Below, piece after piece: positions 1 through 64,000 of a stretch of DNA of 64,000 nucleotides. The notes under the pieces were generated by a model. It was not told where the DNA came from. It did no database searches and saw only the letters and a list, made by a program, of their open reading frames with translations. This DNA is from Patescibacteria group bacterium. Its GTDB lineage: Bacteria > Patescibacteriota > Patescibacteriia > JACRDY01. The stretch lies in NCBI GenBank assembly GCA_041653535.1, contig JBAZFH010000001.1, positions 6,052-70,051 on the forward strand, written 5' to 3'. A program made the position numbers and the translations under genes. How positions within the stretch are numbered: the first letter of the stretch is position 1; each line of letters opens with the position of its first letter.

Positions 1-600
1 ATTCCCTTATCCACCGCGCAGCAATTTTTTATTGGCGGTGATTATGTCAATTCTATTAATGTTCAGGCGGAAAGCGAAGAGGTCATGATCACGGTTCAAG
101 AAGACATTACAAATTTATTGCTTTCGCGGCACGGCATAACCGATTCCACTTTGGCAGATTTTCGTATTATGAACCAGACTGATATTTTGGAAAGCGCTTC
201 TTCAATCACCGAAACATTAACCATGTTGCTGGCGGCTATTGCCGGTATTTCCTTGGTGGTTGGCGGCATCGGTATTATGAATATGATGCTTACCACGGTG
301 ACGGAAAGAACTCGCGAAATCGGTTTGCGTAAAGCCATTGGTGCTAAAAGGAAGGATATTAATATTCAATTTTTAACCGAAGCGATAATGCTGACTTTCA
401 TCGGCGGTGTTATCGGCGTGATTATAGGCTGGTTGGCGGCTTTGGTAGCAAACAAATTCGGCGGTATCGCTACGGAAATATCGTTGATATCCGTAGTTTT
501 GGCTTTCGGCGTTTCCGCTATTATTGGTATAGTTTTTGGTTATTATCCGGCACGGCGGGCGTCAAAACTAAATCCGATTGAAGCCTTACGTTACGAATAA
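1..600 (+). CDS. ABC transporter permease, FtsX/MacB-like C-terminal part (5' end lies outside the window)
   Basis: Frame is open from base 1. Hydrophobic FtsX-like C-terminal helices (IGLRKAIGAKRKDI ... YYPARRASKLNPIEALRYE). Confidence 0.7.
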   Translation: MPLSTAQQFFIGGDYVNSINVQAESEEVMITVQEDITNLLLSRHGITDSTLADFRIMNQTDILESASSITETLTMLLAAIAGISLVVGGIGIMNMMLTTVTERTREIGLRKAIGAKRKDINIQFLTEAIMLTFIGGVIGVIIGWLAALVANKFGGIATEISLISVVLAFGVSAIIGIVFGYYPARRASKLNPIEALRYE

Positions 601-619
601 AATATTTTTTTGAAAAAAT

Positions 620-826
620 ATGAATAGACAAAAAATAAATTACGTTTTAGACGCGACTATGTTTTTGGTCTTTGTCGTTAATTTGCTTTCGCTTCTTTTG
701 CACGACAAAGAGTTGCATGGTTTAACCGGCTATTTGTTTGCGATTTTGCTTTTGGCGCATCTTTTTTTACATCGGAAATGGTTGGCAACAATGACAAAAA
801 ATTTATTTTCCACGGAACAAAAATAA
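620..826 (+). CDS. hypothetical small membrane protein
   Basis: 68-aa ORF with two hydrophobic helices; no recognisable family. Confidence 0.3.
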   Translation: MNRQKINYVLDATMFLVFVVNLLSLLLHDKELHGLTGYLFAILLLAHLFLHRKWLATMTKNLFSTEQK

Positions 827-842
827 TAAATAACAAAAAACT

Positions 843-1307
843 ATGAAAAAAAATCTAGTGATTTTTATTGTGATCGTCGTTATCGTTGCTGCCGGATCTT
901 TTTATCTGGGTATGAGTTATGGCAAAAAGGGCAACGGAAAAAATTTTGCTGGTCCGGTCGGAGAGTTTAGTCGCAACGGTATTCAGGGGACTGGTCTAGA
1001 AAAACAGAACGGTCAGGGTAGTGGTTTTGTCGATGGTGAAATAATCGCCAAAGATGATAAAAGTATAACAGTAAAATTAAAAAATGGTGGTTCGAAAATA
1101 GTTCTTTTTTCCGAAACTACAACCGTGGGAAAAACTACTGACGGTACTGTCGCTGATTTAGAAGTGGGGAAAACAGTTATGGTTAGCGGCACAACCGGTA
1201 GTGACGGCAGCGTGGCGGCAAAATCGATACAGATTCGTCCAGATGCAGAATCACAACCAACGGCACAGCCAATAAACGATCTTCCGGCAGAGCAGCCAAA
1301 ACAGTAA
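843..1307 (+). CDS. hypothetical secreted/membrane-anchored protein
   Basis: N-terminal TM/signal segment (IFIVIVVIVAAG) followed by a G/T-rich soluble domain. Confidence 0.5.
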   Translation: MKKNLVIFIVIVVIVAAGSFYLGMSYGKKGNGKNFAGPVGEFSRNGIQGTGLEKQNGQGSGFVDGEIIAKDDKSITVKLKNGGSKIVLFSETTTVGKTTDGTVADLEVGKTVMVSGTTGSDGSVAAKSIQIRPDAESQPTAQPINDLPAEQPKQ

Positions 1308-1458
1308 TTATTAGTCAAAAAGGTATTACGTTTATGAGTACGTGGTACCTTTTTGTTTATCCTAATCATTGGCTTGATTATTATTTATTACTATGTTAAA
1401 TTTAACTATTCAAGATTATTGACAATAAACAACCTAATATTTGAAGGGGGGGATAAAA

Positions 1459-2493
1459 ATGAAAACAATTCAGGTAAAAAAACTTTTTCCTGACGCTATT
1501 ATCCCGGCTCGCGCCACCAACGGTGCGGTTGGTTTTGACGTTTATGCCTATGGTGTTTTGGATATTGAAACCAAGGAGTACGGTGGCGAATTGCCTTATG
1601 TATTAGATCCCGGGCAGAAGATTTTGATCGGTGTTGGCGTGGCCTTCGCTTCGCCTTGGCCGGTTGAATGTCAGGTGCGACCGCGTAGCGGACTTGCTAA
1701 TAAGTATGGTATTGAACTGGGTAACTCCCCGGGAACTGTTGATCCGGATTTTCGCGGCAACGTCGGAGTGCTGCTGCGCAACCGCAGCGATGCGCCATTT
1801 GTCGTGACCAAAGGCATGCGTATCGCTCAGCTGATTTTTTCCGAGGTACAAATTCCAGTCTTTGAAGAAGTCAGTGATCTACCGCCGACTAGACGAGGAG
1901 CCGGAGGGTTTGGCTCTACCGGTTTATCGGATATTTCGGAAGGGACCGAAGCGTATCGTCTGGCGGTCATCGAACGCGATGTTTTCTATATGAAAATGGC
2001 GATCGCTGCTTCTGATCGTTCTACCTGTGTTCGTGGTTGCATTAAAGATGCCGAAGGAAGATATTTGCTTGATAAACGAGGTCGACCAATCGGTCAAACT
2101 CGAAAATTTGGTTGCGTTATTGTCAAAGAAGACAACGTGGTTTCTTTCGGCTTTAATGCTCAAGCACCGGGTATGCCAGCTTGTCTTGAAGTCGGTTGTT
2201 TGCGTGAAGCTGAAGGCATTCCTTCAGGCATGCGGATTGAACGTTGTCGGGCGGTGCACGCAGAAGAAATGGCATTTCTCAAAATGCTGGTTAGCGGCGT
2301 GGCCTCATCGACGTTGGGAGCCACTGCGTATGTTACTGCCGAGCCTTGCGAAGTTTGCGCTAAGACTCTCGCTGGCTCGGGCATCGATACTCTGGTAGTG
2401 ATGGAGGGTGTTTATCCTAACAACGGAATTCAAATCGTAAAAAATGCCGGTATTAATCTTCGTTTTGTTCCCAAAGCAATGTTAGTCTGTTAG
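1459..2493 (+). CDS. dut: bifunctional dUTP diphosphatase (N-terminal) fused to dCMP/CMP-type zinc deaminase (C-terminal)
   Basis: RBS GAAGGGGGGG then ATG at 1459. All five dUTPase motifs are present (VGFDVYA, RPRSG, GTVDPDFRG, GMRIAQL, RRGAGGFGSTG). The C-terminal half carries HAEEMA and PCEVCA zinc-binding motifs of the cytidine/dCMP deaminase fold. Confidence 0.75.
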   Translation: MKTIQVKKLFPDAIIPARATNGAVGFDVYAYGVLDIETKEYGGELPYVLDPGQKILIGVGVAFASPWPVECQVRPRSGLANKYGIELGNSPGTVDPDFRGNVGVLLRNRSDAPFVVTKGMRIAQLIFSEVQIPVFEEVSDLPPTRRGAGGFGSTGLSDISEGTEAYRLAVIERDVFYMKMAIAASDRSTCVRGCIKDAEGRYLLDKRGRPIGQTRKFGCVIVKEDNVVSFGFNAQAPGMPACLEVGCLREAEGIPSGMRIERCRAVHAEEMAFLKMLVSGVASSTLGATAYVTAEPCEVCAKTLAGSGIDTLVVMEGVYPNNGIQIVKNAGINLRFVPKAMLVC

Positions 2494-2709
2494 TCTGAAA
2501 TAAACAACAAACGAAGCCGCTGATACTAGTGATCGGCGGTTTTTTTAATTATTCACTGCATGACCGGACATTTCAAAACGGGGCGTGAAGGTAATGTGGG
2601 GGAGGATGTCATTGTTTAATTTTATTATTAATTTAAATATAAAATTGTTTGACGGTTGAGTGTTTTCTTGCTAATCTTTATTTTATGGCAATGAGTATAA
2701 TTGCGTTTT

Positions 2710-4110
2710 ATGAAAAATAAGATTTTTATTACTACTGCTATCGATTACGCCAATGATGTTATCCACGTCGGTCATGCCTATCAAAAGGTTTTAGCTGACG
2801 CTTTGGCTAGATTTTTTCGTCTCACAGGCAGAGAAGTTTTTTTTCTTACCGGTACTGATGAACACGGAGCTAATATTGAAAAGAAAGCTAAAGAAAACAA
2901 CAAGAAAGTCCAGGAATATGTTGACTCGGTTTCCGGTCAAGACAAAGAGCAAATCGCGGCGCTTGGCGTTGTCCCCGACCGTTTTATCCGCACTACAGAT
3001 GCCGATCATAAAGAAGTGGTAAAAGATTTTTGGAATAAAATTTACGCCAAAGGGGAAATCTATTCCAAATCTTTTGAGGGTATGTATTGTATGAGCTGCG
3101 AGGCTTTCAAAAACGGCGATGAAATAGTTGACGGTTGTTGTGACGTCCACAAAAATCTTAAACTCGTCGAGCATAAGGAAAATAATTATTTTTTCCAATG
3201 GTCGAAATATCAAAGTTTTTTGACCGAATGGTTTAAAAAAAATCCGCAGTTTGTTTTGCCGGAAGGTAAATATAAAGAAATGAAAAGTTTTCTTGCTGCC
3301 GGAGTTGAAGATATTTCCATTTCCCGACAAAACGTTTCCTGGGGGATTCCGGTGCCAAACGATCCGGCACAGGTAATTTATGTTTGGTTTGACGCGCTAA
3401 TCAGTTATTATACCGCTGGGACTAAAACAGGTTTCTGGGACGATGATGTTACGATTATTCATGTTTTGGGCAAAGATAACCTTCGTTGGCACGCGTTGCT
3501 TTGGCCAGCGATGCTGCAAGCGGCCGACCTAAAACTGCCGGATATAGTTTATGCGCATAGCTTTATCAATATTAATGGTCAAAAAGTAAGTAAGACTTTG
3601 GGTAATATTATTAGACCGACTGAGTTAGTCGATGAATTTGGTACTGATGCGGTTCGTTATTTTTTTCTTAAGCGCGGACCGCTTGATGATGATGTCGATA
3701 TTTCATTGGATAAAATTAAAGAAGTCTATAATGCCGATTTGGCCAACGGTCTTGGTAATTTAGTGCAGCGAGTATCAAAAATTTGCCAGTCGATAGATTA
3801 TGCCAACAAAAATACAGCAGGGTTAACCCTTTCACCGGAGGTTGCTACTAAAATTGAAAATTTTAAAATTAATGAAGTGATCGAAGATATTCAGGCGCGG
3901 ATAGGAGCGGAAAATCGTTTTATTGAAAATGAAAAATTATGGCAAAAAACAGGCGAAGCTCTAGAAAAAGATCTTGATCGTTGTATCACGAATATTCGTC
4001 AAATTGTCTATGATTTGAGTCCGGTAATACCAACCATTGCTGTTGAAATAGAAAAAAGGCTGTCCGGGCAGGTAGTTTGCGGCGAGCCGCTGTTTGCCAG
4101 GATAAAATAA
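2710..4110 (+). CDS. metG: methionyl-tRNA synthetase (short form lacking the C-terminal tRNA-binding domain)
   Basis: HVGH (HIGH) motif, KVSKT (KMSKS variant) and a class I MetRS catalytic core. ATG at 2710; the upstream TTG at 2701 is an alternative start. Confidence 0.9.
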   Translation: MKNKIFITTAIDYANDVIHVGHAYQKVLADALARFFRLTGREVFFLTGTDEHGANIEKKAKENNKKVQEYVDSVSGQDKEQIAALGVVPDRFIRTTDADHKEVVKDFWNKIYAKGEIYSKSFEGMYCMSCEAFKNGDEIVDGCCDVHKNLKLVEHKENNYFFQWSKYQSFLTEWFKKNPQFVLPEGKYKEMKSFLAAGVEDISISRQNVSWGIPVPNDPAQVIYVWFDALISYYTAGTKTGFWDDDVTIIHVLGKDNLRWHALLWPAMLQAADLKLPDIVYAHSFININGQKVSKTLGNIIRPTELVDEFGTDAVRYFFLKRGPLDDDVDISLDKIKEVYNADLANGLGNLVQRVSKICQSIDYANKNTAGLTLSPEVATKIENFKINEVIEDIQARIGAENRFIENEKLWQKTGEALEKDLDRCITNIRQIVYDLSPVIPTIAVEIEKRLSGQVVCGEPLFARIK

Positions 4111-4304
4111 TCTTGTTTGTTAAAATTTATCATAAAATTCCCGATATTATCGAGGAATTTTTATTTTTTATATATGTTTTTAGTATATCAAAAAACCGTC
4201 GATTCGGCGATTTTAAAATTATATTAAAAAGAAAGTGTATTACGCCGGAGTTTAAACGTGATATAATCAAGGCGTGTTTAATTAACCAAATTAAGATCAT
4301 CAGC

Positions 4305-4964
4305 ATGTATTCAAAAATAAAAGAACTTATCAAAAAAATTGATGTTTTGAACGAGGCTTTAAAAGAGGAATACTCGCAGCTCGCCACAAAATACGGTTTT
4401 TCTTTCACTCAGAGAAAAATTGTGTTTTTGGAAAAGTTTAAAGCCAGAAATAAAAAATTTCGCATCCCTACTTGGAAGTATGCCGTTCCCAAAAGTATTT
4501 GTCACGTTCTCTCTATGCCGTTTATTTACATGATGATTGTTCCGCTAGTGATACTGGACATATTTATTACTATCTATCATTTAGTGGCTTTTCCTTTATA
4601 CGGCATACCAAAAGTTGAGAGAAAAAGTTATATAGTTTATGATAGAAGGTTTCTCGACTATCTCAACGTTATTCAAAAAATTAATTGTTTGTATTGTAGC
4701 TACGCCAATGGATTTTTAGCTTACGCAGCGGAAATAGCCGGTCGCACAGAAAGATATTGGTGTCCAATCAAAGCCGCCCATCAACCGACTGCTTATCACG
4801 GTTGGTATAAAGATTTTGCCGACTATGGCAATCCGGAGGAATGGAAACAAAAATTCAATGATCAAGAGGCTTTTAATAAAGAAAAAGATTGCCGTTTTTT
4901 AAAAAAGGGTGTTTTATTATCTTCAAATAAAAAATCTCCGTCAGAAGTCACGGAGATTTTTTAG
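4305..4964 (+). CDS. hypothetical membrane protein with conserved cysteines
   Basis: Long ORF overlapping the metG end. Likely start is ATG at 4305 (MYSKIKELIKK). Two TM helices and a Cys-containing C-terminal region (CLYCSY ... YWCP). Confidence 0.45.
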   Translation: MYSKIKELIKKIDVLNEALKEEYSQLATKYGFSFTQRKIVFLEKFKARNKKFRIPTWKYAVPKSICHVLSMPFIYMMIVPLVILDIFITIYHLVAFPLYGIPKVERKSYIVYDRRFLDYLNVIQKINCLYCSYANGFLAYAAEIAGRTERYWCPIKAAHQPTAYHGWYKDFADYGNPEEWKQKFNDQEAFNKEKDCRFLKKGVLLSSNKKSPSEVTEIF

Positions 4965-4970
4965 ATAAAA

Positions 4971-5183
4971 TTATTTTTTCTTTTTACCTAACGCCTTTTT
5001 GGCAATACTGGCACCTGCCAAAAAAACAGCTGCGCCGGCGATAGCCCCGGCTATTTTTTTCTTGGTTTGAGGATCAATACCATCGTATTTATCTTTTAGG
5101 TCTTCAAAATGGTCGACTAGATCGTCCAATAAAACGTGGAGCTTTTTGACAGTTGGGTTTTTGCTATTTGATATTTTTTTCAT
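4971..5183 (-). CDS. hypothetical small protein with C-terminal hydrophobic/K-rich tail
   Basis: 70-aa ORF immediately downstream of and co-oriented with the large surface-protein gene. Confidence 0.35.
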   Translation of the reverse strand: MKKISNSKNPTVKKLHVLLDDLVDHFEDLKDKYDGIDPQTKKKIAGAIAGAAVFLAGASIAKKALGKKKK

Positions 5184-5186
5184 ATT

Positions 5187-7433
5187 TTATTGTTTTATCG
5201 TATAAGCCGAGGAAATCCAGCCAATCGTACCGGTAGCTGTTTTTATCTTGTACCAACCATTGTTTTGTTCAAGCACTGTAAATACTTCGTCCTTATTAAC
5301 ACTGCCCAAAATATTACCCTTGGTGCTGTTTGTCTGCCGAACTCGCAGTGTAGGAGTGCCGGTAACCTTTACCCTTAAAATAACAGTTGTAGCATCGGGA
5401 TAAGCGGCAAGAGTAGTGGTAGGAGTCACCACGATATCTGACCAGCTATATCCGGCAGCGTTAAATTCAGCTTCGGTTTTTACCCACTGTTTAACGCCGT
5501 TTTTGACCACATAAACTTTATTATCGCCGTCAGCGCGCAAAAGAATAGCGCAAACTGATGCCGACGGTAATGGCGTGTTGGTTGCTGCGTCAGTATAAGC
5601 AGCTAAAGATACGTTAGTGGAAACAATAACATCAGACCAATGATATCCGGCAGCGTTAAATTCAGCTTCGGTTTGTATCCAGCGTTTGGTGCCATTTTGG
5701 ACAACATATACCTTACTATCACCATCTGCTCGTAAAAGTTTCACGCAGGTAGAAGAAACTGTCGCCGGGGTCGTAGTAGTGGTGGTTGTTGTAGTAGTGC
5801 CGGTAACAGTCACTGTCAGAGTAGAACATTTGCTGCTATATACATCTGACGGACAGATCATGATATTGGAAGCTCCGGATATACCACCAGTTACCACTAG
5901 CCCTGTACCGTTTTTTTCCAGATAAACAGAGGCAACGTCACGGTTGCTATTGGAATAAATCGTAGTATGATCGTCACCGCCAGTAATAGAAACTATGCCT
6001 TTGGCGCCAGGGGCTAGAGAAAGACTATTTGGACTGAGAACGATTGTCGTCAAAGCAGAGGTAACAGTCACGTACATGCTGGCGCAAGTAGTGCCGCTGG
6101 CAGACGAACAAATAGTAACAGTGGACGTTCCAATAGCGTTGCCATAAAGACTGACGATATTACTAGAACCGCTAATAGTGGCTGTGACTATACCGGGGTT
6201 GGAAACTCCGGAAACCGAGTAGCTACCGCCACCACCGGTAATAGTAACGTAAGAAGTTTCGTCTTTAGCCAGAGAAACAATATTTTGATTAAAGGTAACG
6301 GTATTAGCAGAATAAGTAGCCGAAGTGTTGAGGGTGACATTGAGGTTACCGCAGCTATCATTAACTGTTGTCGAACAAACCTTCACCACGGTCGATCCGG
6401 CGTTGGTACCGCCGACAACAGTAACAATATTGTCAGAAACAGTAGCTCGAGCAACGCTGGAATCAGAATTTGAGGAAACATAGTAACTGCTGCTAGTTCC
6501 GCCGGAAACAACCGAACTTTGTGACTGACCGGTAACCAGTACTAGATTGTTTGGCGAAAAAGACAGGGTTGTCGCTGAGTTGTCTAAAACGGTGACGGTA
6601 ATATTGGAACAATTAGTACTGGCTTCTTTGGAACAAACAGTAAGAGTAACCGAGCTGGCAGAGTTGCCAAAAAGCACCAATACCGGCAAACGCTCACCAA
6701 CCGCTCTGGCGTCTAGAGCTGTAGGATTGGAGTTGTAAGTAACAGTCATACCGCTATTACCACCGCCGAAAATAGAAACATTGTTTGTTTGTCTGACATT
6801 AATAACCGGATTGTCGGGACTAAAAGTAATCTGGGTTTGTCCGGCAGTCGCTCCAACCTCGACAGCAACAGAACTACAACCGACATTGGTGCCGCAAACA
6901 GTGACCGTGCCTGAGCAAGAAGCAAGGCCAATAATAGTCAGCTGGCTGCCGCTGATGGATGTAGAGATATTGCTGCTTTGACTGTTGGTCGCCAAGATCA
7001 AAGAAGTAGAACCGTTGATAGTAATGCTTTGACCAGCTGCCAGCTGTACGCTGTTTCTGTTTAAAGTCAGAGAACTGTCATAGTCTGGCCACAAGGTCAT
7101 GGACGACTGTACACCCAAAATCGTGGCAAAAACCGGTGAGCCCTGAGGAATGGCATAGCCGCCGCTAGAAATAGAAGTAGAAAAGTTACCAGCCGTATCA
7201 GTTTTACCAAGACTAATAGTGGTTAACGCCGGTGCTCCTGGCGGTAAAAACGACAGCTGTACGGTGCTTTCGGTAGCTCCTTTAACAGTTACCTGCACCG
7301 CATCGCCAGAGGCATGTGTTAGTGTCAAAACAGTAGGTACGGTAGCTGCCTCTGCCGCAGGATTTAATAAAAATAATGAAACTAAGAAAATAACCGGCAT
7401 TAAAAAATAAGCGAATTTTTGTTTTGTTGTCAT
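5187..7433 (-). CDS. large secreted Ser/Thr-rich repeat protein
   Basis: Signal peptide, then long S/T/G-rich beta-type repeats, a poly-Thr linker and two tandem ~52-aa repeats (LRADGDSKVYVVQNGTKRWIQTEAEFNAAGY.WSD). The C-terminal domain is SH3b-like (WYKIKTATGTIGWISSAY). The tandem repeat is also visible at nucleotide level (about 5440-5540 versus 5620-5720). Confidence 0.7.
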   Translation of the reverse strand: MTTKQKFAYFLMPVIFLVSLFLLNPAAEAATVPTVLTLTHASGDAVQVTVKGATESTVQLSFLPPGAPALTTISLGKTDTAGNFSTSISSGGYAIPQGSPVFATILGVQSSMTLWPDYDSSLTLNRNSVQLAAGQSITINGSTSLILATNSQSSNISTSISGSQLTIIGLASCSGTVTVCGTNVGCSSVAVEVGATAGQTQITFSPDNPVINVRQTNNVSIFGGGNSGMTVTYNSNPTALDARAVGERLPVLVLFGNSASSVTLTVCSKEASTNCSNITVTVLDNSATTLSFSPNNLVLVTGQSQSSVVSGGTSSSYYVSSNSDSSVARATVSDNIVTVVGGTNAGSTVVKVCSTTVNDSCGNLNVTLNTSATYSANTVTFNQNIVSLAKDETSYVTITGGGGSYSVSGVSNPGIVTATISGSSNIVSLYGNAIGTSTVTICSSASGTTCASMYVTVTSALTTIVLSPNSLSLAPGAKGIVSITGGDDHTTIYSNSNRDVASVYLEKNGTGLVVTGGISGASNIMICPSDVYSSKCSTLTVTVTGTTTTTTTTTTPATVSSTCVKLLRADGDSKVYVVQNGTKRWIQTEAEFNAAGYHWSDVIVSTNVSLAAYTDAATNTPLPSASVCAILLRADGDNKVYVVKNGVKQWVKTEAEFNAAGYSWSDIVVTPTTTLAAYPDATTVILRVKVTGTPTLRVRQTNSTKGNILGSVNKDEVFTVLEQNNGWYKIKTATGTIGWISSAYTIKQ

Positions 7434-7624
7434 AGGTTTTATATATTTATATTGTTAAACGTCGATTTTTACAGGTGGATTAAGATATGCTTTAGTCTTT
7501 AAACTAAAGATAGCCAGGGGAGGGGGGGGTAACGAAGATTTTTTATCCTTATAATTATACCACTTTTTGTTAAAAATGGCACCAAAATGCAGAATCAGTA
7601 CCTGAGAGAGATGCGTTGTTTATA

Positions 7625-8320
7625 TTATCTTTTTATTATCATCGCTTGGGTCAGCGATAGTTCGATTATTCCTTCCGGCTTGTTGTTTATAAATTCGTCA
7701 AAAGCTCGACGTACGCCTTCGGCTTGGGCGTAATCATGGGTTAAAATAACTCCTCCGCTTACCATTTTGCCATAAAAGAATTCCAAAGCCGCCCTGGTGC
7801 TAGTATAAATGTCTACATCCAGATGGACAAAAGCAAACTTTTTATCTTCTATCGGACTCGAAGTTTCCGGAAATATCCCTTGATATATTTTTACGTTAGG
7901 ATATCTCTGTAGCCGTTTCTCAACCTCTACTTTGCTGGCTATGAACATGTTTCGATGAAATCGACTGTCGTTGGTTCCGACTTTTGGCAAGCCGGAAAAA
8001 GTGTCAAAAAGATATAAGTTTTTGCCGCCTTTAACTTCGCAAATAATTTTGGCTGAGGTGCCATTATAGACGCCGACTTCGGCGAAATCACCTTCTAATT
8101 TAACACAAGCTTTAGCAATAGAATAAATATGGAATATTTCACTGGGTTTAAATAAAAAATGACCTTCCCTTCTTAAATCCTTAATCATTTTTAAAACCCG
8201 CTTGTCTTTATATGGTTTCATTAATAATAACTCGACAAAACTAAAAAACCGATTACCCAGACGACCGACCCAGGTTTCAAATAAACGACGATGGAGAAAG
8301 TCACTTACTGGTTTTTTCAT
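7625..8320 (-). CDS. TylF/MycF-family SAM-dependent O-methyltransferase
   Basis: Motifs EVGVYNGTS, LFDTFSGLP, HLDVDIYTST and GGVILTHDY match the macrocin-O-methyltransferase fold. Confidence 0.65.
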   Translation of the reverse strand: MKKPVSDFLHRRLFETWVGRLGNRFFSFVELLLMKPYKDKRVLKMIKDLRREGHFLFKPSEIFHIYSIAKACVKLEGDFAEVGVYNGTSAKIICEVKGGKNLYLFDTFSGLPKVGTNDSRFHRNMFIASKVEVEKRLQRYPNVKIYQGIFPETSSPIEDKKFAFVHLDVDIYTSTRAALEFFYGKMVSGGVILTHDYAQAEGVRRAFDEFINNKPEGIIELSLTQAMIIKR

Positions 8321-8451
8321 AATTATTCAAAGTATACCAAAAAATCGCCTAAAATTATAGGTGATTCTTTGGTCTATTTAATTCTCGAAACCTGAGAGCA
8401 CTCGGGTCTAGAACCACGAGATACCCATGGGGTCTCGATACTTTTTTTCTT

Positions 8452-8526
8452 TGGTGACCCCACGGGGAATCGAACCCCGATTGCCAGGATGAAAACCTGG
8501 TGTCCTAACCGTTAGACGATAGGGCC
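8452..8526 (-). tRNA. tRNA-Glu (anticodon UUC)
   Basis: Reverse complement folds as a cloverleaf with anticodon loop TTTTCAT, T-loop GGTTCGATTCC and encoded CCA. Confidence 0.85.
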
Positions 8527-8653
8527 AGAAATTAGTATATAGGTCTTAGTATGTAGGTCTTGGGGGGTACTTTAAAAATATTTAATGATTATTTTAGAAT
8601 TTTTTTAATATGGCTTGAGTATAATATGATTATTATTAATAATCCATATATTT

Positions 8654-9025
8654 ATGAAACAACATGTTAGGTCTTTTACTGGTTTAATATCTTGGCAGGA
8701 GGCCCGTAGGCTGACACTGAGCGTTTATCAAGCGACCAGTTTATTTCCAAAAAATGAGATATATGGTTTGACTAGTCAAATGCGTCGTGCGGCAGTGTCG
8801 GTCTGTTCTAATATAGCCGAGGGTTTTTCTCGAAAATCACGGGCGGAAAAAATACAATTTTACACCATAGCCAAGAGTTCTTTAACAGAATTGCAAAATC
8901 AGCTTATTATTTCTCTTGATGTTCATTATTTAGACAAAGAAGTTTTTCAAAGAATTTCCCTAGTATCCGTTGGCTGTTGTAAGCTGTTGTCAGGTTTGAT
9001 TCGCACTGCTGAAAATAAGCAGTAA
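8654..9025 (+). CDS. four-helix-bundle protein (TIGR02436 / 23S rRNA-IVS protein family, Avd-like)
   Basis: Hallmark LTSQMRRAAVSVCSNIAEG motif. The gene sits between a 17-bp perfect inverted repeat (8531-8547 and 9044-9060). Confidence 0.75.
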   Translation: MKQHVRSFTGLISWQEARRLTLSVYQATSLFPKNEIYGLTSQMRRAAVSVCSNIAEGFSRKSRAEKIQFYTIAKSSLTELQNQLIISLDVHYLDKEVFQRISLVSVGCCKLLSGLIRTAENKQ

Positions 9026-9498
9026 CGGCCACCTAAATACCAGATACTAAGACCTATATACTAAACTGTGCCTTATAATAATACCAAATTGTCGCCTTGT
9101 CAACAATGATAATTGCGTCTATACTATTACCATATGTCATATAAAAAGAAAGCTATAGCGGCGAGGAAACACCAGAAAAAAAGAGGTAAAACCATTGGTT
9201 CCTTGCGCAAGCGCTAAAATGATTGCCCCGGCTATTTCGCCGGGTCTTTTGTTGTCTTGACAAAAAGCTGTTTTATGATAACGTAAGAGTATAAGCTATA
9301 AAAGGATATGAACAACCTATTTCTTAAAAATTATCAGATTGAAAAATATGTCGACGCTTCTACCGGCGATCGCTACTTTTTTGGTCTGGGATTTTTGAGA
9401 AAAAATATGTAAACAAACTTTGATTATCAATATTTTTTCCTAAGCACCCCGGACCAAAACCGGGGTGTTTAATTTTTCCAACTAAAGGAGACAGGAAA

Positions 9499-10089
9499 AT
9501 GGAAAAAGACAGAGTAGTGTTTTTGAAAGGTTTGCGTGGGACTGTTTTGCGGCCGATGAACAAAGAAACAGATTTAGATTTCTTTTATCGGGGGATTAAC
9601 AATCCGGAAGCTAATCATTATTTGCAACGTTATTTACCACAGACCAAGGCAGATGAGGAAAAATGGTTTGACGCTATGGTTGGTCGTACCGATAGGCTAA
9701 TACTGGCGGTCGAAACTCCGGATGGTGAGCTGCTTGGTAGTGTTGGTCTGCATGAAATTGACTGGCGCAACCAAGTCGGGACCATGGGCATTGCTCTCTT
9801 TGCCAAAGACCAGTGGCACAAGGGCTACGGTAAAGATGCCGTCATGGCTTTGCTGGAATACGCCTTTATGCGGTTGAATCTGCGAAAGGTGCGTTCCAAG
9901 GTTTATTCGATAAACCAGCGAAGTTTGGCGCTGCACCGTTCCTGCGGCGGAGTGCAGGAAGGCACTGCTCGTCAGGAAATATTTATCGATGGTCAGTTTC
10001 ACGACGTGCTATACTTTGGTATTTTCCGGTCAGAATGGGAAGTGTTTTTTGCTTCTTACAAGGAAGGGTCGGTAGTCAAAAAATCTTAG
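9499..10089 (+). CDS. GNAT family N-acetyltransferase (RimJ/RimL-like)
   Basis: RBS AAAGGAGA. GNAT core motifs (VGLHEIDWRNQVGTMGIAL ... GYGKDAVMALLEYAF). Confidence 0.75.
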   Translation: MEKDRVVFLKGLRGTVLRPMNKETDLDFFYRGINNPEANHYLQRYLPQTKADEEKWFDAMVGRTDRLILAVETPDGELLGSVGLHEIDWRNQVGTMGIALFAKDQWHKGYGKDAVMALLEYAFMRLNLRKVRSKVYSINQRSLALHRSCGGVQEGTARQEIFIDGQFHDVLYFGIFRSEWEVFFASYKEGSVVKKS

Positions 10090-10227
10090 TCATTCAAAAC
10101 GTGGGGTTCGGACCATATCCGACCCCTTTTTATTGCGAAAAATCAGGATTTTGAGTACAATTAGAATAGCTCATAGTCAGTAGCCTGTAGCTCATAGCAA
10201 TTTATTTATTTCTTAATTTTTAACTTT

Positions 10228-10656
10228 ATGGATCTCAAAGAATTTTTTATTACTCCTCAGGATTTTACCGAAAACGATTTACAACAACTTGAAGAACACA
10301 CTAAGACAGATTGGTCGTCGCCGGATGTCGAAGGACAGCTAGCTGTTGATGTTTTTCAAGATCAAAACAATATTGTAGTTAAAACTGCTATTGCCGGAGT
10401 GAAACCGGAAGATATTCAGATATCTATCAATGGCGATGTTTTAACTATTAGAGGCAAAAGATCGGCGCACGAAGGAGTAAAGGACGAAGATTATTATTAT
10501 CGAGAGTGTTATTGGGGGGCTTTTTCTCGGTCGGTAGTTTTGCCTATAGAAGTACAACAAGACAAGATTGAAGCGGTTTTGAAAAACGGCGTGATGACCG
10601 TAACATTGCCTAAAGCAAAACCGGAAAAGACGGTAAAAATTAGATTTGAGGAATAA
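10228..10656 (+). CDS. Hsp20/alpha-crystallin family small heat-shock protein
   Basis: Alpha-crystallin domain (VDVFQDQNNIVVKTAIAGVKPEDIQISINGDVLTIRGKR). Confidence 0.8.
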   Translation: MDLKEFFITPQDFTENDLQQLEEHTKTDWSSPDVEGQLAVDVFQDQNNIVVKTAIAGVKPEDIQISINGDVLTIRGKRSAHEGVKDEDYYYRECYWGAFSRSVVLPIEVQQDKIEAVLKNGVMTVTLPKAKPEKTVKIRFEE

Positions 10657-10666
10657 AACAGGCGAT

Positions 10667-12613
10667 ATGAAAAAAGGGATTATACCAAAAGTTTTACCAA
10701 AGCCGGAAATTCATATTTCCACCCGGACCAAGATTGCCATTGGTTGTTTTTTGGCTGTAGTAATTCTGATTATTGGCGGAGGTTTTGCTTATAGCCAGGT
10801 TTATGCGGAGAAATTTTATCCCGGAGTGGTTTTGGCCGGAGTTGACGTTGGTGGTCAGACTTACGACGAAGCTAAGAGTGTTTTTGAATCCAAGGTTGAT
10901 GGTATAAATATTTCTGGTTTTAACTTTATTTCCGGCGAGCGAAAGGTGAATATTTTGCCACGAGTAGTTTCTTCTTCAGATCTGGACATTTCTTATGACC
11001 TGGTATCTTTTGATATAGAAAAATCTTTAGACAATGCTTGGGAAATCGGTCGACATGGCGGTTTTATTTATAGTTGGCGACAAAGATTAGGAGTTCTTTT
11101 GGGCGGTGAAAAGCTGAACTTTCAATACAAGATAAAAGAGGGTAATCTAGTTGAAGCTTTGAAACAAAATTTTTATGATCTGGAAAAACCCGGACAAAAC
11201 GCTCGACTAATTTTAACCAAAGGCGACAATGGTTATGACGCAACAGTGGAGCAAGAAAAACCGGGTATGTCTTTTGATTATCAGCAAGTATTGGCAAAAC
11301 TAGATAATAATTTAAAAAATTTGGATACCAGCGATATCAGTTTTGGTCTTGGTGAGGACGTGCCGGAAATATTGTCTTTTCAGGTCAAAGATTTGGCTGA
11401 CGTTGCTGTAAGTGTTTTGGACAAAGCGCCATTAACCTTGAAATTTGAAAAAGACCATTGGGATATTAATAAAGAAGCTGTTGCCGGGTTGCTTGATTTT
11501 GTAGTTTTGGACGGACAGCCGGCGCTAGGATTTGGTCAAGAATTATTTGTTCAATATTTAAACCAAAAAATCGGACCAAACATCAATCAAGAAGTTCAAA
11601 ATGCTAAGTTCAAAATTACCGACGGCAGAGTAGCGGAATTTGTCGGGGGACAGCAAGGAAGAGCTATTGACGTTGACATGCTTTTAGCGGAGATAAATAC
11701 TAAGTTCGTAAATGGCGAAACAAAAGGGTTGGAAGTACCCGTCAAGACCGTTGAGCCAGATGTGGCGACAGCAGATGTTAATGATCTTGGAATCAAGGAG
11801 ATTATCGGTGTTGGTAAATCAGATTTTTCCGGCAGTCCAAGCAATCGTCGGCATAATATTGCCACTGGGTCGAGCGCTCTAAACGGCGTGTTGATCAAAC
11901 CGGGTGAAAATTTTTCGCTTATTACTGCTCTTGGTCCGGTGGAAAAAGAGACTGGATATCTGCCGGAATTAGTAATCAAAGGAAATAAAACCGTTCCCGA
12001 ATACGGCGGCGGGCTGTGTCAGATCGGGACGACCGTTTTTCGCGCGGCGTTAGATTCGGGTTTGCCGATACTGGAACGCGCGGCGCATTCTTACCGCGTG
12101 TCTTACTATGAGCCAGCCGGCATGGATGCCACTATTTATATTCCTCATCCCGATGTTGTTTTTACCAATGACACCGGTAACCATATTTTGATTCAAGCAA
12201 AGGTGATTGGTAATAATTTACGTTTTGAGTTTTGGGGAACAAAAGACGGACGCAAAACTCATTTCATTGGTCAGCAGGAAAGTGATTATCTTTATGACGT
12301 GACGCCAAAGATTTGGGGTTTTGTCCGACCGGCGGCAACCAAACTGATTGAAAGTGTTGATATTGCCGTAGGTACAAAAAAATGCACTGAAAAAGCGCAT
12401 GTCGGGGCAACGGCGGAATTTACTTATCAGGTAACTTATTCCAGCGGCGAAAAAAAAGAAAAAGTATTTAACAGTGTTTATAGACCATGGCAGGAAGTTT
12501 GTTTGGTTGGCGTGGAAAAATTGACCGAGCCGGAAGTACCGGCAGAAGGAGCACCTGCTGCAGACGGGACAACCGAGGTCAACACGGTGGACAATAATAC
12601 CACTAGCAGCTAG
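10667..12613 (+). CDS. VanW-domain protein with N-terminal TM anchor
   Basis: TM segment followed by peptidoglycan-binding-like repeats. C-terminal VanW signature (YGGGLCQIGTTVFRAALDSG ... SYRVSYYEPAGMDATIY). Confidence 0.7.
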   Translation: MKKGIIPKVLPKPEIHISTRTKIAIGCFLAVVILIIGGGFAYSQVYAEKFYPGVVLAGVDVGGQTYDEAKSVFESKVDGINISGFNFISGERKVNILPRVVSSSDLDISYDLVSFDIEKSLDNAWEIGRHGGFIYSWRQRLGVLLGGEKLNFQYKIKEGNLVEALKQNFYDLEKPGQNARLILTKGDNGYDATVEQEKPGMSFDYQQVLAKLDNNLKNLDTSDISFGLGEDVPEILSFQVKDLADVAVSVLDKAPLTLKFEKDHWDINKEAVAGLLDFVVLDGQPALGFGQELFVQYLNQKIGPNINQEVQNAKFKITDGRVAEFVGGQQGRAIDVDMLLAEINTKFVNGETKGLEVPVKTVEPDVATADVNDLGIKEIIGVGKSDFSGSPSNRRHNIATGSSALNGVLIKPGENFSLITALGPVEKETGYLPELVIKGNKTVPEYGGGLCQIGTTVFRAALDSGLPILERAAHSYRVSYYEPAGMDATIYIPHPDVVFTNDTGNHILIQAKVIGNNLRFEFWGTKDGRKTHFIGQQESDYLYDVTPKIWGFVRPAATKLIESVDIAVGTKKCTEKAHVGATAEFTYQVTYSSGEKKEKVFNSVYRPWQEVCLVGVEKLTEPEVPAEGAPAADGTTEVNTVDNNTTSS

Positions 12614-12889
12614 CGGCTAGTTGCTAGCTGCTAGCAAATAAAAAAATCCCCGAATACCTGCAGTCAAGAAATTTTTTTAGCGTAATGATCCAGCCGGAGC
12701 CGGAACACCCGCTAGAAAAATTCCATGCTTGTCGTGACCGCAGGTATTAGGGGATACTACCCACAAAATAAAACATAAGTTCTGTTCCGTGAGTAATAGA
12801 GTAGCTTAACATATCCCAATATCTTTGTCAATAGTTGTGTTTAAAAGTGGTGATAAGATATTGTTTTTTTGTTTAAAATTAGGTTTTTA

Positions 12890-12918
12890 TTGACAAATAA
12901 GCTTTTAACGATTAGAAT
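12890..12918 (+). promoter_or_regulatory. sigma70-like promoter for tRNA-Leu (TTGACA-17-TAGAAT)
   Basis: Near-consensus -35 and -10 hexamers about 15 nt upstream of the tRNA 5' end. Confidence 0.55.
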
Positions 12919-12933
12919 ATGAAATAACTTGTG

Positions 12934-13018
12934 GGCGGGTGGTGAAATTGGTAGACACGCTAGCCTTAGGAGCTGGTGCCCAAAAGGCATGGAGGTTCGA
13001 GTCCTCTCCCGCCCACCA
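12934..13018 (+). tRNA. tRNA-Leu (anticodon UAG), type II with long variable arm
   Basis: Acceptor GGGCGGG/CCCGCCC, anticodon loop CTTAGGA, long variable arm, T-loop GGTTCGAGTCC, discriminator A and encoded CCA. Confidence 0.85.
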
Positions 13019-13189
13019 ATTTGATTTTAACTTAAAGTGAAAATACACCGTTTCGTAGGTGTATTTTTTGTTTATATTTAGCATAAAAACAGTTGATTGA
13101 GGAAAAAAATGTTGACATAAAATATAACCTGTGCTATTATAAACAATCATGTTGTGTTCATGGATTATTTAAAAATATGAACATGGATG

Positions 13190-13735
13190 TAACCAACAAA
13201 CCGCCATCACCAAATAGGAGGATTGTCTCGATGGGATTGTAGGTTTAAGCGCCTTGGGCACAGGCGCTATAACTAAGTATCTGTGCCTCCTTTGGTGGCG
13301 CTACTGTCGATTAATAGGGCGGTGGCGCATCATCGTAGATTCAGACTCTCATAGTCGGAGAGTCTGAAAAACCAATACGGGGAGAAAAAATGATTGGTCG
13401 CTATGTTATGTGAGCGCCAGGTTGATTCGGCGCTATAACAGCCTGAAAAGAAGTAAGGCGTCCTGAAGCATTGTTTGTCAGCTTTAGGATAAATAGACAG
13501 CCCGACGTGCAGTTGCGTCGTAAAAAAATAATTGCCGGAGTAAGTTCTTTTGCCCAATTTTTATCTCTTTACGAGCGGGAGATTGGCAGCTGCTAGGTAC
13601 CAGCAGAAAAAAGGAACACAATGTACTTCGTTAACGCGCTTTCGATTATTATGCGCGTATAAACATTATCACGTTACCGCGCGCCGCGACCTTTGGGTGT
13701 TAGCGCGGAACGTCGAAAAAAATGCGATCATATCA
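13190..13735 (+). ncRNA. candidate large structured non-coding RNA of unknown class, co-oriented downstream of tRNA-Leu
   Basis: Roughly 550 nt with no credible ORF on either strand. Multiple nested perfect stems: caccaaataggagg/cctcctttggtg, cagactctc/gagagtctg, accaat/attggt, gcgcc/ggcgc, cgacg/cgtcg. Motif GGCGCTATAAC occurs twice. Bounded by the tRNA promoter upstream and a strong intrinsic terminator at 13737-13775. Confidence 0.3.
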
Positions 13736-13736
13736 T

Positions 13737-13775
13737 GCCCCCGGCTTAGGTCGGGGGCTTTTCATTTTTTTTTAA
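13737..13775 (+). terminator. intrinsic terminator (GCCCCCGgcttaggtCGGGGGC + T-run), followed by a second A/T-flanked hairpin that can act bidirectionally
   Basis: Perfect 7-bp GC stem followed by ttttcattttttttt. Adjacent hairpin AAAACCCG...CGGGTTTT (13778-13805) serves the convergent minus-strand gene. Confidence 0.65.
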
Positions 13776-13819
13776 AAAAGAAAACCCGACTTTTTATGCC
13801 GGGTTTTTTAGTGGGATTT

Positions 13820-14278
13820 TTAGCCTGCTTTTTCCAGCGCTTTTGTCAGAGTCTCAATAAATTCTTCGGAACTCATGTCGTTGCCGATCAGACCGGATGT
13901 CCACTTGAAAGGTTTTTTGTCTTTGGATCCGGCTTTCAACTCCTCAAATCTTTGGCGGGTCAGAACTTTGATGTGGTTGTCTTTGACGGGCTCATCGCGA
14001 AAGATTTTTCGCTGGAGTATGCCAAGGTCAAAGGCAAGGCCAAGCGATTCATTGACCAGTACCATGAACTCTGTCATAACACTTTGTCGCGGTGGTAACA
14101 GTTTGGCTACCTGCAGCAACAAGTCTTTGTCCAGACAAAGAAACATGTCTTCCTTGCCGTCGACGTCGATCATTTCGGCGGGGAAAAAGCCCATCAGTCC
14201 GTGCTTGAGCTCAAGTAAATAAGCCGTTGCTAGTTTCCAGCCGGTCAAATCCTGACCAAGTAGTGTCTTGTGATTCAC
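13820..14278 (-). CDS. hypothetical protein
   Basis: 152-aa ORF with GTG start preceded by AAGGAGGtattc RBS; a bidirectional terminator lies downstream. Confidence 0.6.
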   Translation of the reverse strand: MNHKTLLGQDLTGWKLATAYLLELKHGLMGFFPAEMIDVDGKEDMFLCLDKDLLLQVAKLLPPRQSVMTEFMVLVNESLGLAFDLGILQRKIFRDEPVKDNHIKVLTRQRFEELKAGSKDKKPFKWTSGLIGNDMSSEEFIETLTKALEKAG

Positions 14279-14468
14279 GAATACCTCCTTTTGATAATTG
14301 CGGTTGTTCGCGTTAAGGACAATACCTATCTTTTACCGCATCTAGTTACAAGTTACAAGGGACGAGCTATAAGTAGAGAGCTTTTCCTAGTTCCTAGTCC
14401 CCGGTTCCCAGCCCTTATTTCCTAAAATTAAGCAAAAAATTACCCCCAGCCTGTGGGTTTTTCGACTC

Positions 14469-14496
14469 TTGACATATATTTTAGGAGGTATATAAT
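14469..14496 (+). promoter_or_regulatory. rRNA promoter (TTGACA-16-TATAAT)
   Basis: Consensus sigma70 hexamers about 370 nt upstream of the 23S 5' end. Confidence 0.6.
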
Positions 14497-14866
14497 GTAG
14501 GAGCTAAAAATAAAGCTTGTCCACGATTTTAAATATATGCGTAAAAATAACCTAATCAATAACGTTCTAGGCGGCTAGCAAGGAAATTTTTGTGCTATAT
14601 GGGACCGCTTAGAAGGCGGTTTTTTTAGTCAGCAGTAGAAAGCGAGTATTTTAACCTTTAGTGACTAAATGAAAATGACTCAGAGTCGTTTGGTCAGTGA
14701 AGGCTAAAGAGAAACGGAAAAACCGAACTTTAACAATTGAATCGAGGAATAATATTCCAACGTCAAAATGAAAATATAATTTTCGTCAAATTACGAAGAA
14801 GTAATATTAGAGAGTCTAATTAAAAAAATACATACTAAGCAAGGATTGTGTTTTCACAATTCTTGT

Positions 14867-18098
<3,232 letters not shown>

Positions 18099-18169
18099 AA
18101 TTATAAGAACATAAATTCAGATTATTATATTTAAATTTTGTACGTTACCATAGAAAAATGGTGATATTG

Positions 18170-18280
18170 TCCTGGTGCTTCCAGCAAGAGGGCCACACCT
18201 GTTTCCATTCCGAACACAGAAGTTAAGCCTCTTAGCGCCGATGATACTTAATAAGGGAAAGTAGGTCAGCGCCGGGACAA
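18170..18280 (+). rRNA. rrf: 5S ribosomal RNA
   Basis: CCTGGTGcttccagcaagagggccacacctgtttccattccgaacacagaagttaagc... matches bacterial 5S. Flanking processing stem ggtgatattgtcc/ggacaatgtcacc. Confidence 0.85.
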
Positions 18281-18315
18281 TGTCACCATTTTTTATTTCC
18301 TCAAATTTTTAAGAA

Positions 18316-18343
18316 AAAAACAGCTAAAAATAGCTGTTTTTTG
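18316..18343 (+). terminator. intrinsic terminator after 5S rRNA
   Basis: AACAGCTAaaaaTAGCTGTT hairpin followed by TTTTGTT. Confidence 0.7.
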
Positions 18344-18358
18344 TTATAGTATAAGACG

Positions 18359-18387
18359 TTGACAAATTAATGTTGAAATGCTATGAT
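18359..18387 (+). promoter_or_regulatory. sigma70-like promoter (TTGACA-17-TATGAT)
   Basis: Upstream of the 18438 gene; RBS GAGGAGGG precedes the ATG. Confidence 0.55.
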
Positions 18388-18437
18388 ATATAATTCGAAT
18401 TTTGACAATAAAATAACCTACCAACGAGGAGGGTCTC

Positions 18438-19466
18438 ATGAAATTGTGGTCGAAAAAGAAGGGTGAGAGTAAGCTTTCATCGAAGTCCAAAAACATTTTC
18501 GGCAGGGCGATCAGCACTGTCGGAAAATTTTTGGCGATGCGAAGCAAAATCTTTTGGATGGTAAGTGTCGCGGCGGTTGTTTTTACCTTCGGCATTGTCG
18601 CGCCTATCGTCGATGAATTCGTGGTCGTGCAAAAACTGACCGACTCGGTCAAAGCGGAAAAGTTTTTCGCTGCACCCAAAGGCTATGAAGGCGTGAAGGG
18701 CACGATTTTTGTCGCGGTAATGATGAATCTTTATGACGTCGAGTTTGATCGTCCCCTGGGTGGGTATCGACCCGACAATCTGATTTGGTTTGCTTGGCCT
18801 TATGATAAGGTCTGTAACTTTCAGTTGGGTGTAATGCAGGTATTGCAACGCACCGCGATTGAAATTAAAGATCGTACCAGCCGTTCCGGTGGCGGTGCCG
18901 ATCGGTTTGATCGGCGCGCCGCCAAGATGTCGGCTAAGTGGAATATGGATCTCGACGATTGGTTTTTGACTGCATGGAAGTTGGATAGCGGTCGTGATCT
19001 GCTCGACGATTATCTCGAGCAGTTGAAGGCGACTAAAGCTGTCAAGGAAAAAACCGGAAAATATCCGGCGGATGGCTCAGTATTCCTGACTAACAGTGTC
19101 ACGCTGGACGGATTGCTTGAGGTCTGGTATACGCTCCTTGGCGATGTCCACAAGGATTTGTCGGATCCCGATATGGTCAGCACTGAAGTGGATGATGTTT
19201 ACTTCCGTGCTCTGGGAGTGGTTTATGCCGTCGGCGCATTGGCCAGAGCCGCTCACGTCGAATTTGCCAACACCTTGGGAACCAAGGAAGGCGAAACGTA
19301 TTACGCGGAGCTGGAAATGAATTTCCGCAATGCAATGGCAAAGCCTATTCCTATCTGGACATTTGACGGTAAAGGGACGCTGTCCAACGATAGGAGCAAG
19401 CTCGAAACTGATGTCAACGCCATTCGGATGAACATCGGTTCGATCCGAAATCAGTTGGCAAAGTAA
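18438..19466 (+). CDS. hypothetical membrane-anchored protein (GC-elevated)
   Basis: 342-aa ORF with own promoter, RBS and terminator. N-terminal TM helix. About 52% GC versus about 40% background. Confidence 0.6.
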   Translation: MKLWSKKKGESKLSSKSKNIFGRAISTVGKFLAMRSKIFWMVSVAAVVFTFGIVAPIVDEFVVVQKLTDSVKAEKFFAAPKGYEGVKGTIFVAVMMNLYDVEFDRPLGGYRPDNLIWFAWPYDKVCNFQLGVMQVLQRTAIEIKDRTSRSGGGADRFDRRAAKMSAKWNMDLDDWFLTAWKLDSGRDLLDDYLEQLKATKAVKEKTGKYPADGSVFLTNSVTLDGLLEVWYTLLGDVHKDLSDPDMVSTEVDDVYFRALGVVYAVGALARAAHVEFANTLGTKEGETYYAELEMNFRNAMAKPIPIWTFDGKGTLSNDRSKLETDVNAIRMNIGSIRNQLAK

Positions 19467-19674
19467 GAGTTAATCAACAACCCCCCCGCTTGAGCGCAAT
19501 GCTTGGGCGGGGTTTTAAGTATGCAGGGGATTGGTTTATTCCCCGTATAACGTATGCTGTTCCCTGTATACCCGTCATTGACAAAAAAGGGTTACAGTGG
19601 TAAGTTGTGGTAATCGATTTGTTCTTTAGCAAGATGAAAAACAGATTTTTTAACATAAAAAGGAGGGTAGGAAG

Positions 19675-20136
19675 ATGGGTCTGGTTGTTCGCGCTGTGGA
19701 AGTCATGGCACTATTATCGGTCGTGGGAATTTTCGGTTTTGGTCTTATTTCTCTCGGGCGGCGGTTGTTTGGTAGCCGTCCCAAGGAAGAAAAAAAAGAA
19801 GAAAAAAAGTCGAAACAAAAAAAAGGTCACGATACGGTGACGGTGTTAGAAGGGGTTGAAGGACTCGGGGCTGTTTTGCCTGACGATTTCGATCTTCAAG
19901 TAAAGATCGCCGAGCTGAAAACCAAAGCTGCAGCGCTTGATCAAGAGCAACGGCTTTTGGAACTCGCTCGTCTCGAGGCAGCCATTGATGCTCAAACGAA
20001 CTTGACGCAAGAACAGCGTCGAGTCGTGGAAGAAACAAAGTTTCGTCAAGAGCTCACCCGGCGACCGCCGCACATGAATAATGACGAAGAAGGCGGGATC
20101 GACACCGCCGCCAAGAAGAAAAAAATTTTTGGCTGA
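19675..20136 (+). CDS. hypothetical small membrane protein with coiled-coil and K/E-rich segment
   Basis: RBS AAAGGAGGG; terminator hairpin catccggttttttccgggtg at 20147-20176. Confidence 0.5.
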   Translation: MGLVVRAVEVMALLSVVGIFGFGLISLGRRLFGSRPKEEKKEEKKSKQKKGHDTVTVLEGVEGLGAVLPDDFDLQVKIAELKTKAAALDQEQRLLELARLEAAIDAQTNLTQEQRRVVEETKFRQELTRRPPHMNNDEEGGIDTAAKKKKIFG

Positions 20137-20239
20137 TCAACAAAAACATCCGGTTTTTTCCGGGTGTTTTTCTTTTTGGCAAAAGAGGTGTTTTAGCCTA
20201 TAATATAGCTACGTTAAGTGTCTTTAATATTGATTTTTT

Positions 20240-22531
20240 ATGTATCATTTTAAAACTATTCAAGACATCGACATTTCTTACAAAAAAGTTTTACTCCGTG
20301 TAGCGCTCGATATCCCGCTGCGGCACGGCAAAGTAGCCGAAGATTATCGCATTAGACAGATACTGCCAACGCTTGCCTATTTGCTCAAAAAAAATTGTAG
20401 CGCGGTGATTGTTACTTGGCTCGGTCGACCTGATGGCAAAGTGATGGAAGAATATCGGCTCGACCCGGTAGCAAAACGTTTGTCGCAGCTGATCCGTCGA
20501 CCTGTAAAAAAAGTAAATGATTGTGTCGGTCCGGAATCGCAAAAAGCGGTTTTTGATTTGGAACCAGGAGAAATATTGATGTTAGAAAATACTCGTTTTC
20601 ATCCTGAGGAAATGAGCGCCGATCCTGATTTTACTCGTCGGCTAGCCGATGGTTTTGATATTGAAGTGTTTGACGGCTTTGCTCAAAGTCACCGCGTTCA
20701 TGCATCGACTACCGGATTACTCGATTATTTGCCGACGGTTTCCGGGTTTTTATTGCAAAAAGAAATGGACGCACTGGGTGGAGTCTTGCATCAGCCATCT
20801 CGTCCATTGACTTTGATCATTGGCGGTGCCAAAGTTTCCGACAAAATCGGCCTGACGGCTAATTTGATTTCCAAAGCCGACAAGGTTTTGATTGGCGGAG
20901 TTTGTGCTAGCGTTTTTATCAAAGCTCGCGGTCAAGATGTGGGGCAGTCTTATCTAGCCGATGTTTTCGTGAATCAAGCCAAAAAAGGTGGTAAAAAAGA
21001 TTATTTTGCTATCGCCAAATTTTTGCTCAAAAAATATCCAAACAAAATAATGTTGCCACTCGACATGATTGCTGCCAGTGATAAAAAGGGGACGAAAACC
21101 AAGGTGGTTGATTTGGTTACCGATGACATTCCCAAGGGTTGGTCGTTTTTTGATATCGGTCCGGAAACGGTAAAAATGTTTGCCAAACAAATCAATCGCA
21201 GCAAAACCGTACTCTGGAACGGCCCGATGGGAATGTATGAAAATAAGAAATTTGAAACCGGTACTGCTAGTTTGGTTAAAGCCGTAGCTGGTAGCGACGC
21301 TGTTTCTATCGGTGGCGGTGGCGACACTGAAGAGTTGATCGGCAAATACGGTCTCGCTGGCAAGTTTTCTCATGTTTCTACCGGTGGCGGAGCGATGTTG
21401 GAATTTTTATCCGGTAAAAAACTGCCGGTACTCGAAGCAATGGTAAAAAATCAGCACAATATCAGGCTTTGGCGACTCGGACCAAAACCGGTTGTTGCTT
21501 TTACCAAGGAAAACAATCCGTATTTTCGTTATCCTTTCCATAACCTCAAAGAAATTCTTGGCCCGGCGCAAAGAAATAAATTTGGCGTGCCGGCTTGTAA
21601 CATTCGTTCCAAATATATTTTGGACGCTGTACTGCAAGCGGCTTTTGAAGAGCGTTCTCCGGTAATACTCGAGATAGCCGAGTCGGAGATGGGATATTGC
21701 AATATTCCTCCCGAGCGGATGATCGATCTGGTTTTGGAGCGACTGCCAAAATTGGAAAAAAAGTTTGGCTACCGCGTTCCTGTTTGTCTGCATGCCGATC
21801 ATATGCAAAAAGATTTACTCCTAGCAGAAAGAGCGATGAAAGCCGGATTTTCCTCGGCGCTGATTGATCAGTCAGCTTATCCGCTGGACTACAATATTTC
21901 AGTGGTCAGATCTTTTGTCCAAAAAGCGCACCCGCTCGGTATTACGATTGAAGGTGAAATCGGTCAGATCGGTCAAGGAATGTCTGGCAAAGGTCAATTG
22001 GTTGGTAAAGATGTTCTAACGCATGCGCCGTCGGTGCATGAAGCGGTTGAATTTATTTCCCAGACGGGAGTCGATGCTTTTGCCGGATTTTTTGGCAACT
22101 ATCACGGTAAGTACGAAAAAGAGGCAACTATCGTTTGGCCGCGGATCAAGCAAATTGATAAACAGATCAAAAAAAGAGTTTGGACTGTGCCGATAGTTTT
22201 ACATGGTACCAGTTATCTGCGTACCAAAGACTTTGATCATATCAAGGTGTATCACCAGGCAATCAAATGCGGTATGCACAAGTTTAATTATGGAACGATG
22301 CTTTCTGATATTTTTAAAGACTATTTGCCGCAAAAGTTGGTAGACAAGATGGACAATTTTGCCGAGGGCGGCGAAGAAAATTGGAAAAAAGGACTGGGAC
22401 ATTATGAAAAAGAAATCGATGCGCTAGATCCAGCGGTACTAAAAAAAGCCGTAGATGGTATCAAAAAGCATGTCAAAGAGATGATGAAAAAGGCGTGGTA
22501 TTGTTCGGGAAAGGTGAAGTTATACAAATAG
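20240..22531 (+). CDS. pgk: fusion protein: phosphoglycerate kinase (N-terminal, about 400 aa) + class II fructose-bisphosphate aldolase (C-terminal, about 360 aa)
   Basis: N-terminal Pgk motifs (KKVLLRVALDIPL ... STGGGAML). C-terminal class II FBA motifs (LHADH, ALIDQS, EGEIG, GFFGNYHG, LHGTS). Single uninterrupted 763-aa ORF. Confidence 0.8.
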   Translation: MYHFKTIQDIDISYKKVLLRVALDIPLRHGKVAEDYRIRQILPTLAYLLKKNCSAVIVTWLGRPDGKVMEEYRLDPVAKRLSQLIRRPVKKVNDCVGPESQKAVFDLEPGEILMLENTRFHPEEMSADPDFTRRLADGFDIEVFDGFAQSHRVHASTTGLLDYLPTVSGFLLQKEMDALGGVLHQPSRPLTLIIGGAKVSDKIGLTANLISKADKVLIGGVCASVFIKARGQDVGQSYLADVFVNQAKKGGKKDYFAIAKFLLKKYPNKIMLPLDMIAASDKKGTKTKVVDLVTDDIPKGWSFFDIGPETVKMFAKQINRSKTVLWNGPMGMYENKKFETGTASLVKAVAGSDAVSIGGGGDTEELIGKYGLAGKFSHVSTGGGAMLEFLSGKKLPVLEAMVKNQHNIRLWRLGPKPVVAFTKENNPYFRYPFHNLKEILGPAQRNKFGVPACNIRSKYILDAVLQAAFEERSPVILEIAESEMGYCNIPPERMIDLVLERLPKLEKKFGYRVPVCLHADHMQKDLLLAERAMKAGFSSALIDQSAYPLDYNISVVRSFVQKAHPLGITIEGEIGQIGQGMSGKGQLVGKDVLTHAPSVHEAVEFISQTGVDAFAGFFGNYHGKYEKEATIVWPRIKQIDKQIKKRVWTVPIVLHGTSYLRTKDFDHIKVYHQAIKCGMHKFNYGTMLSDIFKDYLPQKLVDKMDNFAEGGEENWKKGLGHYEKEIDALDPAVLKKAVDGIKKHVKEMMKKAWYCSGKVKLYK

Positions 22532-22814
22532 AGTTAGTATATAGTATGTAGTATATAGGGGGGGCGAGAGCCCTCCTTTTTGTGTCCATAGCTTGGCTTA
22601 TAATAGCACAAAAATTGTTTAATTTTAGGCAAATTATAGGTTAAATGATTTACAAGAATAGCGTTTTATGCTATGATTACATATTAATTTACAGGAGGTC
22701 ATTTACAATACAATTAACCAAAAATTTTTTGAGATGGGCGTTTTGGATACTATTTTTAGTATTTAGAACGCTCGTCTCAATTCCGGGACGGCATCTATGG
22801 AAAGGAGGGCGATC

Positions 22815-23591
22815 ATGGCTCAGCCAATGACGTCCGAACAGGAAAGGCAGATCAAGAGGTTCTTCGAAGATGCTCTCATCGGTCTCGGATTGACGAAGGA
22901 CCAAGCGCAAACCCTGATTACTTCCGGCGGAGAGTTCCAGCAAGAAGTGAAGGATCTGATGCTGGCTTTCGTCACCGGAAAGCAGGTGTACAAGTTGGCC
23001 CGCGCCATTCTCGGGAACGATTTCATCACCCCCGAAGAGGTGGCCAAGACCCGCGGCATCACCTACACCGAAGAACAGCTCCGTCAATTCAGCAACACCC
23101 TTCCCAAGGTCGAAGTGCTCCAGTGGCTCCGCGAACACGGCTACATGCTGGTTCCCGGACCGGCCAACCCCATCGCGTTACTCGACATTCGCGTCATGAA
23201 CGCCACTTACTTCTACAGCAAGGAAGGCGGTTGGTACGCGAATGACAGCGAGAAGTTCTCGCGCGATGACAAGGCGGCGGTCAAATGGCTCGCTGTCCGC
23301 AAGGACATCGTACCCGACTCCACCAGCAAAACCTGGGAAGAGCAAACGGTGCTTCTGTCGTCCGACGAGTACGTCCCGAACGCCGGTGAATTCGCCTGGG
23401 CCATCACCACGTACTACGCCGTTCGTGGCATCTACCTGTTCCCGGGTCTCTACGCCCGCACCTCTTCCGTGGGCTCTGACGGCGGTCGCGTCGATCTGGG
23501 CGATTTCGGCTCGAGCGGCCTGCGCGTCGACTACTATTTCGACGACAATCGCTCTGGCGATCTCGGCGTCGCTTCGGCCCGGAAGTTGTAG
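22815..23591 (+). CDS. hypothetical protein encoded in a high-GC (about 60%) island
   Basis: RBS AAGGAGG + 7 nt + ATG at 22815. Strongly GC3-biased codons unlike neighbours. Many spurious overlapping ORFs on both strands, typical of high GC. Terminator hairpin ggctcaacttcggttgagcc at about 23673-23702. Confidence 0.5.
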   Translation: MAQPMTSEQERQIKRFFEDALIGLGLTKDQAQTLITSGGEFQQEVKDLMLAFVTGKQVYKLARAILGNDFITPEEVAKTRGITYTEEQLRQFSNTLPKVEVLQWLREHGYMLVPGPANPIALLDIRVMNATYFYSKEGGWYANDSEKFSRDDKAAVKWLAVRKDIVPDSTSKTWEEQTVLLSSDEYVPNAGEFAWAITTYYAVRGIYLFPGLYARTSSVGSDGGRVDLGDFGSSGLRVDYYFDDNRSGDLGVASARKL

Positions 23592-23774
23592 GACTTCGGT
23601 TCTCGGCTTCTTGTCCCTTTTGGATTTTTGGTCTTCCGCCACGCAGTGGCGGTCGCGATAAAATCGCAATCACGGCTCAACTTCGGTTGAGCCTTTTCTT
23701 TTTTGATAAATTTTTAAAGGTAAGATGTGGCGGAATTTTTTTATTTCCGAGGATATGTTAAACTACTAAACACT

Positions 23775-25049
23775 ATGCAATATATCGCCGATCTACATAT
23801 TCACTCCAAATATTCTCGAGCCTGCAGCCCGCAGCTGACGCTGGAAAATATCAGCAAGTACTGCGCCATCAAAGGCGTTGACGTGGTAGCAACAGGGGAC
23901 TTTACCCACCCGATTTGGTTTAAAGAAATAGAAACTAAACTGGTCGAAGACGGGAGTGGAATCTATAAACTGAGAAATGCCGATGACAAAACGCGTTTTG
24001 TTTTGAGTACGGAGATTAGCTGTATTTATTCCAAGAGTGTTCCAGGCCAAAAAGAAGGATCAAAAAAAGTTCGTCGGCTGCATATTGTTGTTTTGGCGCC
24101 GGATATTGATACGGTAAGAAAGATAAATGAGACTCTTGGTAAAATCGGCAACCTGCGTTCCGATGGTCGGCCGATACTTGGCCTAGACGCCAAGCGACTA
24201 GCGCAAATAGTTTTTGATATCTCACCTCGCTGTATGGTAATCCCGGCGCACGCCTGGACACCGTGGTTTGCGGTATTTGGTAGCAAGTCCGGATTTGATT
24301 CGCTGCAAGAATGTTTTGAAGAGTACACGGATAAAATTTATGCGATTGAAACAGGACTATCTTCCGACCCGCCAATGAACTGGCGACTGTCAGCTCTTGA
24401 TAATGTCGCTCTGATTTCGAACTCCGACGCACATTCACTACCTAATATCGGCCGCGAAGCTAACGTGTTTGATTTGCCGGAACTAACTTACGACCAGATT
24501 TGCGATGCGATAAAAGATAAAGATAAAAAAAGATTTCTTTATACCATAGAGTTTTACCCCGAAGAGGGGATGTATCACTTTGACGGTCATCGGGATTGTG
24601 CCGTTTGTTTACCGCCAAGCGAGACTAGAAAACAAAAAGGTGTTTGTCCAAAGTGCAAAAAATATTTAACTGTGGGGGTGTTAAGTCGCATCGAAGAGTT
24701 GGCTGATCGACCGGAAGGGTTTATGCCGCCAGAGGCGATACCTTACAAAAGCTTGGTAGAACTAGACAAAATTATTGCCGAAAGTTTAAACATCAAATCT
24801 CGTCAGTCAAAAGGCGTACAGAGTGAATACGATAATTTGGTGAAAAAGGGGAAAAACGAAATGAATGTTTTATTAAACCTTGATTATAAGGAACTAGAAA
24901 AAATTACATCTTCAAAAATAGTTGAAGGCATCCGCCGTGTTCGTGAGGGAAAACTGATTATCCGCCCCGGATTTGACGGACAGTACGGAAAAATAGAAAT
25001 TTTTTCTCCGGCAGAGCGCGAAGAAAGTTTTCAGAAAAAACTACTTTAG
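23775..25049 (+). CDS. Endonuclease Q (EndoQ)-like PHP-domain nuclease with C-terminal Cys4 zinc finger
   Basis: N-terminal ADLHIHSKYSRA ... VVATGDFTHPIW (PHP metal site). C-terminal CAVCLPP ... CPKCKK zinc ribbon. The roughly 420-aa length matches archaeal/Bacillus EndoQ. Confidence 0.6.
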   Translation: MQYIADLHIHSKYSRACSPQLTLENISKYCAIKGVDVVATGDFTHPIWFKEIETKLVEDGSGIYKLRNADDKTRFVLSTEISCIYSKSVPGQKEGSKKVRRLHIVVLAPDIDTVRKINETLGKIGNLRSDGRPILGLDAKRLAQIVFDISPRCMVIPAHAWTPWFAVFGSKSGFDSLQECFEEYTDKIYAIETGLSSDPPMNWRLSALDNVALISNSDAHSLPNIGREANVFDLPELTYDQICDAIKDKDKKRFLYTIEFYPEEGMYHFDGHRDCAVCLPPSETRKQKGVCPKCKKYLTVGVLSRIEELADRPEGFMPPEAIPYKSLVELDKIIAESLNIKSRQSKGVQSEYDNLVKKGKNEMNVLLNLDYKELEKITSSKIVEGIRRVREGKLIIRPGFDGQYGKIEIFSPAEREESFQKKLL

Positions 25050-25119
25050 ATAAATAATTCTTGATCAAAAAAACCCACTGTAACTACAATGGATTTTTTT
25101 GTTTGAGATAAAGAGATAC

Positions 25120-25224
25120 TTATCTCTTTTTAGCCTTTTTAGCCTTCTTTGCCTTTTTAGCCTTCTTTGCTGGCTTTTTGGCTTTTTTTACGGCTTTTTT
25201 GGCTGCTTTTTTCTTTTTAGCCAT
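25120..25224 (-). CDS. candidate 34-aa Lys/Ala-rich histone H1/Hc1-like basic peptide
   Basis: Minus-strand translation is MAKKKKAAKKAVKKAKKPAKKAKKAKKAKKAKKR. No obvious SD; below the 60-aa ORF cutoff so absent from the track. Confidence 0.35.
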   Translation of the reverse strand: MAKKKKAAKKAVKKAKKPAKKAKKAKKAKKAKKR

Positions 25225-25506
25225 AGTTTTTGTTTTTGAGAGAATAGTTTTAAAATTTTTTCTCTCTTACAAATTATTTTTAAAAATAACTTGTGAGAAG
25301 TTTTTTTGCTAAAAAAGCAAAAATATTTCTCTACGACTATAATTATAGCATTTTTTTGCCACCTTAACAATAATTCAGTTAAATAAAACTGTGGATAACT
25401 TTATTTTTTTAAAGAAAAATTTTTTTTAAAAGTTTTTATTTTGAAAAATAATAAATTTTTTTATTATTTTTTTTATACAAATAAAAAATGATTCCCGAGG
25501 GGGGAA

Positions 25507-25905
25507 TCATTTGATGATGATTTCAAGTGTTGGATCGATTTTGGAGCAGGCTTCGGCCACGAGTCGGCGGTGACAATGTTCCGGCGTGTCCTCGATGCAC
25601 ATAATAGTGACATCGCCGGCACGCGCCATGCGAATTAGGTGCTCGAGCCACATTTGGGTTATCGGGCGCGCCAGGTGTTCGTCGAACCTTGCGGAAAATT
25701 CCGACCAGGTCATCCCATTTTTGTAATAGGCGCCGATCAGTTTTGGTGGGGGAGCTAATTCCTTCATTGTTCGATTAAAGAGGTCTTCGGTAATACGCGG
25801 GTCAGGGGTGGTGCCGTCGGATAAGGTGTGCCGACTCATGATGGAGATGCGCAGACCGTCGTTTTGCTCTTTTGGTGCTAGAATTGATTTGGTTTTGAGG
25901 GGCAA
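25507..25905 (-). CDS. DUF488 family protein
   Basis: N-terminal KxKxI..P...DGxRI.I.R and C-terminal MCIEDTPEHCHRR motifs typical of DUF488. TTG start with GGAGA RBS. Confidence 0.55.
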   Translation of the reverse strand: MPLKTKSILAPKEQNDGLRISIMSRHTLSDGTTPDPRITEDLFNRTMKELAPPPKLIGAYYKNGMTWSEFSARFDEHLARPITQMWLEHLIRMARAGDVTIMCIEDTPEHCHRRLVAEACSKIDPTLEIIIK

Positions 25906-26104
25906 TGGGTTATCTCCTTTTTGAAAATTGGTTTTGATGGTCGTCCTAGATTACTGCAATTCGGCAGAAAAAGCAATATCCACAGCCTGATTGACAGCTG
26001 GCTGGTTATGCTTTATAATAATTAGTCCTTTAACAATCTATAAACGATCACGTTGTGTTCCTACTGTATTATAAATAGCCATAGGCTATGGAAAGGAGAG
26101 CGCA

Positions 26105-26425
26105 ATGTCTCTGATTTGTATTGAGAATGGAAGGGATGTCATTTTTGGCGAGACGTTGATGGCTGCGACCCGGCCGGGCGGAAAAATATTTTCGGCTCTG
26201 AGTCCGGAAGTGATCGATTCGATTCCCGAGACGGAACGTAAATATCAGCCGTCGCAACCGGGAGAAGGTGGTGTTCACATCCACCTGGCGACATCGGATA
26301 TAAACTGGAACGGCGCTTATACAGTCGTTGATTTCGCCTTGGGCGAGTTTTTTTTCTCGATTTCCGAGGAAACCGCCGTCAGGTATTTGCCCAACTTCGT
26401 TGGGCGGTTTCCGGCTACTGCCTAA
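26105..26425 (+). CDS. hypothetical protein
   Basis: RBS GGAAAGGAGAG; intrinsic terminator at 26436-26464. The overlapping antisense ORF 26069..26437 is judged spurious. Confidence 0.45.
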   Translation: MSLICIENGRDVIFGETLMAATRPGGKIFSALSPEVIDSIPETERKYQPSQPGEGGVHIHLATSDINWNGAYTVVDFALGEFFFSISEETAVRYLPNFVGRFPATA

Positions 26426-26476
26426 ACTCAACAACAAAACCCCGTCGAAAGATGGGGTTTTTGCTATCCGAAATTT

Positions 26477-26821
26477 TTATTTTAAAACATCCAACATTTC
26501 TAGTAATTCTTGTTTTATGTTATTAGGTGGAACAGTGTCTTGGCTCGGATACTGTTCTTTCAGTTCGTACAGTCTTTGTTTTAAATCTTCCAACCTTTTT
26601 ATGATAGCGGTATACTTTGCTATTCCAACTTCATTTTTTACCTCTTTGCTGCTTAAGTACGTTTCAATAATAAAAACACGGGTGCCAAAACACGCCATCC
26701 AGGAATTACTAGTCCTAGCAAATTCTTCCTCGATTTTAGTTGATGAGTTCATGATCGCATCTTGCGCTTCCTGGAGGCTGGTTTTGGTCTGTTCACTAGA
26801 TGGACTTGGTTCTTTTATCAT
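26477..26821 (-). CDS. hypothetical coiled-coil protein
   Basis: 114-aa ORF. The opposite-strand ORF 26328..26861 is low-complexity and likely spurious. Confidence 0.35.
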   Translation of the reverse strand: MIKEPSPSSEQTKTSLQEAQDAIMNSSTKIEEEFARTSNSWMACFGTRVFIIETYLSSKEVKNEVGIAKYTAIIKRLEDLKQRLYELKEQYPSQDTVPPNNIKQELLEMLDVLK

Positions 26822-26917
26822 ACGAATTTTTATAAGTGGCTGCGTTCTTAGCTTAAATTAAATAATAAATTAAGTCAATTTGAAATAAAAGAAGGGACTA
26901 CGTTGTCCCTTCAAGGT

Positions 26918-27337
26918 TTAAGAATTGATAATCCTTTCCGCCAGTATACAGGCGTGGAGAAAGCCTTTTTCGTTGTAGCCGGTGTAAGCTAGAGGAACGC
27001 CGTTGGGCATGGACGACAGATTAAATGTCGCATCCTCAATCAAGGACTGACCGGGATTTTTGGTGAAACGAACTCCAAAAATTGGGATACTCCTTTCTTT
27101 TAGATAACCGGCGATAACACCCGGTAGTCCAGTCGCTGTTGCTGCGCCTCCAATAATCACTTTGAGATTTTTGTTTTTAAGCGACTCGATGATTTTTGCG
27201 TTGGTTTTTTGAGGTTCTCTGTGGGTTGAGCTTACGATGACTTCATGTTTTACGCTATGTTGGTTGAGATACTCCAGTCCATCATGTAAAAAATGTTCGT
27301 CACTTGAACTTCCGATCATGATAATCAAATGAACCAT
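26918..27337 (-). CDS. PurE-like (AIR carboxylase fold) protein
   Basis: IMIGSSSDEHF ... SSTHREP ... IIGGAATATGLPGVIAG ... PIFGV match PurE/LarB-type fold motifs. Confidence 0.55.
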   Translation of the reverse strand: MVHLIIMIGSSSDEHFLHDGLEYLNQHSVKHEVIVSSTHREPQKTNAKIIESLKNKNLKVIIGGAATATGLPGVIAGYLKERSIPIFGVRFTKNPGQSLIEDATFNLSSMPNGVPLAYTGYNEKGFLHACILAERIINS

Positions 27338-27407
27338 CTTGTCCTCCTGTGTATTTTTTGTTACTTCTAGAGTGGTATTTCAGCTAATTTTTTGGACGAA
27401 AAAATTT

Positions 27408-28733
27408 TTAATAACGCAGGGAATCTTCGGCCATTTTCGTTATAGTTTCACCTTCAAAGTTGTAAAGCTTTACTTGAGTCTTTGAAAACGGATTAATACT
27501 TTGTGGGGTTATAACAACGAAATTCATGGTTGTTAGATCGGGATTGTGATCGATCCAGGTGCCGGAGTTTGCATAGATTGATTTTTTTCCATTGTGATTA
27601 TTAGACGAAATGATTTTCGCAACATGGGTATGTCCAAAAATAACAATTCTCTTATCAGAATCAGGGTTCATGAAATATTGTACTATTGCCTGATTATCCG
27701 TTTCTTCCGCGGAAGAAGCCTTGGCAATAGCTTGATCTACGGGAATATTGACGGCCACTTTGTTGATAGTTTGTCTTTGGTCCCAAGTATCCTGGATTCC
27801 CTTGAAGAGATTAACGTCCAGTTTTCCGCCGGCTGTTAGTTGATAGGGTAGCAGGTCGTTAACCGCATATGTTTTGGTGAACCCATCAACGTTTGTTACG
27901 ATAATTTTTTCGCTAAGTCTCTCTTTTATCGGCAGATAATTTATCGCCCATTCCCAAAGTTTCCAATAGGCAAACAACGAGTTTTGGCTTGCGTCACCAG
28001 AAATATTTGGTGTAACAACTGGCATGGTATCGCCCGGTTGTGGATTTTTTTGTATCACGTGAAGAGCAGCTATTCTGGTAAAAAAGTATCCCGGAGGCAT
28101 TATGGTCCCCGGTGCGACAGCTTGGTTGGAAATCGGATCTGGCGCGCAGAAAAAATTGTACCGATGACCGTGCTCAATAGCAATTTTCGGATAATCAGTC
28201 GGTGAATAAGTGCCCAAGCCTTGCTCTTTGTCTCGTACCTGATTTATTCCCGGGAGAATAAGGTCAATATTTTCCGCAGTTATTGTCAGATCATGGTTTC
28301 CGGGAACATAGGTGACCAAAATTTTTCCGGATTTGATTATGTCGTTAAAAGCATCAATCACGTCTTTGTTTGTTGCCGCAATACGCTGTACAAAATCACG
28401 TTGATCTTTTCCGGCATAAGTATCTATTGTTGCTGGCACAAACCATTCATCGAGCAGGTCTCCGGCTATAACTAACTCCTTGATGTTTGGTGATGCGCTG
28501 ATTTGTTTGAGTAGTTTTTGGAGAGAGGAGAGGTTTTTGTTGCACTCGGCATAAGCGATGTCGGCACCAAGATGAAGGTCGCTGAGAACGACTATCATAT
28601 TCCTTTTGTTTCCTCCGTTTGAAAATTGGTCTATTGGGTCAGTCGATTTTAATCTGCCGTACAATACAAAGGCAACTAAAAAGACTATGATAATGATGAT
28701 AACTCCACTTAAAATTTTTGCTGTTTTTTTCAT
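27408..28733 (-). CDS. calcineurin-like metallophosphoesterase with N-terminal TM anchor
   Basis: Motifs DLHLG, GDLLDEW, GNHD, GHRY and GHTH. Confidence 0.75.
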   Translation of the reverse strand: MKKTAKILSGVIIIIIVFLVAFVLYGRLKSTDPIDQFSNGGNKRNMIVVLSDLHLGADIAYAECNKNLSSLQKLLKQISASPNIKELVIAGDLLDEWFVPATIDTYAGKDQRDFVQRIAATNKDVIDAFNDIIKSGKILVTYVPGNHDLTITAENIDLILPGINQVRDKEQGLGTYSPTDYPKIAIEHGHRYNFFCAPDPISNQAVAPGTIMPPGYFFTRIAALHVIQKNPQPGDTMPVVTPNISGDASQNSLFAYWKLWEWAINYLPIKERLSEKIIVTNVDGFTKTYAVNDLLPYQLTAGGKLDVNLFKGIQDTWDQRQTINKVAVNIPVDQAIAKASSAEETDNQAIVQYFMNPDSDKRIVIFGHTHVAKIISSNNHNGKKSIYANSGTWIDHNPDLTTMNFVVITPQSINPFSKTQVKLYNFEGETITKMAEDSLRY

Positions 28734-28961
28734 AGTATAAAATTATTTATTTTGTCTGTTATGTTTAAAAATTTATTGTTGATAACGTTTTGGCGTAGGC
28801 GAAGTTCGTTTGAAGCAATTTGCCATAATCTTGTGACTGCCCACCGCAGCTTTAGTATAGGCGGGAGCATTGACAAACTATAACGTCAGGGATAAAAGAA
28901 GTTTTCGGAGCATAGCTAAAGAAAAATTTGGGTGTAGCGTAGCGCAACCAGATATGCCGTG

Positions 28962-29507
28962 TTAGACGATATTGCCGTGTGAATTTCGAAAAGGAAAAAT
29001 TGCGTCCTTGATATTGCGCTCAAAGAAATTAAGGTGCGCCGTTCCTGTAATAATTACAATATTACCACCTTCAATAATATTTGCCTCAACGTTTTTAAGC
29101 ATCTCATTCTCGCGCGCCCTCTCTTTATCTTGGTCAATTAGTTTATCTAGGCCATCAACATCTAGCAATTTTTCATTTTCGATTTTATTAAAGTTCTTCC
29201 ATGATAACTTTTTTATCAATTTTTTTTGTTTCTCAATCATCGCTTGATTATCCTCGGGCATAACGCCCTCCCGAAAAACATCTATTTTTGAATCGAAACC
29301 CGCTACGTTCACATTATTATTTTTAGCCCATTCAAACGCAAATATCATTTCGGGAGGGTATGAACTTAAATCTTTTTTAACAATATCATCGTTAGCTATC
29401 TCAACCAATAGTTGGTCAGGCTCAAAACTTTCAATAACCTCTTTAAGTTCATTGTTTGGCGTTATGCCAGCGTGTAAAGTGCCAATAACTATGATTTTTC
29501 TCGGCAT
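28962..29507 (-). CDS. hypothetical protein, possibly TraB/GumN-like
   Basis: Start at the internal ATG (MPRKIIVIGTLHAG...). Two GT(L/A)H-containing segments reminiscent of the TraB family. Weak call. Confidence 0.35.
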   Translation of the reverse strand: MPRKIIVIGTLHAGITPNNELKEVIESFEPDQLLVEIANDDIVKKDLSSYPPEMIFAFEWAKNNNVNVAGFDSKIDVFREGVMPEDNQAMIEKQKKLIKKLSWKNFNKIENEKLLDVDGLDKLIDQDKERARENEMLKNVEANIIEGGNIVIITGTAHLNFFERNIKDAIFPFRNSHGNIV

Positions 29508-29703
29508 AAAAAATTGATAAAAAAATAATTCACACGGCAATTTCACATAACTAGCTACTATCTGCAGTGTTTGGGTGATAAGTGCCGTTTTTGGTGTGTT
29601 GTGCGCGGAGTTTAGAAGGATTTAATCTTTACTAAAGTACTGTGGATAGTAGAATAAGATAAATTGATTTATCTTATCTAAATTTAGCAAATAACCAAAT
29701 TTT

Positions 29704-30525
29704 ATGCAAGATGTCAAGAATTATCTAGAGAGAACTAAAACAGAGCTAAGATTAAAAAATTATAGCTCAAAGACCGAGAAAAGTTATCTTCGTTGTTTGG
29801 CGGAATACTTGGCTTATCTTGGTACGGAAACGCCAAGCGTTAACACCGATGCGATCAAAAGATTTTTGCTGGAAAAACAGTCATCTGGCAAAGCGCCGCA
29901 AACGGTCAATTTTTATCTCAATGCGATTAACTTTTTTTATCGCGAAGTCTTGGCTCTGCCAGCCAGGGTAGAGATTAAATTTGCCAAGCGATCCAAAAAA
30001 TTGCCGGTGGTTTTGTCTCGCGAGGAAGTACAAAAAATTATTACCGCGCCGAAAAACTCGAAGCATCGTTGTCTTTTGGCATTGACTTATGGTTCGGGAC
30101 TGCGCGTCAGCGAAGTGGTTAGTCTAAAAATCGGTGATCTGGATTTTGATCGAATGCTTATTCATCTCAAAGACGCCAAGGGTAATAAAGATCGCTTGAC
30201 GCTTTTGCCGGAAAGTTTATTGCTAGATTTAAAAAACCTTATCGCGAGTCGAGAGGCGAGTGACTATCTTTTTTCCAGTGAACGCGGTGGAGCGCTGTCT
30301 AGTCGAACCGCTCAGGCGATTTTTTACCTGGCGTTAGAAAAATCAGGGGTTACCAAAGCGGTTACTTTTCATTCTTTACGGCACAGTTTTGCTACACATT
30401 TGCTGGAAAACGGAGTGGATATTCGTTATGTGCAGGAGTTGCTCGGTCATAACAGTATCAAGACTACTCAGATTTATACGCATATGACCAGCTTGGGACT
30501 AAAAAACATCAAAAGCCCTCTTTGA
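29704..30525 (+). CDS. tyrosine site-specific recombinase (XerC/XerD-like)
   Basis: Catalytic R...HxxR...Y region (GLRVSEVVSLKIGDL ... HSLRHSFATHLLENG ... LLGHNSIKTTQIYTH). Confidence 0.8.
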   Translation: MQDVKNYLERTKTELRLKNYSSKTEKSYLRCLAEYLAYLGTETPSVNTDAIKRFLLEKQSSGKAPQTVNFYLNAINFFYREVLALPARVEIKFAKRSKKLPVVLSREEVQKIITAPKNSKHRCLLALTYGSGLRVSEVVSLKIGDLDFDRMLIHLKDAKGNKDRLTLLPESLLLDLKNLIASREASDYLFSSERGGALSSRTAQAIFYLALEKSGVTKAVTFHSLRHSFATHLLENGVDIRYVQELLGHNSIKTTQIYTHMTSLGLKNIKSPL

Positions 30526-30579
30526 TATTCAGATCTTTTGCCGTCATTAAAATATTTTTTCCTCGTCTGACGATCGAGA

Positions 30580-31107
30580 TTATTGTTTATTTTTTGTATC
30601 CGGATATCTGATGGTTATAGTGAATGTTGATTCGTTGGCATCAATATTTTCCAGTCTGGATAAAAGGTCAAATACCGTATTTTCCGTAATATCTTCTTTT
30701 AACCTGATAATTAAAGCATAGTTAATACCGAGTTTTTTATACAAATCTTCCATTTGTTTGAATTTTTTTTGTTTGTTTATCACCACGACACTTTTACCAC
30801 TAGTCACGTCAACAGCGTATGTTTTTCCGTTAAATCTAAAAAGCAGATCGATGCCTAACAGTCGGTCTGTTAATGTTTCGTTTGACAGGTCGGACAAACT
30901 CAATCCTTCTTTTTGTAGTTTTTGTACGACTAATTCATATCTTTGTGGTAACTCTCGTCTGACATGTTCCAATATTTTTTCTCTACTTTCTTGTAAAGAC
31001 AAAACCTCCACTCCTAAGTCTTTCGCTATTTCAAATAAAACCCGCATTCTTTCCTCTGCCAGTTTGGATATTTCGTTAGTGAAATTTGGAACTATTTCTT
31101 TTTCCAT
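30580..31107 (-). CDS. hypothetical protein
   Basis: 175-aa ORF with no recognisable family. Confidence 0.5.
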   Translation of the reverse strand: MEKEIVPNFTNEISKLAEERMRVLFEIAKDLGVEVLSLQESREKILEHVRRELPQRYELVVQKLQKEGLSLSDLSNETLTDRLLGIDLLFRFNGKTYAVDVTSGKSVVVINKQKKFKQMEDLYKKLGINYALIIRLKEDITENTVFDLLSRLENIDANESTFTITIRYPDTKNKQ

Positions 31108-31263
31108 AAAATTATTTTGGTAATTCTATGTTAATTTGATAATATATCATATAACAAATCCTCTCTGAATTTAACAGATAAATTGAATTTAGGCAATTTC
31201 ATTGCAGTTGACTAAGATAAGTTCCATATAAAAAAACACTGTTTTTAAAAGTGTTTTTTTATA

Positions 31264-31336
31264 TGGACCCGACCGGGCTCGAACCGGTCACCCCCTGCTT
31301 GCAAAGCAGGTGCTCTACCAAATGAGCTACGGGCCC
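31264..31336 (-). tRNA. tRNA-Ala (anticodon UGC), CCA not encoded
   Basis: Reverse complement GGGCCCGTAGCTCATTTGGTAGAGC ... anticodon loop TTTGCAA ... GGTTCGAGCCC. Confidence 0.85.
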
Positions 31337-31580
31337 CCACACCAACCTTAAACCACTGGTAATTTGTCGAAAATAAAGTTTTTAACAAAATGACTTTTTT
31401 AGTCCTTTGAATATTGTTATCAAAGTTGGTCTGGGGGTACGCCTAAAACGGTAAAAAGTGCCTATATAATATAGGAGAAAGGTGAAATAGTCAACAGTTT
31501 AACAATATTTAATAGTTTTTTTAGAATTATTTTACCCTCGCCGCGTTAATATTTGGCTAGATAATAAATAGTCTAATTTT

Positions 31581-33815
31581 ATGAAAAAAATAGCACTTTT
31601 TGGGATTATTTGCAGTTTGTTGTTTTGGCAATTATTGCCAATTTTTACGTTAGCCGATGGTTGCTCGATAGTGATCATAGAGATCGGAGCCAGCGAAAAA
31701 ACCGATCACGAGTGGGTCAAGATTTTTAATCGTAGTAATGAAGACGTTGATTTAAATAATTGGAAATTTTATGAAGACAAGACTAATCACAAACTAACAT
31801 TGTTTCGCGGCGACAATTTTATAATCAATGCCGGACAATACGCCGTAATAGCACAAGCGGCGGAAAATTTTGTTAGTGACTATCCGGATTTTACCGGTGC
31901 GATACTAGACAGTTCGTGGGGTAGTCTGTCAGAACAAGGAGAAGAAATCGGATTAAAAGATTCTAGCGGAACAACGCAAGAATTATTTACTTATGTCGCT
32001 GTTAACGGTTTTATTTTAGAAAGAGTTGATCCGATGATTGATGATTATACGGCAAACAATTGGCGGACAAAAACAGCGACAACTAATCCGGGATCGTTCG
32101 ATCAAGAAGGTAATACCGATCCGGTTGTTCCTACTGACCCAAACGATGGGCAAAACGCTGTTTGTCAAAATTTAGATTTAAAAATTAATGAGTTTGTTTC
32201 CAGTCCGGCAGACGAGCAAGAGGAGTTTATCGAGTTGTATAATAATGGTGTTCAGGCAATTGATTTAACCAATTGGTCGGTAGAGGATGGATCAAAACGA
32301 GTGACGATGCTGACCGGAGAAGTAGAGTCGGGAGGTTTTTTCATTATAGATAAGCCAAAAGGCGTTCTCAATAACGATGGAGATTTGATCGTTTTGCGTT
32401 GCGCGCAAAAAATAATTGATCAAGTTGCCTACGGTGAGTGGAATGACAGCGATATTAGTAATAACATATTGGCTCCAGAGGATCCATATTCGGCAGCGCG
32501 TACGGTTGATGGTCAAGATAGTGACGTTGATAGTATTGATTGGCAAGTAACAACAAATATTACTCGCGGAGCGGCAAATATTATTATTACCCCACCATCA
32601 CCGCCGTCATCTGGAAGAACCGTCGTGGTAACAGGAGATGATGCTGATATGGAAAACGATGAGGCGGCTACAATCATGGAAAATAGTTTGGACGCACCGA
32701 TAGAAAAAATTATTATTAATGAAATTTTTCCAAACCCCGCCGGTATTGATCGCGAAAAAGAGTTTATCGAATTGAAAAATATTGACATCATTGACGTTGA
32801 TTTGGACGGCTGGATAGTGAGTAAAGGCGGGTTTGATTATCATATTAAAAAAGATGATTTTTTTAGCACCGTAATACCGGTTGGCGGACTGTTTGTTTTG
32901 CCGCGAAAAGTGACCAATATTGCCCTAAAAAATACCGGAAAAGAGGTTGTTTCTTTAGAAAATACCAGAAAAATGACGGTTGATAAGGCGGAATATTCTG
33001 CCAGAGGAATAGAGGAAGAATGGAGTTATTCTTTGTTTGCTAATGGTTGGCAGTGGACACTACAAATAACTCCGGAACAAGAAAATGTTTTGGAAAAAAT
33101 AAGTTTAGCACCGTTGGCGTCATTAGTTCTAATAAAAAATTCTCGACCCAAAACAGGAGAGAAAATAATTTTTGACGCAACCGATTCAACCGATCCGGAC
33201 GGAGACGCGCTAGACTATCGTTGGAATTTTGGCGATGAAAATTTTGGCAGTGGGGAAATGACCGAACATGTTTATGCGTCATCAGGAAAATACGAGATAG
33301 TTTTAACTGTTGATGACGGTCGCGGTAAGAGTGATATCCTGAAAAAGAAAATTACTATTTATCCGGCGCCGGTTGAAGAAAAAGAAGAAGTTGATGTCGA
33401 GATAGCTGGTAGCAGGTCCAGCGTTGTAGAAAAAGCGAGCGCTACAAATATTGGTAAGACGATGAAAACAAGCGGTGAGGTGATAGAAAAAAACGGACAA
33501 AAAATTTGGCTGGATGATAATGGTGATGAAAGTCTGGTCTATATCAGCAAAACTCTAGGAATCAAAATGTCCAGTTTTAGTATCGGTCAAAAGTTGGAAG
33601 TAACCGGCGTGGTCAAAAAATATCAAGATGAATATCGGATTTGTCCTCGTGATAAAAATGATATTATTTTTATTAACAATGAGCCGCAGATTCTGGGTGC
33701 GGAAACAACGAAACAGCGAGACGATTGGGTAAAATTGGCGCTGATCGGAGGAATGATTATCGTGGCGGTTGTTACCGCGATTATTATTAAGATAAAAAAT
33801 AAAATATCAAAATAA
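31581..33815 (+). CDS. cell-surface protein with three lamin-tail (LTD) domains, a PKD domain and C-terminal TM anchor
   Basis: Signal peptide. LTD-like segments (INEFVSSPADEQEEFIELYNNG..DLTNW; IINEIFPNPAGIDREKEFIELKN). PKD motif (DATDSTDPDGDALDYRWNFGD ... YEIVLTVDDGRG). Terminal hydrophobic helix. Confidence 0.7.
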   Translation: MKKIALFGIICSLLFWQLLPIFTLADGCSIVIIEIGASEKTDHEWVKIFNRSNEDVDLNNWKFYEDKTNHKLTLFRGDNFIINAGQYAVIAQAAENFVSDYPDFTGAILDSSWGSLSEQGEEIGLKDSSGTTQELFTYVAVNGFILERVDPMIDDYTANNWRTKTATTNPGSFDQEGNTDPVVPTDPNDGQNAVCQNLDLKINEFVSSPADEQEEFIELYNNGVQAIDLTNWSVEDGSKRVTMLTGEVESGGFFIIDKPKGVLNNDGDLIVLRCAQKIIDQVAYGEWNDSDISNNILAPEDPYSAARTVDGQDSDVDSIDWQVTTNITRGAANIIITPPSPPSSGRTVVVTGDDADMENDEAATIMENSLDAPIEKIIINEIFPNPAGIDREKEFIELKNIDIIDVDLDGWIVSKGGFDYHIKKDDFFSTVIPVGGLFVLPRKVTNIALKNTGKEVVSLENTRKMTVDKAEYSARGIEEEWSYSLFANGWQWTLQITPEQENVLEKISLAPLASLVLIKNSRPKTGEKIIFDATDSTDPDGDALDYRWNFGDENFGSGEMTEHVYASSGKYEIVLTVDDGRGKSDILKKKITIYPAPVEEKEEVDVEIAGSRSSVVEKASATNIGKTMKTSGEVIEKNGQKIWLDDNGDESLVYISKTLGIKMSSFSIGQKLEVTGVVKKYQDEYRICPRDKNDIIFINNEPQILGAETTKQRDDWVKLALIGGMIIVAVVTAIIIKIKNKISK

Positions 33816-33882
33816 AAAATATGATCATTTAAACTTTGAAACTTAAAATCAAAATATTATCGGTGTCAGTATTTAAATAATA

Positions 33883-34599
33883 ATGAAAAGCAAAGAATAT
33901 TTTTTAATTTTGAGTTGTATTCTTGTCTTTGACTTTCTTGCTGCCATACTGGATAATAGATCTATGGTCAAAAAGTTAGTTTTATTGGCAGTTTTAATAG
34001 TAGCGGTGTTTGCCGCCGGTTTTATTTTTATTTATTTTATTAATGATCAGCGTGAAGAAACAAGCCTTAATAAGCAATCGACTGATTATTATGATAGTTT
34101 AGCCGAGGGTTGTCCGGTTGATGAAAATCAGCAAGTTTGCTGCTTGCTTTCCGTGGGAGAGATGCGCCAGTCCGGATTTTTATTGGTGCCGCAAGAAGGC
34201 TGTCCGCAAGGACAGTGGGAAAAACAGTTGGATTGTGCCGGTAGCTACAAATGGTGTCGGGTTATGACAGAAAGTGATTTAGTTTGGCAGAAGGAAGAAA
34301 AAGAGCGTGAAGACGAACTGGGGATTTGTCGGTATGAAGACAGCGAGTATTTTATCGAAGCGATTTGTAATCAGCTGGTGGTGCGTTTATCTGGCGGAAT
34401 TTTGGATAGCCAAAAGGGAGAGATTGAAAAAACAATCAAAAAATATAACGGTCAGTATTTGCAGCGTTTGCTACAGGATACTTATTGGGTTGTTTTTATT
34501 TCTCAGCGCGATGATCTGCTCGCGTTAAAATCAGAATTGACCAGCAGAGATAACGTTAACGTTTTTTTTAACGTTATTTCCACTGTTTTAAAGAATTAA
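33883..34599 (+). CDS. hypothetical membrane-anchored Cys-rich protein
   Basis: N-terminal TM helices followed by a Cys-containing extracytoplasmic domain. Confidence 0.5.
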   Translation: MKSKEYFLILSCILVFDFLAAILDNRSMVKKLVLLAVLIVAVFAAGFIFIYFINDQREETSLNKQSTDYYDSLAEGCPVDENQQVCCLLSVGEMRQSGFLLVPQEGCPQGQWEKQLDCAGSYKWCRVMTESDLVWQKEEKEREDELGICRYEDSEYFIEAICNQLVVRLSGGILDSQKGEIEKTIKKYNGQYLQRLLQDTYWVVFISQRDDLLALKSELTSRDNVNVFFNVISTVLKN

Positions 34600-34685
34600 A
34601 AAGAAAAAAATAGACCTCTTTAACTTTTGTTTAAGAGGTCTTTTAAATTTGTTTTATTTCAAGTTCAGATTTTAGTTCTCGATAA

Positions 34686-34889
34686 TTAGTTGGCATTATT
34701 TTTTTCCTGTGTTTTTTCTTCGTAGAAAACGGTTAAATAGGTGCGCACGGCTTGCTTTCCAAAAGAGACGGGAATCGCAGCTGAGCTTTGGCTGGCTGTG
34801 ATAAGCTGAATGGAATTGATAAATTTGTTGAATTCTTTCAACTGTTCATCGGTTGGAGCGCCGTTAAAAACAAAAAACTTCGCTTTCAT
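34686..34889 (-). CDS. hypothetical small protein
   Basis: 67-aa ORF. Bidirectional hairpin terminator (agacctctttaacttttgtttaagaggtct) at about 34610-34645. Confidence 0.35.
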   Translation of the reverse strand: MKAKFFVFNGAPTDEQLKEFNKFINSIQLITASQSSAAIPVSFGKQAVRTYLTVFYEEKTQEKNNAN

Positions 34890-35029
34890 TTTTTTACCTC
34901 CTTTCTTGCGTTGTTTTGGTTTTTGTCACGGTCTGTTTTGATTGTATTATAATATAATCAGCCGGTCAAAAGCCGTTAAATTGATATTTATCTTTTATCG
35001 ATTTTTTGCTACAATATTTACATAGTTTT

Positions 35030-36166
35030 ATGAAAAACATTATAGAAGGGTCGCGAGCAGTGGCTCTAACAATCAAAATGTGTAAACCGGGAGTAGTGTC
35101 GGCTTATCCCATTACTCCGCAAACCCATATTGTAGAAGATTTGGCGCGTTTCAAAGCTGACGGTGAAGCCGACTATCAATATTTAATAGCGGAAAGCGAA
35201 TTTGCCGCTGCTTCGATAGTGTTGGGTTCGTCACTTGGCGGTGTGCGGTCTTACACGGCTTCTTCTTCACAAGGACTGCTTTTAATGACTGAAGTATTAT
35301 TTAGTATTGCCGGACTGCGCGCGCCGATTGTGCTGACTTGTGCCAATCGGGCGATATCGTCGCCGATTAATATTTGGAACGACCAGCAAGACGCATTAAC
35401 CATGCGCGACAGCGGTTGGATCATGCTTTACTGCGAAGACAATCAAGAAGCGATTGATTTGCATATTCAAGCGTATAAAATAGCTGAAGCGGTAAAATTT
35501 CCGGTAATGGTAAATATGGATGGTTTTATTTTGACGCATACTTATGAACCAGTAGATTTGCCCGGTCAAAAAGAAGTTGATGCTTTTTTACCCGCCTATA
35601 AACCTAAGAGAGGTTTTTATTTGGATTCGAAGAATCCCGCAAGTTTTGGACCGTTTGTTACGCCGACGACATATATGGAGCAGCGTCAAGAAATGTTTGG
35701 AGATTTCATCGGGAGTAAGACGGTGATAAAAAAAGTTGCTGCCGAGTTTGCAAAAAAATTTGGGCGTAAACAAGGCGATGGCTTGGTTGAGTATATTGGC
35801 AGTGGTAACGAAGACGTGGTGCTTGTCGCGATGGGTTCGATAGTAGGGACATTACGGGAAAGTAAGAAGGGGGTTAATTTTGGAATATTAAAGATAAAAA
35901 CTTTTCGGCCGTTTCCGGACGAAGAAGTTTTGAAAAAACTAAGCAAGGCAAAATACATCGCTGTGGTTGATAAGTCGATTTCTATGGGAGCCGAAGGAAT
36001 ATTAGCTATGGAATTAAAGCGCGTTAGCTGTGGAAGGCTAAAAGGTAGGATAAAAAGTTTTGTTGTTGGTTTGGGCGGTAAAGATATTACTATTGGTGTA
36101 ATAGAAAAAATAGTAAAAGAAGTTAAAAAGTCAGATGACAAAATCGCCTGGGTTTATCCAGAATAA
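35030..36166 (+). CDS. 2-oxoacid:ferredoxin oxidoreductase alpha subunit (PorA/KorA-like)
   Basis: Conserved EGSRAVA ... AYPITPQT ... GGVRSYTASSSQGL motifs. ATG at 35030 (or TTG at 35006). Confidence 0.8.
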   Translation: MKNIIEGSRAVALTIKMCKPGVVSAYPITPQTHIVEDLARFKADGEADYQYLIAESEFAAASIVLGSSLGGVRSYTASSSQGLLLMTEVLFSIAGLRAPIVLTCANRAISSPINIWNDQQDALTMRDSGWIMLYCEDNQEAIDLHIQAYKIAEAVKFPVMVNMDGFILTHTYEPVDLPGQKEVDAFLPAYKPKRGFYLDSKNPASFGPFVTPTTYMEQRQEMFGDFIGSKTVIKKVAAEFAKKFGRKQGDGLVEYIGSGNEDVVLVAMGSIVGTLRESKKGVNFGILKIKTFRPFPDEEVLKKLSKAKYIAVVDKSISMGAEGILAMELKRVSCGRLKGRIKSFVVGLGGKDITIGVIEKIVKEVKKSDDKIAWVYPE

Positions 36167-36177
36167 AATATAATTTT

Positions 36178-37065
36178 GTGCCAGAAAAAATATTAAAACA
36201 CAATCCTTTGTTTAACCCCGGTCACACGGCTTGTGCTGGTTGCGGTCAGGCAATGACAATACAGCATATTACCAAAGCTCTTGGTAGCGATGTTGTGATT
36301 GTTAATGCTACTGGTTGTTCGGAAGTATATTCGTCAAAATACGGCGAATCAGCGTGGGGACAACCTTGGGTACATAGTCTTTTTGAAAATTCTGCGCCGC
36401 TTGGTAGTGGTATTGCAGCGGCGTTACATCAAAGGGGAAATAAAACTACTCGTGTGGTGGTCCAAGGTGGAGACGGCGCGACTTTTGACATTGGTTTTGG
36501 TTTGATCTCCGGTATGTGGGAACGCGGTGATGACGTTCTTTATATTTGTTATGATAACGAAGCTTACATGAATACGGGCGTACAGTCTTCTGGTTCCACG
36601 CCGCATTTTGCGAATACCACAACTACTCCGGCCGGCAAAAAAAATCATGGCAGCCAGCAGTATAAAAAAAATATGATTGACGTGGCGCTTGCTCACGGAC
36701 TGCGTTATATGGCGACAACAACCTGCGGTTACCTTGATGACATTGAAAATAAGGTCAGAAAAGCCATGACTTTTTCCGGACCGCGATATATCCAGATCCT
36801 GACCACTTGCGTTCCCGGTTGGGGAACCAAAGAAGATATGGCTGTTGATCTTGGTAAGCTGGCAAGCGAAACCGGCCTATATCCTGTTTTGGAATATATT
36901 GACGGTGCTTTGGTAAACAAAATGAAAGTAACAAAGCCAAAACCAGTGGAAGAATATCTAAAACACCAAAAACGTTTTATCCATATTATAAAAGATCCTG
37001 AACGTTTGGCCTGGGTACAAGGTTTGGCGAAACGGAATATCAATAAATACGGACTTGATAAGTAA
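36178..37065 (+). CDS. 2-oxoacid:ferredoxin oxidoreductase beta subunit (TPP-binding)
   Basis: CAGCGQ ... GGDGATFDIG ... YDNEAYMNTGVQ thiamine-PP binding motifs. GTG start. Confidence 0.8.
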   Translation: MPEKILKHNPLFNPGHTACAGCGQAMTIQHITKALGSDVVIVNATGCSEVYSSKYGESAWGQPWVHSLFENSAPLGSGIAAALHQRGNKTTRVVVQGGDGATFDIGFGLISGMWERGDDVLYICYDNEAYMNTGVQSSGSTPHFANTTTTPAGKKNHGSQQYKKNMIDVALAHGLRYMATTTCGYLDDIENKVRKAMTFSGPRYIQILTTCVPGWGTKEDMAVDLGKLASETGLYPVLEYIDGALVNKMKVTKPKPVEEYLKHQKRFIHIIKDPERLAWVQGLAKRNINKYGLDK

Positions 37066-37331
37066 AAAATGATACGGCGGTTTTTCGCTAGAGCTTTGTA
37101 AAGTTGAAAGAATAATTAAGAAATTTTAAAAACCATAGAGAAGTCTTTGGTTTTTTTGTTTTTGTCATCATGTCGGGCAAGTCCGCCAGTTGGCAGACCC
37201 CCAAACCACCGAGACGGATCGTTTTGTTACTGTAAGTGGGGGTGCTTTTTTGCTACCGTGCCTCTCTATTGATAAAAGTTAAAAAGTACTGTACAATTCT
37301 TTTTAACGTTTTTATCCACATTTATTATTTT

Positions 37332-40148
37332 ATGGCGAACCAAATAAAGATTCGTGGCGCTCGGGTGAATAACCTCAAAAATATTAATGTTGATATTCCC
37401 AAAGATAAATTGGTGATTATTACCGGTTTGTCAGGATCTGGTAAATCGTCGCTTGCTTTTGACACGATTTACGCCGAAGGTCAGCGTCGTTACGTTGATT
37501 CTCTTTCTTCGTATGCGCGGCAGTTTATGGGAGTGATAGAAAAGCCGGATGTCGACTCTATTGAAGGTTTGTCGCCTGCTATTGCTATCGATCAGCGTAG
37601 TGTTAGCCATAATCCTCGCTCGACCGTTGGTACTGTGACTGAAATATATGATTATTTACGTTTGTTGTTTTCCAAACTCGGTCATCGATTTTGTCATCAG
37701 TGCGGCAGTGAGGTAACTAAGCAGACTTTAGAGGAAATAACTAGCATGGTTTTGAAGCTGGAAGCCGGTGAATATTATTTGGTCGCCCCGGTGGTAAAAA
37801 GTCAAAAAGGGGAACAAAAGAAAGTGGTTTCTGGTATTACCAAATCTGGGTATCTTGGACTAGTCGTCGATGGGCAGTTTTTTCATGTTGATCAGCTGTC
37901 AACCATTAAAATAGATAAAGCGGAAAAACACGATGTTGATATAGTTTTATCCAAAATAAAAATCAACGGTGACAATCAAAAGATTTCCGAGCTAGTAAAA
38001 GTGGCGCTCGATCTTGGTAACGGTGAGCTGAAAGTAAAGAAGGTAAATGGCGGAGATTTTACCGGCAAAGAATATAATTTTTCTCAATATTATACTTGTC
38101 CCAGTTGTGGCATCACTCTTTCGGAAATCGAGCCGCGATCTTTTTCTTTTAACTCACCGCAAGGAGCGTGCGCTGCCTGTGCCGGTCTAGGTGTTAAAAT
38201 GGAAGTTGATCCTGATTTGATAATTCCTAATCGTAAATTAACTATTGCTGAAGGCGCGATTAAGCCTTGGGTGCGCATGGTTGGTGGTCAGACCGGTCAA
38301 TATAAGCTACTCGAAGCCATGTCTAAGGAAAATGGTTTTTCGATTCATCAACCTTTGGAGAAAATAAAAGCTGACCAAATCGATATTATTTTGTATGGTA
38401 CGGGCGCCAAAAAATATCTTATTGGGTCGCAAGAGCAAGTATATGAAGGAGTGATCCCGCAGCTTGAACGCCGCTATCGCGAAAGCGATTCTGATTTTAT
38501 GCGTTCGGAAATCGAAGGTTATATGCGTTCAATGATTTGTCCTTCTTGTCATGGTCAGCGTCTAAAAAAAGAAAGTTTGTCCGTCAAAGTCGGTGGACTG
38601 AATATCGCCCAAGTGGTGGCACTTAATATTAATGACGCAGGAGTTTATTTTAAGGGATTGGAAAAATTATTTGATAAAAAAGAAAAACAGATCGGTAGTC
38701 AGATTATCCGCGAGGTATTAGCCCGTATTGATTATATTAAGGGTGTCGGGTTAGATTATTTGGCACTTGATCGTAGCGCTGGTACGCTATCCGGTGGTGA
38801 AGCGCAAAGGATTCGTCTGGCTACTCAAATGGGGTCGGGATTATCCGGCGTTATCTATATCCTCGATGAACCGTCGATTGGTCTGCACCAAAAAGACAAT
38901 GCTAAACTAATTAAAACCCTTAAAGAGCTGCGCAATATTGGCAATTCAGTAGTGGTTGTTGAACACGACGAAATGATTATTCGCGAAGCTGACGAAATTA
39001 TAGACATCGGTCCCGGCGCCGGCACTTATGGCGGACACGTGATCGCCCAAGGCACGCTCAAAGAAATTTTAAGCAACAAAAAATCTTTAACCGGACAATA
39101 TCTATCCGGTAAGAAGAAAATTGATACCCCTAGCGAATACCGTAAGGGTAATGGCAAGTCTATCGAGATTGTCGGTGCTAAGGCGTTTAATCTCAAAAAT
39201 ATCAGTGTTAAACTGCCGCTTGGCAAATTTGTTTGCTTCACCGGCGTTTCCGGTTCAGGTAAATCAACTCTAATGACTGAGATCCTTGCCAAGGCTTTAT
39301 CCCGACATTTTTATCGCGCCAAAGATTTGCCGGGAGAGCATAAAGAAATAAAAGGTTTAGAAAATATTGACAAGGTGATTTCCATCGATCAATCGCCAAT
39401 TGGTCGGACACCGCGCAGTAATCCGGCTACCTATACCGGTGTTTTTACTTACATCCGTGATTTGTTTACCCAATTACCGGAAGCCAAGATTCGTGGTTAT
39501 GATGCCGGTAAATTTAGTTTTAATGTTAAGGGCGGACGTTGCGAATCCTGTGGTGGCGACGGACTCGTTCGTATCGAAATGCAGTTTTTGTCGGACGTTT
39601 ATGTTCTCTGTGACGAATGTCACGGTCAGCGTTACCAAAAAGAAATACTAGAAGTACATTTCCGCAATAAAAATATCGCTGATATCCTAGACATGACTGT
39701 CGAAGAAGCTAAATACTTTTTTTCCGATAAACCGATTATTGCCGAAAAACTCAGCACGCTATCAGAAGTCGGACTGGGCTATGTTAAGCTTGGTCAGTCA
39801 GCCACTACACTGTCTGGCGGTGAAGCTCAGCGTGTCAAACTGGCAACCGAGCTAGCTCGCCGTTCGACTGGTAACACTCTGTATATTCTCGACGAGCCGA
39901 CCACCGGTCTTCATTTTGATGATATTAAAAGACTGCTCGCTGTTTTGCAGCGTTTGGTAGATAAGGGAAACACCGTACTGGTTATAGAGCATAATTTGGA
40001 AGTGATAAAATCTGCCGACTGGGTGATTGATCTTGGACCAGAGGGTGGCGACAAAGGCGGAGAAATAGTAGCGCAGGGAACGCCGGAAGATATTGCCAAA
40101 GAAAAAAGAAGTTTTACCGGACAATACCTGAAGAGCGTTTTGGATTAG
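37332..40148 (+). CDS. uvrA: excinuclease ABC subunit A
   Basis: Two ABC ATPase modules ([17 protein letters not shown] x2) and zinc-finger CxxC pairs. ATG at 37332 ([15 protein letters not shown]). Confidence 0.9.
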
Positions 40149-40149
40149 T

Positions 40150-40330
40150 AGTTAGTGGTTAGAATTTTTATAAGCTGGTGGGTGACTGCCGGCTTTTTAG
40201 TTGGGGAAACACGTCCGGCACCCCCTCTGCCTCCCCCTTGGCAGGGGGAGAATTATAAGACAGACTCCGTCTAGTCTCCTCCCCTGCTAAGGGGAGGAAC
40301 AAGGAGGGGTGCTGGACGTGTTCGTTCTAA
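40150..40330. repeat. roughly 180-bp GC-rich imperfect palindrome with two internal G/C hairpins
   Basis: aacacgtccggcacccc ... ggggtgctggacgtgtt outer stem. Inner hairpins ctccccc-ttggca-gggggag and cctcccc-tgctaa-ggggagg. Resembles the GC-rich element family below. Confidence 0.6.
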
Positions 40331-40416
40331 TAATTGACATTATTGTTTTAATATGGTAAAAATAGGAATTAGATTTTTGACAATAAAAACCATGATATAA
40401 AAGAAGGGAGTACAAA

Positions 40417-40890
40417 ATGGTTGAGATGATTAAGAGGCTATGGGATTGGCTTGATTTTGGTGTCCTTCCTGACGATGGTTATATCAGAGGAGGATGGTGT
40501 GGATCGTTGGTACTTTTGTTAGTTGGTCTAGGAGGAACTTTACTGCTTATAGATCTTCTGGCTGGTACCAAGGCAGAAGATTACCTTGTTGCGGCGATAA
40601 TTATCGGCATGCTTCTTTCGATGTGGGGCATGTGCGGTTTCATGTTCAAGACGCCGGGATTTGCTCGGAGCTTTCGTTATTCATATCAAGTCATCGGACT
40701 TGGTCCTGCTAGCGCAGGTTCCAGTATTCCACTAAAAGGTGGAATTATGGACGGTAGCATGATTTGTTGGCGGAAAATTTTTTCAAGCAGAGAAAGCGCT
40801 TTGGCGTTTGTGTGTTCAAACTCAAATCGTTTGAACGTGAGAAAGGACACGGGTCGAAAAATCTTTGTCTGGGACTTTTATGCCGAGTAA
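40417..40890 (+). CDS. hypothetical membrane protein
   Basis: RBS AGAAGGGAG. Three predicted TM helices. Confidence 0.5.
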   Translation: MVEMIKRLWDWLDFGVLPDDGYIRGGWCGSLVLLLVGLGGTLLLIDLLAGTKAEDYLVAAIIIGMLLSMWGMCGFMFKTPGFARSFRYSYQVIGLGPASAGSSIPLKGGIMDGSMICWRKIFSSRESALAFVCSNSNRLNVRKDTGRKIFVWDFYAE

Positions 40891-40906
40891 AAAGGAGGAA
40901 AAAAAA

Positions 40907-41230
40907 GTGTCCTACCCGATAAAGCCGAGTGATATCAACGCTGAGAGTCTACCGCTCGCTTTTTCCGGCAACGAGGAGTCAAAGAAATTTATCACCGCCC
41001 TTATTTTGTTGGCACAAAAGAACGGTGACTGGCGGGATTTCTATTTAAAGCAATTAACCGTTCAGTGCCGCTCCGGGAAATTTGAAAGGTTTTTTGTCTC
41101 CAACGGACTGATCAAGAAAAATGCCGACAAAACATATTCTTTTACTCACGGGTTTGTCGCCAGATGTTTTGTTGGGGCGCCGGCGACAGAAGATCTTTCT
41201 CTATGGAGAAAGATTGAGTTCAAAAAATAA
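40907..41230 (+). CDS. hypothetical protein
   Basis: RBS AAGGAGG + 8 nt + GTG at 40907. Terminator at 41247-41279. Confidence 0.5.
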   Translation: MSYPIKPSDINAESLPLAFSGNEESKKFITALILLAQKNGDWRDFYLKQLTVQCRSGKFERFFVSNGLIKKNADKTYSFTHGFVARCFVGAPATEDLSLWRKIEFKK

Positions 41231-41435
41231 CAACAATCAACCAAAAACCCTGCGCATGTAGTGCGGGGTTTTTATTTTTGGCATCTCTTGTCCCGGCCAA
41301 AACGGGTCGAAGCTCGGCGCATCCGCTCAGGGCGGACCCCGGACCCCCGCGGTTTTAACAACTTAATATTTTTTGATTTAAAACAATATTGTAAAAGTAG
41401 AAGCGGCGGAAGGTGTTTTTCCGCCGCATCGGTTT

Positions 41436-42332
41436 TTAGACCGATTGTTGGTTGTAGCGTCGCACGTAGAGTGTTGGCGCCCAGGGGCGCAGGAGAAAGA
41501 TCGAGCCAAAGGTCACGGCCTTAGCGCCCTGTTTTTCCGCCTTAGCGATGTCTTGGTAAGACCAGATGCTCGGCCAAACGGTTGGCATGATTTGGCTGAG
41601 TTCACTCGCCATTTGCCAGGTAAGATGCTGGACAATTTTTCCCGACACACCGCCACCACCGAAGTGATCCAGCGGGCTAGTTCTGCTAGGAAAAGCGTAG
41701 CGCCAGGGGACCGAATTGATTTGCACTGCCTCGGCGATGCCAGATAGAGATGTGGCCGTAAGTAGGTAGTTTTTTTGCGGGTCATAGCCAAGTTTGATCA
41801 GCAGTGGCAGGCAAGTTAGTTCTTTTACTTTTCGGCAGGTGGCGACAAGGTCGGTAGGCAAGCCGCATTCTTGGACGTTGGGACAAGAAATATTGATCTC
41901 GATGCCAACAATTTTCTTGCTGCTTAGCTTGCCGTCAGCCATTTCTTGTTTGATTACCGTCGCCATATTTTCTAGCTCTTGGTTGCTACCAAAAATCGAG
42001 ATGACGACTGGTAGGTCGCTCGGAATTTTTGGCGCGTGTTTTGCTAGCCAACCATTGATGCCGGGATTACGCATGCCGACAGCGTTAACTGTACCATGTC
42101 GCAAAACCCTTACGGTTTTGACTAGCCCGACGCCTTGGCCATTTCCGGCTCGCGGATTTTGTGTAATGGTTTTGAGAACGACGGTAAAGAGATTTGGTTG
42201 TAGCAGGTTAACCCAATGCAGTGGTGCCTCCCATGACCAACCGCGGCCGTCAAAACCGAGTGCGCCAGAAGCAACGATAAATTTGAGCTCGTGGTCGTTT
42301 GATAGAGTGATGCCGTTAATTTTTGTTTGCAT
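41436..42332 (-). CDS. dihydroorotate dehydrogenase family flavoprotein (PyrD-like)
   Basis: IEINISCPN and GGGGVSG motifs of the DHOD/DHPD TIM-barrel family. RBS AAAGGAG. Confidence 0.6.
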   Translation of the reverse strand: MQTKINGITLSNDHELKFIVASGALGFDGRGWSWEAPLHWVNLLQPNLFTVVLKTITQNPRAGNGQGVGLVKTVRVLRHGTVNAVGMRNPGINGWLAKHAPKIPSDLPVVISIFGSNQELENMATVIKQEMADGKLSSKKIVGIEINISCPNVQECGLPTDLVATCRKVKELTCLPLLIKLGYDPQKNYLLTATSLSGIAEAVQINSVPWRYAFPSRTSPLDHFGGGGVSGKIVQHLTWQMASELSQIMPTVWPSIWSYQDIAKAEKQGAKAVTFGSIFLLRPWAPTLYVRRYNQQSV

Positions 42333-42450
42333 TCTATACTCCTTTGCTCCCGCAAAAAAAGCCCACCGCTATTTTCGATGGGATTTGGTGGTTGTAAAAG
42401 AACCACGGTTGCTATCAAAAACCCCCCGCATTAATGCGGGGGGTTAGAAC

Positions 42451-42960
42451 TTACTTCTTTATAATTGTTTCTTTCAGTCTTTTGCTCCAGTTGCGGAGGA
42501 AATAGAGTTTACTGCGACGTACTTTGGCTTGTTTAACCACTTCTAGCTTGGCAACATTTGGCGAACGGAGAGGAAATATCTTTTCTACTCCGATACCGTC
42601 GGAAACCTTGCGAACAGTGATAGTAGCGCCGGCTTCGTTGCCATGTTTATGAGCGATGATCATACCTTCATAAATCTGGATTCTTTCTTTTTCTTCGCCC
42701 TTGGTATTTGTTTCTTTAATTTTTTGGTGAACGCGAACGGTCATACCCGGACGGATGTCGGAGAAGTCTTTAACTTCTTCTACGGCAGCAGGGGAGATCT
42801 CTTCTGGAGTTGGTTCTTCATTAGCAGTTGGAGCGGCTTCTGCTACTGGAGTTTCTGTCGCCGGTGTTTCTACTACTGGAGTAGTTTCCGGTGTTGGTTC
42901 GGCAGTCTGTGGAGCAACGTTATCGGTTGCAGCCTGATTTTGAGTATTTTCTTCTGTCAT
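42451..42960 (-). CDS. rplS: 50S ribosomal protein L19 with roughly 65-aa T/P/E/A-rich N-terminal extension
   Basis: C-terminal region ([14 protein letters not shown] ... [41 protein letters not shown]) matches L19. Confidence 0.85.
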
Positions 42961-43080
42961 ATGGTTTTTTATTTATTGCCCCTATTTTAGCGGAATATTA
43001 ATATAATGTCAAGATATGGGAAAAGAGGCAAAATAGCCTCTTTTTAAAAGAAGTTAAAGTTGGTTCATTGACAATACGTT

Positions 43081-43282
43081 TCGCTCTCATGCCGCCTGCC
43101 TGCCGGTAGGCAGGGGCGGGCACTTACTTTTTGTAACCAAAAAGTAAGCAAAAAGTTCCGGGGGCGCAAGTAAGCGCGTGTCCTTATCACCTTAAGGTTT
43201 CCTTACCCCGCCCCGCCCCTGCAGACCATAATTACCGAAACGGTTCGGGGCTTGGCGCGGCTTTCGCCCCCGGACCCCCGAG
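43081..43282 (+). repeat. GC-rich structured element, family copy C
   Basis: Shares the 5' module ctcatgccgcctgcctgccggtaggcaggg, a central perfect hairpin (cttactttttg-taacc-caaaaagtaag), caccttaaggtt and the 3' ggttcgggg...cccccggacccccg modules with the copies at 57453 and 59189. Confidence 0.7.
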
Positions 43283-43307
43283 AAGAAAAACACGATACAC
43301 TGATTTA

Positions 43308-43904
43308 TTATTGGGAAGTATTATTGATTTTGGCGAGGTGGCGCTGGATTATACCAATTATTCTTTCGACAGTGTCGTTCATCTTGCCTTCGTAGTTGAT
43401 TACAGTATAGTCGTAAAATTTGGCCTCTCCCAGTTCATCCTTTGCATTTTGTAGTCTTTTTTTAAACTCTTCCGGATCAATACCAGGGTCGCGGGTAATC
43501 AGACGATTTTTGATGCGAGAGATTCTGTCAGGCTTGATAAAAATTGATAGAGAATTTGGATAGAGTTTTTTTATAACTTTTTTGCCTTTTAACTCAAGGT
43601 TGATAACAATATTAATGCCATTTTTTAGCTTGTCCTCAATATCCTTTTTATTAGTGCCATAATAATGACCGCGATTTAAAACTTTGATATATTCCAAAAA
43701 TCCACCGGCTTTGATTTTTTTCTCAAAATCTTTAACGGAAAGAAATTTGTAGTCAACGCCGTTTTTTTCTCCAGGGCGGGGATCTCGAGAGGTATAAGTG
43801 GTGGTCATCTTGAGGTTTGGTATTTTTTGACACACAGCTTTGCTGACCGATGTTTCTCCGGCGCCAGTGGGACCGGCAATAACAAAAATTATTCCCCGCT
43901 TCAT
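43308..43904 (-). CDS. gmk: guanylate kinase
   Basis: P-loop GPTGAGETS, TTRDPRPGEKNGVDYKF and YYGTNKKDIE motifs. Start at MKRGIIFVIAG. Confidence 0.75.
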   Translation of the reverse strand: MKRGIIFVIAGPTGAGETSVSKAVCQKIPNLKMTTTYTSRDPRPGEKNGVDYKFLSVKDFEKKIKAGGFLEYIKVLNRGHYYGTNKKDIEDKLKNGINIVINLELKGKKVIKKLYPNSLSIFIKPDRISRIKNRLITRDPGIDPEEFKKRLQNAKDELGEAKFYDYTVINYEGKMNDTVERIIGIIQRHLAKINNTSQ

Positions 43905-43909
43905 ATTTT

Positions 43910-44901
43910 TTATTTTGTTGTATTTAAGTAATTTTTCAGATCCGTAGGTAAATCGGAGGAAAACTCCTGCCATTGATTATCTGAGTCGTAAAATCCAAGT
44001 AGGTGAGAATGCAAAAATAGTCTGGGTGGAGGAGCGGTTTCTTTTTTTTGTTTTCTGATCGTGTAGAGTTTGTCGCCGGCCAGCGGGTGTCCCAGGGCTT
44101 TAAAATGAACGCGGATCTGATGAGTGCGACCGGTTTTAATCGTAACTCGAACCAAAGTATAGTTGATAAAGTATTTTACTACATGGTATTCGGTCAGCGC
44201 ATTTTTCCCTTCTTGGCTTAGTGGTCTTGCCGCCATTGTTCCAGCAGATGATCGAGCGATAGAAAAATTTATTGTTCCAGAGTCTTTTTCCATTTTGCCT
44301 CGGACTAGAGCGAGATATTCTTTTTTTACCTTGCGGTCGGCAAATTGACTTTTGAGAAAAATAAACATTTTTTTGTTACGGGCGACAACTAGCAGGCCAG
44401 AAGCATCTTTGTCGATACGATGAACAATGCCCGGGCGATTTTTGTCCTCACCTATTTTTTTTACCTCGGGATATTTTGTCGCTATCTTTTGGATTAGTGT
44501 TCCGGTTAGGTATTTGCTGTCAGGATGAACAGGAATACCAGATGGTTTATTGATTACTAAATAATCGTCGGTTTTGGCGATGATGTCTAGGTTGAAGGGA
44601 GGGAGTTTGGAGCTGGTAGGTGGTAGTTGGTAGTTGGGGACTTGGAAATTGGAACAATTTTTTTATCGATGGTTATCTTGTCGTTGGTTTTCAGAAATTC
44701 GTGGACTGATGGAATCTCGCCGTTAACTAAAACCGCGCCTGATTTGATCAGTTTCTGAACTTGGGCGCGAGGTAGGTCAAGTTTGGTGGTTAGCAAAACA
44801 TCAAGACGGTTATTGTTATCTTTAGATTTTACGGTTATTGATTTCATTATAGTAGTGGGTAGTGGGTAGTGGGTAGTGATATTTTTAATAATTTTACTCA
44901 C
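43910..44901 (-). pseudogene. RluA-family pseudouridine synthase (S4 domain + catalytic domain) interrupted by a frameshift inside a heptanucleotide tandem repeat
   Basis: S4 domain (RLDVLLTTKLDLPRAQVQKLIKSGAVLVNG) lies in one frame and ends at the stop at 44587. The catalytic domain (DIIAKTDDYLVINKPSGIPVHP ... TGRTHQIRVH) is open in another frame from 44662 to 43910. The overlap contains the (TAGTTGG)n tract at about 44610-44637. Confidence 0.6.
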
Positions 44902-44922
44902 TAATCAATACTCGCTACACTG

Positions 44923-46410
44923 TTAAGAAGTCAGTTTTTTAATAAATTTCATCGCTTGTTGTTTTGTCTTAACCCTTCCTCTTAATTGTTCCTCACGTAA
45001 CTTAGCAATTGCTCTACCAACGTGTGGCCCGGGTTTGATTTTGAGTATTTTAATAATCTCATTACCGTCGAGAATCGGAGCGGGCAATGTTTTTTTGTTT
45101 TTAGCTAGCTTGGCAAGAACAGCTATTCTTCTACGCAGAGCGGCGGAGTAGCTGATAAATTTTTCACCTTTGGCAGGAACAGTAGCCATTTCATCGGCGT
45201 GAATCAGTTTAATTAAATCCTGCCCCGCTGGAGCAATAAAAAAATATTTTTCTATGGTAGTGCTTTTCATTTCGGCAATGCGGCCATGAACGGCGATCAT
45301 GTGTTTGGCGATCAGCCAAAAAACTTTATCCGGGTCGCAATCAATATCAGCATCTTTGTAGGCAGATAGCTTTAGCCGATCGCATATTTCTTTGGCTTTT
45401 TTGGCGCCGACTAAGTCGTGTTCGTTAAAACGAATACGATCACTGCCGTTTTTTTCCGGAGTCTGAATAGTGTAAGGTTTACCAATATCGTGAAAAAGTA
45501 GGCCAATAATAAGATTGACCGAAGGATATCCAGGGTAAAGTTTTTGAAATCTTTTGCTAGTCAAAGTTTTTAGGGCTAAGACAGTGTGCTGCCAGACGTC
45601 GCCTTCGCTATGCCAATTGTTTGGCTGCGGACATTTTTTTATTTTTAGTAATTCTGGCATCAGTTGTTTGATAAAACCAGCTTGGTCGAAAAGTCCTAGT
45701 GCTAGTACTGGCGCGGCATAGAAAGCTTTGAGCAAATCTTTGGCAATAGTTTCGCGAGGAACCACAAAATCATTGCCATTTTTTTTGTTGATTTTTGGCG
45801 CCAGTTTTTTTATGGTTGCCCAGGTATTTTTTTCAATAGCAAAATCTAGCTGGCAGGCAAAGCGGATAGCGCGTAGCATCCGACTATAATCTTCGGCAAA
45901 ACGGACGGAGGGTTTACCAACGGCGCGAATGATTTTTTTTACCAAATCCTTTTGGCCGGCAAAAGGATCGACGATTTTACCGCTGATCAGGTCTAGAGCC
46001 ATGGCGTTGACAGTGAAGTCACGCCGAGAAAGGTCTTCTTCGATTTTCAGTCGGTAGTTGGTCTGGACTTTGAAATCGCGATAAGCTCCGCTGCGGTCGA
46101 TGGAATATTCGGTGCGGGGAAGAGCAATGTCAATAGGAGATGGGAACTGGGAACTAGGATCTGGTAGTTTTGGGTTGAACTTAAAAACACCGAAAGATTT
46201 GCCGACTAGGTCAACTTTGCCATTTTTTCTGAGAAAAGCTTCAAGGGGTTTAGCGGGTACGCCGCGGACGAGCAAATCGTAGTCTTTGATTTTTTTGTTC
46301 AGTAGCAGGTCGCGGACCGCTCCGCCAACCAAAAATACTTCCGCAGCAGGAAAAGTGCGGGTTACCTTTTGAGCTAATTGGATTATTGATTTGTCTATTT
46401 TATTTAGCAT
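44923..46410 (-). CDS. cca: CCA-adding tRNA nucleotidyltransferase with HD domain
   Basis: GGAVRD head motif and LLFHDIGKP HD motif. Start is probably MLNKIDK. Confidence 0.8.
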   Translation of the reverse strand: MLNKIDKSIIQLAQKVTRTFPAAEVFLVGGAVRDLLLNKKIKDYDLLVRGVPAKPLEAFLRKNGKVDLVGKSFGVFKFNPKLPDPSSQFPSPIDIALPRTEYSIDRSGAYRDFKVQTNYRLKIEEDLSRRDFTVNAMALDLISGKIVDPFAGQKDLVKKIIRAVGKPSVRFAEDYSRMLRAIRFACQLDFAIEKNTWATIKKLAPKINKKNGNDFVVPRETIAKDLLKAFYAAPVLALGLFDQAGFIKQLMPELLKIKKCPQPNNWHSEGDVWQHTVLALKTLTSKRFQKLYPGYPSVNLIIGLLFHDIGKPYTIQTPEKNGSDRIRFNEHDLVGAKKAKEICDRLKLSAYKDADIDCDPDKVFWLIAKHMIAVHGRIAEMKSTTIEKYFFIAPAGQDLIKLIHADEMATVPAKGEKFISYSAALRRRIAVLAKLAKNKKTLPAPILDGNEIIKILKIKPGPHVGRAIAKLREEQLRGRVKTKQQAMKFIKKLTS

Positions 46411-47355
46411 AACTGCCTTTATTGTATCATAGTTTGATAAATGAAAAGAGCAGGGGGGGACCTGCTCCGCGGGCAAAAACACCGACATGGCGTTTTTGTT
46501 TTTTTGGTTGCTGTTGAGAAGGCGTCGCTAGGTTTTCTCTGCCCCCCAAAACCATGTAAACACCCTCTGGCGTCCTGTCGTTCCAAATTTGATGGAATGG
46601 TTAATAGTGTTGTGACTACAGAACACAACAGGACTAGGCATGTGCACTGATGGTATTTATTATTTTATTCTTTTTTAGGAACATGTCAATATTGATTTTT
46701 AAAGTAATAAAAAGACCCGAGTCAGTTGCGGCTCGGGCTATTTTTGCGGTTAGTTTAAGGCCGAGCCAGAGGAATATGGTGAGGATACCCATAAACCTCT
46801 GGCGTACTCTATGGTGGTGCCATTTTTTGGCGATTTTTGACGGTTTTCCTCTGAACCGTCAGGCACCTGGTCGCTTTGGTAGGCGTAAAGCCGCTAGCAA
46901 ATAAATTGCCTCGGCTTGCTACGGGCATCGCCACGCCATACTCACAGCGGTCGAGAACCCCACGGGTCTGCTTGATGATCAAGAGGAGGGCAAGATCTCC
47001 GCAGGGTTCGTCGCGCGCAACGCCGCCTCGGTCACGAGATTTATACTGGGCGGTAGTTGCGAAAAAAATCAAATCAAGTTGACAGCCCAGAGACAACTCC
47101 AGCCTCTCCTCAATATTCTGACCATCTTATTAACCAATGGCAGAGAAAAGGAGGTTTTGGCATTAGTGTCCCTGGGTCCAGTGACGCAAATTAATAGCGT
47201 CAATCTGGAAAATTTAAATTGTTAATATTTAATACTTCAGCTTGATTAGGTATTATTGCACAGTAGTATTTTTTTGTCAATACTTTGGATGCAGATTCGG
47301 TAAAAGTTGGTTTAATTTGTTTAAATTTAGATAAAAATATGGGAAATATTTTATC

Positions 47356-47386
47356 CACAAAAAGAGACCTGATGGTGCAGGTCTCC
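47356..47386 (-). terminator. intrinsic terminator on minus strand
   Basis: AGAGACCTG-atggtg-CAGGTCTC hairpin followed (minus sense) by TTTTTGTGG. Confidence 0.55.
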
Positions 47387-47580
47387 TGTGGTTGAATTGT
47401 ATTAATCTTTGTGGTAATGAATTATGTGTGGTGCAATCTTGGGGGCGAAGGGCTGCACTTACGCTTCGGCGGTAAACGATATAACTAATTCCACGTCGGT
47501 TTCCTTTTTGCTGCTTGTTTCGCATGTTTGCTTAATTTATGTTTAACCGTTTTAATAACTATTGTTAACAATGGAAAGCA

Positions 47581-47608
47581 TTGATTTAAGACAAAAAGGT
47601 GATATAAT
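47581..47608 (+). promoter_or_regulatory. promoter TTGATT-16-TATAAT (extended TGn) driving the leader element + tRNA-Ile
   Basis: Near-consensus hexamers about 135 nt upstream of tRNA-Ile; the leader contains a partial copy of the GC-rich element. Confidence 0.55.
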
Positions 47609-47621
47609 GCGAGGGAATTGA

Positions 47622-47710
47622 TATTTGCGTATGCCTGCCTGCCGGCAGGCAGGTAGCTTCCACCCAAGGCGGACAGGCAGCGGTTATGCTCCTGCTTCGC
47701 GGGAGGGGTG
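47622..47710 (+). repeat. partial copy (5' module) of the GC-rich element family in the tRNA-Ile leader
   Basis: atgcctgcctgccggcaggcagg matches the family 5' module; hairpin ctcctgcttcgcgggagg. Confidence 0.5.
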
Positions 47711-47744
47711 CATTTTACAATTTGGTTTTTTACTTTTTATTTAT

Positions 47745-47820
47745 GCGCGTGTAGCTCAGCGGTTAGAGCATCGCCCTTATAAGGCGGGGGTCGATGGTTC
47801 AAATCCATCCACGCGCACCA
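47745..47820 (+). tRNA. tRNA-Ile (anticodon UAU)
   Basis: Acceptor GCGCGTG/CACGCGC, anticodon stem TCGCC/GGCGG with loop CTTATAA (U33, anticodon TAT, A37), T-loop GGTTCAAATCC, encoded CCA. Confidence 0.75.
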
Positions 47821-47977
47821 GTGTGTTTTGTTTAGCAGCTCGGTTTTTACCTAATAATGTCGATCGATGGTTTGTCCCTTCGGGACATCTCCCGTAGGGA
47901 GACAAATCCATCCACGCGCACCATTCTTCGCTCGCTAGAGTGAAGAATGTCCTCCGTAGCTCGAAGAGCGAAGGAGG

Positions 47978-48002
47978 ACGAAACGTTGTTCGTCTCTTTT
48001 AG
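47978..48002 (+). terminator. intrinsic terminator after tRNA-Ile unit
   Basis: GACGAAacgttgTTCGTC followed by TCTTTTA. Confidence 0.55.
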
Positions 48003-48067
48003 TTCCGTCGCGAGCTTCGAATGGCGCGGCCATATTCTATTTATTAGGATTTCAGTATATTAAATTA

Positions 48068-48096
48068 TTGACAATGGTCGTTTTTGGCTTTATAAT
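48068..48096 (+). promoter_or_regulatory. consensus sigma70 promoter TTGACA-17-TATAAT upstream of tRNA-Val locus
   Basis: Perfect hexamers. Confidence 0.65.
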
Positions 48097-48263
48097 CAGC
48101 AGCACTAATATTTAGTAGTTATTAATTTGTAATTTGAAATTATCTTTTGGGCGTATAGCTTCCACCTACGCCCTCATTACATTCGGGCTTCGGCGGACAA
48201 GCATCTGGTATTTCACCATTTGCCTGCCAGTCGAAGCTCGCCAGTAATGGCGAGTGTAGATTG

Positions 48264-48317
48264 GGGCGGTTAGCTCAGTTTCTGCCAGAGGCAGACCCGC
48301 CTTCGGCGGGGGTTAGA
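48264..48317 (+). pseudogene. tRNA-Val 5' fragment (GGGCGGTTAGCTCAG) fused to a 34-nt GC double-hairpin insert
   Basis: 15-nt exact duplicate of the 5' end of tRNA-Val at 48564, followed by tttctgccagaggcagacccgccttcggcggggg + ttaga. The same 48-nt junction recurs at 48683-48730. Confidence 0.6.
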
Positions 48318-48563
48318 TTGTTTTTTTATGTCGGGAATATATGTTTTAAAAAGTTTAAAAAACGGTAAAAGATATGTGGGTAGTACTCGTAAAGATGTAG
48401 ATTTAAGGTTGAAAGAGCATAATTATGGGTCAAATGTTTGGACTAGGCAAAACGGACCTTTTAAATTAATTTATAAAGAAGGTTTTACTGACTATAAAGA
48501 TGCTTTGAAAAGAGAAAGATTTTTGAAGTCAGGCCAAGGCAGAAAATTTTTAGATAGTATTTT
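48279..48563 (+). mobile_element. roughly 285-bp insertion carrying a GIY-YIG nuclease gene, flanked by a 15-bp direct duplication of the tRNA-Val 5' end
   Basis: Direct repeats gggcggttagctcag at 48264-48278 and 48564-48578. The insert begins with two GC hairpins (ctgcc-aga-ggcag; cccgcc-ttc-ggcggg). Confidence 0.5.
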
Positions 48564-48573
48564 GGGCGGTTAG
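48328..48573 (+). CDS. small GIY-YIG nuclease domain protein (YhbQ/UPF0213-like)
   Basis: GIYVLKSLKNGKRYVGST ... RLKEHN ... motif. The last codons and stop overlap the first 10 nt of tRNA-Val. Confidence 0.65.
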   Translation: MSGIYVLKSLKNGKRYVGSTRKDVDLRLKEHNYGSNVWTRQNGPFKLIYKEGFTDYKDALKRERFLKSGQGRKFLDSILGG

Positions 48574-48640
48574 CTCAGCTGGTTAGAGCGTTACATTGAC
48601 ATTGTAAAGGTCACAAGTTCGAATCTTGTACCGCCCACCA
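48564..48640 (+). tRNA. tRNA-Val (anticodon GAC)
   Basis: GGGCGGTTAGCTCAGCTGGTTAGAGCG, anticodon loop TTGACAT, T-loop AGTTCGAATCT, encoded CCA. Terminator hairpin cagagactatagaagtctctg + T-run follows at 48645-48671. Confidence 0.85.
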
Positions 48641-48682
48641 AAGGCAGAGACTATAGAAGTCTCTGTTTTTTGTTGTATAAAA

Positions 48683-48783
48683 TTAGCTCAGTTTCTGCCA
48701 GAGGCAGACCCGCCTTCGGCGGGGGTTAGAGCGTTACATTGACATTGTAAAGGTCCGTGGTTCGAGTCCACGTATGCCCACCA
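48683..48783 (+). pseudogene. 5'-truncated second tRNA-Val(GAC)-like gene, D-arm onward, with the same 34-nt insert in its D-loop
   Basis: ttagctcag + 34-nt insert + ttagagcgttacattgacattgtaa ... ggttcgagtcc ... tatgcccACCA. No matching 5' acceptor strand (GGGCATA) upstream. Confidence 0.55.
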
Positions 48784-49325
48784 AAAGAACACCAGTGATG
48801 GTGTTTTTTTGTTTATTTAAAAAAGCCGACATTGCTATGTGCATCGTCGGCTATTGTTTTGATGCTAATCTTCGTCATCGTCTTCTAGCCCGTCAGAGGG
48901 CGGAAAGATTTCTATTGGATGATCTTCATTGTCTAGTTTTATGGCTAGCGCTAGGAGCATCAAGGCGTTTCTGGTTCTGGGGCTGCGACCGCCTCCGAAA
49001 TAAGTTCGGAAACGTAATACTGGTCCATGATGACCGTCTGTGCATACCCAGGCGTCACCGTCTTCCGAAAACTGGACTATTATTTGTCCTTTTGCCGTTC
49101 CGTCATTATCATCATGAAGTCGGGCGAATGTTTCTTTCGACGATAGGTCTGGAATCTAAAAGGGGTTGTTTAGAACACGATAGGCGTCTTTGATTAATCT
49201 TGCCGTTCCCGGTTCCGGTGGCATTTGCATTTCTCCTTTTGAGGTTGGTTTTTAAAATAAGCAGTGTTTTTTTGGTGCGTTAATAAATGCTAGCAAAAGG
49301 TCGTGTGAATAGCAAATGGGTATTT

Positions 49326-49354
49326 TTGACAAAAAGGCTTAACATTGTTAATAT
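49326..49354 (+). promoter_or_regulatory. promoter TTGACA-17-TAATAT
   Basis: Upstream of the glycoside-hydrolase gene. Confidence 0.5.
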
Positions 49355-49409
49355 TTATAGTCCATTGAAAATAAATAACTGTCGGAAATACATAGAAAGG
49401 GAGGGCACT

Positions 49410-50486
49410 ATGTCGCAAATTGAAAAAAAATTATTTGCTGCAACTGCGATTTTGCGTCGTTGTATTGGCAAGGAAGGTATCTGGGCCGACTCGACTCGTT
49501 ACCAGTATCAGTGCTGGACGCGTGATTTTGTATTGGCAGTGTTGGAAGTTTTGTTGCAATCGCAGCGAGACGACCTAATCCGAAAACATCTTCACGGCAT
49601 TGCCTTTCGGCAACAACCAAACGGTCAAATTCCGATCCTTTTTTTGGAAAATGAGTTTTGCTGGCTCTGGGAAAAAATCAAGCGCAGTATCAAAAATCGT
49701 AAAGTTTCTTTTATGCTGCGTCGGTACTTCACCGGACATCTGTGGGATCTTACTCCCGGGACAAGGGACTCGGAAATCATGTTTCTTGTCGGCATGTATG
49801 AATATGCCAAGCAGTCCGGCGACAACAGTTTGGTTGCCGAGCACAATGTCGGTTTGTACCGAGCGCAGACCTACATTGAAAAATTTTTAATGGAAAACGG
49901 TCTGGTCGTCGGTTGCGATTGGCGCGACACCATGGAGCGTGAGCTTGGCGACAAACCGCTACTGACCAACAATTCTTTGATGTATCGCGCTTATAATCTG
50001 ATGGGCGAAAAAGAAAAAGCCGATCGGTTGCGTGCGAACATCAATTCAGTGTTGTGGGACGGGCAGCGCTATCTGGATTATCCGGATAGCGAGCGCTTTG
50101 ATCCGCTCGGTGGCGCGTTGGCCGTACTGTATGATGTGGCTTTGCCGGAACGTTATGCCAGTATCATCGAAGGGTTCCGGTCGGTTGATACCGATCGCGG
50201 TGTAACCATTCAATGTCGGCATAATCCGATGGTTGCCGAAGAAGCCAAAGTGATCAACCGCACCAACGGCGTGGTGATCTGGCCATTTGTTCTCGGGTTC
50301 ACCGTCTTGGCTTTGATCAAGATGGGTGAGAAAAAGTTGGCCAAGGCGCAGTTCGACAAACTGGTCGCGCTTGACGGTTTCCGCGAGTGGTACGACCCAG
50401 CGACTGGCAAGGGTTATGGCGCCAAAGAGCAGCTTTGGTCCGCGGCGCTTTATTTGCGGGCACTGAGAGCGATTCGCAATATGTGA
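49410..50486 (+). CDS. (alpha/alpha)6-barrel glycoside hydrolase, glycogen-debranching/GH63/GH15-like
   Basis: RBS AAAGGGAGGG; start MSQIEKK. Motifs CWTRDFVLAVL and QLWSAALYLRA typical of six-hairpin glycosidases. GC about 52%. Confidence 0.55.
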   Translation: MSQIEKKLFAATAILRRCIGKEGIWADSTRYQYQCWTRDFVLAVLEVLLQSQRDDLIRKHLHGIAFRQQPNGQIPILFLENEFCWLWEKIKRSIKNRKVSFMLRRYFTGHLWDLTPGTRDSEIMFLVGMYEYAKQSGDNSLVAEHNVGLYRAQTYIEKFLMENGLVVGCDWRDTMERELGDKPLLTNNSLMYRAYNLMGEKEKADRLRANINSVLWDGQRYLDYPDSERFDPLGGALAVLYDVALPERYASIIEGFRSVDTDRGVTIQCRHNPMVAEEAKVINRTNGVVIWPFVLGFTVLALIKMGEKKLAKAQFDKLVALDGFREWYDPATGKGYGAKEQLWSAALYLRALRAIRNM

Positions 50487-50500
50487 AAAAGGAAGAGAAT

Positions 50501-50746
50501 ATGTTCGAAATAACCAAGCCGATCGACACGGCAGCTGATACGCAAGGAGAGCTTCAGGTTTTTTCCGCAAGCCCTGAAGGAAGCGAAGTTGACCCCGGTA
50601 GCATTAGTCACGTTATTGGTAGTGACGAAGTGAGTATTCGGTCGAACGTCGCTTTCGGTGGATCGATTTCCGTGAAGGGACGGGAAAGTTTGAAACTTTT
50701 GAGGGATGCCTTGGTCAGTATATGCAAGACTGAGGATATTAAGTAA
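50501..50746 (+). CDS. hypothetical small protein
   Basis: RBS AAAAAGGAAGAG + ATG at 50501; 81 aa. Confidence 0.45.
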   Translation: MFEITKPIDTAADTQGELQVFSASPEGSEVDPGSISHVIGSDEVSIRSNVAFGGSISVKGRESLKLLRDALVSICKTEDIK

Positions 50747-50858
50747 GGATATTAAGTAATAAACAATCAACCAAAACCGGTGAGATGTAATATTTCGTCG
50801 GTTTTTTGTTTTAGGTGGCGCGCGGCTGCGTGGCTCGCAGCAAGGGGAAATACTGTTC

Positions 50859-50879
50859 CCAGCTACCAACTACCAGCTA
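50859..50879 (+). repeat. heptamer tandem repeat (CCAGCTA CCAACTA CCAGCTA) upstream of promoter
   Basis: Three tandem 7-nt units ending 22 nt before the -35 hexamer TTGACA at 50902. Confidence 0.7.
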
Positions 50880-50901
50880 CTAACGTGGGGACAACCCTTT
50901 C

Positions 50902-50930
50902 TTGACATAATCGGTAAAGTTAAGTAAGAT
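50902..50930 (+). promoter_or_regulatory. promoter TTGACA-17-TAAGAT
   Basis: Drives the small ORF at 50957. Confidence 0.5.
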
Positions 50931-50956
50931 ACAAAATTAACAGTTTATATAATTTT

Positions 50957-51112
50957 ATGAAAATTAATTGGCCAAAATACAACCTAATCGCCTACACCAA
51001 CCGCTTTGTTAGCGGAGCTTTTGGCATGCTTGTGGTTTTTCTAACCGCAATTGCTGCTGGCAGCTCTCTGAGGGCAGAATATTTTTGGCGCTTTTATTTT
51101 CTAATGACTTAA
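50957..51112 (+). CDS. candidate 51-aa hydrophobic peptide with its own promoter and terminator
   Basis: MKINWPKYNLIAYTNRFVSGAFGMLVVFLTAIAAGSSLRAEYFWRFYFLMT. No SD. Terminator hairpin atatcctgctctaacgcaggatat + T-run at 51137-51168. Confidence 0.25.
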   Translation: MKINWPKYNLIAYTNRFVSGAFGMLVVFLTAIAAGSSLRAEYFWRFYFLMT

Positions 51113-51230
51113 TTTGTCTTATATATAAAAACCTCGAAATATCCTGCTCTAACGCAGGATATTTTTTAACCACCTCTCAAAAGCCACGAACTTTAACAAT
51201 TATATAGACCTTACCTAAAGGAGGTAGACC

Positions 51231-53060
51231 ATGTCGGACTGGGAAGACCAAACCGCAGGCAAAGACAGGAATCTGCATTTTTTTGTCACCGGAATGAGAA
51301 CTCTTTGGGATTTGCTCGGGCAAGAAAAAGGAAGGCTGACGGCGCTACTCGGCTGGCAAGTATTCCTTTCGTCGCTTACCCTGCTTTTTCCTTATTTACT
51401 GAAACTGGTTTTTGACCAGTTACCGCTGGTACTGGCCGGCACTGCTTCGATTGGATATATTGTTCAACTGATAGTAGCGATGTTTGTCATCAAAACCTGC
51501 GCCCAATTTTTGCATCATTTTTCCAAGGAGAAAAGATTTGCCAACAGTGTAATCTATCTGGAAAACTGGTGGCCGGTAATGGCGCAACAAAAACTGCTTG
51601 ATCTATCGCTTGGTTACCATGAAAAAGAAAACACCGGCAAAAAAATCGCTCGCATCAATAAAGGCTGTGACAAGCTGGTAGAAATTCTCATGCATCTGTT
51701 TTGGGGATTTTTGCCGCAGCTGTTTTTTCTGGTAGTGAACCTGGCTATCGTGTTAATTATTGATTGGCGACTGGGACTAGCTTTTGCTCTACCGTTTATC
51801 CCGGCAGCGATCATTAATATCAAAGCCTTTGATCGTTTTTCCGCAGACTGGGAAGAATGGGAAAGGAAAAAAGAAGTCTCGACCGGGTTTTTCTGCCAGT
51901 CGATAATCAACGTCAACACTGTTCAGAGTTTTGTTCAGGAAAAAGAAGAAGAAAGCCGTCTATGCGAAGTGCGTCAAAGCATGGAAAAATTGGACATCAA
52001 AGTTAATCGTCGGTTGCAAAAATGGCTTTTTGCCGTTGGTTCGATATTGCACCTGTGTTTTGTACTGACCATCGCTCTCGGCGTTTATCTGGTGATAAAC
52101 AAACAGACAAGTGTCGGTACATTGGTTTATCTGGTGGCCACCGGCACCGTTACTATCGATTCGCTTTGGGAGACGATCAACGTCTACATGCGAATCATGC
52201 GCAATCTAGTGGCTGTTCGCCGGATGAAAGAATTGATCGATGAACCGGTGGATATTGTTAACGGCGCTGAAGCCAAAACACTCGACGAGTTTGTTGGCGA
52301 TGTCGCCTTCGAGCAAGTAAACTTTGTTTATCCGGGCAAAACCGAGCCGGTGCTTGATGACTTTAACTTGAGTATTGCTGCCGGACAAATGGTGGCTCTG
52401 GTAGGAAAAAGCGGTGAAGGCAAAACCACAATCGCGCGACTAGTGTCTCGGATGTATGATCCGATCAATGGGCAGATAACCCTAGATCACAACGACATTC
52501 GCGATCTAGATTTGTACTGGTATCGCCGACTGTTTGCAGTAGTGCAGCAAGATGTCGACATTTTTGACGGTACGCTTTTCTACAACATCAGTTATCCGTG
52601 CGCTGGCGCTACTGAGGAGCAAGTGCTGGAAGCTTTGTCTGCCGCTCACCTAGGAGTGGTACTAAAAGACGCCAAGCGTTTTCCCGATGGCCTACAAACT
52701 CAAGTAGGCGAGCGAGGAGTACGGCTTTCTGGCGGTGAACGTCAGCGTGTCGGTATTGCTCGCGCCTATCTAGCGCTACTTTGCGGCGCAAGGATACTGA
52801 TCCTCGACGAAGCAACGTCGAGTCTGGATAGTGAAGCAGAGAGGGCGATCCAGACAATGCTTGACAAACTTCGTTCCAGGCAAGGTATTACTGTAATTGC
52901 TATTGCCCACCGGCTGTCAACTATCCAGCGCGCTGACAAAATCTGCGTGATCAGCGGCGGGACGATTACCGAGCAAGGCGATCATCAACAACTGATGAAA
53001 CAAAACGGACTCTATTCACATCTGGTTGAGCTGCAACAGCTCGGTGATTTGCGAGAATAG
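51231..53060 (+). CDS. ABC transporter, fused permease/ATPase exporter (MsbA/MdlB-like)
   Basis: Six-TM domain + Walker A GKSGEGKTT, signature LSGGERQRVGIARA, Walker B ILILDEATS. RBS AAAGGAGG. Confidence 0.85.
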   Translation: MSDWEDQTAGKDRNLHFFVTGMRTLWDLLGQEKGRLTALLGWQVFLSSLTLLFPYLLKLVFDQLPLVLAGTASIGYIVQLIVAMFVIKTCAQFLHHFSKEKRFANSVIYLENWWPVMAQQKLLDLSLGYHEKENTGKKIARINKGCDKLVEILMHLFWGFLPQLFFLVVNLAIVLIIDWRLGLAFALPFIPAAIINIKAFDRFSADWEEWERKKEVSTGFFCQSIINVNTVQSFVQEKEEESRLCEVRQSMEKLDIKVNRRLQKWLFAVGSILHLCFVLTIALGVYLVINKQTSVGTLVYLVATGTVTIDSLWETINVYMRIMRNLVAVRRMKELIDEPVDIVNGAEAKTLDEFVGDVAFEQVNFVYPGKTEPVLDDFNLSIAAGQMVALVGKSGEGKTTIARLVSRMYDPINGQITLDHNDIRDLDLYWYRRLFAVVQQDVDIFDGTLFYNISYPCAGATEEQVLEALSAAHLGVVLKDAKRFPDGLQTQVGERGVRLSGGERQRVGIARAYLALLCGARILILDEATSSLDSEAERAIQTMLDKLRSRQGITVIAIAHRLSTIQRADKICVISGGTITEQGDHQQLMKQNGLYSHLVELQQLGDLRE

Positions 53061-53217
53061 ATAGTTCAATCAACCAAAGCCCCTGGCAGCAATGTCGGGG
53101 GTTTTTAATAGCGCATAGCCGATAGTCCTCCTTCGCCAAGGCTGCGGCGTACAGGCTCATAGCTGATAGGGGATAAAAAAATAACGCCGGTAATTTTTGG
53201 TTACCGGCGTTGATGTG

Positions 53218-53799
53218 TTAAGGCGTGGTTCTATAGAGAGGGTCGATGATCTGTAGTTCTTTGTTGGCGTGCCAGAAGTGTTCGAGAGATCCTTTGTGTC
53301 TATTCCACCACTCAACTTCTTTTGTTGGCTCAATGAACTCTGGCCAAAGGAATGGAATGTGTATGGAGCTGAGAGCTACGCCTGTGACATCGTTGCTATC
53401 GGCGCGTATCCGTATTAATTTGTTGCCATCAAAGGTATGGCCATAGAGTTTCATGATAATACGGATCGACACGTCTTCGTAATGCGGCGCTTTAGCTTTT
53501 TGGATGGAGTAATCCAGTCCGGACTCTACGTCTGATTCTAGCTCTGTCCAAACTTCGCTGGCCTGTTTGAATAGATCTGTCCACAGATAGCGAGTATTTG
53601 GGCTAAGAAAATGCAGCTCGTAGCAAAGTTCATAAAGCCGCAGTGCTTCTGGCAGGTCGAGCAGTCGTGGACCGAGACGATGTCGTATGCGCCAGTTGCC
53701 AGCGCCGTAGGCTTTGTCGTAACCGGCCAGCCTGTCATTTTTGGCTTCGCCAAACCATCCGGGGTTAGAGACTGTTATCCAACGTTTTGACAGCTTCAT
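53218..53799 (-). CDS. hypothetical protein
   Basis: RBS AAAAGGAGCA + ATG; 193 aa with no recognisable family. Confidence 0.55.
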   Translation of the reverse strand: MKLSKRWITVSNPGWFGEAKNDRLAGYDKAYGAGNWRIRHRLGPRLLDLPEALRLYELCYELHFLSPNTRYLWTDLFKQASEVWTELESDVESGLDYSIQKAKAPHYEDVSIRIIMKLYGHTFDGNKLIRIRADSNDVTGVALSSIHIPFLWPEFIEPTKEVEWWNRHKGSLEHFWHANKELQIIDPLYRTTP

Positions 53800-53926
53800 C
53801 TGTTTGCTCCTTTTTTAGTTTTGGTATTTCAAGACAGTATTCTATTTTAGCGGGGGAGTAATATTATGTCAATAATTGTTGGACAAATGTTGACGAAATC
53901 CTGACAACAGTTTACACTGAGTCTAT

Positions 53927-54700
53927 ATGGAAATACAATCAATGCTCAAAAAAATAGGATTAAATGACAAAGAGGTTAAAGTTTATTTAACCTTATTTGA
54001 AAATGGGGCAACCAAACCGACGGTTTTGGCAAAGATGACAAAGTTAAATCGAGCCACTTTATATAATGTAGCTCAAGGGTTAATTTCCAAAGGAATTGTT
54101 TCCGGAGATTTGAGTGGCAAGTCGCTTGTTTTTACGCCACTGCCACCTAGTGATTTAGAAAAGATTCTTGCTCCAGCTAAAAGAGATTTGGAGGAGAAGG
54201 CGAGTTTAATCGAAGAGGCGGTTAGCGAGCTTAACTTAATAGTTAGCGGCAAGCAATATCCTATACCCAAAATTAGGTTTATCGAAGAAAATAATTTAGA
54301 AAAATTTCTTTTTGATAATTTAGAAAAATGGCAGGATGAAGTGATTGGTTCCGATGGTGTCTGGTGGGGCTACCAAGATCATACCTTTGCCGCTAGCTTT
54401 GAAAAGTGGCTGGACCAAACTTGGCGAACAACTCAAAGTAAAAATAGTCATTATCAGGCGCAAGTTTTTAGTAATGTGTCGGAAACCGAAAGCAAGCTGA
54501 AACGTAAATATGCCAATCCTAAACGACAAGTTAGGTTTTTAGAAAATACCAGTTTTACTGCTACCACTTGGGTTTGTGGCGATTATTTGATTATGATTAT
54601 GACGCAGCAACACCCATATTATCTGATAGAGATTCATGACCAGTTTTTGGCTCAAAATACCAAGGAAGTTTTTAAGAAACTTTGGGAGCTATCGAAATAG
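53927..54700 (+). CDS. TrmB-family transcriptional regulator
   Basis: N-terminal winged HTH (LNDKEVKVYLTLFENGATKPTVLAKMTKLNRATLYNVAQGLISKGIV). Confidence 0.7.
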   Translation: MEIQSMLKKIGLNDKEVKVYLTLFENGATKPTVLAKMTKLNRATLYNVAQGLISKGIVSGDLSGKSLVFTPLPPSDLEKILAPAKRDLEEKASLIEEAVSELNLIVSGKQYPIPKIRFIEENNLEKFLFDNLEKWQDEVIGSDGVWWGYQDHTFAASFEKWLDQTWRTTQSKNSHYQAQVFSNVSETESKLKRKYANPKRQVRFLENTSFTATTWVCGDYLIMIMTQQHPYYLIEIHDQFLAQNTKEVFKKLWELSK

Positions 54701-54900
54701 CTTTTAGCACCTTTGTTGTCATCCTGAACCCTTCGTCCCGCGTCGCGGGACTCAGGATAAACTCCGTTAAGGATCCCTCTTGATTGCCCACGACGGAAAA
54801 ATACTAATATTCACGTAATCATCGACGATTAAGTTTTATTTAATATTCGCTTTCATTTCTTTTCTGGAGGGATTCTTCGCTCCGCTCAGAATGACAATCC

Positions 54901-54921
54901 CCAACTACCAACTACCAACTA
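54901..54921 (+). repeat. heptamer tandem repeat (CCAACTA)x3 occupying the -35 region of a TATAAT promoter
   Basis: ccaactaccaactaccaacta + cc + gtatgc + TATAAT (54930-54935) + 8 nt + ATG at 54944. Possible leaderless transcript. Confidence 0.7.
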
Positions 54922-54943
54922 CCGTATGCTATAATTATTCCAT

Positions 54944-56038
54944 ATGAACAAACAACAAGAAATCCTGGCCTTATCTAAACGGCTTATCTCTATACCCAGC
55001 GTGGTGGGTGATTTTGCGGCACAGCAAAAATGTCTAGATTTTATAGAAAGATATTTCAAAGGATTGCCGGCATTAAAAGTGAAGCGGTTTCGGTTTGGCG
55101 ATCACGGCTCACTACTGTTTTATAATCAATCAGTCAAAAATCCCGACGTTTGTTTTTACGGTCACGTAGATGTGGTTAAAGCAGAAAAAAGACAGTTTTC
55201 TCCTAAGGTCAAAGGTGACAAACTTTTCGGCCGAGGAGCAAGCGACATGAAAGCGGTACTTGCTGCGCAGATGGTGCTACTCAAAGATTTGATAAAGTCG
55301 GGATATGCCGGTTCGGTTGCTTTGCTTGTCGTCACCGACGAAGAAATCGGCGGCGCGCTTGGTGCACAGAAAATTGCTGACGAGTTTAATTTTAGACCGG
55401 GATGCATTTTGGTTCCCGACGGCGGTGACAATTGGAAAATGTCGATCGGCGAAAAAGGTGTACACTGGACAGAAATTGCTTTTGAAGGAAAACCGGATCA
55501 CGGTTCACGGCCGTGGCTGGGGGTTAATGCTGGTGAAGAACTAATGGCGGCTTATGAAAAAATCAAGAAATCTTTTCGGCAAGCTAAATCAGAAAAAGAC
55601 AGTTTGTTGACCATTAATCTTGGCGCAATCGAGGGTGGAGTGAACTATAACCAAGTGATGCCTAGCGCGACCATGGGTCTGGATATCCGTTACCCCAAAA
55701 ATATTAAACTATCAGAAATCAAGAAAAAAATTAAAGCAGCACTACCGCTATATGCCAAGGTGAAAAGTTTGGAAGAGTCGCCAGCTTGGTCAGTGGATCT
55801 GGATAATAAACTGATCAAAAGATTTACCCGTTCCGCTTGCAAAGTTTTACGTCGCAAAAAAATCGAACAGCAGATTTCCTGTGGCGCATCTGACGCCCGG
55901 ATGTTTGGTTGGATTGGTGTGCCGACGATTGTTTTCAAACCCGTCTGTGGTGGGATGCATTCTCGTGATGAGTGGGTGAGTATAAAAGCATTGGGTAAAT
56001 TTTACGATATTTACAAGGACTTTTTGCTTAGCAAATAA
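54944..56038 (+). CDS. M20-family metallopeptidase/deacylase (ArgE/DapE-like)
   Basis: Motifs FYGHVDVV, GRGASDMKA, VVTDEEIGG. Confidence 0.75.
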   Translation: MNKQQEILALSKRLISIPSVVGDFAAQQKCLDFIERYFKGLPALKVKRFRFGDHGSLLFYNQSVKNPDVCFYGHVDVVKAEKRQFSPKVKGDKLFGRGASDMKAVLAAQMVLLKDLIKSGYAGSVALLVVTDEEIGGALGAQKIADEFNFRPGCILVPDGGDNWKMSIGEKGVHWTEIAFEGKPDHGSRPWLGVNAGEELMAAYEKIKKSFRQAKSEKDSLLTINLGAIEGGVNYNQVMPSATMGLDIRYPKNIKLSEIKKKIKAALPLYAKVKSLEESPAWSVDLDNKLIKRFTRSACKVLRRKKIEQQISCGASDARMFGWIGVPTIVFKPVCGGMHSRDEWVSIKALGKFYDIYKDFLLSK

Positions 56039-56159
56039 AGCTGTTTGACAACGGTTCTACCCAGAGTTACGATAAAGATGTATGAATAGTATTTATCAAT
56101 CTTTTGTTTTCTTTTTCGGATTTTTCTTTAGAAAGCGGGGATTTGATATTGCTTAAAGA

Positions 56160-56188
56160 TTGACAAAACTGATCAAAAGTGATATAAA
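56160..56188 (+). promoter_or_regulatory. promoter TTGACA-17-TATAAA
   Basis: Followed by a 5'UTR hairpin ccctatc-aatccc-gataggg and RBS AAGGAG. Confidence 0.5.
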
Positions 56189-56250
56189 TCCCTATCAATC
56201 CCGATAGGGGTTTTTAGTTCGTTAAAAACGAAAAGAAAGGAGTGCTAAAA

Positions 56251-57393
56251 ATGCAGCACAGGGGTATCTTTTTTCATCACACTCGAGATGTCGTTGATGG
56301 TATGCCCGAGTTGCTGTTTAGTTTTCCTTTGCGGATGCTAATAGCGGCTCGGCAGGGTGACAAGGTAGTACTACCGATCGGCGTCGAGCCGCTGGAGTTG
56401 GAATTACTTAACCGTCTCGGCTTTGGTCCGCGACCGGAAGACGTAGTTTACGTTGATGGCAATTTGACTTCGGCGGATTTGCACGGCAAGGTGTTTCCGT
56501 TTTCCGGTTGCTCAGTGCAGCAGCGACAAATGGTTGAGTTGGCAGGACTAGACTTTGCCGCACCGTCTTTGGAGATTTGTCGTCAGGCTGACAGCAAAGC
56601 TTTTTTTCAGTCGGTGCTTCATGATTTGCGTCTGCGGCCGTTTGGTAGGATCGTGGTAACCGGCGATCGAGAGAGGATGAAGGAAGTGGTCAAGGAAATG
56701 CTTTCTCGTCACGGGTCGCTACTACTAAAAGCAGCGCACTCAACTAGCGGTTTGCAGCAACACTTGATCATGTCGCTTGCAGACTTGCCGGAAGATTTGG
56801 CGCTGAAAGGAAAAGCGGTGGTGCAGGAATTTATTCCGCACGTTGTTTCTCCCTCGGCGCAATACTACCTGAAACCGGGCGGTAACTGGAAATTGAATTC
56901 CATGACCACGCAGATTTTGGACGGTCGTCATCATGTGGGAAATATTTTCCCGCCGACTGATCTGTCGCCGGAAGTGATTGCCGAGATTGAAAAAATCGGC
57001 AGTCGTATCGTGCCGCGTTACGCTGAGCTTGGATACTACGGTCCGCTTAGCGTAGACTTTATGCTAACGGAAAACAATCGGTTGTTTCCCTGTGAGGTCA
57101 ACGCTCGAGTTACCGCTCCGTGGTACCCTTGGGAAGCGGCTCGGCGCAACTTGGGCGCGCCGGTTCCATTTTGGATGAAAAGTCTGCGGATTAATCCAAA
57201 GACAACGATTGCAAAAATGGAAAAAGTCTTGGGAAAACTTTTGTTTAACCCCAAGACCAAAAAAGGCGCGCTGCCTTTCTCTTTTTTGCCCAAGCAGAAT
57301 TTTACCTATCTGGTGATTTACGGTTCGAATCAAAACGAATTCGTGAACCGTCTAGTGCCCCAAGTACAGTGGGCACTGGCTAAACTAGGCTAA
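56251..57393 (+). CDS. ATP-grasp domain protein (paralog A)
   Basis: ATP-grasp signatures LLLKAAHSTSG, VVQEFIP and CEVNARVTAPWYP. RBS AAGGAG + 8 nt + ATG. Confidence 0.6.
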   Translation: MQHRGIFFHHTRDVVDGMPELLFSFPLRMLIAARQGDKVVLPIGVEPLELELLNRLGFGPRPEDVVYVDGNLTSADLHGKVFPFSGCSVQQRQMVELAGLDFAAPSLEICRQADSKAFFQSVLHDLRLRPFGRIVVTGDRERMKEVVKEMLSRHGSLLLKAAHSTSGLQQHLIMSLADLPEDLALKGKAVVQEFIPHVVSPSAQYYLKPGGNWKLNSMTTQILDGRHHVGNIFPPTDLSPEVIAEIEKIGSRIVPRYAELGYYGPLSVDFMLTENNRLFPCEVNARVTAPWYPWEAARRNLGAPVPFWMKSLRINPKTTIAKMEKVLGKLLFNPKTKKGALPFSFLPKQNFTYLVIYGSNQNEFVNRLVPQVQWALAKLG

Positions 57394-57452
57394 CAATCAA
57401 TGAACCGTCTCGCTACGCAGTGGGACGGTTTTTCTTTTTTCCACGACTGCTC

Positions 57453-57660
57453 TCATGCCGCCTGCCTGCCGGTAGGCAGGGGTAGGCAGATACCCAGCCG
57501 CAGAGCCCTGCAGCTGGGTAACCAAAGATTTTCGGGGGTGGCATAAGCCCGAGTTTTATAGCACCTTAAGGTTCTTTAAACCCGCCTCGCCCCTTCCGCT
57601 CACTTACGTTCGACTCTCGGGGTTCGGCTCGGGGCAACGCCACCCCCGAACCCCCGATGC
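57453..57660 (+). repeat. GC-rich structured element, family copy A
   Basis: 5' module ctcatgccgcctgcctgccggtaggcaggg; central hairpin ccagccgcag-agccc-tgcagctgg; gattttcgggggtggcataagcccgag; caccttaaggtt; 3' cggggttcgg...ccgaacccccg hairpin. Confidence 0.7.
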
Positions 57661-57801
57661 TAAGCATTTTTATTTTATACATAATAAAAAATAAAAAGGA
57701 GTATTGACGGTAAGAAAAAAAGCTGTTAAATTACAAATTCGAGGCTTTTTGAAAAACAACAAAGCGAAAAAAAATACAGGAGGCTATACAGGAGGCTATA
57801 A

Positions 57802-59052
57802 ATGAGAGGTGCTAACGCTGCGGTACATATCCATGACGTTGTTGCGTCTTACCCTCTGCAAACAGTGCCGGGGCTAGGACGCTACGCTTGGCGATCACTA
57901 CTTCTCAAAGGAGCAAAGGTTGTCGGGCGTCATCCCAGTTTGAACGACTATCTTGCTTTTCTTAAGGAGGTGAAGGTTGGTAATGGCGGGGAAGTACTAA
58001 CTGCTTATGACGATCATCTTTACGACGTTGTTTTGGGCGATCGTAACTTACAGCGCGAGATTGATCGTTTGCTGTGCGTTGAAGATCGAACACTGCGACT
58101 ATTTGCCATCACCGAAAATGATGAAAAATTTTTGCGGTTGACCGGTTGGCAGAAAAAATCCGAGGTTTTTGCTCCGCCGCTACAGCTTTCGCTACGGGCA
58201 AATGACAAGGCATTTTTACGCCGGCTGGCGGTAGAAAAAGGAATCGGAAATATTTTTCCGCCCTTTGTTATCGTTGCAACAGTTGACGGTCTGGCCCGAG
58301 CGGTGGAGAGGATGTCTCGTGTCAATGACAGTGACTTTATCGTGGTCAAAGCAACCAATCTGGCCAGCGGTGAAGGCATGACTTTCACCAGTGAAAGAGA
58401 AAAGGCGATTGCCTTTGGTCGCAAGCTTTTTGCCAATGGTCAAAAAGAGGTGATTGTCGAAGCCGGCTACGACTCTGACAGTTATAGTATGCAATGGGAG
58501 CTGCGCCCACGCGATTTTCGCTTTCTCGGTGCGTCAGCTCAAATCATGAGTCATCACGGTAAAGTGCATGAAGGTAATATCGTGTCTTCGTCTTTACGGC
58601 AACTACCCGGTATTACCGAAAGAGAAATTGCTCGGATGCAGGGTCGCGCTTATCCACTGATCGATTGGTTTTGGCGGCAAGGACACCGCGGTATCTTTGG
58701 AATTGATTTTATCAAAACCAAGAAAGAACGTCGGCATCGTTTGCTACTGCTGGAATCCAATGCTCGTGTCACTGCCAGTACTTATCCTTTTTCGGTCGGT
58801 CGACAGCTTGCCGATCGCGGCATCGTTGAATACGGTATTGCCGCGCGAAATTGCTATCCATCAAGTCAGATGAATTGGGATGGACTGGTGAAGTTTTTGG
58901 GTAGCGATATTTTCGACGGAGAGAAAGGGATCTTACCTTATATTCCTAACTGTTTGCCGGAAAAAGTCGGGCTGATGGCGATCGCACCAGACGCTCCGGC
59001 TGCCGAAGATATGCTGGCGCACTACCACTGGGCGCTAGCACGTAATACGTAA
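57802..59052 (+). CDS. ATP-grasp domain protein (paralog B)
   Basis: LLESNARVTASTYPFS parallels CEVNARVTAPWYPWE of paralog A. Tandemly duplicated SD acaggaggctat x2 before ATG. Confidence 0.55.
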   Translation: MRGANAAVHIHDVVASYPLQTVPGLGRYAWRSLLLKGAKVVGRHPSLNDYLAFLKEVKVGNGGEVLTAYDDHLYDVVLGDRNLQREIDRLLCVEDRTLRLFAITENDEKFLRLTGWQKKSEVFAPPLQLSLRANDKAFLRRLAVEKGIGNIFPPFVIVATVDGLARAVERMSRVNDSDFIVVKATNLASGEGMTFTSEREKAIAFGRKLFANGQKEVIVEAGYDSDSYSMQWELRPRDFRFLGASAQIMSHHGKVHEGNIVSSSLRQLPGITEREIARMQGRAYPLIDWFWRQGHRGIFGIDFIKTKKERRHRLLLLESNARVTASTYPFSVGRQLADRGIVEYGIAARNCYPSSQMNWDGLVKFLGSDIFDGEKGILPYIPNCLPEKVGLMAIAPDAPAAEDMLAHYHWALARNT

Positions 59053-59188
59053 ACAATAAGTCAGAACCCCCGTTCGTCTAGGCGAATGGGGGTTTTAAAA
59101 TTGCTCCCTTCTGTGTGCGGTGAAGGCGTTTGTTAATAAGTTCTTGGATAATGAAACGAACACCTTTATTTTACTATTAGTTTTTTGC

Positions 59189-59377
59189 CCTCATGCCGGG
59201 CCGGCAGATACTTTCTGCAAACAGAAAGTATCCAAAGATTTTCGGGGGTGGCATAAACCCGAGTTTATAGCACCTTAAGGTTTTCTTACCCCGCCTCAAC
59301 CCATTCCGCTCGCCCCGCCAAGGCGGGGCTCGACTCTCAGGGTTTCGGCTCGGGGCAATGCCACCCCCGAACCCCCG
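59189..59377 (+). repeat. GC-rich structured element, family copy B
   Basis: ctcatgccgggccggcag; central perfect hairpin gatactttctg-caaa-cagaaagtatc; gattttcgggggtggcataaacccgag; caccttaaggtt; 3' tcggctcggggcaatgccacccccgaacccccg. Confidence 0.7.
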
Positions 59378-59488
59378 TAATTTTAGTATTTTAATATTTT
59401 TTTAAAACACCTGCCCTCGCGCAGATTTGTCGTCCTTAATTTTTCGATTTAAAAAACCGTCCTACTGTATAGCGGGACGGTTGGTTTT

Positions 59489-59722
59489 CTAGGTGATGCT
59501 GGCGACGTCTTTGTTTGTGAGAAAAACTACGTCGGCAAAGCCCTTTTTGATAAGAATGCCGCCGGGCACAATGGCGGGCGTTCTGCTGCCGTCCGGCGCG
59601 GTCGCTATTTGCGCTTGCGATGCGATATGTCTTAAGATTTCTCCGGTGATCTTTTCGCCGTCAACTAGAGTAACGGTAACCAGGTTACTTCTGAGGAATA
59701 TCGGACCGATGACATTTTTCAC
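59489..59722 (-). CDS. hypothetical small protein, possibly Sm-like beta-rich
   Basis: RBS AAGGAGG + 7 nt + GTG; 77 aa. Terminator hairpin ccgtcccgctatacagtaggacgg + T-run downstream on minus. Co-oriented immediately after the DHH gene. Confidence 0.45.
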   Translation of the reverse strand: MKNVIGPIFLRSNLVTVTLVDGEKITGEILRHIASQAQIATAPDGSRTPAIVPGGILIKKGFADVVFLTNKDVASIT

Positions 59723-59738
59723 TTTTTGTCCTCCTTTA

Positions 59739-60881
59739 TTAAAACTTTGGTTCGTAGCTTTGTTTGAATACAGAAACCACTTTTTCTTCGGCTAGAACCA
59801 GATCGTTACCGGCGATTTTGAACCGGACAAAGTTTTTGTCGCCAATCGGGATAAATTCGGTCAAAGCTTTTTGCAAGTCAGTAGAACCCAAGGATCTGGC
59901 AAAAACGCCAATATTCAAATTATCAAGGTGATAAAGCAAAATCGCTACATCGACATTTGGTACGGCGCTGAGCAGTTCATCGATGATATCGGGTAACGCG
60001 CTGCCGTCGGTTTTGGTATCGGCAAAATCTTGTTCGCTGATAGTAGCGGTAATCAGTTTGCCGCCGTAGTGCTCTTTGAGTTTGGTTAGTGTTTGTCCCC
60101 ATAGTTTGAGCGTGGCAACATCACGACTATAATAAAGGTTTTTCACTATTTCTTCGCGGCGCGCTTCGTTTTTGATCAAGTCGCTGGAAATTTGCAAAGT
60201 ATAAGGATTAATCATTCCCGCTTTGAAACTTTTGGTTTTATCAATAATGCCGGTCAGCAGGCAGGTGTTTACATCCGGGCTGAAAAGTTTTTCATTCCAG
60301 GATTTAATCAGGTTATAAAGCACGCCGCAGGTCGATGATGATGTCATATCTATAAAATTGATTTGACCGTATTGTTCGTTCGCCGGAGAATAATCGATAT
60401 TCAAAATTGGTCGGCGAAAGAAAAATTCCCTGTTTTTGGAAAACACGTCGCCAAGCGATTCCAGATCGGGAGTGTCAATGATGATAATTTGGTCGTAACG
60501 CCAGTCGGAAATACTCGCTCGTACATCCTGTGGCCCGAAAAACTCATTTTGCGGAGAAAGAAATATTTTTAGCTGTTCGCCGTCTGTATCATAGTGAAAC
60601 TCGTCTTGTTTTATTTTGTTTTTATCAATACTGATAATCATCCGGCGAAGAGTTTCCAGGGTCGGTTTGACATTTTCATTTCCAGGCAAAAATTTGTATC
60701 CTTTGGGTAAAATAAAACCATCACAAACCACATCGGGGAGTTTGCCCATTTTTTGCAGGATCAGATTTAGAGCTAGCGCGCCAGCCAAAGCGTCGCCAGA
60801 AAAATGTTTACGGAAAACAATTAACGGTTTGTTCGTTTTGACTAGTGCGGCAATAGCCTGCTGTTCGATAGTTAGACCCAT
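59739..60881 (-). CDS. DHH-family phosphoesterase (NrnA-like oligoribonuclease/pAp phosphatase)
   Basis: N-terminal DHH motif region (IVFRKHFSGDALAGALAL) and C-terminal DHHA1-like domain. Confidence 0.7.
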   Translation of the reverse strand: MGLTIEQQAIAALVKTNKPLIVFRKHFSGDALAGALALNLILQKMGKLPDVVCDGFILPKGYKFLPGNENVKPTLETLRRMIISIDKNKIKQDEFHYDTDGEQLKIFLSPQNEFFGPQDVRASISDWRYDQIIIIDTPDLESLGDVFSKNREFFFRRPILNIDYSPANEQYGQINFIDMTSSSTCGVLYNLIKSWNEKLFSPDVNTCLLTGIIDKTKSFKAGMINPYTLQISSDLIKNEARREEIVKNLYYSRDVATLKLWGQTLTKLKEHYGGKLITATISEQDFADTKTDGSALPDIIDELLSAVPNVDVAILLYHLDNLNIGVFARSLGSTDLQKALTEFIPIGDKNFVRFKIAGNDLVLAEEKVVSVFKQSYEPKF

Positions 60882-61103
60882 GGGAGATAATTACGAATTA
60901 ATAATTACGAATTAATAATAAGGTTAATGTGGTTAGCTTTTCATTATATAGAAGTGGCAAGATAAGGTCAAGGGTGGTGATTGTTAAGATTAAAAAAGGC
61001 AGAACTGTAAAGTCCGAGTATCCAGCCATTGAAAAGCGTCGTTAATATTGGTAAGATAGGATAAGCAGTTATTTATCTAAAATTCCGCTTATTTTTTTAT
61101 ATT

Positions 61104-63677
61104 ATGGATAAAGCCTATGAAGCCAAACAGGTTGAAGATAAGATTTACCAGATTTGGGAAGAGTCGGGTTTTTTTAATCCCGACAATTTAAAGGGTAAAG
61201 ATAAATATTGTAATGTTTTGCCACCACCTAATGCCAATGGCGAACTGCATATTGGTCACGCTTCAGGCTATGTAGTGATGGATTTTTTTGGTCGCTACCA
61301 GAGAATGCTCGGTAAAAAGGTTTTGCTTTTACCGGGAAAAGATCACGCCGGCATTCAGACGCAGGTGGTTTATGAGAAAAAGCTGAAAAAAGAGCAGGGA
61401 AAAACTCGTTATGATTTGGGTCGGGAAGAGTTTTATAAAGGGTGTTATGAGTTTTGTCTGGATCGGGCAAACTATATGCGCAACCAAGAAAGAAGGATTG
61501 GTTTGTCTGCTGACTGGTCGCGTGAGAAATTTACGCTTGATCCCGATCTGATCAAAACTGTTTCGGAAACTTTTGTTGAAATGTCGGAAGAAGGCTTGAT
61601 TTATCGCGGGCCGAGGATTATTAGTTGGTGTCCACGATGTTTTACTGCTTTGTCCGACATAGAGGTGGAGTACGAAGAGCAAGATGGCAAGCTCTATACT
61701 TTCAAGTATGATGCCGATTTTCCGTTTACTATTTCTACGACACGACCGGAGACTAAACTGGGCGATACGGCGGTGGCAGTTAATCCCAAAGATGAACGTT
61801 ATCAAAAATATATCGGACAGACGATCTCGGTCAATTTTTTGGGCGTGCCATTAAAACTAAAGATAATCGCTGACGATGGCGTTGACATGAACTTTGGTAC
61901 CGGTGCGCTTGGCGTAACGCCGGCGCATTCAATGGTTGATTATGAAATGGCGCAGAAGCATGATCTGGAAATTATTAGAGTGATTGATCAACAAGGAAAA
62001 ATTATCGTGGGTAATGATAATTTTAAGGCTTTTAAAGATTTAACAGCGCTGGAAGCTCGTGAAAAGGTTGTTGCCGACTTACGGCAGGCTGGTTTATTGA
62101 TCAAGGAAGAAGAATATAAAAACAATCTATCAGTCTGCGAGCGCTGTAAAACATCGGTTGAGCAATTGATTTCTGAACAGTGGTTTGTTAATGTGGATGA
62201 TTCTAAAAAGTCTTTGAAAAAAATGGCCAAGCGTGTGATCGAAAAAGGTGATATCAAAATTTATCCAGAGAAATTTAAAAAGACCATGCTTGATTGGATT
62301 GATAATGTTCATGATTGGTGTATTAGTCGACAGATTTGGTGGGGACCGCGCATTCCAGCTTGGTATCATCAGAGTAAGGGTCTAAAAGTTAGCCTGGATT
62401 CTCCCGGTGAAGGCTGGAAACAAGACGAAGATACTTTGGATACTTGGTTTTCTTCCGGTCAATGGGTTTACACCACGCTTGGTTATCCCAAAGGTAAAGA
62501 TTTTAAAGATTTTTATCCTACCGACAGCATGATTATGGGACGAGATCTGATTTTTTTCTGGGCTTTTCGAATGATTATAATGAGTCTGTACAAAACCGGC
62601 AAAGCGCCTTTTAAAAATTTGTATTTCACCGGATTGATTCGCGACGAGCAGGGAAGGAAAATGAGCAAATCTAAAGGTAACGGTATTGAGCCTCTAGAAA
62701 TGATTTCCAAATATGGTACGGACGCTGTACGGCTGTCTTTGGTTATTGGTTCTGCGCCGGGTAGTGATATGAACTTGGGTGAGGAAAAAATTGCCGGTTT
62801 TAGAAACTTTACCAACAAATTCTGGAATATCTCGAGATTTATCTTGATGATGATTGGTGAAGAAAAGATTGCCGACAAAACGCCCAAACCGAAAACTTTG
62901 GCGGATGCTTGGATTTTAAGCCGTTTGCAGCAAGTGATCGAGGTTGTTACTTTTAATATTGAAAAATTTAACTTATCTTTAGCCGGTGAGATTTTGCGAG
63001 ACTTCACTTGGAATGAGTTAGCCGATTGGTATTTGGAGATTGCCAAAATCGAAGGCGAGAAAAAAGAAATTTTAGCTTATATCTTACGGACTGTTTTGAA
63101 GCTCTGGCATCCGCTAATGCCGTTTGTCACGGAAGAAGTTTGGTCCAAATTTAACGACGGGATGATTTTGGTAGCACCTTGGCCGAAAGCAGAGAAAAAG
63201 TTGGCTGACGAATCAGTTGGTAAAGATTTTTTGTTAGTACAAGAAGTCGTCAGCGTTATCCGCAACCTACGCTCAGAAAACAAAGTTGAACCGGGTAAAA
63301 AAATAAAAGCGGTTGTCAAAGCGGGGGACAACGCGGATTTGGTTTCCAGCCAGAAAGAAATTATCACTACCTTGGCGCGACTAAGCGAATTGGAATTTAT
63401 TGAAAACGGTAAACCCGATAAATCTGCCGTAGCAGTGGTTGGCGGTGTGGAAGTATATTTGCCACTGGCCGATCTGCTCGATATCGATAAAGAAAAAGAA
63501 AGAATCGCCGGAGAAATAGAAATGACGAAAAAATATTGTGATAACGTCGGTGCTAAGCTATCTAACGATGATTTTGTCGCTCGCGCGCCGCAAGCAGTGG
63601 TGGATGGTGAAAAGAAAAAGTTAGAGCAAGCTAAAGAAAAACTGGAAAAACTAACCAAACAATGGGAAAGTTTGTAA
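61104..63677 (+). CDS. valS: valyl-tRNA synthetase
   Basis: HIGH (PPPNANGELHIGHA), KMSKS (RKMSKSKGN), editing domain and C-terminal coiled coil. Confidence 0.9.
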   Translation: MDKAYEAKQVEDKIYQIWEESGFFNPDNLKGKDKYCNVLPPPNANGELHIGHASGYVVMDFFGRYQRMLGKKVLLLPGKDHAGIQTQVVYEKKLKKEQGKTRYDLGREEFYKGCYEFCLDRANYMRNQERRIGLSADWSREKFTLDPDLIKTVSETFVEMSEEGLIYRGPRIISWCPRCFTALSDIEVEYEEQDGKLYTFKYDADFPFTISTTRPETKLGDTAVAVNPKDERYQKYIGQTISVNFLGVPLKLKIIADDGVDMNFGTGALGVTPAHSMVDYEMAQKHDLEIIRVIDQQGKIIVGNDNFKAFKDLTALEAREKVVADLRQAGLLIKEEEYKNNLSVCERCKTSVEQLISEQWFVNVDDSKKSLKKMAKRVIEKGDIKIYPEKFKKTMLDWIDNVHDWCISRQIWWGPRIPAWYHQSKGLKVSLDSPGEGWKQDEDTLDTWFSSGQWVYTTLGYPKGKDFKDFYPTDSMIMGRDLIFFWAFRMIIMSLYKTGKAPFKNLYFTGLIRDEQGRKMSKSKGNGIEPLEMISKYGTDAVRLSLVIGSAPGSDMNLGEEKIAGFRNFTNKFWNISRFILMMIGEEKIADKTPKPKTLADAWILSRLQQVIEVVTFNIEKFNLSLAGEILRDFTWNELADWYLEIAKIEGEKKEILAYILRTVLKLWHPLMPFVTEEVWSKFNDGMILVAPWPKAEKKLADESVGKDFLLVQEVVSVIRNLRSENKVEPGKKIKAVVKAGDNADLVSSQKEIITTLARLSELEFIENGKPDKSAVAVVGGVEVYLPLADLLDIDKEKERIAGEIEMTKKYCDNVGAKLSNDDFVARAPQAVVDGEKKKLEQAKEKLEKLTKQWESL

Positions 63678-63849
63678 TAAAAGAAAATCCCCACCATGCG
63701 GCGGGGGTTGATGACGAGGGTTATTTGAAAGGTTTGCTGGAAACAGCTAAATAAAGGGCACTCAAAAAAACCAGCATGATTAAATTTTCCATTATTTACC
63801 TTCCCTTCATTTGTTTTGAAAGCGTAATATACAAAATAATATACACTAT

Positions 63850-64000
63850 ATGACAAAGAAAGTAAATACCGACCCAAAGTTAATCCATCATCTTTTGACG
63901 CGCGGCGTGGAAAACGTCTATCCTAGCGTCGATAACTTGGAAAAAGTTCTCAAATCCGGCAAGCGACTTCGTATCTATAATGGTATTGATCCTACCGGAC
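63850..64000 (+). CDS. tyrS: tyrosyl-tRNA synthetase, N-terminal fragment (continues beyond window)
   Basis: MTKKVNTDPKLIHHLLTRGVENVYP ... LRIYNGIDPTG matches the TyrRS N-terminus up to the start of the HIGH region. Confidence 0.6.
   Translation, partial: MTKKVNTDPKLIHHLLTRGVENVYPSVDNLEKVLKSGKRLRIYNGIDPTG

Follow-up and report, generated by a model that had tools for sequence, protein, structure and literature searches.

A gene from a Patescibacteria genome encodes a genuine and conserved fusion of two enzymes, which by sequence and predicted fold are a trimeric-type dUTPase and a zinc-dependent deaminase of the dCMP deaminase/ComEB clade. On balance, we lean towards reading the product as a bifunctional enzyme supplying thymidylate precursors by two parallel routes, with dCMP as the most likely substrate of the deaminase. 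The gene lies near the left end of a 64,000 bp stretch of DNA (the window; Table 1), and the protein is GenBank MFA5358206.1, where it is annotated as 'dUTP diphosphatase'. We found no published description of a dUTPase-deaminase fusion, and it is an uncharacterized combination of known enzymes, not a new kind of system.

The first-pass annotation placed both domains in one open reading frame, and the frame is indeed uninterrupted, with each half matched by Pfam. There is no stop codon or frameshift at the junction, and an independent assembly (the Logan assembly of run SRR18595300, L001) matches the window at 100% identity along 5,217 bp, junction included. Both domains are in one protein of ~335–358 aa in all 120 of the 120 best database homologues, and a survey of relatives shows that the architecture recurs in at least 120 protein clusters; those with a named source are nearly all Patescibacteria. 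Comparison with four relatives gives pN values of 0.10–0.21 in both catalytic cores and pS values of 0.65–0.85, which are saturated, and purifying selection acts on both halves. A viral origin or counterpart was considered and rejected: the best 80 IMG/VR matches are dUTPase-only, one candidate (L189) turned out to be a plain dUTPase, and no BFVD protein matches both domains (top TMq 0.40). Candidate stand-alone deaminases bearing the basic insert described below are mostly fragments; among these short database proteins P0122, P0131 and P0133 begin within dUTPase motif V and P0121 begins at an internal Met, and P0126 is the sole one that might be a true stand-alone protein.

Table 1. Features in and around the fusion gene (positions are those of the window).
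Feature	Position	Strand	Remarks
Terminator-like hairpin closing upstream DUF5666 gene	1316..1355	+	Splits DUF5666 gene from fusion gene
Shine-Dalgarno-like purine run GAAGGGGGGG	1443..1452	+	6 nt 5′ of ATG; direct sequence reading
Complete dUTPase-deaminase fusion ORF	1459..2493	+	344 aa; ATG 1459, TAG 2491–2493
Trimeric-type dUTPase domain (predicted)	1459..1926	+	aa 1–156; Pfam, NCBIfam, Foldseek, motif conservation
Fixed-length linker	1927..1974	+	aa 157–172; alignment of 116 sequences and AF2 secondary structure
Zinc-dependent deaminase domain, dCMP deaminase/ComEB clade (predicted)	1975..2490	+	aa 173–344; Pfam, PDB profile, structure, conservation
Basic insert, fusion-family-specific, 22-aa	2038..2100	+	aa 194–214; in the loop joining helix alpha1 to strand beta1 of the deaminase
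Terminator-like hairpin and T-run	2513..2550	+	20 nt past stop codon
EndoQ-like ORF	23727–25049		TIGR00375 173 bits (below cutoff 326.6) and PHP_C

In the source genome the fusion gene is an isolated transcription unit, set off on both sides by terminator-like hairpins, the downstream of which has an RNA folding energy of -16.6 kcal/mol (z = -3.0). A link with the EndoQ-like ORF, proposed in the first-pass annotation as a sign of emphasis on handling uracil and deaminated bases, found no support beyond co-residence in the 64 kb; that ORF is ~21 kb away. Horizontal transfer, considered because of the locally high GC content, was also rejected: GC is 0.49 in the gene and averages 0.434 (sd 0.051) over the ORFs, and for GC3 the two values are 0.427 and 0.426.

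The N-terminal half is, by sequence and model, a homotrimeric-type dUTPase. It matches PF00692 at aa 13–155 (E 7e-25, 87.7 bits; cutoff 22) and exceeds the cutoffs of both the NCBIfam dut equivalog NF001862 (135.9 bits; cutoff 103) and TIGR00576 (131.8 bits; cutoff 102.55). All five motifs of a complete trimeric-type enzyme are present, as first suggested, and are kept in 116 relatives: motif I is GAVGFDVYA (aa 22–30), motif II RPRSGLA (aa 74–80), motif III GTVDPDFRG (aa 92–100), motif IV RIAQ (aa 121–124) and motif V RRGAGGFGSTGL (aa 145–156). In DPDFRG of motif III a Phe replaces the usual Tyr, and this is common to the family (Phe in 107 and Tyr in 9 of the 116 relatives). The AF2 model has a pLDDT of 88.5, and the predicted dUTPase half has the beta jelly-roll known from solved dUTPases, on which it superposes with a TM of 0.9 and an rmsd of 1.2–1.6 Å. 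Its best 50 Foldseek matches in the PDB are all dUTPases (TMt 0.8–0.94, with rmsd mostly 1.2–2 Å).

The C-terminal half belongs, as judged from sequence and predicted fold, to the DCTD/ComEB clade of zinc deaminases. PF00383 (dCMP_cyt_deam_1) matches at aa 213–315 (E 6e-16, 58.6 bits; cutoff 25), and the closest solved relatives are dCMP deaminases over the whole domain, which upholds the deaminase fold proposed at first reading. A PDB profile search is led by the dCMP deaminases of T4 (2e-16), S-TIM5 (1e-13) and S. mutans (3e-12), and dCMP deaminases take all of Foldseek ranks 1–9 (TMt 0.70–0.85). The zinc ligands are intact in HAE (H267-A-E269; aa 267–269, nt 2257–2265) and PCxxC (P296-C-E-V-C300; aa 296–300, nt 2344–2358) and are essentially invariant, with H267, E269, P296 and C300 each present in 116 of 116 relatives and C297 in 115. 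Candidate ligands for a second zinc are at the expected places (C190, C242 and C247 in 116/116, C263 in 115/116), and the site appears to be all-Cys, not two Cys and a His.

Other features of the clade are found in the same alignment, along with some departures. At the end of strand 2, DCTDs have the motif G(Y/W)N(A/G), which forms the allosteric site and provides a sugar-contacting Asn (PMC12088426). The corresponding G231-F-N233-A has Gly and Asn in all 116 relatives, F66/Y43/W7 at position 232 and A74/D33 at position 234, indicating that Phe is permitted at the aromatic position in this family. The strand 3 TxxxT is represented by T289-A-Y-V-T293 (T in 97 relatives at the first position, N70/T46 at 293), and the Tyr expected between strand 4 and helix 4 is Y319 (114/116). 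The clade signature HAExNA (Iyer et al. 2011, PMC3239186) is incomplete: none of the 116 relatives has Asn at position 271 (W62/M37/Y9), and Ala 272 is retained. The NCBIfam ComEB equivalog gives 45.4 bits, under its cutoff of 219.

The linker between the two domains has the same length in all 116 sequences, with G162 in 116 and T163 in 105 of them. The model predicts that it lengthens deaminase helix alpha1 (aa 164–185) at its N-terminal end. Since the deaminase starts ~7 residues past motif V by way of a rigid helix, each deaminase domain would lie beside a dUTPase active-site lid. A likely assembly has a dUTPase trimer bearing three deaminase domains about a shared three-fold axis, and such trimers could possibly dimerize into a DCTD-like hexamer.

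The basic insert is modelled at a pLDDT of ~90 and has near-invariant flanks (R192 and G193 on one side, R215, F217 and G218 on the other). The region of aa 191–219 is a constant 28–29 aa in length, with means of 7.4 K/R and 3.1 D/E, and the insert is not present in human DCTD or in stand-alone CPR paralogues. Informative departures come from six lineages (L007/L157, L145, L146, L149, L150 and L151) in which the dUTPase carries a catalytically dead deaminase-fold domain. These proteins keep a domain of 125–140 aa and the linker, including its motif G[TD]xx[YF], and have lost HAE and/or PCxxC, the second zinc loop and, in every case, the insert; their dUTPase halves score 206–277 bits and are still family members. 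Loss of the insert in all six of these relatives suggests that it belongs to the catalytic apparatus, and retention of the dead domain in six lineages implies a structural role for it. A stand-alone deaminase is nearby in one of the six, against 7–8 of 56 fusion loci, a sample too small to decide whether it compensates.

Gene order in relatives bears on both function and origin. One example is OY969803.1, a closed 516-kb chromosome in which the order is ComEB-like deaminase, P-loop kinase, fusion, dTMP kinase, NUDIX and ThyA. Among 56 dereplicated fusion loci, surveyed with flanks of 10 kb, genes ≤4 kb away include those for dTMP kinase (15 loci), ThyA-like (9) and ThyX-like (4) proteins, SHMT (4) and DeoC (4), and the ThyA-like neighbors are on the same strand at a median of 112 bp 3′ of the fusion. 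A MutT/NudG-like NUDIX gene is near the fusion at five distinct loci (six locus identifiers, two of them, L002 and L082, for a single contig), and a neighboring NUDIX could make dCMP from dCTP. Separate, adjacent genes for dut and a ComEB-like deaminase are found in L008 (Saccharibacteria), L027 and L162; this is likely the ancestral state, and the fusion probably arose by the joining of these two neighboring operon genes.

The proposal that both activities supply dUMP for thymidylate synthesis agrees with these neighborhoods, in which the fusion adjoins dTMP kinase, ThyA or ThyX, and SHMT. In the reading we favor, the N-terminal domain would convert dUTP to dUMP and PPi, also keeping uracil out of DNA, and the C-terminal domain would convert a deoxycytidine nucleotide to the matching deoxyuridine nucleotide, most likely dCMP, the substrate assumed in the first-pass annotation, directly to dUMP. 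dUMP from both domains would then pass to thymidylate synthase and on to dTMP kinase. Several observations count against this reading. The departures from characterized dCMP deaminases (the ComEB score, the missing Asn and the insert) are one, and a second is the absence of thymidylate genes near the fusion gene in the 64-kb window. Parallel, non-consecutive reactions leave a tight, fixed-length fusion with no obvious kinetic reason, and a co-resident stand-alone ComEB-like deaminase is unexpected if both deaminate dCMP.

A possible, though less probable, explanation is that the two domains act in sequence, with the zinc deaminase taking dCTP (or also dCMP, as the enzyme of the chlorovirus PBCV-1 does) to dUTP and the fused dUTPase taking this to dUMP. 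We regard it as a tentative idea, too, that such a protein is a non-homologous two-domain analogue of Dcd:Dut that keeps a toxic intermediate local; a harmful intermediate in consecutive reactions is a classic rationale for fusion. There is precedent in enzymes of the DCTD fold that use dCTP, namely those of PBCV-1 and XP-12, CDADC1 and anti-phage deaminases, and triphosphate specificity in CDADC1 comes from added Lys/Arg together with T333, K337 and T338 (PMC12088426, PMC12184417). Both DCTD and CDADC1 relieve the need of E. coli dcd for thymidine (PMC12184417). The K/R-rich insert lies in the helix1-strand1 loop, where spacing places these three CDADC1 residues too, and its loss along with the catalytic residues is in keeping with a part in catalysis. 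The fixed-length linker that ties the deaminase ~7 residues past the motif V lid is also consistent with sequential action, as is the finding that 7–8 of the 56 loci have, next to an intact fusion, another ComEB-like deaminase encoded on its own.

However, the nearest relatives in both sequence and structure are dCMP-specific, and the PBCV-1 bi-DCD (7FH4) is only 18th structurally. The CDADC1 profile match is only 1e-4, L312 and V314 occupy the CDADC1 K450/K452 positions before the conserved Tyr (in an inferred register), and the match to NF041025, the model for anti-phage dCTP deaminases, reaches 43.8 bits where 400 are required. The allosteric-type G-aromatic-N is kept, and dCTP is normally an activator and not a substrate of DCTDs, with dTTP as their inhibitor; moreover, the ancestral operons couple dut to an ordinary ComEB-like gene. 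A fuller version, which we consider doubtful to a similar degree, is that the insert and the placement at the motif V lid have retooled the deaminase for dCTP, giving channelled conversion of dCTP to dUTP to dUMP that evolved independently of Dcd:Dut, with the deaminase-fold domain also an obligatory architectural element. If this were so, the dead copies would be retained because the domain is architecturally obligatory.

It is improbable that the deaminase-fold domain is mainly structural or regulatory for the dUTPase, with deaminase catalysis secondary or dispensable. It could in that case act as an oligomerization scaffold, in nucleotide sensing or in control of the motif V arm. The six independent lineages that hold domain and linker despite lost catalytic motifs fit such a role, and there is a precedent in CDADC1, which like them has kept a deaminase domain that is inactive and serves for scaffolding (PMC12088426). 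Nonetheless, the window protein and 54 unique relatives have all their catalytic and zinc ligands intact, and the deaminase core is constrained as much as the dUTPase core. A scaffold is also compatible with catalysis, and both may hold.

That the C-terminal half is some other deaminase (TadA, RibD-type or cytosine/guanine deaminase), or that the fusion is a two-gene artefact, is very improbable and effectively refuted: although TadA and RibD give weak matches to the HAE-PCxxC core and HAEEMAF looks superficially like HAEIMAL of TadA, the tRNA adenosine deaminase alternative raised at first reading yields only a marginal match (NF008113 TadA 20.1 bits against 150, RibD 25 bits against 156), TadA structures align only at profile positions 109–158 as against ~57–181 for dCMP deaminases, with TM on target of ~0.55 as against 0.70–0.85 for DCTDs, the second-zinc cysteines are of ComEB type, and the artefact is excluded by the identical independent assembly together with 120 or more homologues that have the fusion in one ORF.

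Patescibacteria have reduced genomes and rely on nucleotide salvage. If the fusion is active as we predict, it would represent a third architecture for supplying dUMP while keeping dUTP low, in addition to separate Dut and DCTD or Dcd enzymes and the single-domain Dcd:Dut. More than 100 database entries are labelled only 'dUTP diphosphatase', with half of the predicted function missing, and metabolic reconstructions of fusion-bearing organisms may miss a dCMP deaminase and wrongly score it as absent. The family also offers a series from separate genes to active fusion, dead-deaminase fusion and re-split gene, in which a catalytic domain would be turning structural. Moreover, nature has tethered motif V, normally a free and mobile lid, to a folded domain in this family, which makes it useful for studying the C-terminal arm of dUTPases.

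Comparison with known systems begins with the homotrimeric dUTPases (Dut, EC 3.6.1.23), which the first 156 aa of the fusion resemble in motifs, equivalog score and predicted fold. In the usual Dut the motif V arm is a free, flexible C-terminus that closes over a neighboring active site, whereas in the fusion the chain runs, 7 residues past motif V, into a 188-aa deaminase domain. The deaminase half shares with DCTD, ComEB and T4 cd (EC 3.5.4.12) the HxE and PCxxC motifs, G-aromatic-N-(A/D), the second-zinc cysteines, TxxxT and the conserved Tyr past strand 4. It differs from them in lacking the HAExNA Asn, in the added basic insert and in missing the ComEB cutoff; in addition, DCTD/ComEB subunits are free proteins of 15–20 kDa in a hexamer and the fusion deaminase is joined to a dUTPase. 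The dCTP-acting enzymes of DCTD fold (7FH4, CDADC1 9HFQ-T, XP-12 and AvcD/DCD) share the fold of the fusion deaminase and are further from it than the dCMP-specific ones; the CDADC1 lysine positions are unconserved, and none is fused to a dUTPase. As in these enzymes, extra basic residues may lie around the substrate entrance of the fusion deaminase, in the loop that in CDADC1 contacts the triphosphate.

The bifunctional Dcd:Dut (EC 3.5.4.30) is alike in that one polypeptide could turn deoxycytidine nucleotides and dUTP into dUMP. It does so with a single dUTPase-fold domain and zinc-free deamination in the same active site; the deamination motifs of the fusion are in a separate and unrelated zinc-dependent domain, and TIGR02274 (dCTP_deam) gives 34.1 bits, short of its cutoff of 92.8, so the distinction from Dcd:Dut drawn at the outset stands. 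Trimeric dUTPases do tolerate fusion, as in the retroviral Pol-dUTPase and NC-dUTPase and the baculovirus Tmk-dUTPase, the last with a partner that is likewise a thymidylate-pathway enzyme (PMC4895240). In these the partner is a different one, and none has a catalytic domain directly C-terminal to motif V, where the Patescibacteria fusion carries its deaminase.

The 344-residue ORF at the left of the window encodes a dUTPase joined to a zinc-dependent deaminase, as the first-pass annotation had proposed, with Pfam matches to dUTPase (aa 13-155, E 7e-25) and dCMP_cyt_deam_1 (aa 213-315, E 6e-16), and an N-terminal half that passes the NCBIfam dut equivalog cutoff (135.9 bits vs 103). The junction holds up in an independent Logan assembly (L001), which matches the window without a single difference across 5,217 bp, domain junction included. 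The product is GenBank MFA5358206.1, from a 347-kb contig, listed as "MAG: dUTP diphosphatase [Patescibacteria group bacterium]". The gene lies between a DUF5666 gene and the methionyl-tRNA synthetase gene and, because there are terminator-like hairpins on both flanks, it is an isolated transcription unit in this genome. Its GC content (0.49) is above that of its flanks and of the ORF mean (0.434, sd 0.051) and its GC3 equals the ORF mean; the raised GC is no anomaly.

The same architecture recurs in relatives. All 120 of the best homologues among 5.8 billion proteins searched have both Pfam domains (~335-358 aa, down to 53% identity), although their database labels mention dUTPase only; the named sources are nearly all Patescibacteria or Parcubacteria MAGs, with one labelled Pseudomonadota and one just "bacterium". 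At 90% identity the family falls into at least 120 clusters, and at 50% into some 14-18; among species-representative genomes full-length fusions are present in Paceibacterota, Falkowbacteria and other unclassified Patescibacteria. Neither the best 80 IMG/VR matches nor the BFVD models contain the two-domain architecture. With the deaminase half alone as query against 1.84 billion 50%-identity representatives there are 4,798 matches, and the 15 at E < 1e-30 are almost all fusions of 334-382 aa. The few short ones were rejected as stand-alone proteins; since their first residue lies within motif V of the dUTPase or is an internal Met, they are mostly fragments. Compared with four relatives, the window gene shows saturation at synonymous sites (pS 0.65-0.85), against a pN of 0.10-0.18 for the dUTPase core and 0.13-0.21 for the deaminase core; selection maintains both halves.

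Among 116 aligned members dUTPase motifs I-V are all conserved, and motif III is DPDFRG, with Phe replacing the usual Tyr in 107. The predicted dUTPase half superimposes on solved dUTPases with TM ~0.9 and rmsd 1.2-1.6 Å. AlphaFold2 modelled the full-length protein with pLDDT 88.5 and pTM 0.66 (90.4 and 0.86 for the deaminase half), the sole soft region being the motif V arm, as would be expected when a domain-swapped element is modelled as a monomer. A single long helix is predicted across aa 164-185, and the apparent linker would therefore be an N-terminal extension of deaminase helix α1, starting ~7 residues after motif V.

The deaminase half falls within the dCMP deaminase/ComEB clade but is divergent. 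Its best solved relatives by sequence profile are dCMP deaminases, with alignments that cover almost the entire domain (T4, 2e-16; cyanophage S-TIM5, 1e-13; S. mutans, 3e-12; human, 7e-9), and by predicted structure dCMP deaminases occupy ranks 1-9 (TMt 0.70-0.85), the bifunctional PBCV-1 dCMP/dCTP deaminase being 18th. The first-pass annotation had raised TadA as an alternative, which these rankings exclude: profile matches to TadA, as to RibD and cytosine/guanine deaminases, are confined to the HAE-PCxxC core, and the TadA structural score is about 0.55. The clade signatures, taken from Iyer et al. (PMC3239186) and Slyvka et al. (PMC12088426), include HxE, PCxxC, G-(F/Y/W)-N-(A/D), the second-zinc-site cysteines, TxxxT and the Tyr after strand 4, all of which are present. 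The HAExNA Asn is never found among the 116 members, which have W, M or Y there, and the half falls short of the NCBIfam ComEB equivalog cutoff. A 22-aa insert, found neither in human DCTD nor in adjoining stand-alone paralogues, is modelled at pLDDT about 90 and flanked by near-invariant R192-G193 and R215-x-F217-G218; the region (aa 191-219) is constant in length and basic (7.4 K/R vs 3.1 D/E).

Coordinates of features in the window and in relatives' loci
Feature	Locus	Coordinates	Strand	Remarks
Fusion ORF	window	1459-2493	+	344 aa, ATG start, TAG stop; read from sequence
Shine-Dalgarno-like run, GAAGGGGGGG	window	ahead of fusion ATG	+	read from sequence
Terminator-like hairpin, upstream flank	window	1316-1355		
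Terminator-like hairpin, downstream flank	window	2513-2543		-16.6 kcal/mol, z = -3.0
Linker	window protein	aa 157-172		length constant, G162 invariant, T163 near-invariant (116 aligned members)
22-aa insert	window protein	aa 194-214		between helix α1 and strand β1
Intervening sequence protein gene	window	8654-9025	+	"23S rRNA-intervening sequence protein", PF05635, E 4e-33; 6 kb upstream of 23S rRNA
23S rRNA match	window	14866-18096	+	3,231 nt vs 2,925-nt model
5S rRNA	window	18171-18277	+	after 23S rRNA
Dead-domain fusions, 282-310 aa	L145; L146; L149; L150; L151; L007/L157	9986-10846; 10001-10849; 10478-11347; 9995-10888; 9941-10873; 9995-10909		
dUTPase	L006 (Staskawiczbacteria)	9977-10480		ends ...GSTGLFEIEKG-stop
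Separate DCTD-like gene	L006	10592-11176		
Stand-alone paralogues beside intact fusions	L082; L090; L103; L105; L112; L123	8827-9360; 8490-9050; 12053-12574; 72-599; 11093-11656; 1918-2481		
ThyA-like neighbours	L103; L082; L162	11029-11853; 12122-12790; 9945-11378		

The loci fetched around relatives' genes form a series. Separate adjacent genes are present in the order dut, ComEB-like deaminase, P-loop kinase in L008 (Saccharibacteria) and L027, and as deaminase, dut, ThyA-like in L162, which points to an origin of the fusion from operon adjacency. Intact fusions account for 54 unique sequences. Six further fusions have lost HAE and/or PCxxC along with the 22-aa insert and second zinc loop; behind dUTPase halves that are still family members (206-277 bits) they keep the linker motif G[TD]xx[YF] and a deaminase-fold remnant of 125-140 aa. 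Since the insert disappears along with the catalytic residues it counts as part of the catalytic apparatus, and the keeping of dead domains implies that the fold also has a non-catalytic role. In L006 the dUTPase ends in a remnant of the linker and the DCTD-like gene after it is canonical (GYNG, HSEMNAI), an arrangement that looks like a secondary split.

For 56 dereplicated loci, every ORF lying no more than 4 kb from the fusion was clustered without prior labels; the counts are lower bounds, as 1-3 kb or more of downstream sequence is present in only 33-42 of the 56. Neighbours include L11 (at least 16 loci), NusG (at least 14), GyrB and GatB (at least 11 each), as well as dTMP kinase (at least 15; 166 bits vs cutoff 83), an archaeal-type ThyA-like protein (at least 9; same strand, median 112 bp downstream), a stand-alone ComEB-like deaminase (at least 8), a (d)CMP-kinase-like P-loop kinase (at least 6), and ThyX-like, SHMT and DeoC (at least 4 each). 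The closed 516-kb chromosome of L082 has the order L11, ComEB-like deaminase (177 aa), P-loop kinase, fusion, dTMP kinase, MutT/NudG-like NUDIX, ThyA-like gene. These recurrent neighbours tie the fusion to thymidylate synthesis. There are no thymidylate genes in the window's 64 kb, so here the gene has left the cluster.

Three of the ThyA-like neighbours are divergent (best match the archaeal thy_syn_methano, 74-85 bits, cutoff 174), and one of them, at 477 aa, is extended by a long stretch at the N-terminus; the ThyA label is putative, and they could instead be dUMP or dCMP hydroxymethylases. All the stand-alone paralogues that lie next to an intact fusion have GY(I/V/T)G, without the sugar-contacting Asn of the DCTD motif, and keep H(A/S)ExNA; one subtype has an additional 10-aa insert ahead of PCxxC. 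The two copies have thus diverged in a complementary manner, the fused one keeping the G-aromatic-N Asn without that of HAExNA, and the stand-alone ones the reverse. In L096 (4085-6070) an intein-like insertion of about 480 aa, with '...VHN|C' at its end, splits the adjoining ComEB-like deaminase directly after 'HAEQN-C'. Proteins P0165, P0204, P0222 and P0256 (~320-355 aa) have a P-loop kinase (AAA_17/AAA_18) at the N-terminus followed by a dCMP deaminase domain that has no insert; in CPR loci these two domains are found as neighbouring genes. The proteins bring to mind AvcD-type anti-phage deaminases but are shorter.

The fusion thus combines two catalytic domains from known families, both intact, conserved and under selection, and its context in relatives is thymidylate synthesis. 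The N-terminal domain would hydrolyse dUTP, giving dUMP and PPi, the deaminase domain would act on a deoxycytidine nucleotide, and assembly would probably use a three-fold axis common to the dUTPase trimer and DCTD-like trimers or hexamer. We lean towards parallel conversion of dCMP and dUTP to dUMP, because every one of the nearest relatives is a dCMP enzyme, dut has a ComEB-like gene as its partner in the ancestral operon, the fused domain still has G-aromatic-N, and the NudG-like NUDIX near the fusion in five distinct loci (six locus ids, two from one contig) could yield dCMP from dCTP. It is possible, if rather doubtful, that the halves act in sequence (dCTP to dUTP to dUMP): DCTD-fold enzymes using dCTP exist (PBCV-1, XP-12, CDADC1 and anti-phage enzymes; PMC12088426, PMC12184417), the triphosphate-binding T333, K337 and T338 of CDADC1 are placed by spacing in the helix1-strand1 loop where the basic insert lies here, a second stand-alone deaminase is beside the intact fusion in 7-8 of 56 loci, and the deaminase is tethered directly after the dUTPase lid. 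A chiefly structural or regulatory deaminase domain, suggested by the dead-domain relatives, is improbable and unlikely to be the whole story for the window protein, since all its catalytic residues are intact.

Several other features of the window are of note. An EndoQ homologue had been put forward as a companion of the fusion; ORF 23727-25049 (+) does fit a PHP-domain, EndoQ-like nuclease (TIGR00375, 173 bits, below the cutoff of 326.6; PHP_C match), but nothing links it to the fusion. A 264-aa ORF at 22797-23591 (+), without a Pfam match, is by far the strongest compositional outlier among the window's ORFs (GC 0.586 and GC3 0.77, vs means of 0.434 and 0.426) and is a possible recent acquisition. 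A 763-aa single ORF (20240-22531, +) pairs, unusually for glycolytic enzymes, phosphoglycerate kinase (aa 7-393, PF00162, E 4e-125) with class II fructose-bisphosphate aldolase (aa 435-752, PF01116, E 8e-58). The length of the 23S rRNA match indicates about 300 nt of insertions; there is no 16S rRNA anywhere in the window. A divergent dihydroorotate-dehydrogenase-like gene, below all equivalog cutoffs, is present at 41436-42332 (-) and in L082, where it lies 7 kb upstream of the fusion and adjoins an orotate-PRTase-like gene (3013-3933 and 2216-2893). It is unexpected because these organisms are not known to have de novo pyrimidine synthesis.

Both parts of the fusion are well-known enzymes and fusing pathway neighbours is common; the question of which nucleotide the deaminase takes, the tethering of the motif V arm and the persistence of dead domains are what add some interest. 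Public annotation of these proteins is simply dUTP diphosphatase, and in the searchable literature no account of a dUTPase-DCTD fusion came up. The nearest described systems are the bifunctional Dcd:Dut, a single dUTPase-fold domain with zinc-independent dCTP deamination, the retroviral dUTPase fusions and the baculovirus Tmk-dUTPase fusion.

Follow-up and report, generated by a model that had tools for sequence, protein, structure and literature searches.

Bacteria have few large structured non-coding RNAs, and with every new class unexpected biology has come to light: ROOL and GOLLD assemble into nanocages, OLE into dimers. Phages and prophages carry the genes for both ROOL and GOLLD, close to tRNA islands (PMC12286853). 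Some genomes of the Candidate Phyla Radiation (CPR) are reported to have diverged RNase P RNAs, which can score below the Rfam cut-offs and can bear large helix extensions (PMC8172020). CPR bacteria also carry TIGR arrays with Tas (Nop-domain) proteins, in which a series of hairpins ends at a rho-independent terminator (PMC12045711). For CPR/Patescibacteria, no description of a large RNA restricted to one lineage was found in the literature.

The locus described here comes from a Patescibacteria (Falkowbacteria-like) lineage and was studied within a 64-kb stretch of DNA, referred to as the window, which is part of a 347-kb contig; the same sequence is also present in SRR18595300. An earlier note had read the interval that follows a tRNA-Leu gene as a large non-coding RNA, which is possible, and as comparable to ROOL and GOLLD. 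The candidate RNA would indeed resemble ROOL, GOLLD and OLE as a stand-alone RNA of ~600 nt with many helices, encoded beside a tRNA gene. However, the comparison with ROOL and GOLLD was not borne out. The candidate RNA lies next to a single tRNA-Leu and among chromosomal core genes (HSP20, VanW, a 152-aa protein and 23S-5S rRNA), with no phage or prophage context, and both BLAST against phages and scans of viral contigs were empty. It matches none of the models for ROOL (RF03087), GOLLD (RF01998) and OLE (RF01071) at E<=10, shows neither homologs nor covariation in the collections searched, is unusually structured only in its 5′ third and displays no tetraloop/A-minor hallmarks.

The working model for its action is instead a protein-sequestering RNA of the CsrB/RsmZ type, which acts in trans and carries several copies of one short hairpin. 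The candidate RNA differs from such RNAs in having only three modules and no GGA loop motif; its loops are variable and what is kept are the stems and a 3′ AUAAC. The only Rsm-family match, to RsmY (12.5 bits) at 59312-59329, falls in a different region and is irrelevant to the candidate RNA. CPR RNase P RNA is found in the same kind of organism and is a stable RNA that Rfam can miss, but the universally conserved P4 strands (GGAAAGUCC ... / ... ACAGAANCCGGCUUA) are absent from the candidate RNA, and the bacterial RNase P models (RF00010/RF00011) gave no match even below threshold, at E<=10. With TIGR arrays it shares a hairpin series, a terminator and an adjoining small unannotated protein gene. 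In contrast to those arrays, its modules do not follow one another in tandem but are separated by 166 and 222 nt, and their 9-13-nt loops are too small to accommodate box C/D together with two 8-12-nt spacers. The 152-aa neighbour gave no Pfam, NCBIfam or PADLOC match and no Nop-domain match; a TIGR-Tas link was rejected on its predicted fold, which is beta-rich with a weak Tic22-like match, and it occurs in relatives without the candidate RNA. The identical 25-37-nt direct repeats at regular ~60-70-nt spacing of a CRISPR array were not found, the longest exact repeat in the interval being 11 nt, with copies 166 nt apart and no tandem family. SRP RNA or 6S RNA would be a rod of roughly 100-200 nt carrying a domain IV motif or a central bubble, and neither the length of ~620 nt nor the multibranch fold agrees with that.

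The locus and its transcription signals

The gap at 13019-13819 (801 nt) is the longest non-coding interval within the window. In the gene list it is split by a 182-aa ORF, which crosses both terminators, runs antisense to a real gene and was judged spurious. The gap is bounded and subdivided by the following features:

12933-13018, plus strand: tRNA-Leu(TAG), with its own promoter at 12890-12918
13039-13068, plus strand: terminator-like hairpin and T-run, closing the tRNA-Leu unit
13112-13140, plus strand: sigma-70-type promoter TTGACA-17-TATTAT, with TG before the -10 element (extended -10; TTGACA-17-TGnTATTAT)
13138-13159, plus strand: 22-nt box TATAAACAATCATGTTGTGTTC at the transcript start, a possible operator
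13147-13775, plus strand: predicted primary transcript of ~620-630 nt, from promoter/terminator geometry
13737-13775, plus strand: intrinsic terminator, a 9-bp stem (8 G-C; 13737-13758) and a T-run
13781-13807, minus strand: terminator of the convergent 152-aa gene, separate from the candidate RNA
13820-14278, minus strand: 152-aa gene, convergent with the candidate RNA

The earlier statement that no credible ORF lies between tRNA-Leu and the terminator was confirmed. Apart from the spurious one, the longest ORFs are of 49, 41 and 37 aa on the plus strand and 75 and 45 aa on the minus strand. Six-frame scans of the interval gave no credible Pfam or PHROG signal (best phrog_22524, E=0.0014, in one frame) and tblastn with the neighbours' proteins found no credible remnant of the genes that are syntenic in relatives; translated searching thus yielded no frameshifted protein homolog, which the earlier note would have taken as a refutation. 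Homologs of the 41-aa and 75-aa ORFs were not found either, the former having been searched among 1.84 billion representative proteins. The non-coding nature of the interval 13019-13819 is therefore supported. Its GC content is 0.395 in the part listed as non-coding (13019-13549), other gaps having mostly ~0.30-0.43, and reaches 0.41-0.47 in 300-nt windows across the body of the candidate RNA.

The promoter at 13112-13140, ~130 nt downstream of tRNA-Leu, agrees with the sigma-70 consensus at 11 of 12 positions, nearly as well as the adjoining tRNA and rRNA promoters. Sites that match at least 11/12 number 14 in the 64 kb, counting both strands, and include the promoters of the candidate RNA, tRNA-Leu and 23S. 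The predicted transcription start lies near 13145-13148. This promoter contradicts the earlier claim that the only one upstream was that of tRNA-Leu. The strong intrinsic terminator proposed at the end of the interval was recovered, whereas a co-transcript of the tRNA and a large RNA is unlikely, because a separate promoter lies in the interval and tRNA-Leu has both its own promoter and a terminator-like hairpin that ends its unit. The lesson is that a tRNA co-transcript must not be put forward until the promoter and terminator context has been examined. Since a promoter and a terminator stand in the correct order and orientation with no ORF between them, a stand-alone non-coding RNA gene is favoured. 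The interval is tentatively read, at somewhat less than an even chance, as a lineage-specific gene on the plus strand for a non-coding RNA of ~620 nt with three paralogous hairpin modules. Within the collections searched, the candidate RNA is so far known only in this lineage. Transcription would be fired by the extended -10 promoter; the transcript would open with a terminal stem-loop, pass through the ORF-free stretch and be ended by its strong terminator, immediately ahead of the one that serves the convergent gene.

The 22-nt box recurs with 20/22 identity at 26039-26060, downstream of a perfect promoter, and 100 shuffles produced 0 comparable matches. Inside it, the pattern AACR-ATCA-YGTT shows a compensatory change. 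That the box is common to one other promoter region suggests regulated transcription, and it may be an operator.

The locus forms a stable-RNA gene cluster, composed of a small RNA on the minus strand, tRNA-Leu, the candidate RNA and 23S-5S. The small RNA, just upstream at ~12640-12800, is conserved with covariation and is well supported. GC skew is monotonic and the locus is therefore not a replication origin. A second copy of the tRNA-Leu 3′ end, as expected at an integration site, was not found.

Predicted fold and hairpin modules

Fold prediction for the plus strand divides the transcript as follows:

13151-13193, plus strand: 5′-terminal stem-loop
13208-13297, plus strand: Domain 1, closed by CACCAA/TTGGTG and AGGAGG/CCTCCT, enclosing M1
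13242-13274, plus strand: module M1, GGTT..AGCGCC-loop9-GGCGCT-ATAACT
13298-13328, plus strand: 11-bp hairpin GCGCTACTGTC/GGCGGTGGCGC, G-U rich, with AUUAAU in the loop
13340-13368, plus strand: perfect 11-bp hairpin TTCAGACTCTC/GAGAGTCTGAA
13391-13735, plus strand: 3′ multibranch region, closed by TGATTGGTCGC/GCGATCA.ATCA, of a stability marginally above chance
13404-13440, plus strand: module M2, TGTTAT-gtg-AGCGCC-loop10-GGCGCT-ATAACA
13627-13664, plus strand: module M3, GTTA-ACGCGC-loop13-GCGCGT-ATAAAC

The three modules follow a shared plan, in which a lower stem GUUA/UAAC carries a 6-bp upper stem A-(G/C)5...(G/C)5-U and is followed by AUAA(A)C, and their loops differ while the stems stay. 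Such GC-hairpins with TATAA(A)C occur nowhere else in the 64 kb, and TATAA(A)C itself is found five times on the plus strand of 13100-13800, against 0.21 expected. The motif described earlier as repeated, GGCGCTATAAC, is present at 13263 and 13429, and every stem that had been listed exists in the sequence. The proposed nesting of gcgcc/ggcgc and ggcacag/ctgtgcc, in contrast, fails: both stems exist, but ggcacag (13257-13263) falls within the first hairpin's loop and shares 1 nt with its 3′ arm, and ctgtgcc (13281-13287) has 2 nt in common with the cctcct arm (13286-13291), so that the two cannot form nested together. Pseudoknots for M1 and M2 did not exceed chance (P=0.14 and 0.39). Predicted hairpin loops measure 6-13 nt and include no GNRA or UNCG tetraloops, which are usual in large natural RNAs.

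Stability was compared with that of shuffled sequence. An early value of z=-8.4, based on 20 shuffles with the terminator included, was replaced by values from 100 shuffles with the terminator excluded. Over 13147-13735, z is about -4.6 on the plus strand and -4.8 on the minus strand, with no overall strand preference. The 5′ third (13196-13372) has z -5.45 on the plus strand and -3.55 on the minus strand, and the 150-nt window at 13250 reaches -6.2 and -2.8, respectively. Beyond it, 13372-13735 has z -2.2, and 150-nt windows across 13450-13650, including those starting at 13500-13600, fold no better than shuffled sequence (z about 0). The interval is not packed with structure throughout, as had been described; its stability is concentrated in the 5′ third. 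Minimum free energy is -220 on the plus strand vs -186 on the minus strand; with G-U pairs forbidden the values become -174 and -171. G-U pairs account for the extra stability of the plus strand. Folding of the region is above chance, yet it is no unique outlier, as a coarse scan of this genome found several further 400-nt windows with z of -5 to -7.

The 5′ third (~13196-13372) is predicted to fold into a compact set of long helices whose stability significantly exceeds that of shuffled sequence, the more so on the plus strand. In the proposed mechanism, the candidate RNA would act in trans. The three similar hairpins could be repeated docking sites for one protein or a means of self-association. 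The candidate RNA would then perhaps be a scaffold or sponge rather than a ribozyme or guide.

Relatives and synteny

An Rfam/Infernal scan, which the earlier note had suggested, was run with cmscan at the gathering threshold and at E<=10 with three query sizes (1101 nt and 641 nt among them) and returned terminator-driven noise only. Besides the three families named above, HEARO (RF02033), raiA (RF03072) and the models of RNase P, tmRNA, SRP and 6S had no match at E<=10. Sequence inspection, Rfam and ARAGORN thus agree with the earlier observation that landmarks of tmRNA, RNase P and SRP are missing.

The homology search against related genomes also found no homolog of the candidate RNA, either in the related loci or in the collections searched. 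Blastn and nhmmer against related loci (L002-L007, L054-L056) gave nothing, and a covariance model of 13205-13330 matched only itself when run over the window and ~116 kb from related loci. Phages and plasmids, searched with blastn in 'distant' mode, gave no match. At the nucleotide level, genome and metagenome collections were covered by one exact-pattern scan and one protein-anchored scan. The twin-motif pattern GGCGCTATAAC-N140-170-GGCGCTATAAC had 0 viral matches, and its 26 metagenome matches were all unrelated tandem arrays, repeat-containing coding regions or dispersed repeats. Among viral contigs, 18 chance matches were obtained with the single-module pattern, and 0 with either the domain-1 helix pattern or the protein-anchored search.

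A synteny walk with VanW identified five relatives (L003, L004, L005, L054 and L055; 48-54% identity) that keep the order HSP20-VanW-small RNA-tRNA-Leu. In all five the candidate RNA is absent after tRNA-Leu, with a protein gene within 100-310 nt of the tRNA instead; the upstream small RNA is clearly kept in these relatives. On the other side, only three other protein clusters were found for the 152-aa gene. A 54%-identical relative lies at contig ends, followed by a cold-shock gene and without the candidate RNA, and the Berkelbacteria relative (L002) has no similar RNA. The candidate RNA is thus placed exactly where synteny breaks on both sides. The earlier note would have taken a lack of conservation in close relatives as a sign of decayed or junk sequence. 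At the syntenic position conservation is formally lacking, but the nearest sampled relatives are distant (~50% amino-acid identity) and the lack of conservation therefore does not settle the matter.

Alternative readings and significance

The best-surviving alternative, possible though unlikely, is that of a non-functional, lineage-specific spacer at a rearrangement junction between the ...HSP20-VanW-tRNA-Leu and 152-aa gene-23S-5S blocks. The hairpins would then have arisen by accident or stem from selfish inverted repeats, the site resembling a promoter would be fortuitous or tolerated, and the terminator would only insulate the convergent gene. This reading accommodates the double synteny break, the failure of every search to find a homolog, a middle third that folds like random sequence, the lack of overall strand bias in z, the similar z of other windows of this genome and the many perfect stems, as in young inverted repeats. 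It does not account as readily for an 11/12 promoter with extended -10 and a dedicated strong plus-strand terminator that bracket 620 nt without an ORF, given that small genomes are typical of this lineage. The GC content above that of most other non-coding gaps, the greater plus-strand stability of the 5′ domain and the three paralogous modules that hold their stems while their loops differ also speak against a spacer.

A DNA-level element is improbable. The three imperfect palindromes GTTA..(G/C)5..(G/C)5..TAAC would in that case bind a protein for recombination, partition or regulation, which would agree with equal overall z on both strands, with both strands folding equally well when G-U pairs are forbidden and with a TATAA(A)C motif also in the promoter region. 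Against it, the spacing of the arms varies (9, 10 and 13 nt), as would be unusual at sites of dimeric DNA binders, and the lower stems contain bulges and G-U pairs. In addition, the five copies of TATAA(A)C share one strand, the adjacent genes include no recombinase, Rep or Par gene and GC skew does not switch.

A slightly lower probability still is given to an ornate RNA of the ROOL/GOLLD/OLE kind that forms an RNA-only multimer through kissing loops. The length of ~620 nt and the position beside a tRNA gene resemble ROOL and GOLLD (PMC12286853), and 6-nt palindromes occur in three hairpin loops (UUUAAA at 13170, AUUAAU at 13310 and GGUACC at 13596). However, chance alone would yield about one such loop palindrome and two of those seen consist of A and U only, there are no GNRA loops for A-minor contacts, and the failure of the three family models, the core-gene neighbours and the lack of any credible hit in the six-frame PHROG scan count against such an RNA.

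An mRNA for tiny peptides or a small protein is very improbable. Three Shine-Dalgarno-like sequences do precede properly spaced start codons (AGGAGG-N9-AUG, 3 codons; GGGGAG-N5-AUG, 7; AAGGA-N5-AUG, 13), and there is the 41-aa TTG ORF, but this ORF has no relative in the protein search above, no frame has a family match, GGAG/GAGG/AGGA tetramers are not enriched (~8 seen vs ~7 expected) and the strongest Shine-Dalgarno is buried in a 12-bp helix. The weakest reading, a highly diverged housekeeping RNA missed by Rfam (tmRNA, or an RNase P RNA carrying large helix insertions), gains from the behaviour of CPR RNase P RNAs (PMC8172020), from the stable-RNA cluster and from the lack of a detectable rnpB or ssrA in the 64-kb window, but founders on the absence of a GGAAAGUCC-type P4 5′ strand, of AAAGUC or GAAAGU and of a tRNA-like end, on a sole CCGGCUUA that lies in the terminator loop without a complementary partner, on the lack of RF00010, RF00011 or tmRNA matches at E<=10 with the 641-nt query, on ARAGORN, which called no tmRNA by default or with -ps and only implausible permuted ones with -ps80, and on a size of 620 nt, ~1.6x that usual for RNase P RNA or tmRNA.

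The reading preferred here remains that of a stand-alone, lineage-specific RNA gene. It rests on a single sequence, and its immediate value is that of a flagged candidate. Conceivably, although this is doubtful, the candidate RNA is the founding member of an undescribed class of large (~600 nt), stand-alone structured RNAs of CPR bacteria, in which a compact 5′ domain is joined to three hairpin-AUAAC modules that recruit a protein or mediate self-assembly. CPR/Patescibacteria have tiny genomes in which little DNA is to spare; to retain a 620-nt RNA gene with a near-consensus promoter would hence point to a real cost-benefit and, if true, would provide a handle on biology peculiar to these uncultured episymbionts.

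Transcription unit and predicted fold

The candidate RNA lies in an 801-nt interval between tRNA-Leu and a convergent 152-aa gene that has real homologs.

Features of the candidate RNA and its surroundings (window coordinates)
12890-12918, plus strand: tRNA-Leu promoter, TTGACA-17-TAGAAT (consensus scan)
12933-13018, plus strand: tRNA-Leu(TAG) (ARAGORN and Rfam)
13039-13068, plus strand: terminator-like hairpin with T-run, directly 3' of the tRNA (consensus scan)
13112-13140, plus strand: candidate RNA promoter, TTGACA-17-TATTAT, with TG just before the -10 (consensus scan)
13151-13193, plus strand: 5'-terminal stem-loop (predicted fold)
13208-13297, plus strand: domain closed by CACCAA/TTGGTG plus AGGAGG/CCTCCT (predicted fold)
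13242-13274, plus strand: extended hairpin M1, upper stem AGCGCC/GGCGCU, loop of 9 nt
13298-13328 and 13340-13368, plus strand: two 11-bp hairpins (predicted fold)
13391-13735, plus strand: multibranch 3' region, loosely supported (predicted fold)
13404-13440, plus strand: extended hairpin M2, upper stem AGCGCC/GGCGCU, loop of 10 nt
13627-13664, plus strand: extended hairpin M3, upper stem ACGCGC/GCGCGU, loop of 13 nt
13737-13758, plus strand: terminator closing the candidate unit, 9-bp stem with 8 G-C
13807-13781, minus strand: own terminator of the convergent 152-aa gene
13820-14278, minus strand: 152-aa gene
14866-18277: 23S-5S rRNA

The longest ORFs of the interval have 49, 41 and 37 aa on the plus strand and 75 and 45 aa on the minus strand, a listing that bears out the absence of a credible ORF stated in the earlier note. 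A 182-aa ORF crosses two terminators and runs antisense to the real gene; if it is counted as spurious, no other non-coding gap of the 64-kb window is as long as this interval. GC content is 0.395 in the listed part of the gap and 0.41-0.47 in 300-nt windows over the RNA body; most other gaps of the window lie at about 0.30-0.43. Promoters matching the consensus at 11 or more of 12 positions occur at only 14 sites on both strands of the window, three of which drive tRNA-Leu, the candidate interval and the 23S rRNA. The earlier note had taken the tRNA-Leu promoter for the only one upstream, which the promoter at 13112-13140 contradicts, and had proposed a co-transcript of the tRNA and a large RNA, against which stand the separate promoters and the terminator-like hairpin after the tRNA. 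Because the interval has its own promoter, is preceded by that hairpin and ends in a terminator, it is most simply read as the template of a separate transcript of about 620-630 nt.

The sequence at 13138-13159, 22 nt that include the predicted start, is found again with 20 of 22 identities at 26039-26060. This second copy lies 3' of a perfect promoter (TTGACA-17-TATAAT), within the 5' leader of a gene for 106 aa (26105-26425) whose function is unknown. The consensus of both copies is TATAAAC(A/G)ATCA(T/C)GTTGTGTTC; the two differing positions are compensatory and the palindrome AACR-ATCA-YGTT is retained. This hints that the box may be an operator common to both promoter regions.

A first estimate of folding stability, from 20 shuffles with the terminator included, gave z=-8.4 for the plus strand and -4.2 for the minus strand. 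With 100 shuffles and the terminator left out, 13147-13735 scored -4.6 and -4.8, respectively. The signal is concentrated at 13196-13372 (z=-5.45 plus, -3.55 minus; 200 shuffles), and 13372-13735 reaches z=-2.2, with 3 of 100 shuffles equally stable. The interval is not uniformly packed with structure: for 150-nt windows starting at 13500-13600, z is about 0. Folding of the region is clearly above chance, yet the region is no unique outlier, since several other 400-nt windows reach z of -5 to -7 when the full 64 kb are scanned coarsely. The minimum free energy is -220 on the plus strand vs -186 on the minus strand, an excess due only to G-U pairs, because the values are nearly equal when these are forbidden (-174 vs -171).

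All stems listed previously were found, as was the twice-occurring motif (GGCGCTATAAC, at 13263 and 13429); two of the hairpins described as nested overlap. M1, M2 and M3 have a common design, with a lower stem GUUA/UAAC, a 6-bp upper stem and unrelated loop sequences. A pseudoknot reading of M1 and M2 was within chance (P=0.14 and 0.39). Within the 64 kb, a GC-rich hairpin followed by TATAA(A)C was found only at the candidate RNA, and the plus strand of 13100-13800 holds five copies of TATAA(A)C vs 0.21 expected. A DNA-level element is a minor alternative: the variable arm spacing of the modules argues for putative RNA hairpins sooner than for operators of a dimeric DNA binder.

Known families, coding potential and relatives

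Rfam 15 gave no match in the interval at gathering thresholds, and only terminator-driven noise at E<=10 with 1101-nt and 641-nt queries. The families to which the earlier note had pointed (ROOL, GOLLD, HEARO, 6S, raiA and OLE) were not matched, nor were SRP or group I and II introns, and all are excluded within the reach of those models; a self-assembling RNA resembling ROOL or GOLLD keeps a minor chance. Because CPR RNase P RNAs are reported as diverged (PMC8172020), RNase P landmarks were also inspected by eye: besides the lack of an Rfam match, no P4 strand of the GGAAAGUCC type is present, and the sole CCGGCUUA is the terminator loop. For tmRNA there was no Rfam match and no ARAGORN call, with only implausible permuted calls at 80% thresholds. 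The lack of tmRNA and RNase P landmarks noticed earlier was hence confirmed, and a diverged housekeeping RNA is a minor possibility.

Six-frame translations of the interval gave no match to Pfam and no credible one to PHROG, and tblastn with the proteins at equivalent positions in relatives left no trace, so that the frameshifted protein homolog considered in the earlier note did not appear. Among 1.84 billion representative proteins none is related to the 41-aa ORF, and a word-indexed search gave no relative for the 75-aa minus-strand ORF; an mRNA for a micro-ORF is likewise a minor reading.

Judged from VanW matches, the source organism is Falkowbacteria-like within Patescibacteria, and even its nearest sampled relatives are far removed (VanW identity 48-54%). 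The order HSP20-VanW-tRNA-Leu is kept in five of these (L003, L004, L005, L054 and L055), and in all five a protein gene begins 100-310 nt past tRNA-Leu. Nothing like the candidate RNA was found in these loci by blastn, or by nhmmer where run, and a covariance model of 13205-13330 detected no similarity; the homology search proposed earlier hence yielded no RNA homolog at this distance. For the 152-aa gene no more than three other protein clusters exist. Its 54% relative is located at contig ends in four cases, presumably beside rRNA, and a cold-shock gene comes after it. Since the relatives of both flanks continue with other genes, the candidate RNA sits exactly at a synteny breakpoint. Further, BLAST against phages and plasmids gave no homolog, four viral scans nothing relevant, and one metagenome scan 26 loci, all unrelated repeat sequences.

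Other elements of the window

Between VanW and tRNA-Leu, a small RNA on the minus strand (about 12640-12800) is conserved in six of six Falkowbacteria-like genomes (L003 12048-12263; L004 8465-8680; L005 12305-12520; L054 8185-8400; L055 5375-5590; and the window). It forms a hairpin of about 105 nt, or about 150-165 nt with its 5' part, and 20 of its 44 predicted pairs show compensatory changes. In minus-strand reading its apex is a C(UCCG)G tetraloop, and it also carries an invariant loop GACAAGCAUGG; a U-tail is present in 4/6 genomes, and a conserved TTGACA promoter lies near 12800-12835 in the window. Rfam gave no credible match (window copy E<=1, L054 copy E<=10). It may be a diverged relative of SRP or 6S RNA or represent a new class, and the case for a novel RNA is stronger here than for the candidate RNA at 13147-13775.

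Extra partial or interrupted tRNA-Leu copies adjoin the real gene in L003 (12300-12730) and L054 (about 8480-8620), with repeats of both the 5' end (GGGCGAGTGG) and the 3' end (CTCTCTCGCCCATTT) and, in L054, a T-loop insertion of about 58 nt; they could be scars of integration, or pseudo-tRNAs that carry introns. Two tRNA-Val-like sequences (48150-48330 and 48684-48783) carry a D-loop insertion of about 31 nt (TTCTGCCAGAGGCAGACCCGCCTTCGGCGGG); one is truncated and the other complete to CCA (Rfam partial tRNA, 34 bits, 48722-48780). Between them, about 48376-48560 looks like a possible GIY-YIG-type ORF.

The 23S rRNA match (14866-18096) spans 3231 nt vs a model of 2925 positions, which implies about 300 nt of insertion(s). 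No 16S gene precedes it, and it is served by a perfect promoter of its own (14469-14496). At 8654-9025, 6 kb upstream, is a member of the '23S rRNA intervening sequence protein' family (PF05635), with a counterpart at the equivalent place in L054. Between convergent genes, the minus strand at 59160-59400 holds a GC-rich element, about 200 nt long, with an 11-bp closing helix (GGGGGUGGCAU/AUGCCACCCCC); it contains GCUAUAAAC (z=-5.5, 200 shuffles; no Rfam match at E<=10). The 1.25 kb at 46489-47744, upstream of tRNA-Ile(TAT) (47745-47820), has no ORF of at least 120 aa. Two promoters close to consensus lie on its minus strand (47280-47252 and 46689-46662), and it includes 400-nt windows that fold strongly (z about -4 to -5), so more non-coding RNAs may be encoded there. 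In a single 763-aa ORF (20240-22531), phosphoglycerate kinase (PF00162) is joined with class-II fructose-bisphosphate aldolase (PF01116).

Interpretation of the candidate RNA

The best single explanation, held tentatively, is that the interval encodes a real, independently transcribed non-coding RNA. It is favoured by the promoter-terminator pair, the length and GC content of the gap, the three paralogous modules, a 5' domain that folds above chance with a plus-strand bias, the absence of a coding signal and the location in a cluster of stable-RNA genes. The main rival, which we consider somewhat less likely, is a spacer without function at the junction of a rearrangement: no homolog of the candidate RNA was found anywhere searched, its middle third folds in a random-like manner, its stems are perfect and, unlike it, the adjacent small RNA shows plain conservation across the five relatives. 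If the interval does encode a real RNA, the transcript might act in trans as a scaffold or sponge, and its three similar hairpins could dock a protein or mediate association.

Follow-up and report, generated by a model that had tools for sequence, protein, structure and literature searches.

A phosphoglycerate kinase joined in frame to a class II aldolase in a small clade of Patescibacteria

A 64,000-nucleotide stretch of Patescibacteria DNA (contig JBAZFH010000001.1; hereafter the window) carries a single gene in which phosphoglycerate kinase (Pgk) is joined in frame to a class II aldolase (Table 1). According to the initial annotation, the reading frame runs without a stop from a complete Pgk into a class II aldolase domain, and the open reading frame list and two Pfam domains agree with this. 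A search for the fusion in related lineages, which had also been suggested, recovered it in 12 protein clusters from one Patescibacteria clade. The explanation that we favour, and consider probable as a whole, is that the gene encodes a bifunctional enzyme, that its aldolase acts on fructose-1,6-bisphosphate (FBP), that the fusion has a single ancestral origin and that its benefit lies in co-expression or assembly. The product would be an enzyme of ~84 kDa with an N-terminal Patescibacteria-type Pgk and a C-terminal zinc-dependent class II ketose-bisphosphate aldolase, each half presumably catalysing its own reaction independently.

The exact protein is deposited at NCBI as MFA5358219.1 (cluster P0001) and annotated just as 'phosphoglycerate kinase', as are all database copies of the fusion. 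Metabolic reconstructions of Patescibacteria that assign one function to each gene would consequently record the clade as lacking aldolase, an enzyme that is among those reported to be patchy across the CPR (PMC7304191). The upstream hairpin sets the fusion gene apart from its upstream neighbour, and the candidate promoter, recognized by its match to the consensus, is the best such match in the region. With a promoter-like site and terminator-like hairpins on both flanks, the gene thus looks monocistronic, a transcription unit of its own. GC content is even across the junction. No other glycolytic gene was found among the 49 open reading frames of at least 150 aa in the window, and the PFK and PfkB neighbours known from the fusion loci of relatives are absent from it.

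Table 1. Features of the fusion gene and its flanks, in window coordinates.
Feature	Position	Strand	Description
Terminator-like hairpin closing the upstream gene (stop at 20136)	20142..20171	+	12-pair stem, then T-run
Sigma-70-like promoter TTGGCA-17-TATAAT	20176..20204	+	36 bases upstream of ATG; 11/12 consensus matches
Fusion coding sequence	20240..22531	+	763 aa + stop codon, ATG start; single open reading frame, two Pfam domains
Phosphoglycerate kinase half, Patescibacteria type	20240..21442	+	aa 1-401; Pfam, PDB sequence matches, Foldseek
True junction VKNQHNIRLWRLG	21443..21481	+	aa 402-414; mean pairwise identity 0.27, only N404 well conserved
N-terminal extension of the aldolase subfamily, ..FTKENNPYFR..	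21482..21541	+	aa 415-434; motif also N-terminal in stand-alone P0121-P0146
Class II (metal-dependent) aldolase TIM barrel	21542..22330	+	aa 435-697; D520-H521, E571/E573, H622, H655, K681/N683
Mobile catalytic loop	21965..22027	+	aa 576-596; canonical Glu missing; pLDDT <50 at aa 577-583
C-terminal helical extension of the aldolase subfamily	22331..22528	+	aa 698-763; found in fused and stand-alone members
Terminator-like hairpin and T-run	22557..22578	+	26 bases past stop codon; 9-pair stem, 6 G-C pairs

The Pfam PGK profile (PF00162) matched aa 7-393 over all of its length (1-379 of 379) with 418.1 bits against a cut-off of 27 (E 4e-125), and the PDB sequence match was 1php (8e-106). An AF2 model of the full protein (pLDDT 85.2, pTM 0.80) showed the two-lobe PGK fold, with target TM-scores of 0.84-0.91 to PGK structures in Foldseek. 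Conserved Pgk residues include R37/R39, R63, R119, H151-R152, GGAK198..K202, N327, E334 and GGGD362. The phosphate-binding arginines of the basic patch, R63, R119 and R152, were invariant in the aligned fusions; the roles of their pig counterparts (R65, R122 and R170) have been described (PMC7729029). Equally invariant were the nucleotide-side and catalytic motifs G195-G196-A-K198...K202, N327-G-P-x-G331 and G359-G-G-D362 (GGAKVxDK, NGPxG and GGGD[ST]). The canonical 3-PG contacts (pig D23, N25 and H62) are not kept and are replaced by A, D and W/F: RVDFNVP has become RVALDIP (Asp to Ala, Asn to Asp) and SHLGRP has become TWLGRP (His to Trp). Fusion was rejected as the cause of these unusual residues, since they also occur in a large clade of Pgks that stand alone, P0046 and P0247 among them, and the deepest fused member, P0244, retains the His of the SHLGRP position in its Pgk half. 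Judged by this distribution, the altered contacts are the normal Pgk type of the whole Pgk lineage. A lineage in which three textbook 3-PG contacts are replaced merits kinetic study.

The best 50 Foldseek matches of the full-length model were all PGK structures, and the aldolase half was therefore modelled alone (pLDDT 91.6, pTM 0.92). Its best 50 PDB matches were all class II FBP, TBP, SFP or YdjI aldolases, with target TM-scores of 0.71-0.90. Pfam F_bP_aldolase class II (PF01116) matched aa 435-752 (profile 2-271 of 277) with 196.5 bits against a cut-off of 25.5 (E 8e-58), and the PDB sequence match was the class II FBA 7ncc (1e-28). All of the motifs quoted in the initial annotation are present in the translation (LHADH, 517-521; ALIDQS, 540-545; EGEIG, 571-575; GFFGNYHG, 616-623; LHGTS, 654-658), and the barrel residues listed in Table 1 were invariant in every aligned fusion. 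The possibility raised there that the C-terminal domain is a non-aldolase TIM barrel fails, as every structural and sequence neighbour is an aldolase.

Within class II, the closest characterized group is set well apart from the aldolase half. Class IIb FBAs (Bacillus FbaA/FBAP 7ncc, Thermus 1rv8, Giardia 2isv, H. pylori 3c4u) have in common with it the TIM-barrel fold, with TM-scores of 0.74-0.90, the HxDH Asp-His dyad, the ExExG motif and two further zinc histidines. Identity to them is, however, just 23-28%, and the aldolase half has ~30 extra N-terminal residues, a ~27-residue helical insertion near the C-terminus, AESE for S-x-G in the beta2 loop, DQS for DGS and KFNY[AGS]T for KxNxDTD; the 'G[IT]ED' loop glutamate of class IIb is missing. 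All 20 NCBIfam aldolase models, including every curated equivalog, scored under their cut-offs, the generic 'ketose-bisphosphate aldolase' model doing best; the top scores were 161.1 against 215.6 (TIGR00167) and 156.4 against 343 (TIGR01859). Stand-alone long class II aldolases of Peregrinibacteria, Peribacteria, Gracilibacteria and related groups (P0121-P0147; L012-L039) belong to the same subfamily as the fused half. They share with it the N-terminal ENNP, AESE, KFNY and the C-terminal helices, at 38-50% identity over 94-96% of the aldolase half. In the models, aa 415-434 had high pLDDT without regular secondary structure, while the ~27 aa of the C-terminal extension that canonical class IIb aldolases lack were helical with high pLDDT. 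On these comparisons the aldolase half is a member of a divergent, long, lineage-specific subfamily.

Stand-alone aldolases start past the junction segment, aa 402-414, and P0244 lacks ~25 residues at the junction. What might be taken for a linker is thus mostly the N-terminal extension of the aldolase subfamily itself. We consider it very improbable that a separate Pgk (or aldolase) is also made from the gene, whether through a frameshift or through translation starting internally at the junction, as has been reported for Thermotoga pgk-tpi. The window does have an in-frame slippery heptamer, A_AAA_AAT, precisely at the junction (21445-21451), as do two of the four further fused loci for which the DNA of the junction was read; aa 401 is encoded by ATG, and Thermotoga makes Pgk as well as PGK-TIM (PMC7729029). 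The heptamer, however, simply codes for a conserved Lys-Asn and is missing from two of the five loci, and the -1 frame in the window continues for ~30 further codons before a stop. Met 401 is Leu in other members, and no pairing of a Shine-Dalgarno sequence with a start codon was conserved at the junction. A programmed frameshift or internal start was rejected on the ground that no conserved signal was found in the junction DNA of the five loci.

The 12 fusion clusters span 42-100% identity and come from independent NCBI, JGI, ENA and Logan assemblies that differ in sample, assembler and sequencing centre. Ten of them (P0002-P0011) are full-length fusions of 761-772 aa with 48-70% identity, and P0244 has 725 aa and 42% identity; the identical protein is on record at NCBI, JGI and Logan. 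The initial annotation had pointed to a stop codon lost between two adjacent genes as an artefact that might explain the open reading frame. An assembly or sequencing artefact of this kind, in which loss of a stop codon or an indel merges neighbouring genes, now has a vanishingly small probability. P0002-P0011 and P0244, from independent assemblies, all show the in-frame junction, which rules out chance or a single sequencing error. Nor are pgk and aldolase genes adjacent in stand-alone relatives: no pgk was found within 4 kb of any of the 30 most closely related stand-alone aldolase genes, which also leaves unsupported an origin of the fusion from neighbouring pgk and fba genes in close relatives.

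No other PGK-aldolase fusion family came up when 1.84 billion protein representatives were scanned exhaustively, and no report of such a fusion was found in the literature searched. This bears out the earlier view that the fusion is unusual; it is rare and old, and apparently without an earlier report, a novel pairing of known parts. The fused aldolase halves formed one clade in 200 of 200 bootstraps. Ten fused Pgk halves were monophyletic in 196 of 200, and that of P0244 grouped with them in six of 200 in a simple NJ tree, which we attribute to a long-branch effect; replacement of the domain may be an alternative. Independent fusion events were rejected for the aldolase half on the basis of its 200/200 monophyly and of common synteny, the order fusion, then PfkB, PFK and CofD/UDG, being common to P0003, P0006 and P0244. 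The two halves were conserved to about the same degree (mean pairwise identity 0.58 and 0.56), as against 0.27 for the 13-aa junction; the highest value of any segment, 0.60, was that of the barrel.

UvrA was used as a marker for the carriers. All UvrA matches of 75-82% identity whose contigs could be matched lay on fusion-bearing contigs; three further matches, of 74-82%, lay on contigs without a tie to the fusion. Beyond the carriers, UvrA identity fell to 69% and then to 64% or less in other ABY1-type groups. By this marker the carriers make up a single, closely knit lineage of Patescibacteria in the vicinity of Falkowbacteria. A single fusion event took place in the ancestor of this small clade, which has Falkowbacteria and further groups of ABY1 type as near relatives, and purifying selection on both halves has maintained the fusion thereafter.

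FBP is most probably the substrate of the aldolase half, because stand-alone members of the subfamily adjoin FBPase or PFK genes in 23 of 30 distinct loci. A class 1 FBPase gene lay at most 1.3 kb downstream in 15 of these loci, directly downstream in 14, and a PFK gene lay within ~3.6 kb in eight. FBPase and PFK are both FBP-specific. PFK was also found ~1.5-2 kb from the fusion in three fused lineages. Alternatively, the fusion could be real and its aldolase half act on another ketose phosphate, such as tagatose-1,6-bisphosphate, sedoheptulose-1,7-bisphosphate or sulfofructose phosphate, or on a broader range, and so not be the glycolytic aldolase. The failure of all NCBIfam FBA equivalogs to reach their cut-offs, with the generic model scoring best, is consistent with this. 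Sulfofructose-phosphate, tagatose-bisphosphate and YdjI aldolases are among the closest structures, with TM-scores like those of FBAs, and an unassignable sugar kinase of the PfkB family adjoins the fusion in three lineages. The substrate-side motif also differs, being KFNY[AGS]T where FbaA has KxNxDTD and the tagatose-bisphosphate aldolase GatY has KINVATE, although K681 and N683 are kept. At the Asp positions of the FbaA motif, the window has G and M, the subfamily [AGS] and x, and GatY A and E; the E. coli D288 position is thus A, G or S in the subfamily and A in GatY. The FBA models nevertheless scored above the tagatose models on the aldolase half (156-161 against 118-127 bits), and genes of a tagatose or sulfoquinovose pathway were seen at none of the loci. 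Together with the FBPase and PFK neighbours, these results make a substrate other than FBP unlikely.

The catalytic core of the aldolase is conserved. E. coli FbaA residues D109-H110, E174, H226, H264 and N286 correspond to D520-H521, E573, H622, H655 and N683, all of which are invariant, and the zinc-ligand histidines H521, H622 and H655 and the catalytic D520 were invariant both in 11 fusions and in the stand-alone relatives. The roles of these residues follow a published account (PMC5434028). In the mobile loop, the column of E. coli Glu182 is occupied by M581 in the window and by M, Q, V, L, G or S across the fusions, with no conserved counterpart, and in P0007 and P0010 the loop holds no acidic residue at all. 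The corresponding glutamate ('G[IT]ED' in class IIb) moves the DHAP proton in characterized class II aldolases. The stand-alone sister aldolases, which are unfused and have no pgk within 4 kb, keep a conserved loop Glu at +5 and the Asp of 'AL.D', whereas the fused clade has lost both.

This loss, specific to the fused clade, could mean that the aldolase half is catalytically crippled and retained mainly to oligomerize or regulate Pgk, for instance as a sensor that binds FBP or DHAP. Other organisms have multidomain PGKs in which the partner domain is 'dead' or regulatory (PMC7729029). In the published cases, however, it is the Pgk domain that is dead and not its partner. The three zinc histidines, the catalytic Asp, E573, K681 and N683 remain invariant down to 42% identity, which is hard to square with a purely structural domain, and the barrel is better conserved than any other segment. 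A crippled aldolase is, in our view, distinctly improbable. A more speculative form of the bifunctional enzyme, which we hold to be rather unlikely, is that the fused clade carries out class II aldolase chemistry without the loop glutamate, another residue transferring the proton, and that the fusion is mechanistically coupled or builds a glycolytic particle with GAPDH and TPI. The substitute may be the subfamily-specific E481/E483 of the 'AESE' loop, or a group from the tethered Pgk half or from a partner subunit. Were this so, the fusion would be more than a mere co-expression device. The remodelled periphery of the active site and the missing loop Glu in any case make the fused branch a compact test case for how the DHAP proton is moved.

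Aldolase produces DHAP and glyceraldehyde-3-phosphate, Pgk acts on 1,3-bisphosphoglycerate and 3-phosphoglycerate, and GAPDH (and TPI) stand between them. The two reactions therefore share no intermediate that could be passed on directly, and the metabolic channelling proposed in the initial annotation is unsupported. The contrast that it drew with Pgk-Tpi fusions was mistaken, the Pgk and Tpi steps being non-consecutive too (PMC7729029). A likely benefit of the Pgk-aldolase fusion would be that, in a very small genome, one promoter forces both enzymes to be expressed at a 1:1 ratio. A second would be the tethering of the normally monomeric Pgk to an aldolase oligomer, which, by analogy with Thermotoga PGK-TIM, may yield a multi-enzyme particle.

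The two genes are close neighbours in E. coli, where pgk lies directly upstream of the class II fbaA gene on the same strand (epd-pgk-fbaA), in the order of the domains in the fusion. Thus, pgk and class II fba are co-located in some bacteria. The E. coli genes are nevertheless separate, with a 214-bp spacer, FbaA is of class IIa, unlike the fused aldolase, and such adjacency was not found among the close relatives of the latter. The TPI-GAPDH fusion of stramenopiles is also a natural fusion of two glycolytic enzymes (PMC3527533). It differs in being eukaryotic and targeted to mitochondria, and in joining consecutive steps that share glyceraldehyde-3-phosphate.

The nearest parallel is PGK-TIM of Thermotoga maritima and T. 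neapolitana (the 'fus' gene), in which an N-terminal Pgk is likewise in frame with a second (beta/alpha)8-barrel enzyme of triose or hexose phosphates. PGK-TIM is a tetrameric bifunctional protein whose activities, like those of the Pgk-aldolase fusion, are non-consecutive (PMC7729029). PGK-TIM fusions were plentiful among the matches to the Pgk half. In the Patescibacteria fusion, a class II aldolase (PF01116) takes the place of TIM (PF00121): Pfam detected no TIM domain, and the NCBIfam PGK/TIM model PRK13962 matched in the PGK part only (434 against a cut-off of 883). The Pgk-aldolase fusion is confined to one small Patescibacteria clade, whereas PGK-TIM occurs in Thermotogae or Clostridia, and Thermotoga has a second, separately made Pgk, of which the Pgk-aldolase fusion gives no convincing sign. 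In PGK-TIM the oligomeric barrel partner makes the monomeric Pgk multimeric (PMC7729029); the models of the Pgk-aldolase fusion are of the monomer. Pgk-aldolase is the third type of natural glycolytic enzyme fusion, after PGK-TIM and TPI-GAPDH. As in PGK-TIM, non-consecutive steps are joined, which adds weight to the idea that fusions of this kind promote co-expression or assembly rather than channelling.

The 763-aa ORF, which starts with ATG, runs uninterrupted in the ORF listing of the window, and its translation contains all the aldolase motifs quoted in the initial annotation, in which it was read as a Pgk continuing without stop into a class II aldolase. Pfam, PDB matches and structural models confirmed this reading. 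Pfam placed a complete PGK domain at aa 7–393 (profile positions 1–379 of 379, 418 bits) and a class II fructose-bisphosphate aldolase domain at aa 435–752 (196.5 bits), and PDB sequence searches returned PGKs (best 8e-106) and class II aldolases (best 1e-28). The AF2 model of the whole protein was confident (pLDDT 85.2, pTM 0.80), and its N-terminal half superposed on PGK structures with TM 0.84–0.91. For the C-terminal half, modelled separately (pLDDT 91.6, pTM 0.92), the best 50 PDB matches were all class II metal-dependent aldolases (FBP, tagatose-bisphosphate, sulfofructose-phosphate and YdjI enzymes), which excludes a barrel-family member other than an aldolase.

Coordinates of the fusion gene, its deepest relative and other features
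Feature	Sequence	Position	Strand	Remark
Pgk–aldolase fusion	window	20240-22531	+	763 aa
Fusion P0244	L077 (GCA_964523165.1)	826-3003		deepest-branching fused member, 725 aa
Second enzyme fusion	window	1441-2493	+	350-aa ORF
23S rRNA	window	14866-18277 (with 5S)	+	match spans 3231 bases, model 2925 positions
5S rRNA	window	18171-18277	+	after 23S
Tyrosine recombinase	window	29704-30525		beside tRNA
tRNA	window	31264-31336	minus	
Large LTD + PKD domain protein	window	31581-33815	+	
Large LTD + PKD domain protein	L008	13886-16438		
Large LTD + PKD domain protein	L079	5209-7215		

When 5.8 billion clustered proteins were searched, an identical protein was found, recorded in NCBI (MFA5358219.1, on a 347-kb contig of 'Patescibacteria group bacterium'), JGI and Logan, along with 10 further clusters with both Pfam domains, nine of them full-length (761–772 aa, 48–70% identity) and one a 540-aa fragment (P0009). 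Since these two-domain proteins derive from differing samples and assemblers, an artefactual fusion is ruled out. GC content is even over the junction, and conservation in the fusion alignment runs end to end; mean pairwise identity is 0.58 in the Pgk half and 0.56 in the aldolase half, and only 0.27 in the 13-residue junction. HMMER, run exhaustively against 1.84 billion protein representatives, added one deeper fusion, P0244 (42% identity). No other PGK–aldolase fusion family was present among these representatives, the remaining long matches all being PGK–PGK tandems or PGK–TIM proteins; this is therefore the sole such family in that library. The tandem proteins P0245, P0246, P0275 and P0012 (795–1031 aa) carry two full PGK domains per chain.

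In neighbour-joining trees with 200 bootstrap replicates, 10 fused aldolase halves were monophyletic (200/200), with a small group of stand-alone aldolases as their sister (136/200), and 10 fused Pgk halves were likewise monophyletic (196/200). The long-branched Pgk half of P0244 fell outside the cluster of the others (6/200). Despite this, P0244 represents the same locus as the fusions P0003 and P0006, because all three have a common gene order: fusion, PfkB-family kinase, PFK on the opposite strand, then CofD and UDG. The P0244 junction is about 25 residues shorter and lacks the ENNPY.R segment. We conclude that the fusion has a single origin and belongs to a single clade. With the UvrA encoded in the window as lineage marker, five matches at 75–82% identity lay on contigs also bearing the fusion and three more (74–82%) on contigs not linked to one; identity then falls to 69%, and in Falkow-, Kerfeld-, Jackson- and Buchananbacteria it is no higher than 64%. 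NCBI labels one fused protein Candidatus Falkowbacteria, and locus L079, syntenic with the window, is a further close relative. Contigs L011 and L012/L013 bear the fusion or the stand-alone aldolases closest to it, and their MAG records name 'uncultured Gammaproteobacteria', 'Nitrospirae' and 'Nitrospinota'; judging by gene content and similarity, these names look like errors of binning or taxonomy.

Used alone as query, the aldolase half matched stand-alone proteins of 345–360 aa at 40–47% identity over 94–96% of its length, including a C-terminal helical extension lacking in canonical class IIb enzymes and the ENNPY.R motif of the supposed 'linker'. Because the stand-alone enzymes already include this motif, the true junction is only aa 402–414. 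In species-representative genomes, Peregrinibacteria, Peribacteria and Gracilibacteria account for most of the stand-alone genes, with more distant relatives in Bathyarchaeota and Aenigmarchaeota. Among 30 distinct loci with a stand-alone gene, 15 have a class 1 FBPase gene no more than 1.3 kb downstream, which in 14 is the immediate neighbour, and eight have a PFK within ~3.6 kb; PFK is also near the fusion in three fused lineages. This context is the main evidence for fructose-1,6-bisphosphate as the substrate of the subfamily. None of the NCBIfam aldolase models reaches its cut-off on the fused half. Alignment to E. coli FbaA, with residue roles from PMC5434028, showed the catalytic and metal residues to be invariant (D109/H110, E174, H226, H264 and N286 correspond to D520/H521, E573, H622, H655 and N683). 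The canonical KxNxDTD motif is replaced by KFNY[AGS]T in the subfamily. M581 takes the place of the mobile-loop glutamate (E. coli Glu182; 'G[IT]ED' in class IIb) in this alignment, and no conserved acidic counterpart was found in the aligned fusions, two of which lack acidic residues in the loop altogether, whereas the stand-alone sisters keep Glu and Asp there. This loop is the sole low-confidence segment of the C-terminal model, as expected for a mobile element.

The Pgk half retains intact phosphate-binding arginines as well as the nucleotide and catalytic motifs. Three contacts to 3-phosphoglycerate known from pig PGK, Asp23, Asn25 and His62 (PMC7729029), are replaced (RVALDIP versus RVDFNVP; TWLGRP versus SHLGRP), and there is a 13-residue insertion. 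The same features mark a clade of stand-alone Pgks (P0046, P0247, P0249–P0252, P0254–P0256 and P0258–P0260), one of them labelled Patescibacteria, with Asp23 changed to Ala/Pro/Ser, Asn25 to Asp and His62 to Trp/Phe/Tyr, and in most members the insertion after 'G.S'. These residues are thus not a product of the fusion, as the stand-alone clade has them and P0244 keeps the canonical His and lacks the insertion; they are a lineage trait. As PGK is reported to be near-universal in CPR (PMC7304191), the variant is presumably a working Pgk.

A promoter-like site (11/12 consensus matches) precedes the fusion gene, which has terminator-like hairpins on both sides. An in-frame slippery-type heptamer, A_AAA_AAT, lies exactly on the junction at 21445–21451. 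L008 has it too, L006 has it three codons further on, and L004 and L011 lack it; probably it is simply the codons for a conserved Lys-Asn. Neither a conserved signal for a second product nor a conserved internal ribosome-binding site at the junction was found in these five loci.

The 23S rRNA match exceeds its model, which implies ~300 inserted bases; small '23S_rRNA_IVP' protein genes are present in related loci. No 16S gene was found in the window, be it upstream of 23S or anywhere else. The order rRNA-DUF2333-fusion seems to recur in L008. In relatives, the fusion is followed 3' by PfkB-PFK-GlmS-acetyltransferase-CofD-MJ0043_C; the window instead holds unrelated ORFs at ~22600–34900 (an unassigned 264-aa ORF, PHP-like, metallophosphoesterase and TraB-like). 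GC is lower at 24–35 kb (35–43%) than at 18–23 kb (41–48%). Integration of an element here, or a rearrangement, may have displaced the block of sugar-phosphate genes. The LTD + PKD protein, likely on the cell surface, keeps its position upstream of 2-oxoacid:ferredoxin oxidoreductase and UvrA genes throughout the clade. The second enzyme fusion joins a dUTPase/dCTP-deaminase-like domain (aa 19–161) to a dCMP/cytidine deaminase zinc-binding domain (aa 219–321).

Public copies of the fusion are annotated as phosphoglycerate kinase only, a pitfall when the metabolism of these organisms is reconstructed, and no description of a PGK–aldolase fusion was found in the literature searched. The fused clade is also a natural case of a class II aldolase that lacks the canonical loop glutamate. 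Each half probably remains active on its own substrates. The products of aldolase are DHAP and glyceraldehyde-3-phosphate, Pgk acts on 1,3-bisphosphoglycerate and 3-phosphoglycerate, and TPI and GAPDH stand between the two steps; the metabolic channelling initially proposed therefore has no basis as direct transfer. By analogy with PGK–TIM, two benefits are likely: fixed 1:1 co-expression of Pgk and aldolase from one promoter, and tethering of Pgk to an aldolase oligomer. The E. coli genome has pgk immediately before fbaA on the same strand, as two separate genes, so the pair can be co-located; no stand-alone aldolase relative, however, has pgk within 4 kb. Natural fusions of glycolytic enzymes are a known kind of protein, of which this is a new combination and a second example of Pgk joined to a non-adjacent step. 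Its nearest precedent, PGK–TIM, likewise joins non-consecutive steps; it forms a tetramer via the barrel partner, and its benefit has been termed enigmatic in a review of PGK.

Follow-up and report, generated by a model that had tools for sequence, protein, structure and literature searches.

What are the GC-rich units of about 200 nt that recur between the genes of this Patescibacteria genome, genes for a structured RNA or a repeat that spreads? A first-pass annotation of the 64-kb stretch of DNA analysed here (the window) had proposed a dispersed family of GC-rich intergenic elements, with conserved modules and three full copies, and favoured a functional structured RNA over a simple repeat. 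The family itself was readily recovered, since nhmmer finds the full copies of the window with E-values of about 1e-54 to 1e-63. All copies are intergenic, and their GC content is 58.5-61.6% versus 42.7% for the window. In the ~75 kb of this genome that were searched, we count four full copies (A, B, C and E), one 5'-truncated copy (D) and one P1 fragment (Table 1). The 21-nt 5' palindrome occurs six times (0.0 in shuffles) and the 3' motif CCCCCGRACCCCCG five times (0.37 in shuffles), while CACCTTAAGGTT is exact in all three full copies of the window.

The unit measures 190-210 nt, or ~225 nt when an AT-rich 3' extension limited to C, D and E is counted, and hairpin structures lie close to both its ends, P1 at 7 nt from the left and the P3 stem at 8 nt from the right. 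Copy D retains the final ~60-70 nt of the core followed by the 22-nt extension GTTTTAACAACTTAATATTTTT (41352-41373), identical to that of copy E at 22/22 nt; together with the nhmmer match this supports the partial copy announced at 41270-41345. The copies thus show block-wise copying of the ~200-nt unit, with or without its 3' extension, and there is weak support for a further ~50 nt on the 5' side of the block. Other claims had to be corrected. The 59187 copy (C) misses 20 nt of the shared 5' module. Of the partial copy proposed at 47622-47710, only the P1 homologue (47631-47653) is supported. The segments 48150-48262 and 40150-40330, the latter described as a palindromic variant, do not belong to the family, with which they have no 10-mer in common, and give no HMM match; within the second, 40229-40295 gives only a chance-level covariance model hit (9.2 bits, E=0.88).

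Table 1. Positions of the copies and of their parts (window coordinates)
Feature	Position	Strand	Remark
Copy A, full unit	43083-43282	+	nhmmer E=1e-62
Copy B, full unit	57449-57659	+	nhmmer E=4e-58
Copy C, full unit, short P1	59187-59379	+	nhmmer E=1e-54
Copy D, 5'-truncated	41281-41373 (envelope; aligned 41295-41354)	+	HMM positions 152-217, nhmmer E=0.004
Copy E, fourth full copy	L020, outside the window, on the 347,312-bp source contig		
Lone P1 homologue, 23 nt (ATGCC-TGCCTGCCGGCAGGCAGG)	47631-47653	+	near 5' end of tRNA-Ile leader
AT-rich 3' extension of copy C (TTAATATTTTT)	59380-59401	+	same offset as in D and E; repeat family D20
Weaker 5' extension common to C and E	59139-59186	+	C vs E, p ~0.013
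P2 of copy A, 11-bp perfect hairpin	43123-43148	+	
P2 equivalent in copy B	57489-57522	+	core replaced by GC-rich hairpin
P2 equivalent in copy C	59207-59232	+	
P3 domain of copy C	59241-59371	+	arms 59241-59254 / 59358-59371 close branched core
P3 arms in copy B	57531-57542 / 57639-57650	+	
P3 arms in copy A	43157-43166 / 43265-43274	+	
Invariant 10-bp palindrome ACCTTAAGGT	59272-59281, 43189-43198, 57563-57572	strand-symmetric	
18-nt GC-rich hairpin (GCCCCGC-CAAG-GCGGGGC), only in copy C	59312-59329	+	

When the copies are compared, the main differences between them are short perfect or near-perfect GC-rich hairpins added at hairpin tips. The 20-nt P1 tip of A, B and E is missing from C, the P2 core has been exchanged in B, C has an 18-nt hairpin of its own and D has another (TCCGC-TCAGG-GCGGA). 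Related mini-hairpins are also found alone, and two of them recur without a single difference (20/20 nt and 14/14 nt) in a relative with only 55% gmk identity. Fragments of both ends of the unit exist.

We observed a common fold in the copies, made of two hairpins on the 5' side and a branched domain that is closed by a long stem. The central hairpin, P2, differs in every copy and yet is paired, as had been reported; it is perfect in A and C, and the copy at 57449 (B) has one A.A and one C.A mismatch. Its sequences had been permuted among the copies: cttactttttg/caaaaagtaag belongs to the 43083 copy, ccagccgcag/ctgcagctgg to the 57449 copy and gatactttctg/cagaaagtatc to the 59187 copy. The claim of a conserved structure with changed sequence finds support in 10 pairs that are changed on both sides, where shuffles give 4.7±1.3 and slid controls 0-3. 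About 98% of the cells are paired on the consensus fold. Counted for either strand, 9-10 pairs are doubly changed, versus 4-5 in shuffles, and 0/500 shuffles attain the observed number, in a comparison of only four sequences in two subfamilies with a structure derived from these same sequences. When single-sequence folds are used as a control, the stem-preserving excess is weak (p 0.001-0.11, depending on strand and reference).

Compensatory changes are present in P2, P3 and P4. P2 evolves about five times faster than the remainder while its pairing is kept: A and E differ by 17 substitutions, seven of which are in P2, a hairpin of 26 nt (Fisher p=0.002); three compensatory doubles are among these seven, and none of them disrupts pairing on the consensus fold. 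P3, a long-range stem with arms ~100 nt apart, covaries, two of its pairs switching from C-G to U-A between the subfamilies, whereas the unpaired motifs CACCUUAAGGUU, CAAAGAUUU and CUCAUGCC are invariant between them. The stems thus seem to be maintained by compensatory change while a few unpaired motifs stay constant, and the covarying P3, the invariant motifs and the fast P2 form a pattern typical of functional RNA. Both strands fold with similar z-scores, each with wobble-only pairs of its own. An extra helix, P0, in which G.U pairs predominate, forms on the minus strand of all four full copies; in copy E two substitutions convert wobble pairs of this strand to Watson-Crick pairs, which makes an RNA-level explanation easier.

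These observations, together with a tRNA-like GC content in a 43% GC genome, are what would be expected if the copies were paralogous genes for a new structured small RNA, trans-acting or part of an RNP, with a conserved core and a variable paired P2. Such an RNA could be read from either strand, with a slight preference for the minus strand, on which the conserved "linker" and "tail" pair into a helix. In addition, the lone P1 homologue lies ~20 nt downstream of a promoter-like site (47581-47608), and from the position of this promoter and its predicted start site it is probably transcribed in the tRNA-Ile leader. Nevertheless, we consider small-RNA genes rather unlikely. Stem-preserving evolution is also known in mobile GC-rich palindromes, so that compensation alone does not show an RNA gene, and the existence of truncated, fragmentary and mosaic copies counts against such genes. 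Moreover, Rfam 15 has no match overlapping any copy on either strand, which agrees with the earlier statement that the elements cannot be assigned to a known ncRNA family; a permissive search (E<=10) returned chance-level miRNA and promoter models only (E 2-7), far below gathering scores. The unit corresponds to no repeat family described so far either.

The genomic setting also speaks against independent RNA genes. In a promoter scan the plus strand had no promoter-like site ahead of the copies and the minus strand only weak ones (9/12 matches, at variable distances), and no U-tract follows the terminal stems; a consistent promoter or terminator of their own at a fixed position was found on neither strand. 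The copies always lie within ~100 nt downstream of a terminator-like hairpin. Copy B starts 8 nt past the terminator T-run of an ATP-grasp-like ORF (56242-57393), and 45 nt separate its end from the -35 box in the promoter of the ORF at 57802-59052; the start of copy D is the T-run of the terminator 41243-41273. Copy C is located between convergent terminators (59065-59096 on the plus strand, ~59453-59490 on the minus strand). Copy A has gmk (minus strand, stop 43308) on one side and the rplS hairpin and promoter on the other; read on the minus strand, it falls within the gmk 3' UTR, before the terminator 43025-43045. A cis-regulatory leader or riboswitch was rejected, since the neighbouring genes are unrelated (gmk/rplS, ATP-grasp-like, DHH, TPR) and the copies have no constant position upstream of related genes. 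In B and E a promoter separates the element from the downstream gene.

The palindrome ACCTTAAGGT suggests another possibility, namely that the copies are double-stranded DNA sites where this palindrome and its flanking motifs might bind a dimeric regulator, nucleoid or partition protein, the hairpins being incidental. It is perfect and invariant in the four full copies and absent elsewhere in the 64-kb window, and a gene for a TrmB-type regulator (53927-54700) lies near B and C. We consider this very improbable because it leaves the compensatory changes in P2, P3 and P4 unexplained, copy D has no palindrome and the placement of the copies with respect to promoters varies.

We then compared the locus with relatives. 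At three syntenic loci (L027, L028 and L029) the gene order CCA-RluA-gmk-rplS is kept, with ValRS-DHH upstream also kept at the first two, and gmk is 55-65% identical. Neither nhmmer nor the covariance model found the element there, at the syntenic site or elsewhere in ~37 kb, and the gmk-rplS spacer measures 95-178 nt in these relatives versus 347 nt here. The best match in a relative (15 bits, L028 9923-10014) covers the outer stem only, and the search for an orthologue in L027, L028, L029 and L024 gave no hit, which again counts against a small-RNA gene. Pattern scans of 596 Gb of genomes, and further scans of the metagenome contigs and of viral contigs, matched only this organism, and the literature searched contained no description of non-coding repeats or RNAs of CPR/Patescibacteria. 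In an independent assembly (SRR18595300) copies A, B, C and E are all cut by contig ends, as a repeat would be.

Leftovers of a segmental duplication, for example the tandem duplication that gave two ATP-grasp-like genes, were already disfavoured and are hardly credible. B and C do follow two paralogous genes in tandem, but these are 24% identical whereas B and C are 95% identical across the conserved blocks (families D18 and D19), so that they are not relics of that gene duplication; A, D and E are at unrelated loci with unrelated flanks.

The ends of the unit were then inspected for signs of transposition. There are no terminal inverted repeats (the 5' end reads GCYCTCATGCC and the 3' end, when reverse-complemented, CGGGGGTYCGG); all inverted repeats that were detected are internal stems, and no direct repeat is present at the boundaries of A, B, C and E; a MITE was rejected on these two grounds. 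All four copies of the window (A-D) are on the plus strand, where GC skew is uniformly positive, so that the C-rich strand of the unit is on the G-rich strand of the window. The absence of inverted ends and target duplications, the hairpins near both ends and the single orientation relative to replication are traits of IS200/IS605-type elements. The copies could therefore be what is left of a larger mobile element located elsewhere in the genome (IS200/IS605, IS110/IS1111, IS91 or an intron), either after internal deletion or as its ends alone, and the fold may be that of its non-coding RNA, for instance an omega-RNA or bridge RNA; the 5'-truncated copy and a length of 190-210 nt, in the range of omega-RNA and bridge-type RNAs, would fit. 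Such an origin seems improbable, however. The HEARO, IS605-orfB and group II intron models of Rfam give no match even at E<=10 (241-nt inputs), and a group II intron fragment was rejected for this reason. The left hairpin (P1) and the 3' stem are unrelated in sequence, and no conserved target tetra- or pentanucleotide was observed (the 5' flanks end in TTCG, ACTG, TTTG and TTTG). Guide-like complementarity of internal segments to the flanks was not found, the sole 10-nt match between flank and core (copy C) being within chance expectation. No tnpA, tnpB, iscB, IS110 or other transposase gene adjoins any copy, and Pfam domains revealed no transposase, reverse transcriptase or HUH gene, RAYT (Y1 HUH) domains included, in the window, where the only recombinase-type gene encodes a Xer-like integrase (29704-30525).

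The explanation that we prefer, and to which we give an even chance, is that the units are a lineage-specific, non-autonomous, non-coding composite repeat that spreads via a single-stranded intermediate, in kind like BIMEs or GC clusters. We infer its mobility from the distribution of the copies only. The unit would be propagated by an enzyme encoded elsewhere in the genome, through a folded single strand that may be ssDNA, as with HUH/Y1 transposases (IS200/IS605-RAYT type), or an RNA that is then reverse-transcribed. Selection would act on the fold of this intermediate, which would account for the covariation, and resident copies may secondarily work as RNA structures in read-through transcripts or 3' UTRs. 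The RNA function claimed by the first-pass annotation is thus not established, in view of the missing promoters and terminators, the absence from relatives, the fragments and the mosaics. A bolder combination of the two ideas strikes us as quite unlikely: a new class of ~200-nt structured RNA (guide or bridge-type RNA, or small ribozyme), carried by or derived from a CPR-specific mobile element, in which the variable and always paired P2 would be a specificity or identity module and the same machinery would seed GC-rich hairpins, including tRNA-like fragments, into hairpin tips.

CPR/Patescibacteria have small genomes, which have been seen almost exclusively through metagenomes. Should the family be a composite repeat that disperses, active non-autonomous elements would exist even in genomes as reduced as these, they would build larger structures by nesting GC-rich hairpins, and short-read assemblies would break where they lie, at positions that can be foreseen. 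Should it be a family of RNAs, it would be a lineage-specific structured RNA not described before, whose fast-evolving hairpin is unusual. In both cases the covariance model and the set of loci are concrete tools for use on metatranscriptomes.

As a mosaic of GC-rich hairpin modules, the repeat may be compared with several known families. ERIC/IRU, Yersinia YPAL, Neisseria Correia, Rickettsia RPE and pneumococcal BOX are non-coding, intergenic, lineage-specific repeats of 100-200 nt; such MITE-like repeats are often co-transcribed with their neighbours and fold as RNA, and BOX is modular (A, B and C modules). Such elements end in inverted repeats or fold into a single long hairpin, and several of them generate TA or similar target duplications, whereas the unit described here has unrelated ends and a branched fold. 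The IS200/IS605-derived PATEs and IS110 lack inverted ends and target duplications, have subterminal hairpins and are oriented in a strand-specific way; in omega-RNA and bridge-RNA elements one end carries a structured non-coding RNA, 150-250 nt long. Our unit differs from them by the Rfam, neighbouring-gene, target-motif and guide results given above.

REP units are imperfect palindromes, 20-40 bp long, one end of which carries an unpaired tag (GTAG or CGTC); they are mostly downstream of genes, many are plausibly transcribed, and REP/BIME modules are thought to be mobilised in trans (PMC3733652). In REP/BIME clusters (PMC3733652), as in the family described here, GC-rich palindromic modules are intergenic, mostly 3' of genes or between convergent genes, are assembled into mosaics and can fold as RNA or ssDNA. 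As in BIMEs, the P1 palindrome module is also found alone, and at 47631-47653 it is directly followed by GTAG, a REP likeness that is suggestive only for that module. The repeated unit itself is not a REP: it is a fixed multi-branch block of 190-210 nt, with GTAG in the P1 loop and not at an end, and no RAYT gene was seen in the window.

The GC clusters found in the mitochondrial genomes of yeast, and in others that are AT-rich, are mobile GC-rich DNA palindromes under stem constraint, with stem-preserving evolution; their diversification is rapid, and new composites arise from them by merger and shuffling (PMC4478555). They are simple hairpins of ~30-50 nt with putative target duplications in an organelle, unlike our ~200-nt bacterial unit with its invariant unpaired motifs and long-range stem. 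The likeness lies in GC-rich hairpins with constrained stems, sporadically distributed in an AT-richer genome (PMC4478555), and in copies that differ by hairpin-shaped indels at hairpin tips.

A profile built from the copies themselves retrieved the full units A, B and C in the window with E=1e-55 to 1e-63; they are 193-211 nt long with a GC content of 58.5-61.6%, against 42.7% for the window. Beyond copies A-D and one homologue of the first hairpin, no family member was detected in the window, either with the profile or with a covariance model run without filters, which comprises 152 positions of the 3' domain of the unit. The first-pass annotation had listed four partial copies: the one at 41270-41345 is indeed copy D, the one at 47622-47710 shrinks to the hairpin homologue, and those at 48150-48262 and 40150-40330 share zero 10-mers with the family and were discarded. 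It had placed the elements in no known family, and Rfam returned zero matches, whether gathering thresholds or E<=10 were applied, with the whole window and with 241-nt inputs.

Positions of the repeat copies and of other features of the window
Feature	Position	Strand	Remarks
Copy A, full unit	43083-43282	+	profile built from copies
Copy B, full unit	57449-57659	+	profile built from copies
Copy C, full unit	59187-59379	+	profile built from copies
Copy D, 5'-truncated	41281-41373		profile match, E=0.004
Homologue of first hairpin (P1)	47631-47653	+	in tRNA-Ile leader, downstream of tRNA promoter
Copy E, further full copy	metagenome locus L020		scan of public metagenome contigs
118-nt GC-rich multi-hairpin	40206-40323		directly past uvrA terminator; unrelated to the 200-nt family; contains the 20-nt hairpin CTCCCCCTTGGCAGGGGGAG, identical in relative L029 (5699-5718; gmk 55% identical)
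14-mer CGCCAGTAATGGCG	48239-48252		tRNA-Val leader; also in L029 (4127-4140) between RluA and gmk
11-mer TAGCTTCCACC	47654-47664, 48156-48166		in both tRNA leaders, each 3' of a strong promoter-like site
tRNA fragments and associated features	47859-47923; 48263-48317; 48328-48573; 48683-48784		adjoining intact tRNA genes
Region of ~1.1 kb	46500-47600		CCA-adding enzyme gene to tRNA-Ile promoter; moderately GC-rich part 46985-47040; no convincing ORF or Rfam match
~10.5-kb block	49200-59700		GH-like gene, ABC exporter, TrmB regulator, M20 peptidase, two ATP-grasp-like paralogues
23S rRNA	14866-18277		5S next
23S rRNA intervening sequence protein gene	8654-9025		6 kb upstream of 23S
Apparent fusion, phosphoglycerate kinase + class II fructose-bisphosphate aldolase	20240-22531		763 aa
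Apparent fusion, dUTPase + dCMP deaminase	1441-2493		350 aa
Short tandem array, 9-nt period	25126-25177		CTTTTTAGC-like units, downstream of ORF 23727-25049

Genomes, metagenomes and viral contigs were scanned with the single pattern CGGGGGYG-N15-30-CACCTTAAGGTT, and the source organism gave the only true match; the other 19 matching loci are chance hits in which the remaining modules of the unit are missing. A second viral scan and BLAST searches against phages and plasmids found no element. The product of a gene between two of the elements matches, at 100% identity, a hypothetical protein (WC310_00325) of a Patescibacteria group bacterium MAG, on a contig of 347,312 bp. Copy E lies on the same 347-kb contig as the window, as deduced via a neighbouring TPR protein, and when the same organism was assembled independently, contigs ended within each of the copies A, B, C and E. 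Altogether, the DNA searched for the element amounts to ~75 kb of the source genome and ~37 kb of three syntenic relatives.

One fold is common to all four full copies. The unit begins with GCYCTCATGCC and ends with CCCCCGRACCCCCG. Its 5' hairpin, P1, has the base AUGCC...GGCA and measures 33 nt except in copy C, where it has 13; the second hairpin, P2, has 11 bp, perfect in A and C and with one G.U pair in E, and in copy B its core is swapped for a GC-rich hairpin. P2 is followed by a conserved linker of 8-9 nt (CAAAGAUUU or CAAAAAGUU). P3, a 10-14-bp stem, closes a branched domain of ~100 nt which contains the invariant palindrome ACCUUAAGGU, and the unit terminates in an 8-nt tail, ACCCCCGA. 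Peptide coding was rejected by sequence inspection, the longest frame from the conserved 5' module having 6 codons before a stop, and no guide-like pairing was found between the variable segments and flanking DNA.

The key observation of the first-pass annotation, that stems are kept while their sequence changes, is real, since it is borne out by double changes on the consensus fold and by the comparison of A with E; its basis is four sequences in two subfamilies. Of the cells of the consensus fold, 98% are paired; 10 pairs are changed on both sides, where column shuffles yield 4.7±1.3 and slid controls 0-3. Pairing and double-change figures are nearly equal for the reverse strand. Between copies A and E, 17 of 198 positions differ, and the 26-nt P2 holds seven of them (Fisher p=0.002); six of these seven make up three compensatory doubles, and every pair of the consensus fold stays intact there. 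Circularity was avoided by threading E onto the single-sequence fold of A, and A onto that of E, which gave a weaker excess of stem-preserving change (p 0.001 to 0.11 by strand and reference). The fold appears to be under selection, and the covariation of the long-range P3 points to selection on a single-stranded form, ssDNA or RNA. Set beside this covariation, a reading of the copies as protein-binding DNA sites appears very improbable.

Both strands fold better than shuffles: z lies between -3.6 and -6.5 on the + strand and between -4.7 and -5.4 on the minus strand, which is the more stable by 10-15 kcal/mol. On the minus strand, the conserved tail pairs with the linker in all copies, forming an extra helix, P0, made largely of G.U pairs; in copy E, two substitutions convert two of these wobble pairs into A-U and G-C. 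Wobble-only pairs are present on the + strand as well, and strand-only wobble cells number 11 (+) versus 19 (minus) on four copies. The wobble-only helix of the minus strand, the invariant unpaired motifs and a P2 that evolves fast yet keeps its structure make a genuine small-RNA family, the kind of functional RNA originally proposed, a serious rival explanation, albeit a rather unlikely one.

The genes of the window are ordinary housekeeping ones, among them 23S and 5S rRNA, five tRNAs, uvrA, rplS, gmk, CCA-adding enzyme and ValRS. The 23S rRNA spans 3231 nt versus a 2925-nt model and therefore contains several insertions; there is no 16S gene anywhere in the window. We found no consistent promoter 5' of the copies and no U-tract 3' of them on either strand. 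On the + strand, a terminator-like hairpin stands 8 to ~100 nt before each copy; B and D begin where the terminator T-run ends, and convergent terminators flank C and D. Only copy A is inside a transcription unit on the minus strand, flanked by the stop codon of gmk and the hairpin preceding the rplS promoter.

The copies fit no simple tree, as their features group them differently. The third base is T in A and B and a cytosine in C and E; a 20-nt P1 tip is shared by A, B and E; the P3 domain type sets A/E against B/C; an AT-rich 3' extension is found in C, D and E (D and E agree at 22/22 nt); the P2 type also contributes to these conflicting groupings. Length differences are mostly short GC-rich hairpins, perfect or near-perfect, at the tips of existing hairpins; the tip of P1 and the P2 core of copy B are of this kind, as are stretches of 18 nt in C and of 15 nt in D. 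Inserts of the same style break the D-loop and T-loop of nearby tRNA fragments, and two other mini-hairpins of the window are identical in L029 (20/20 and 14/14 nt) at non-equivalent places. Because of these hairpin-shaped indels and identical mini-hairpins, the clade seems to share a pool of GC-rich hairpin modules; among the composites seen, the 200-nt unit is the largest.

GC-rich mini-hairpins break each of the tRNA fragments that lie beside intact genes. Of tRNA-Ile(TAT), the 3' 35 nt are duplicated, and a 30-nt insert of two hairpins splits the T-loop of the duplicate. Of tRNA-Val(GAC), the 5' 25 nt are duplicated; here a 33-nt insert, again of two hairpins and including a C(UUCG)G loop, splits the D-loop. 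An 81-aa GIY-YIG ORF comes after this tRNA-Val fragment and runs into the beginning of the intact tRNA-Val. The insert of the tRNA-Val fragment recurs in a third tRNA-Val-like copy, which is without the 5' acceptor strand. In the same neighbourhood, the relative L027 (4931-5470) has a GIY-YIG ORF together with a 5' fragment of tRNA-Val whose D-loop insert is a different one. In the second tRNA leader, the 11-mer forms the loop of the hairpin GGGCGTA/TACGCCC.

Among those available, the nearest gmk homologues show 55-65% identity. The gene order CCA-RluA-gmk-rplS is kept in L027, L028 and L029, contigs of three syntenic relatives, and the upstream ValRS and DHH genes also in L027 and L028; neither a profile HMM nor the covariance model found the element in these three contigs. 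Their gmk-rplS spacers measure 95, 178 and 103 nt, versus 347 nt in the source, an excess close to the size of copy A. The ~10.5-kb block with copies B and C at its right end is missing at the matching position in L027 and L028, where little beyond a 131-aa gene lies between DHH and the CCA-adding enzyme gene, with the tRNA/GIY-YIG stretch in addition in L027. The stretch L028 9905-10095, 3' of rplS, was rejected as an element homologue, since its match to the model (15 bits) is confined to the outer GC stem; with its TTGACA-type promoter, ~170-nt GC-rich fold (z=-4.7), intrinsic terminator and zero Rfam matches, it is likely an unannotated small RNA.

The ATP-grasp-like genes preceding B and C are only 24% identical, whereas B and C are 95% identical over conserved blocks. 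A tandem-duplication origin of B and C was rejected on these figures, and the elements are therefore far younger than the gene duplication, or homogenised; segmental duplication as the source of the family is hardly credible. The distribution of the element argues for a lineage-specific dispersed repeat rather than an old RNA gene, because it is absent from relatives, occupies several unrelated sites in a single orientation, leaves fragments of both ends, consists of mosaic copies and lacks transcription signals of its own.

Mobile GC-rich palindromes keep their stems, and merge and shuffle into new composites (PMC4478555); REPs are usually situated 3' of genes and could function as RNA (PMC3733652). 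From these precedents, the distribution and the apparently selected fold, we favour, at even confidence, a non-autonomous composite of hairpin modules, which a putative enzyme would spread through a presumed single-stranded intermediate. No transposase, reverse transcriptase or HUH gene was found in the window. Like IS200/IS605-type elements, the unit has no TIR or TSD, carries subterminal hairpins and keeps a single orientation, but, unlike them, it has no conserved target motif and no related end hairpins. Descent of the copies from a decayed IS or intron that lacks inverted ends is improbable. The unit also shows neither the inverted ends nor the target duplication that define MITEs, and differs from the REP definition (20-40 bp unit, GTAG or CGTC tag). 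It belongs to no described family, and the closest in working is a BIME or a mitochondrial GC-cluster composite.
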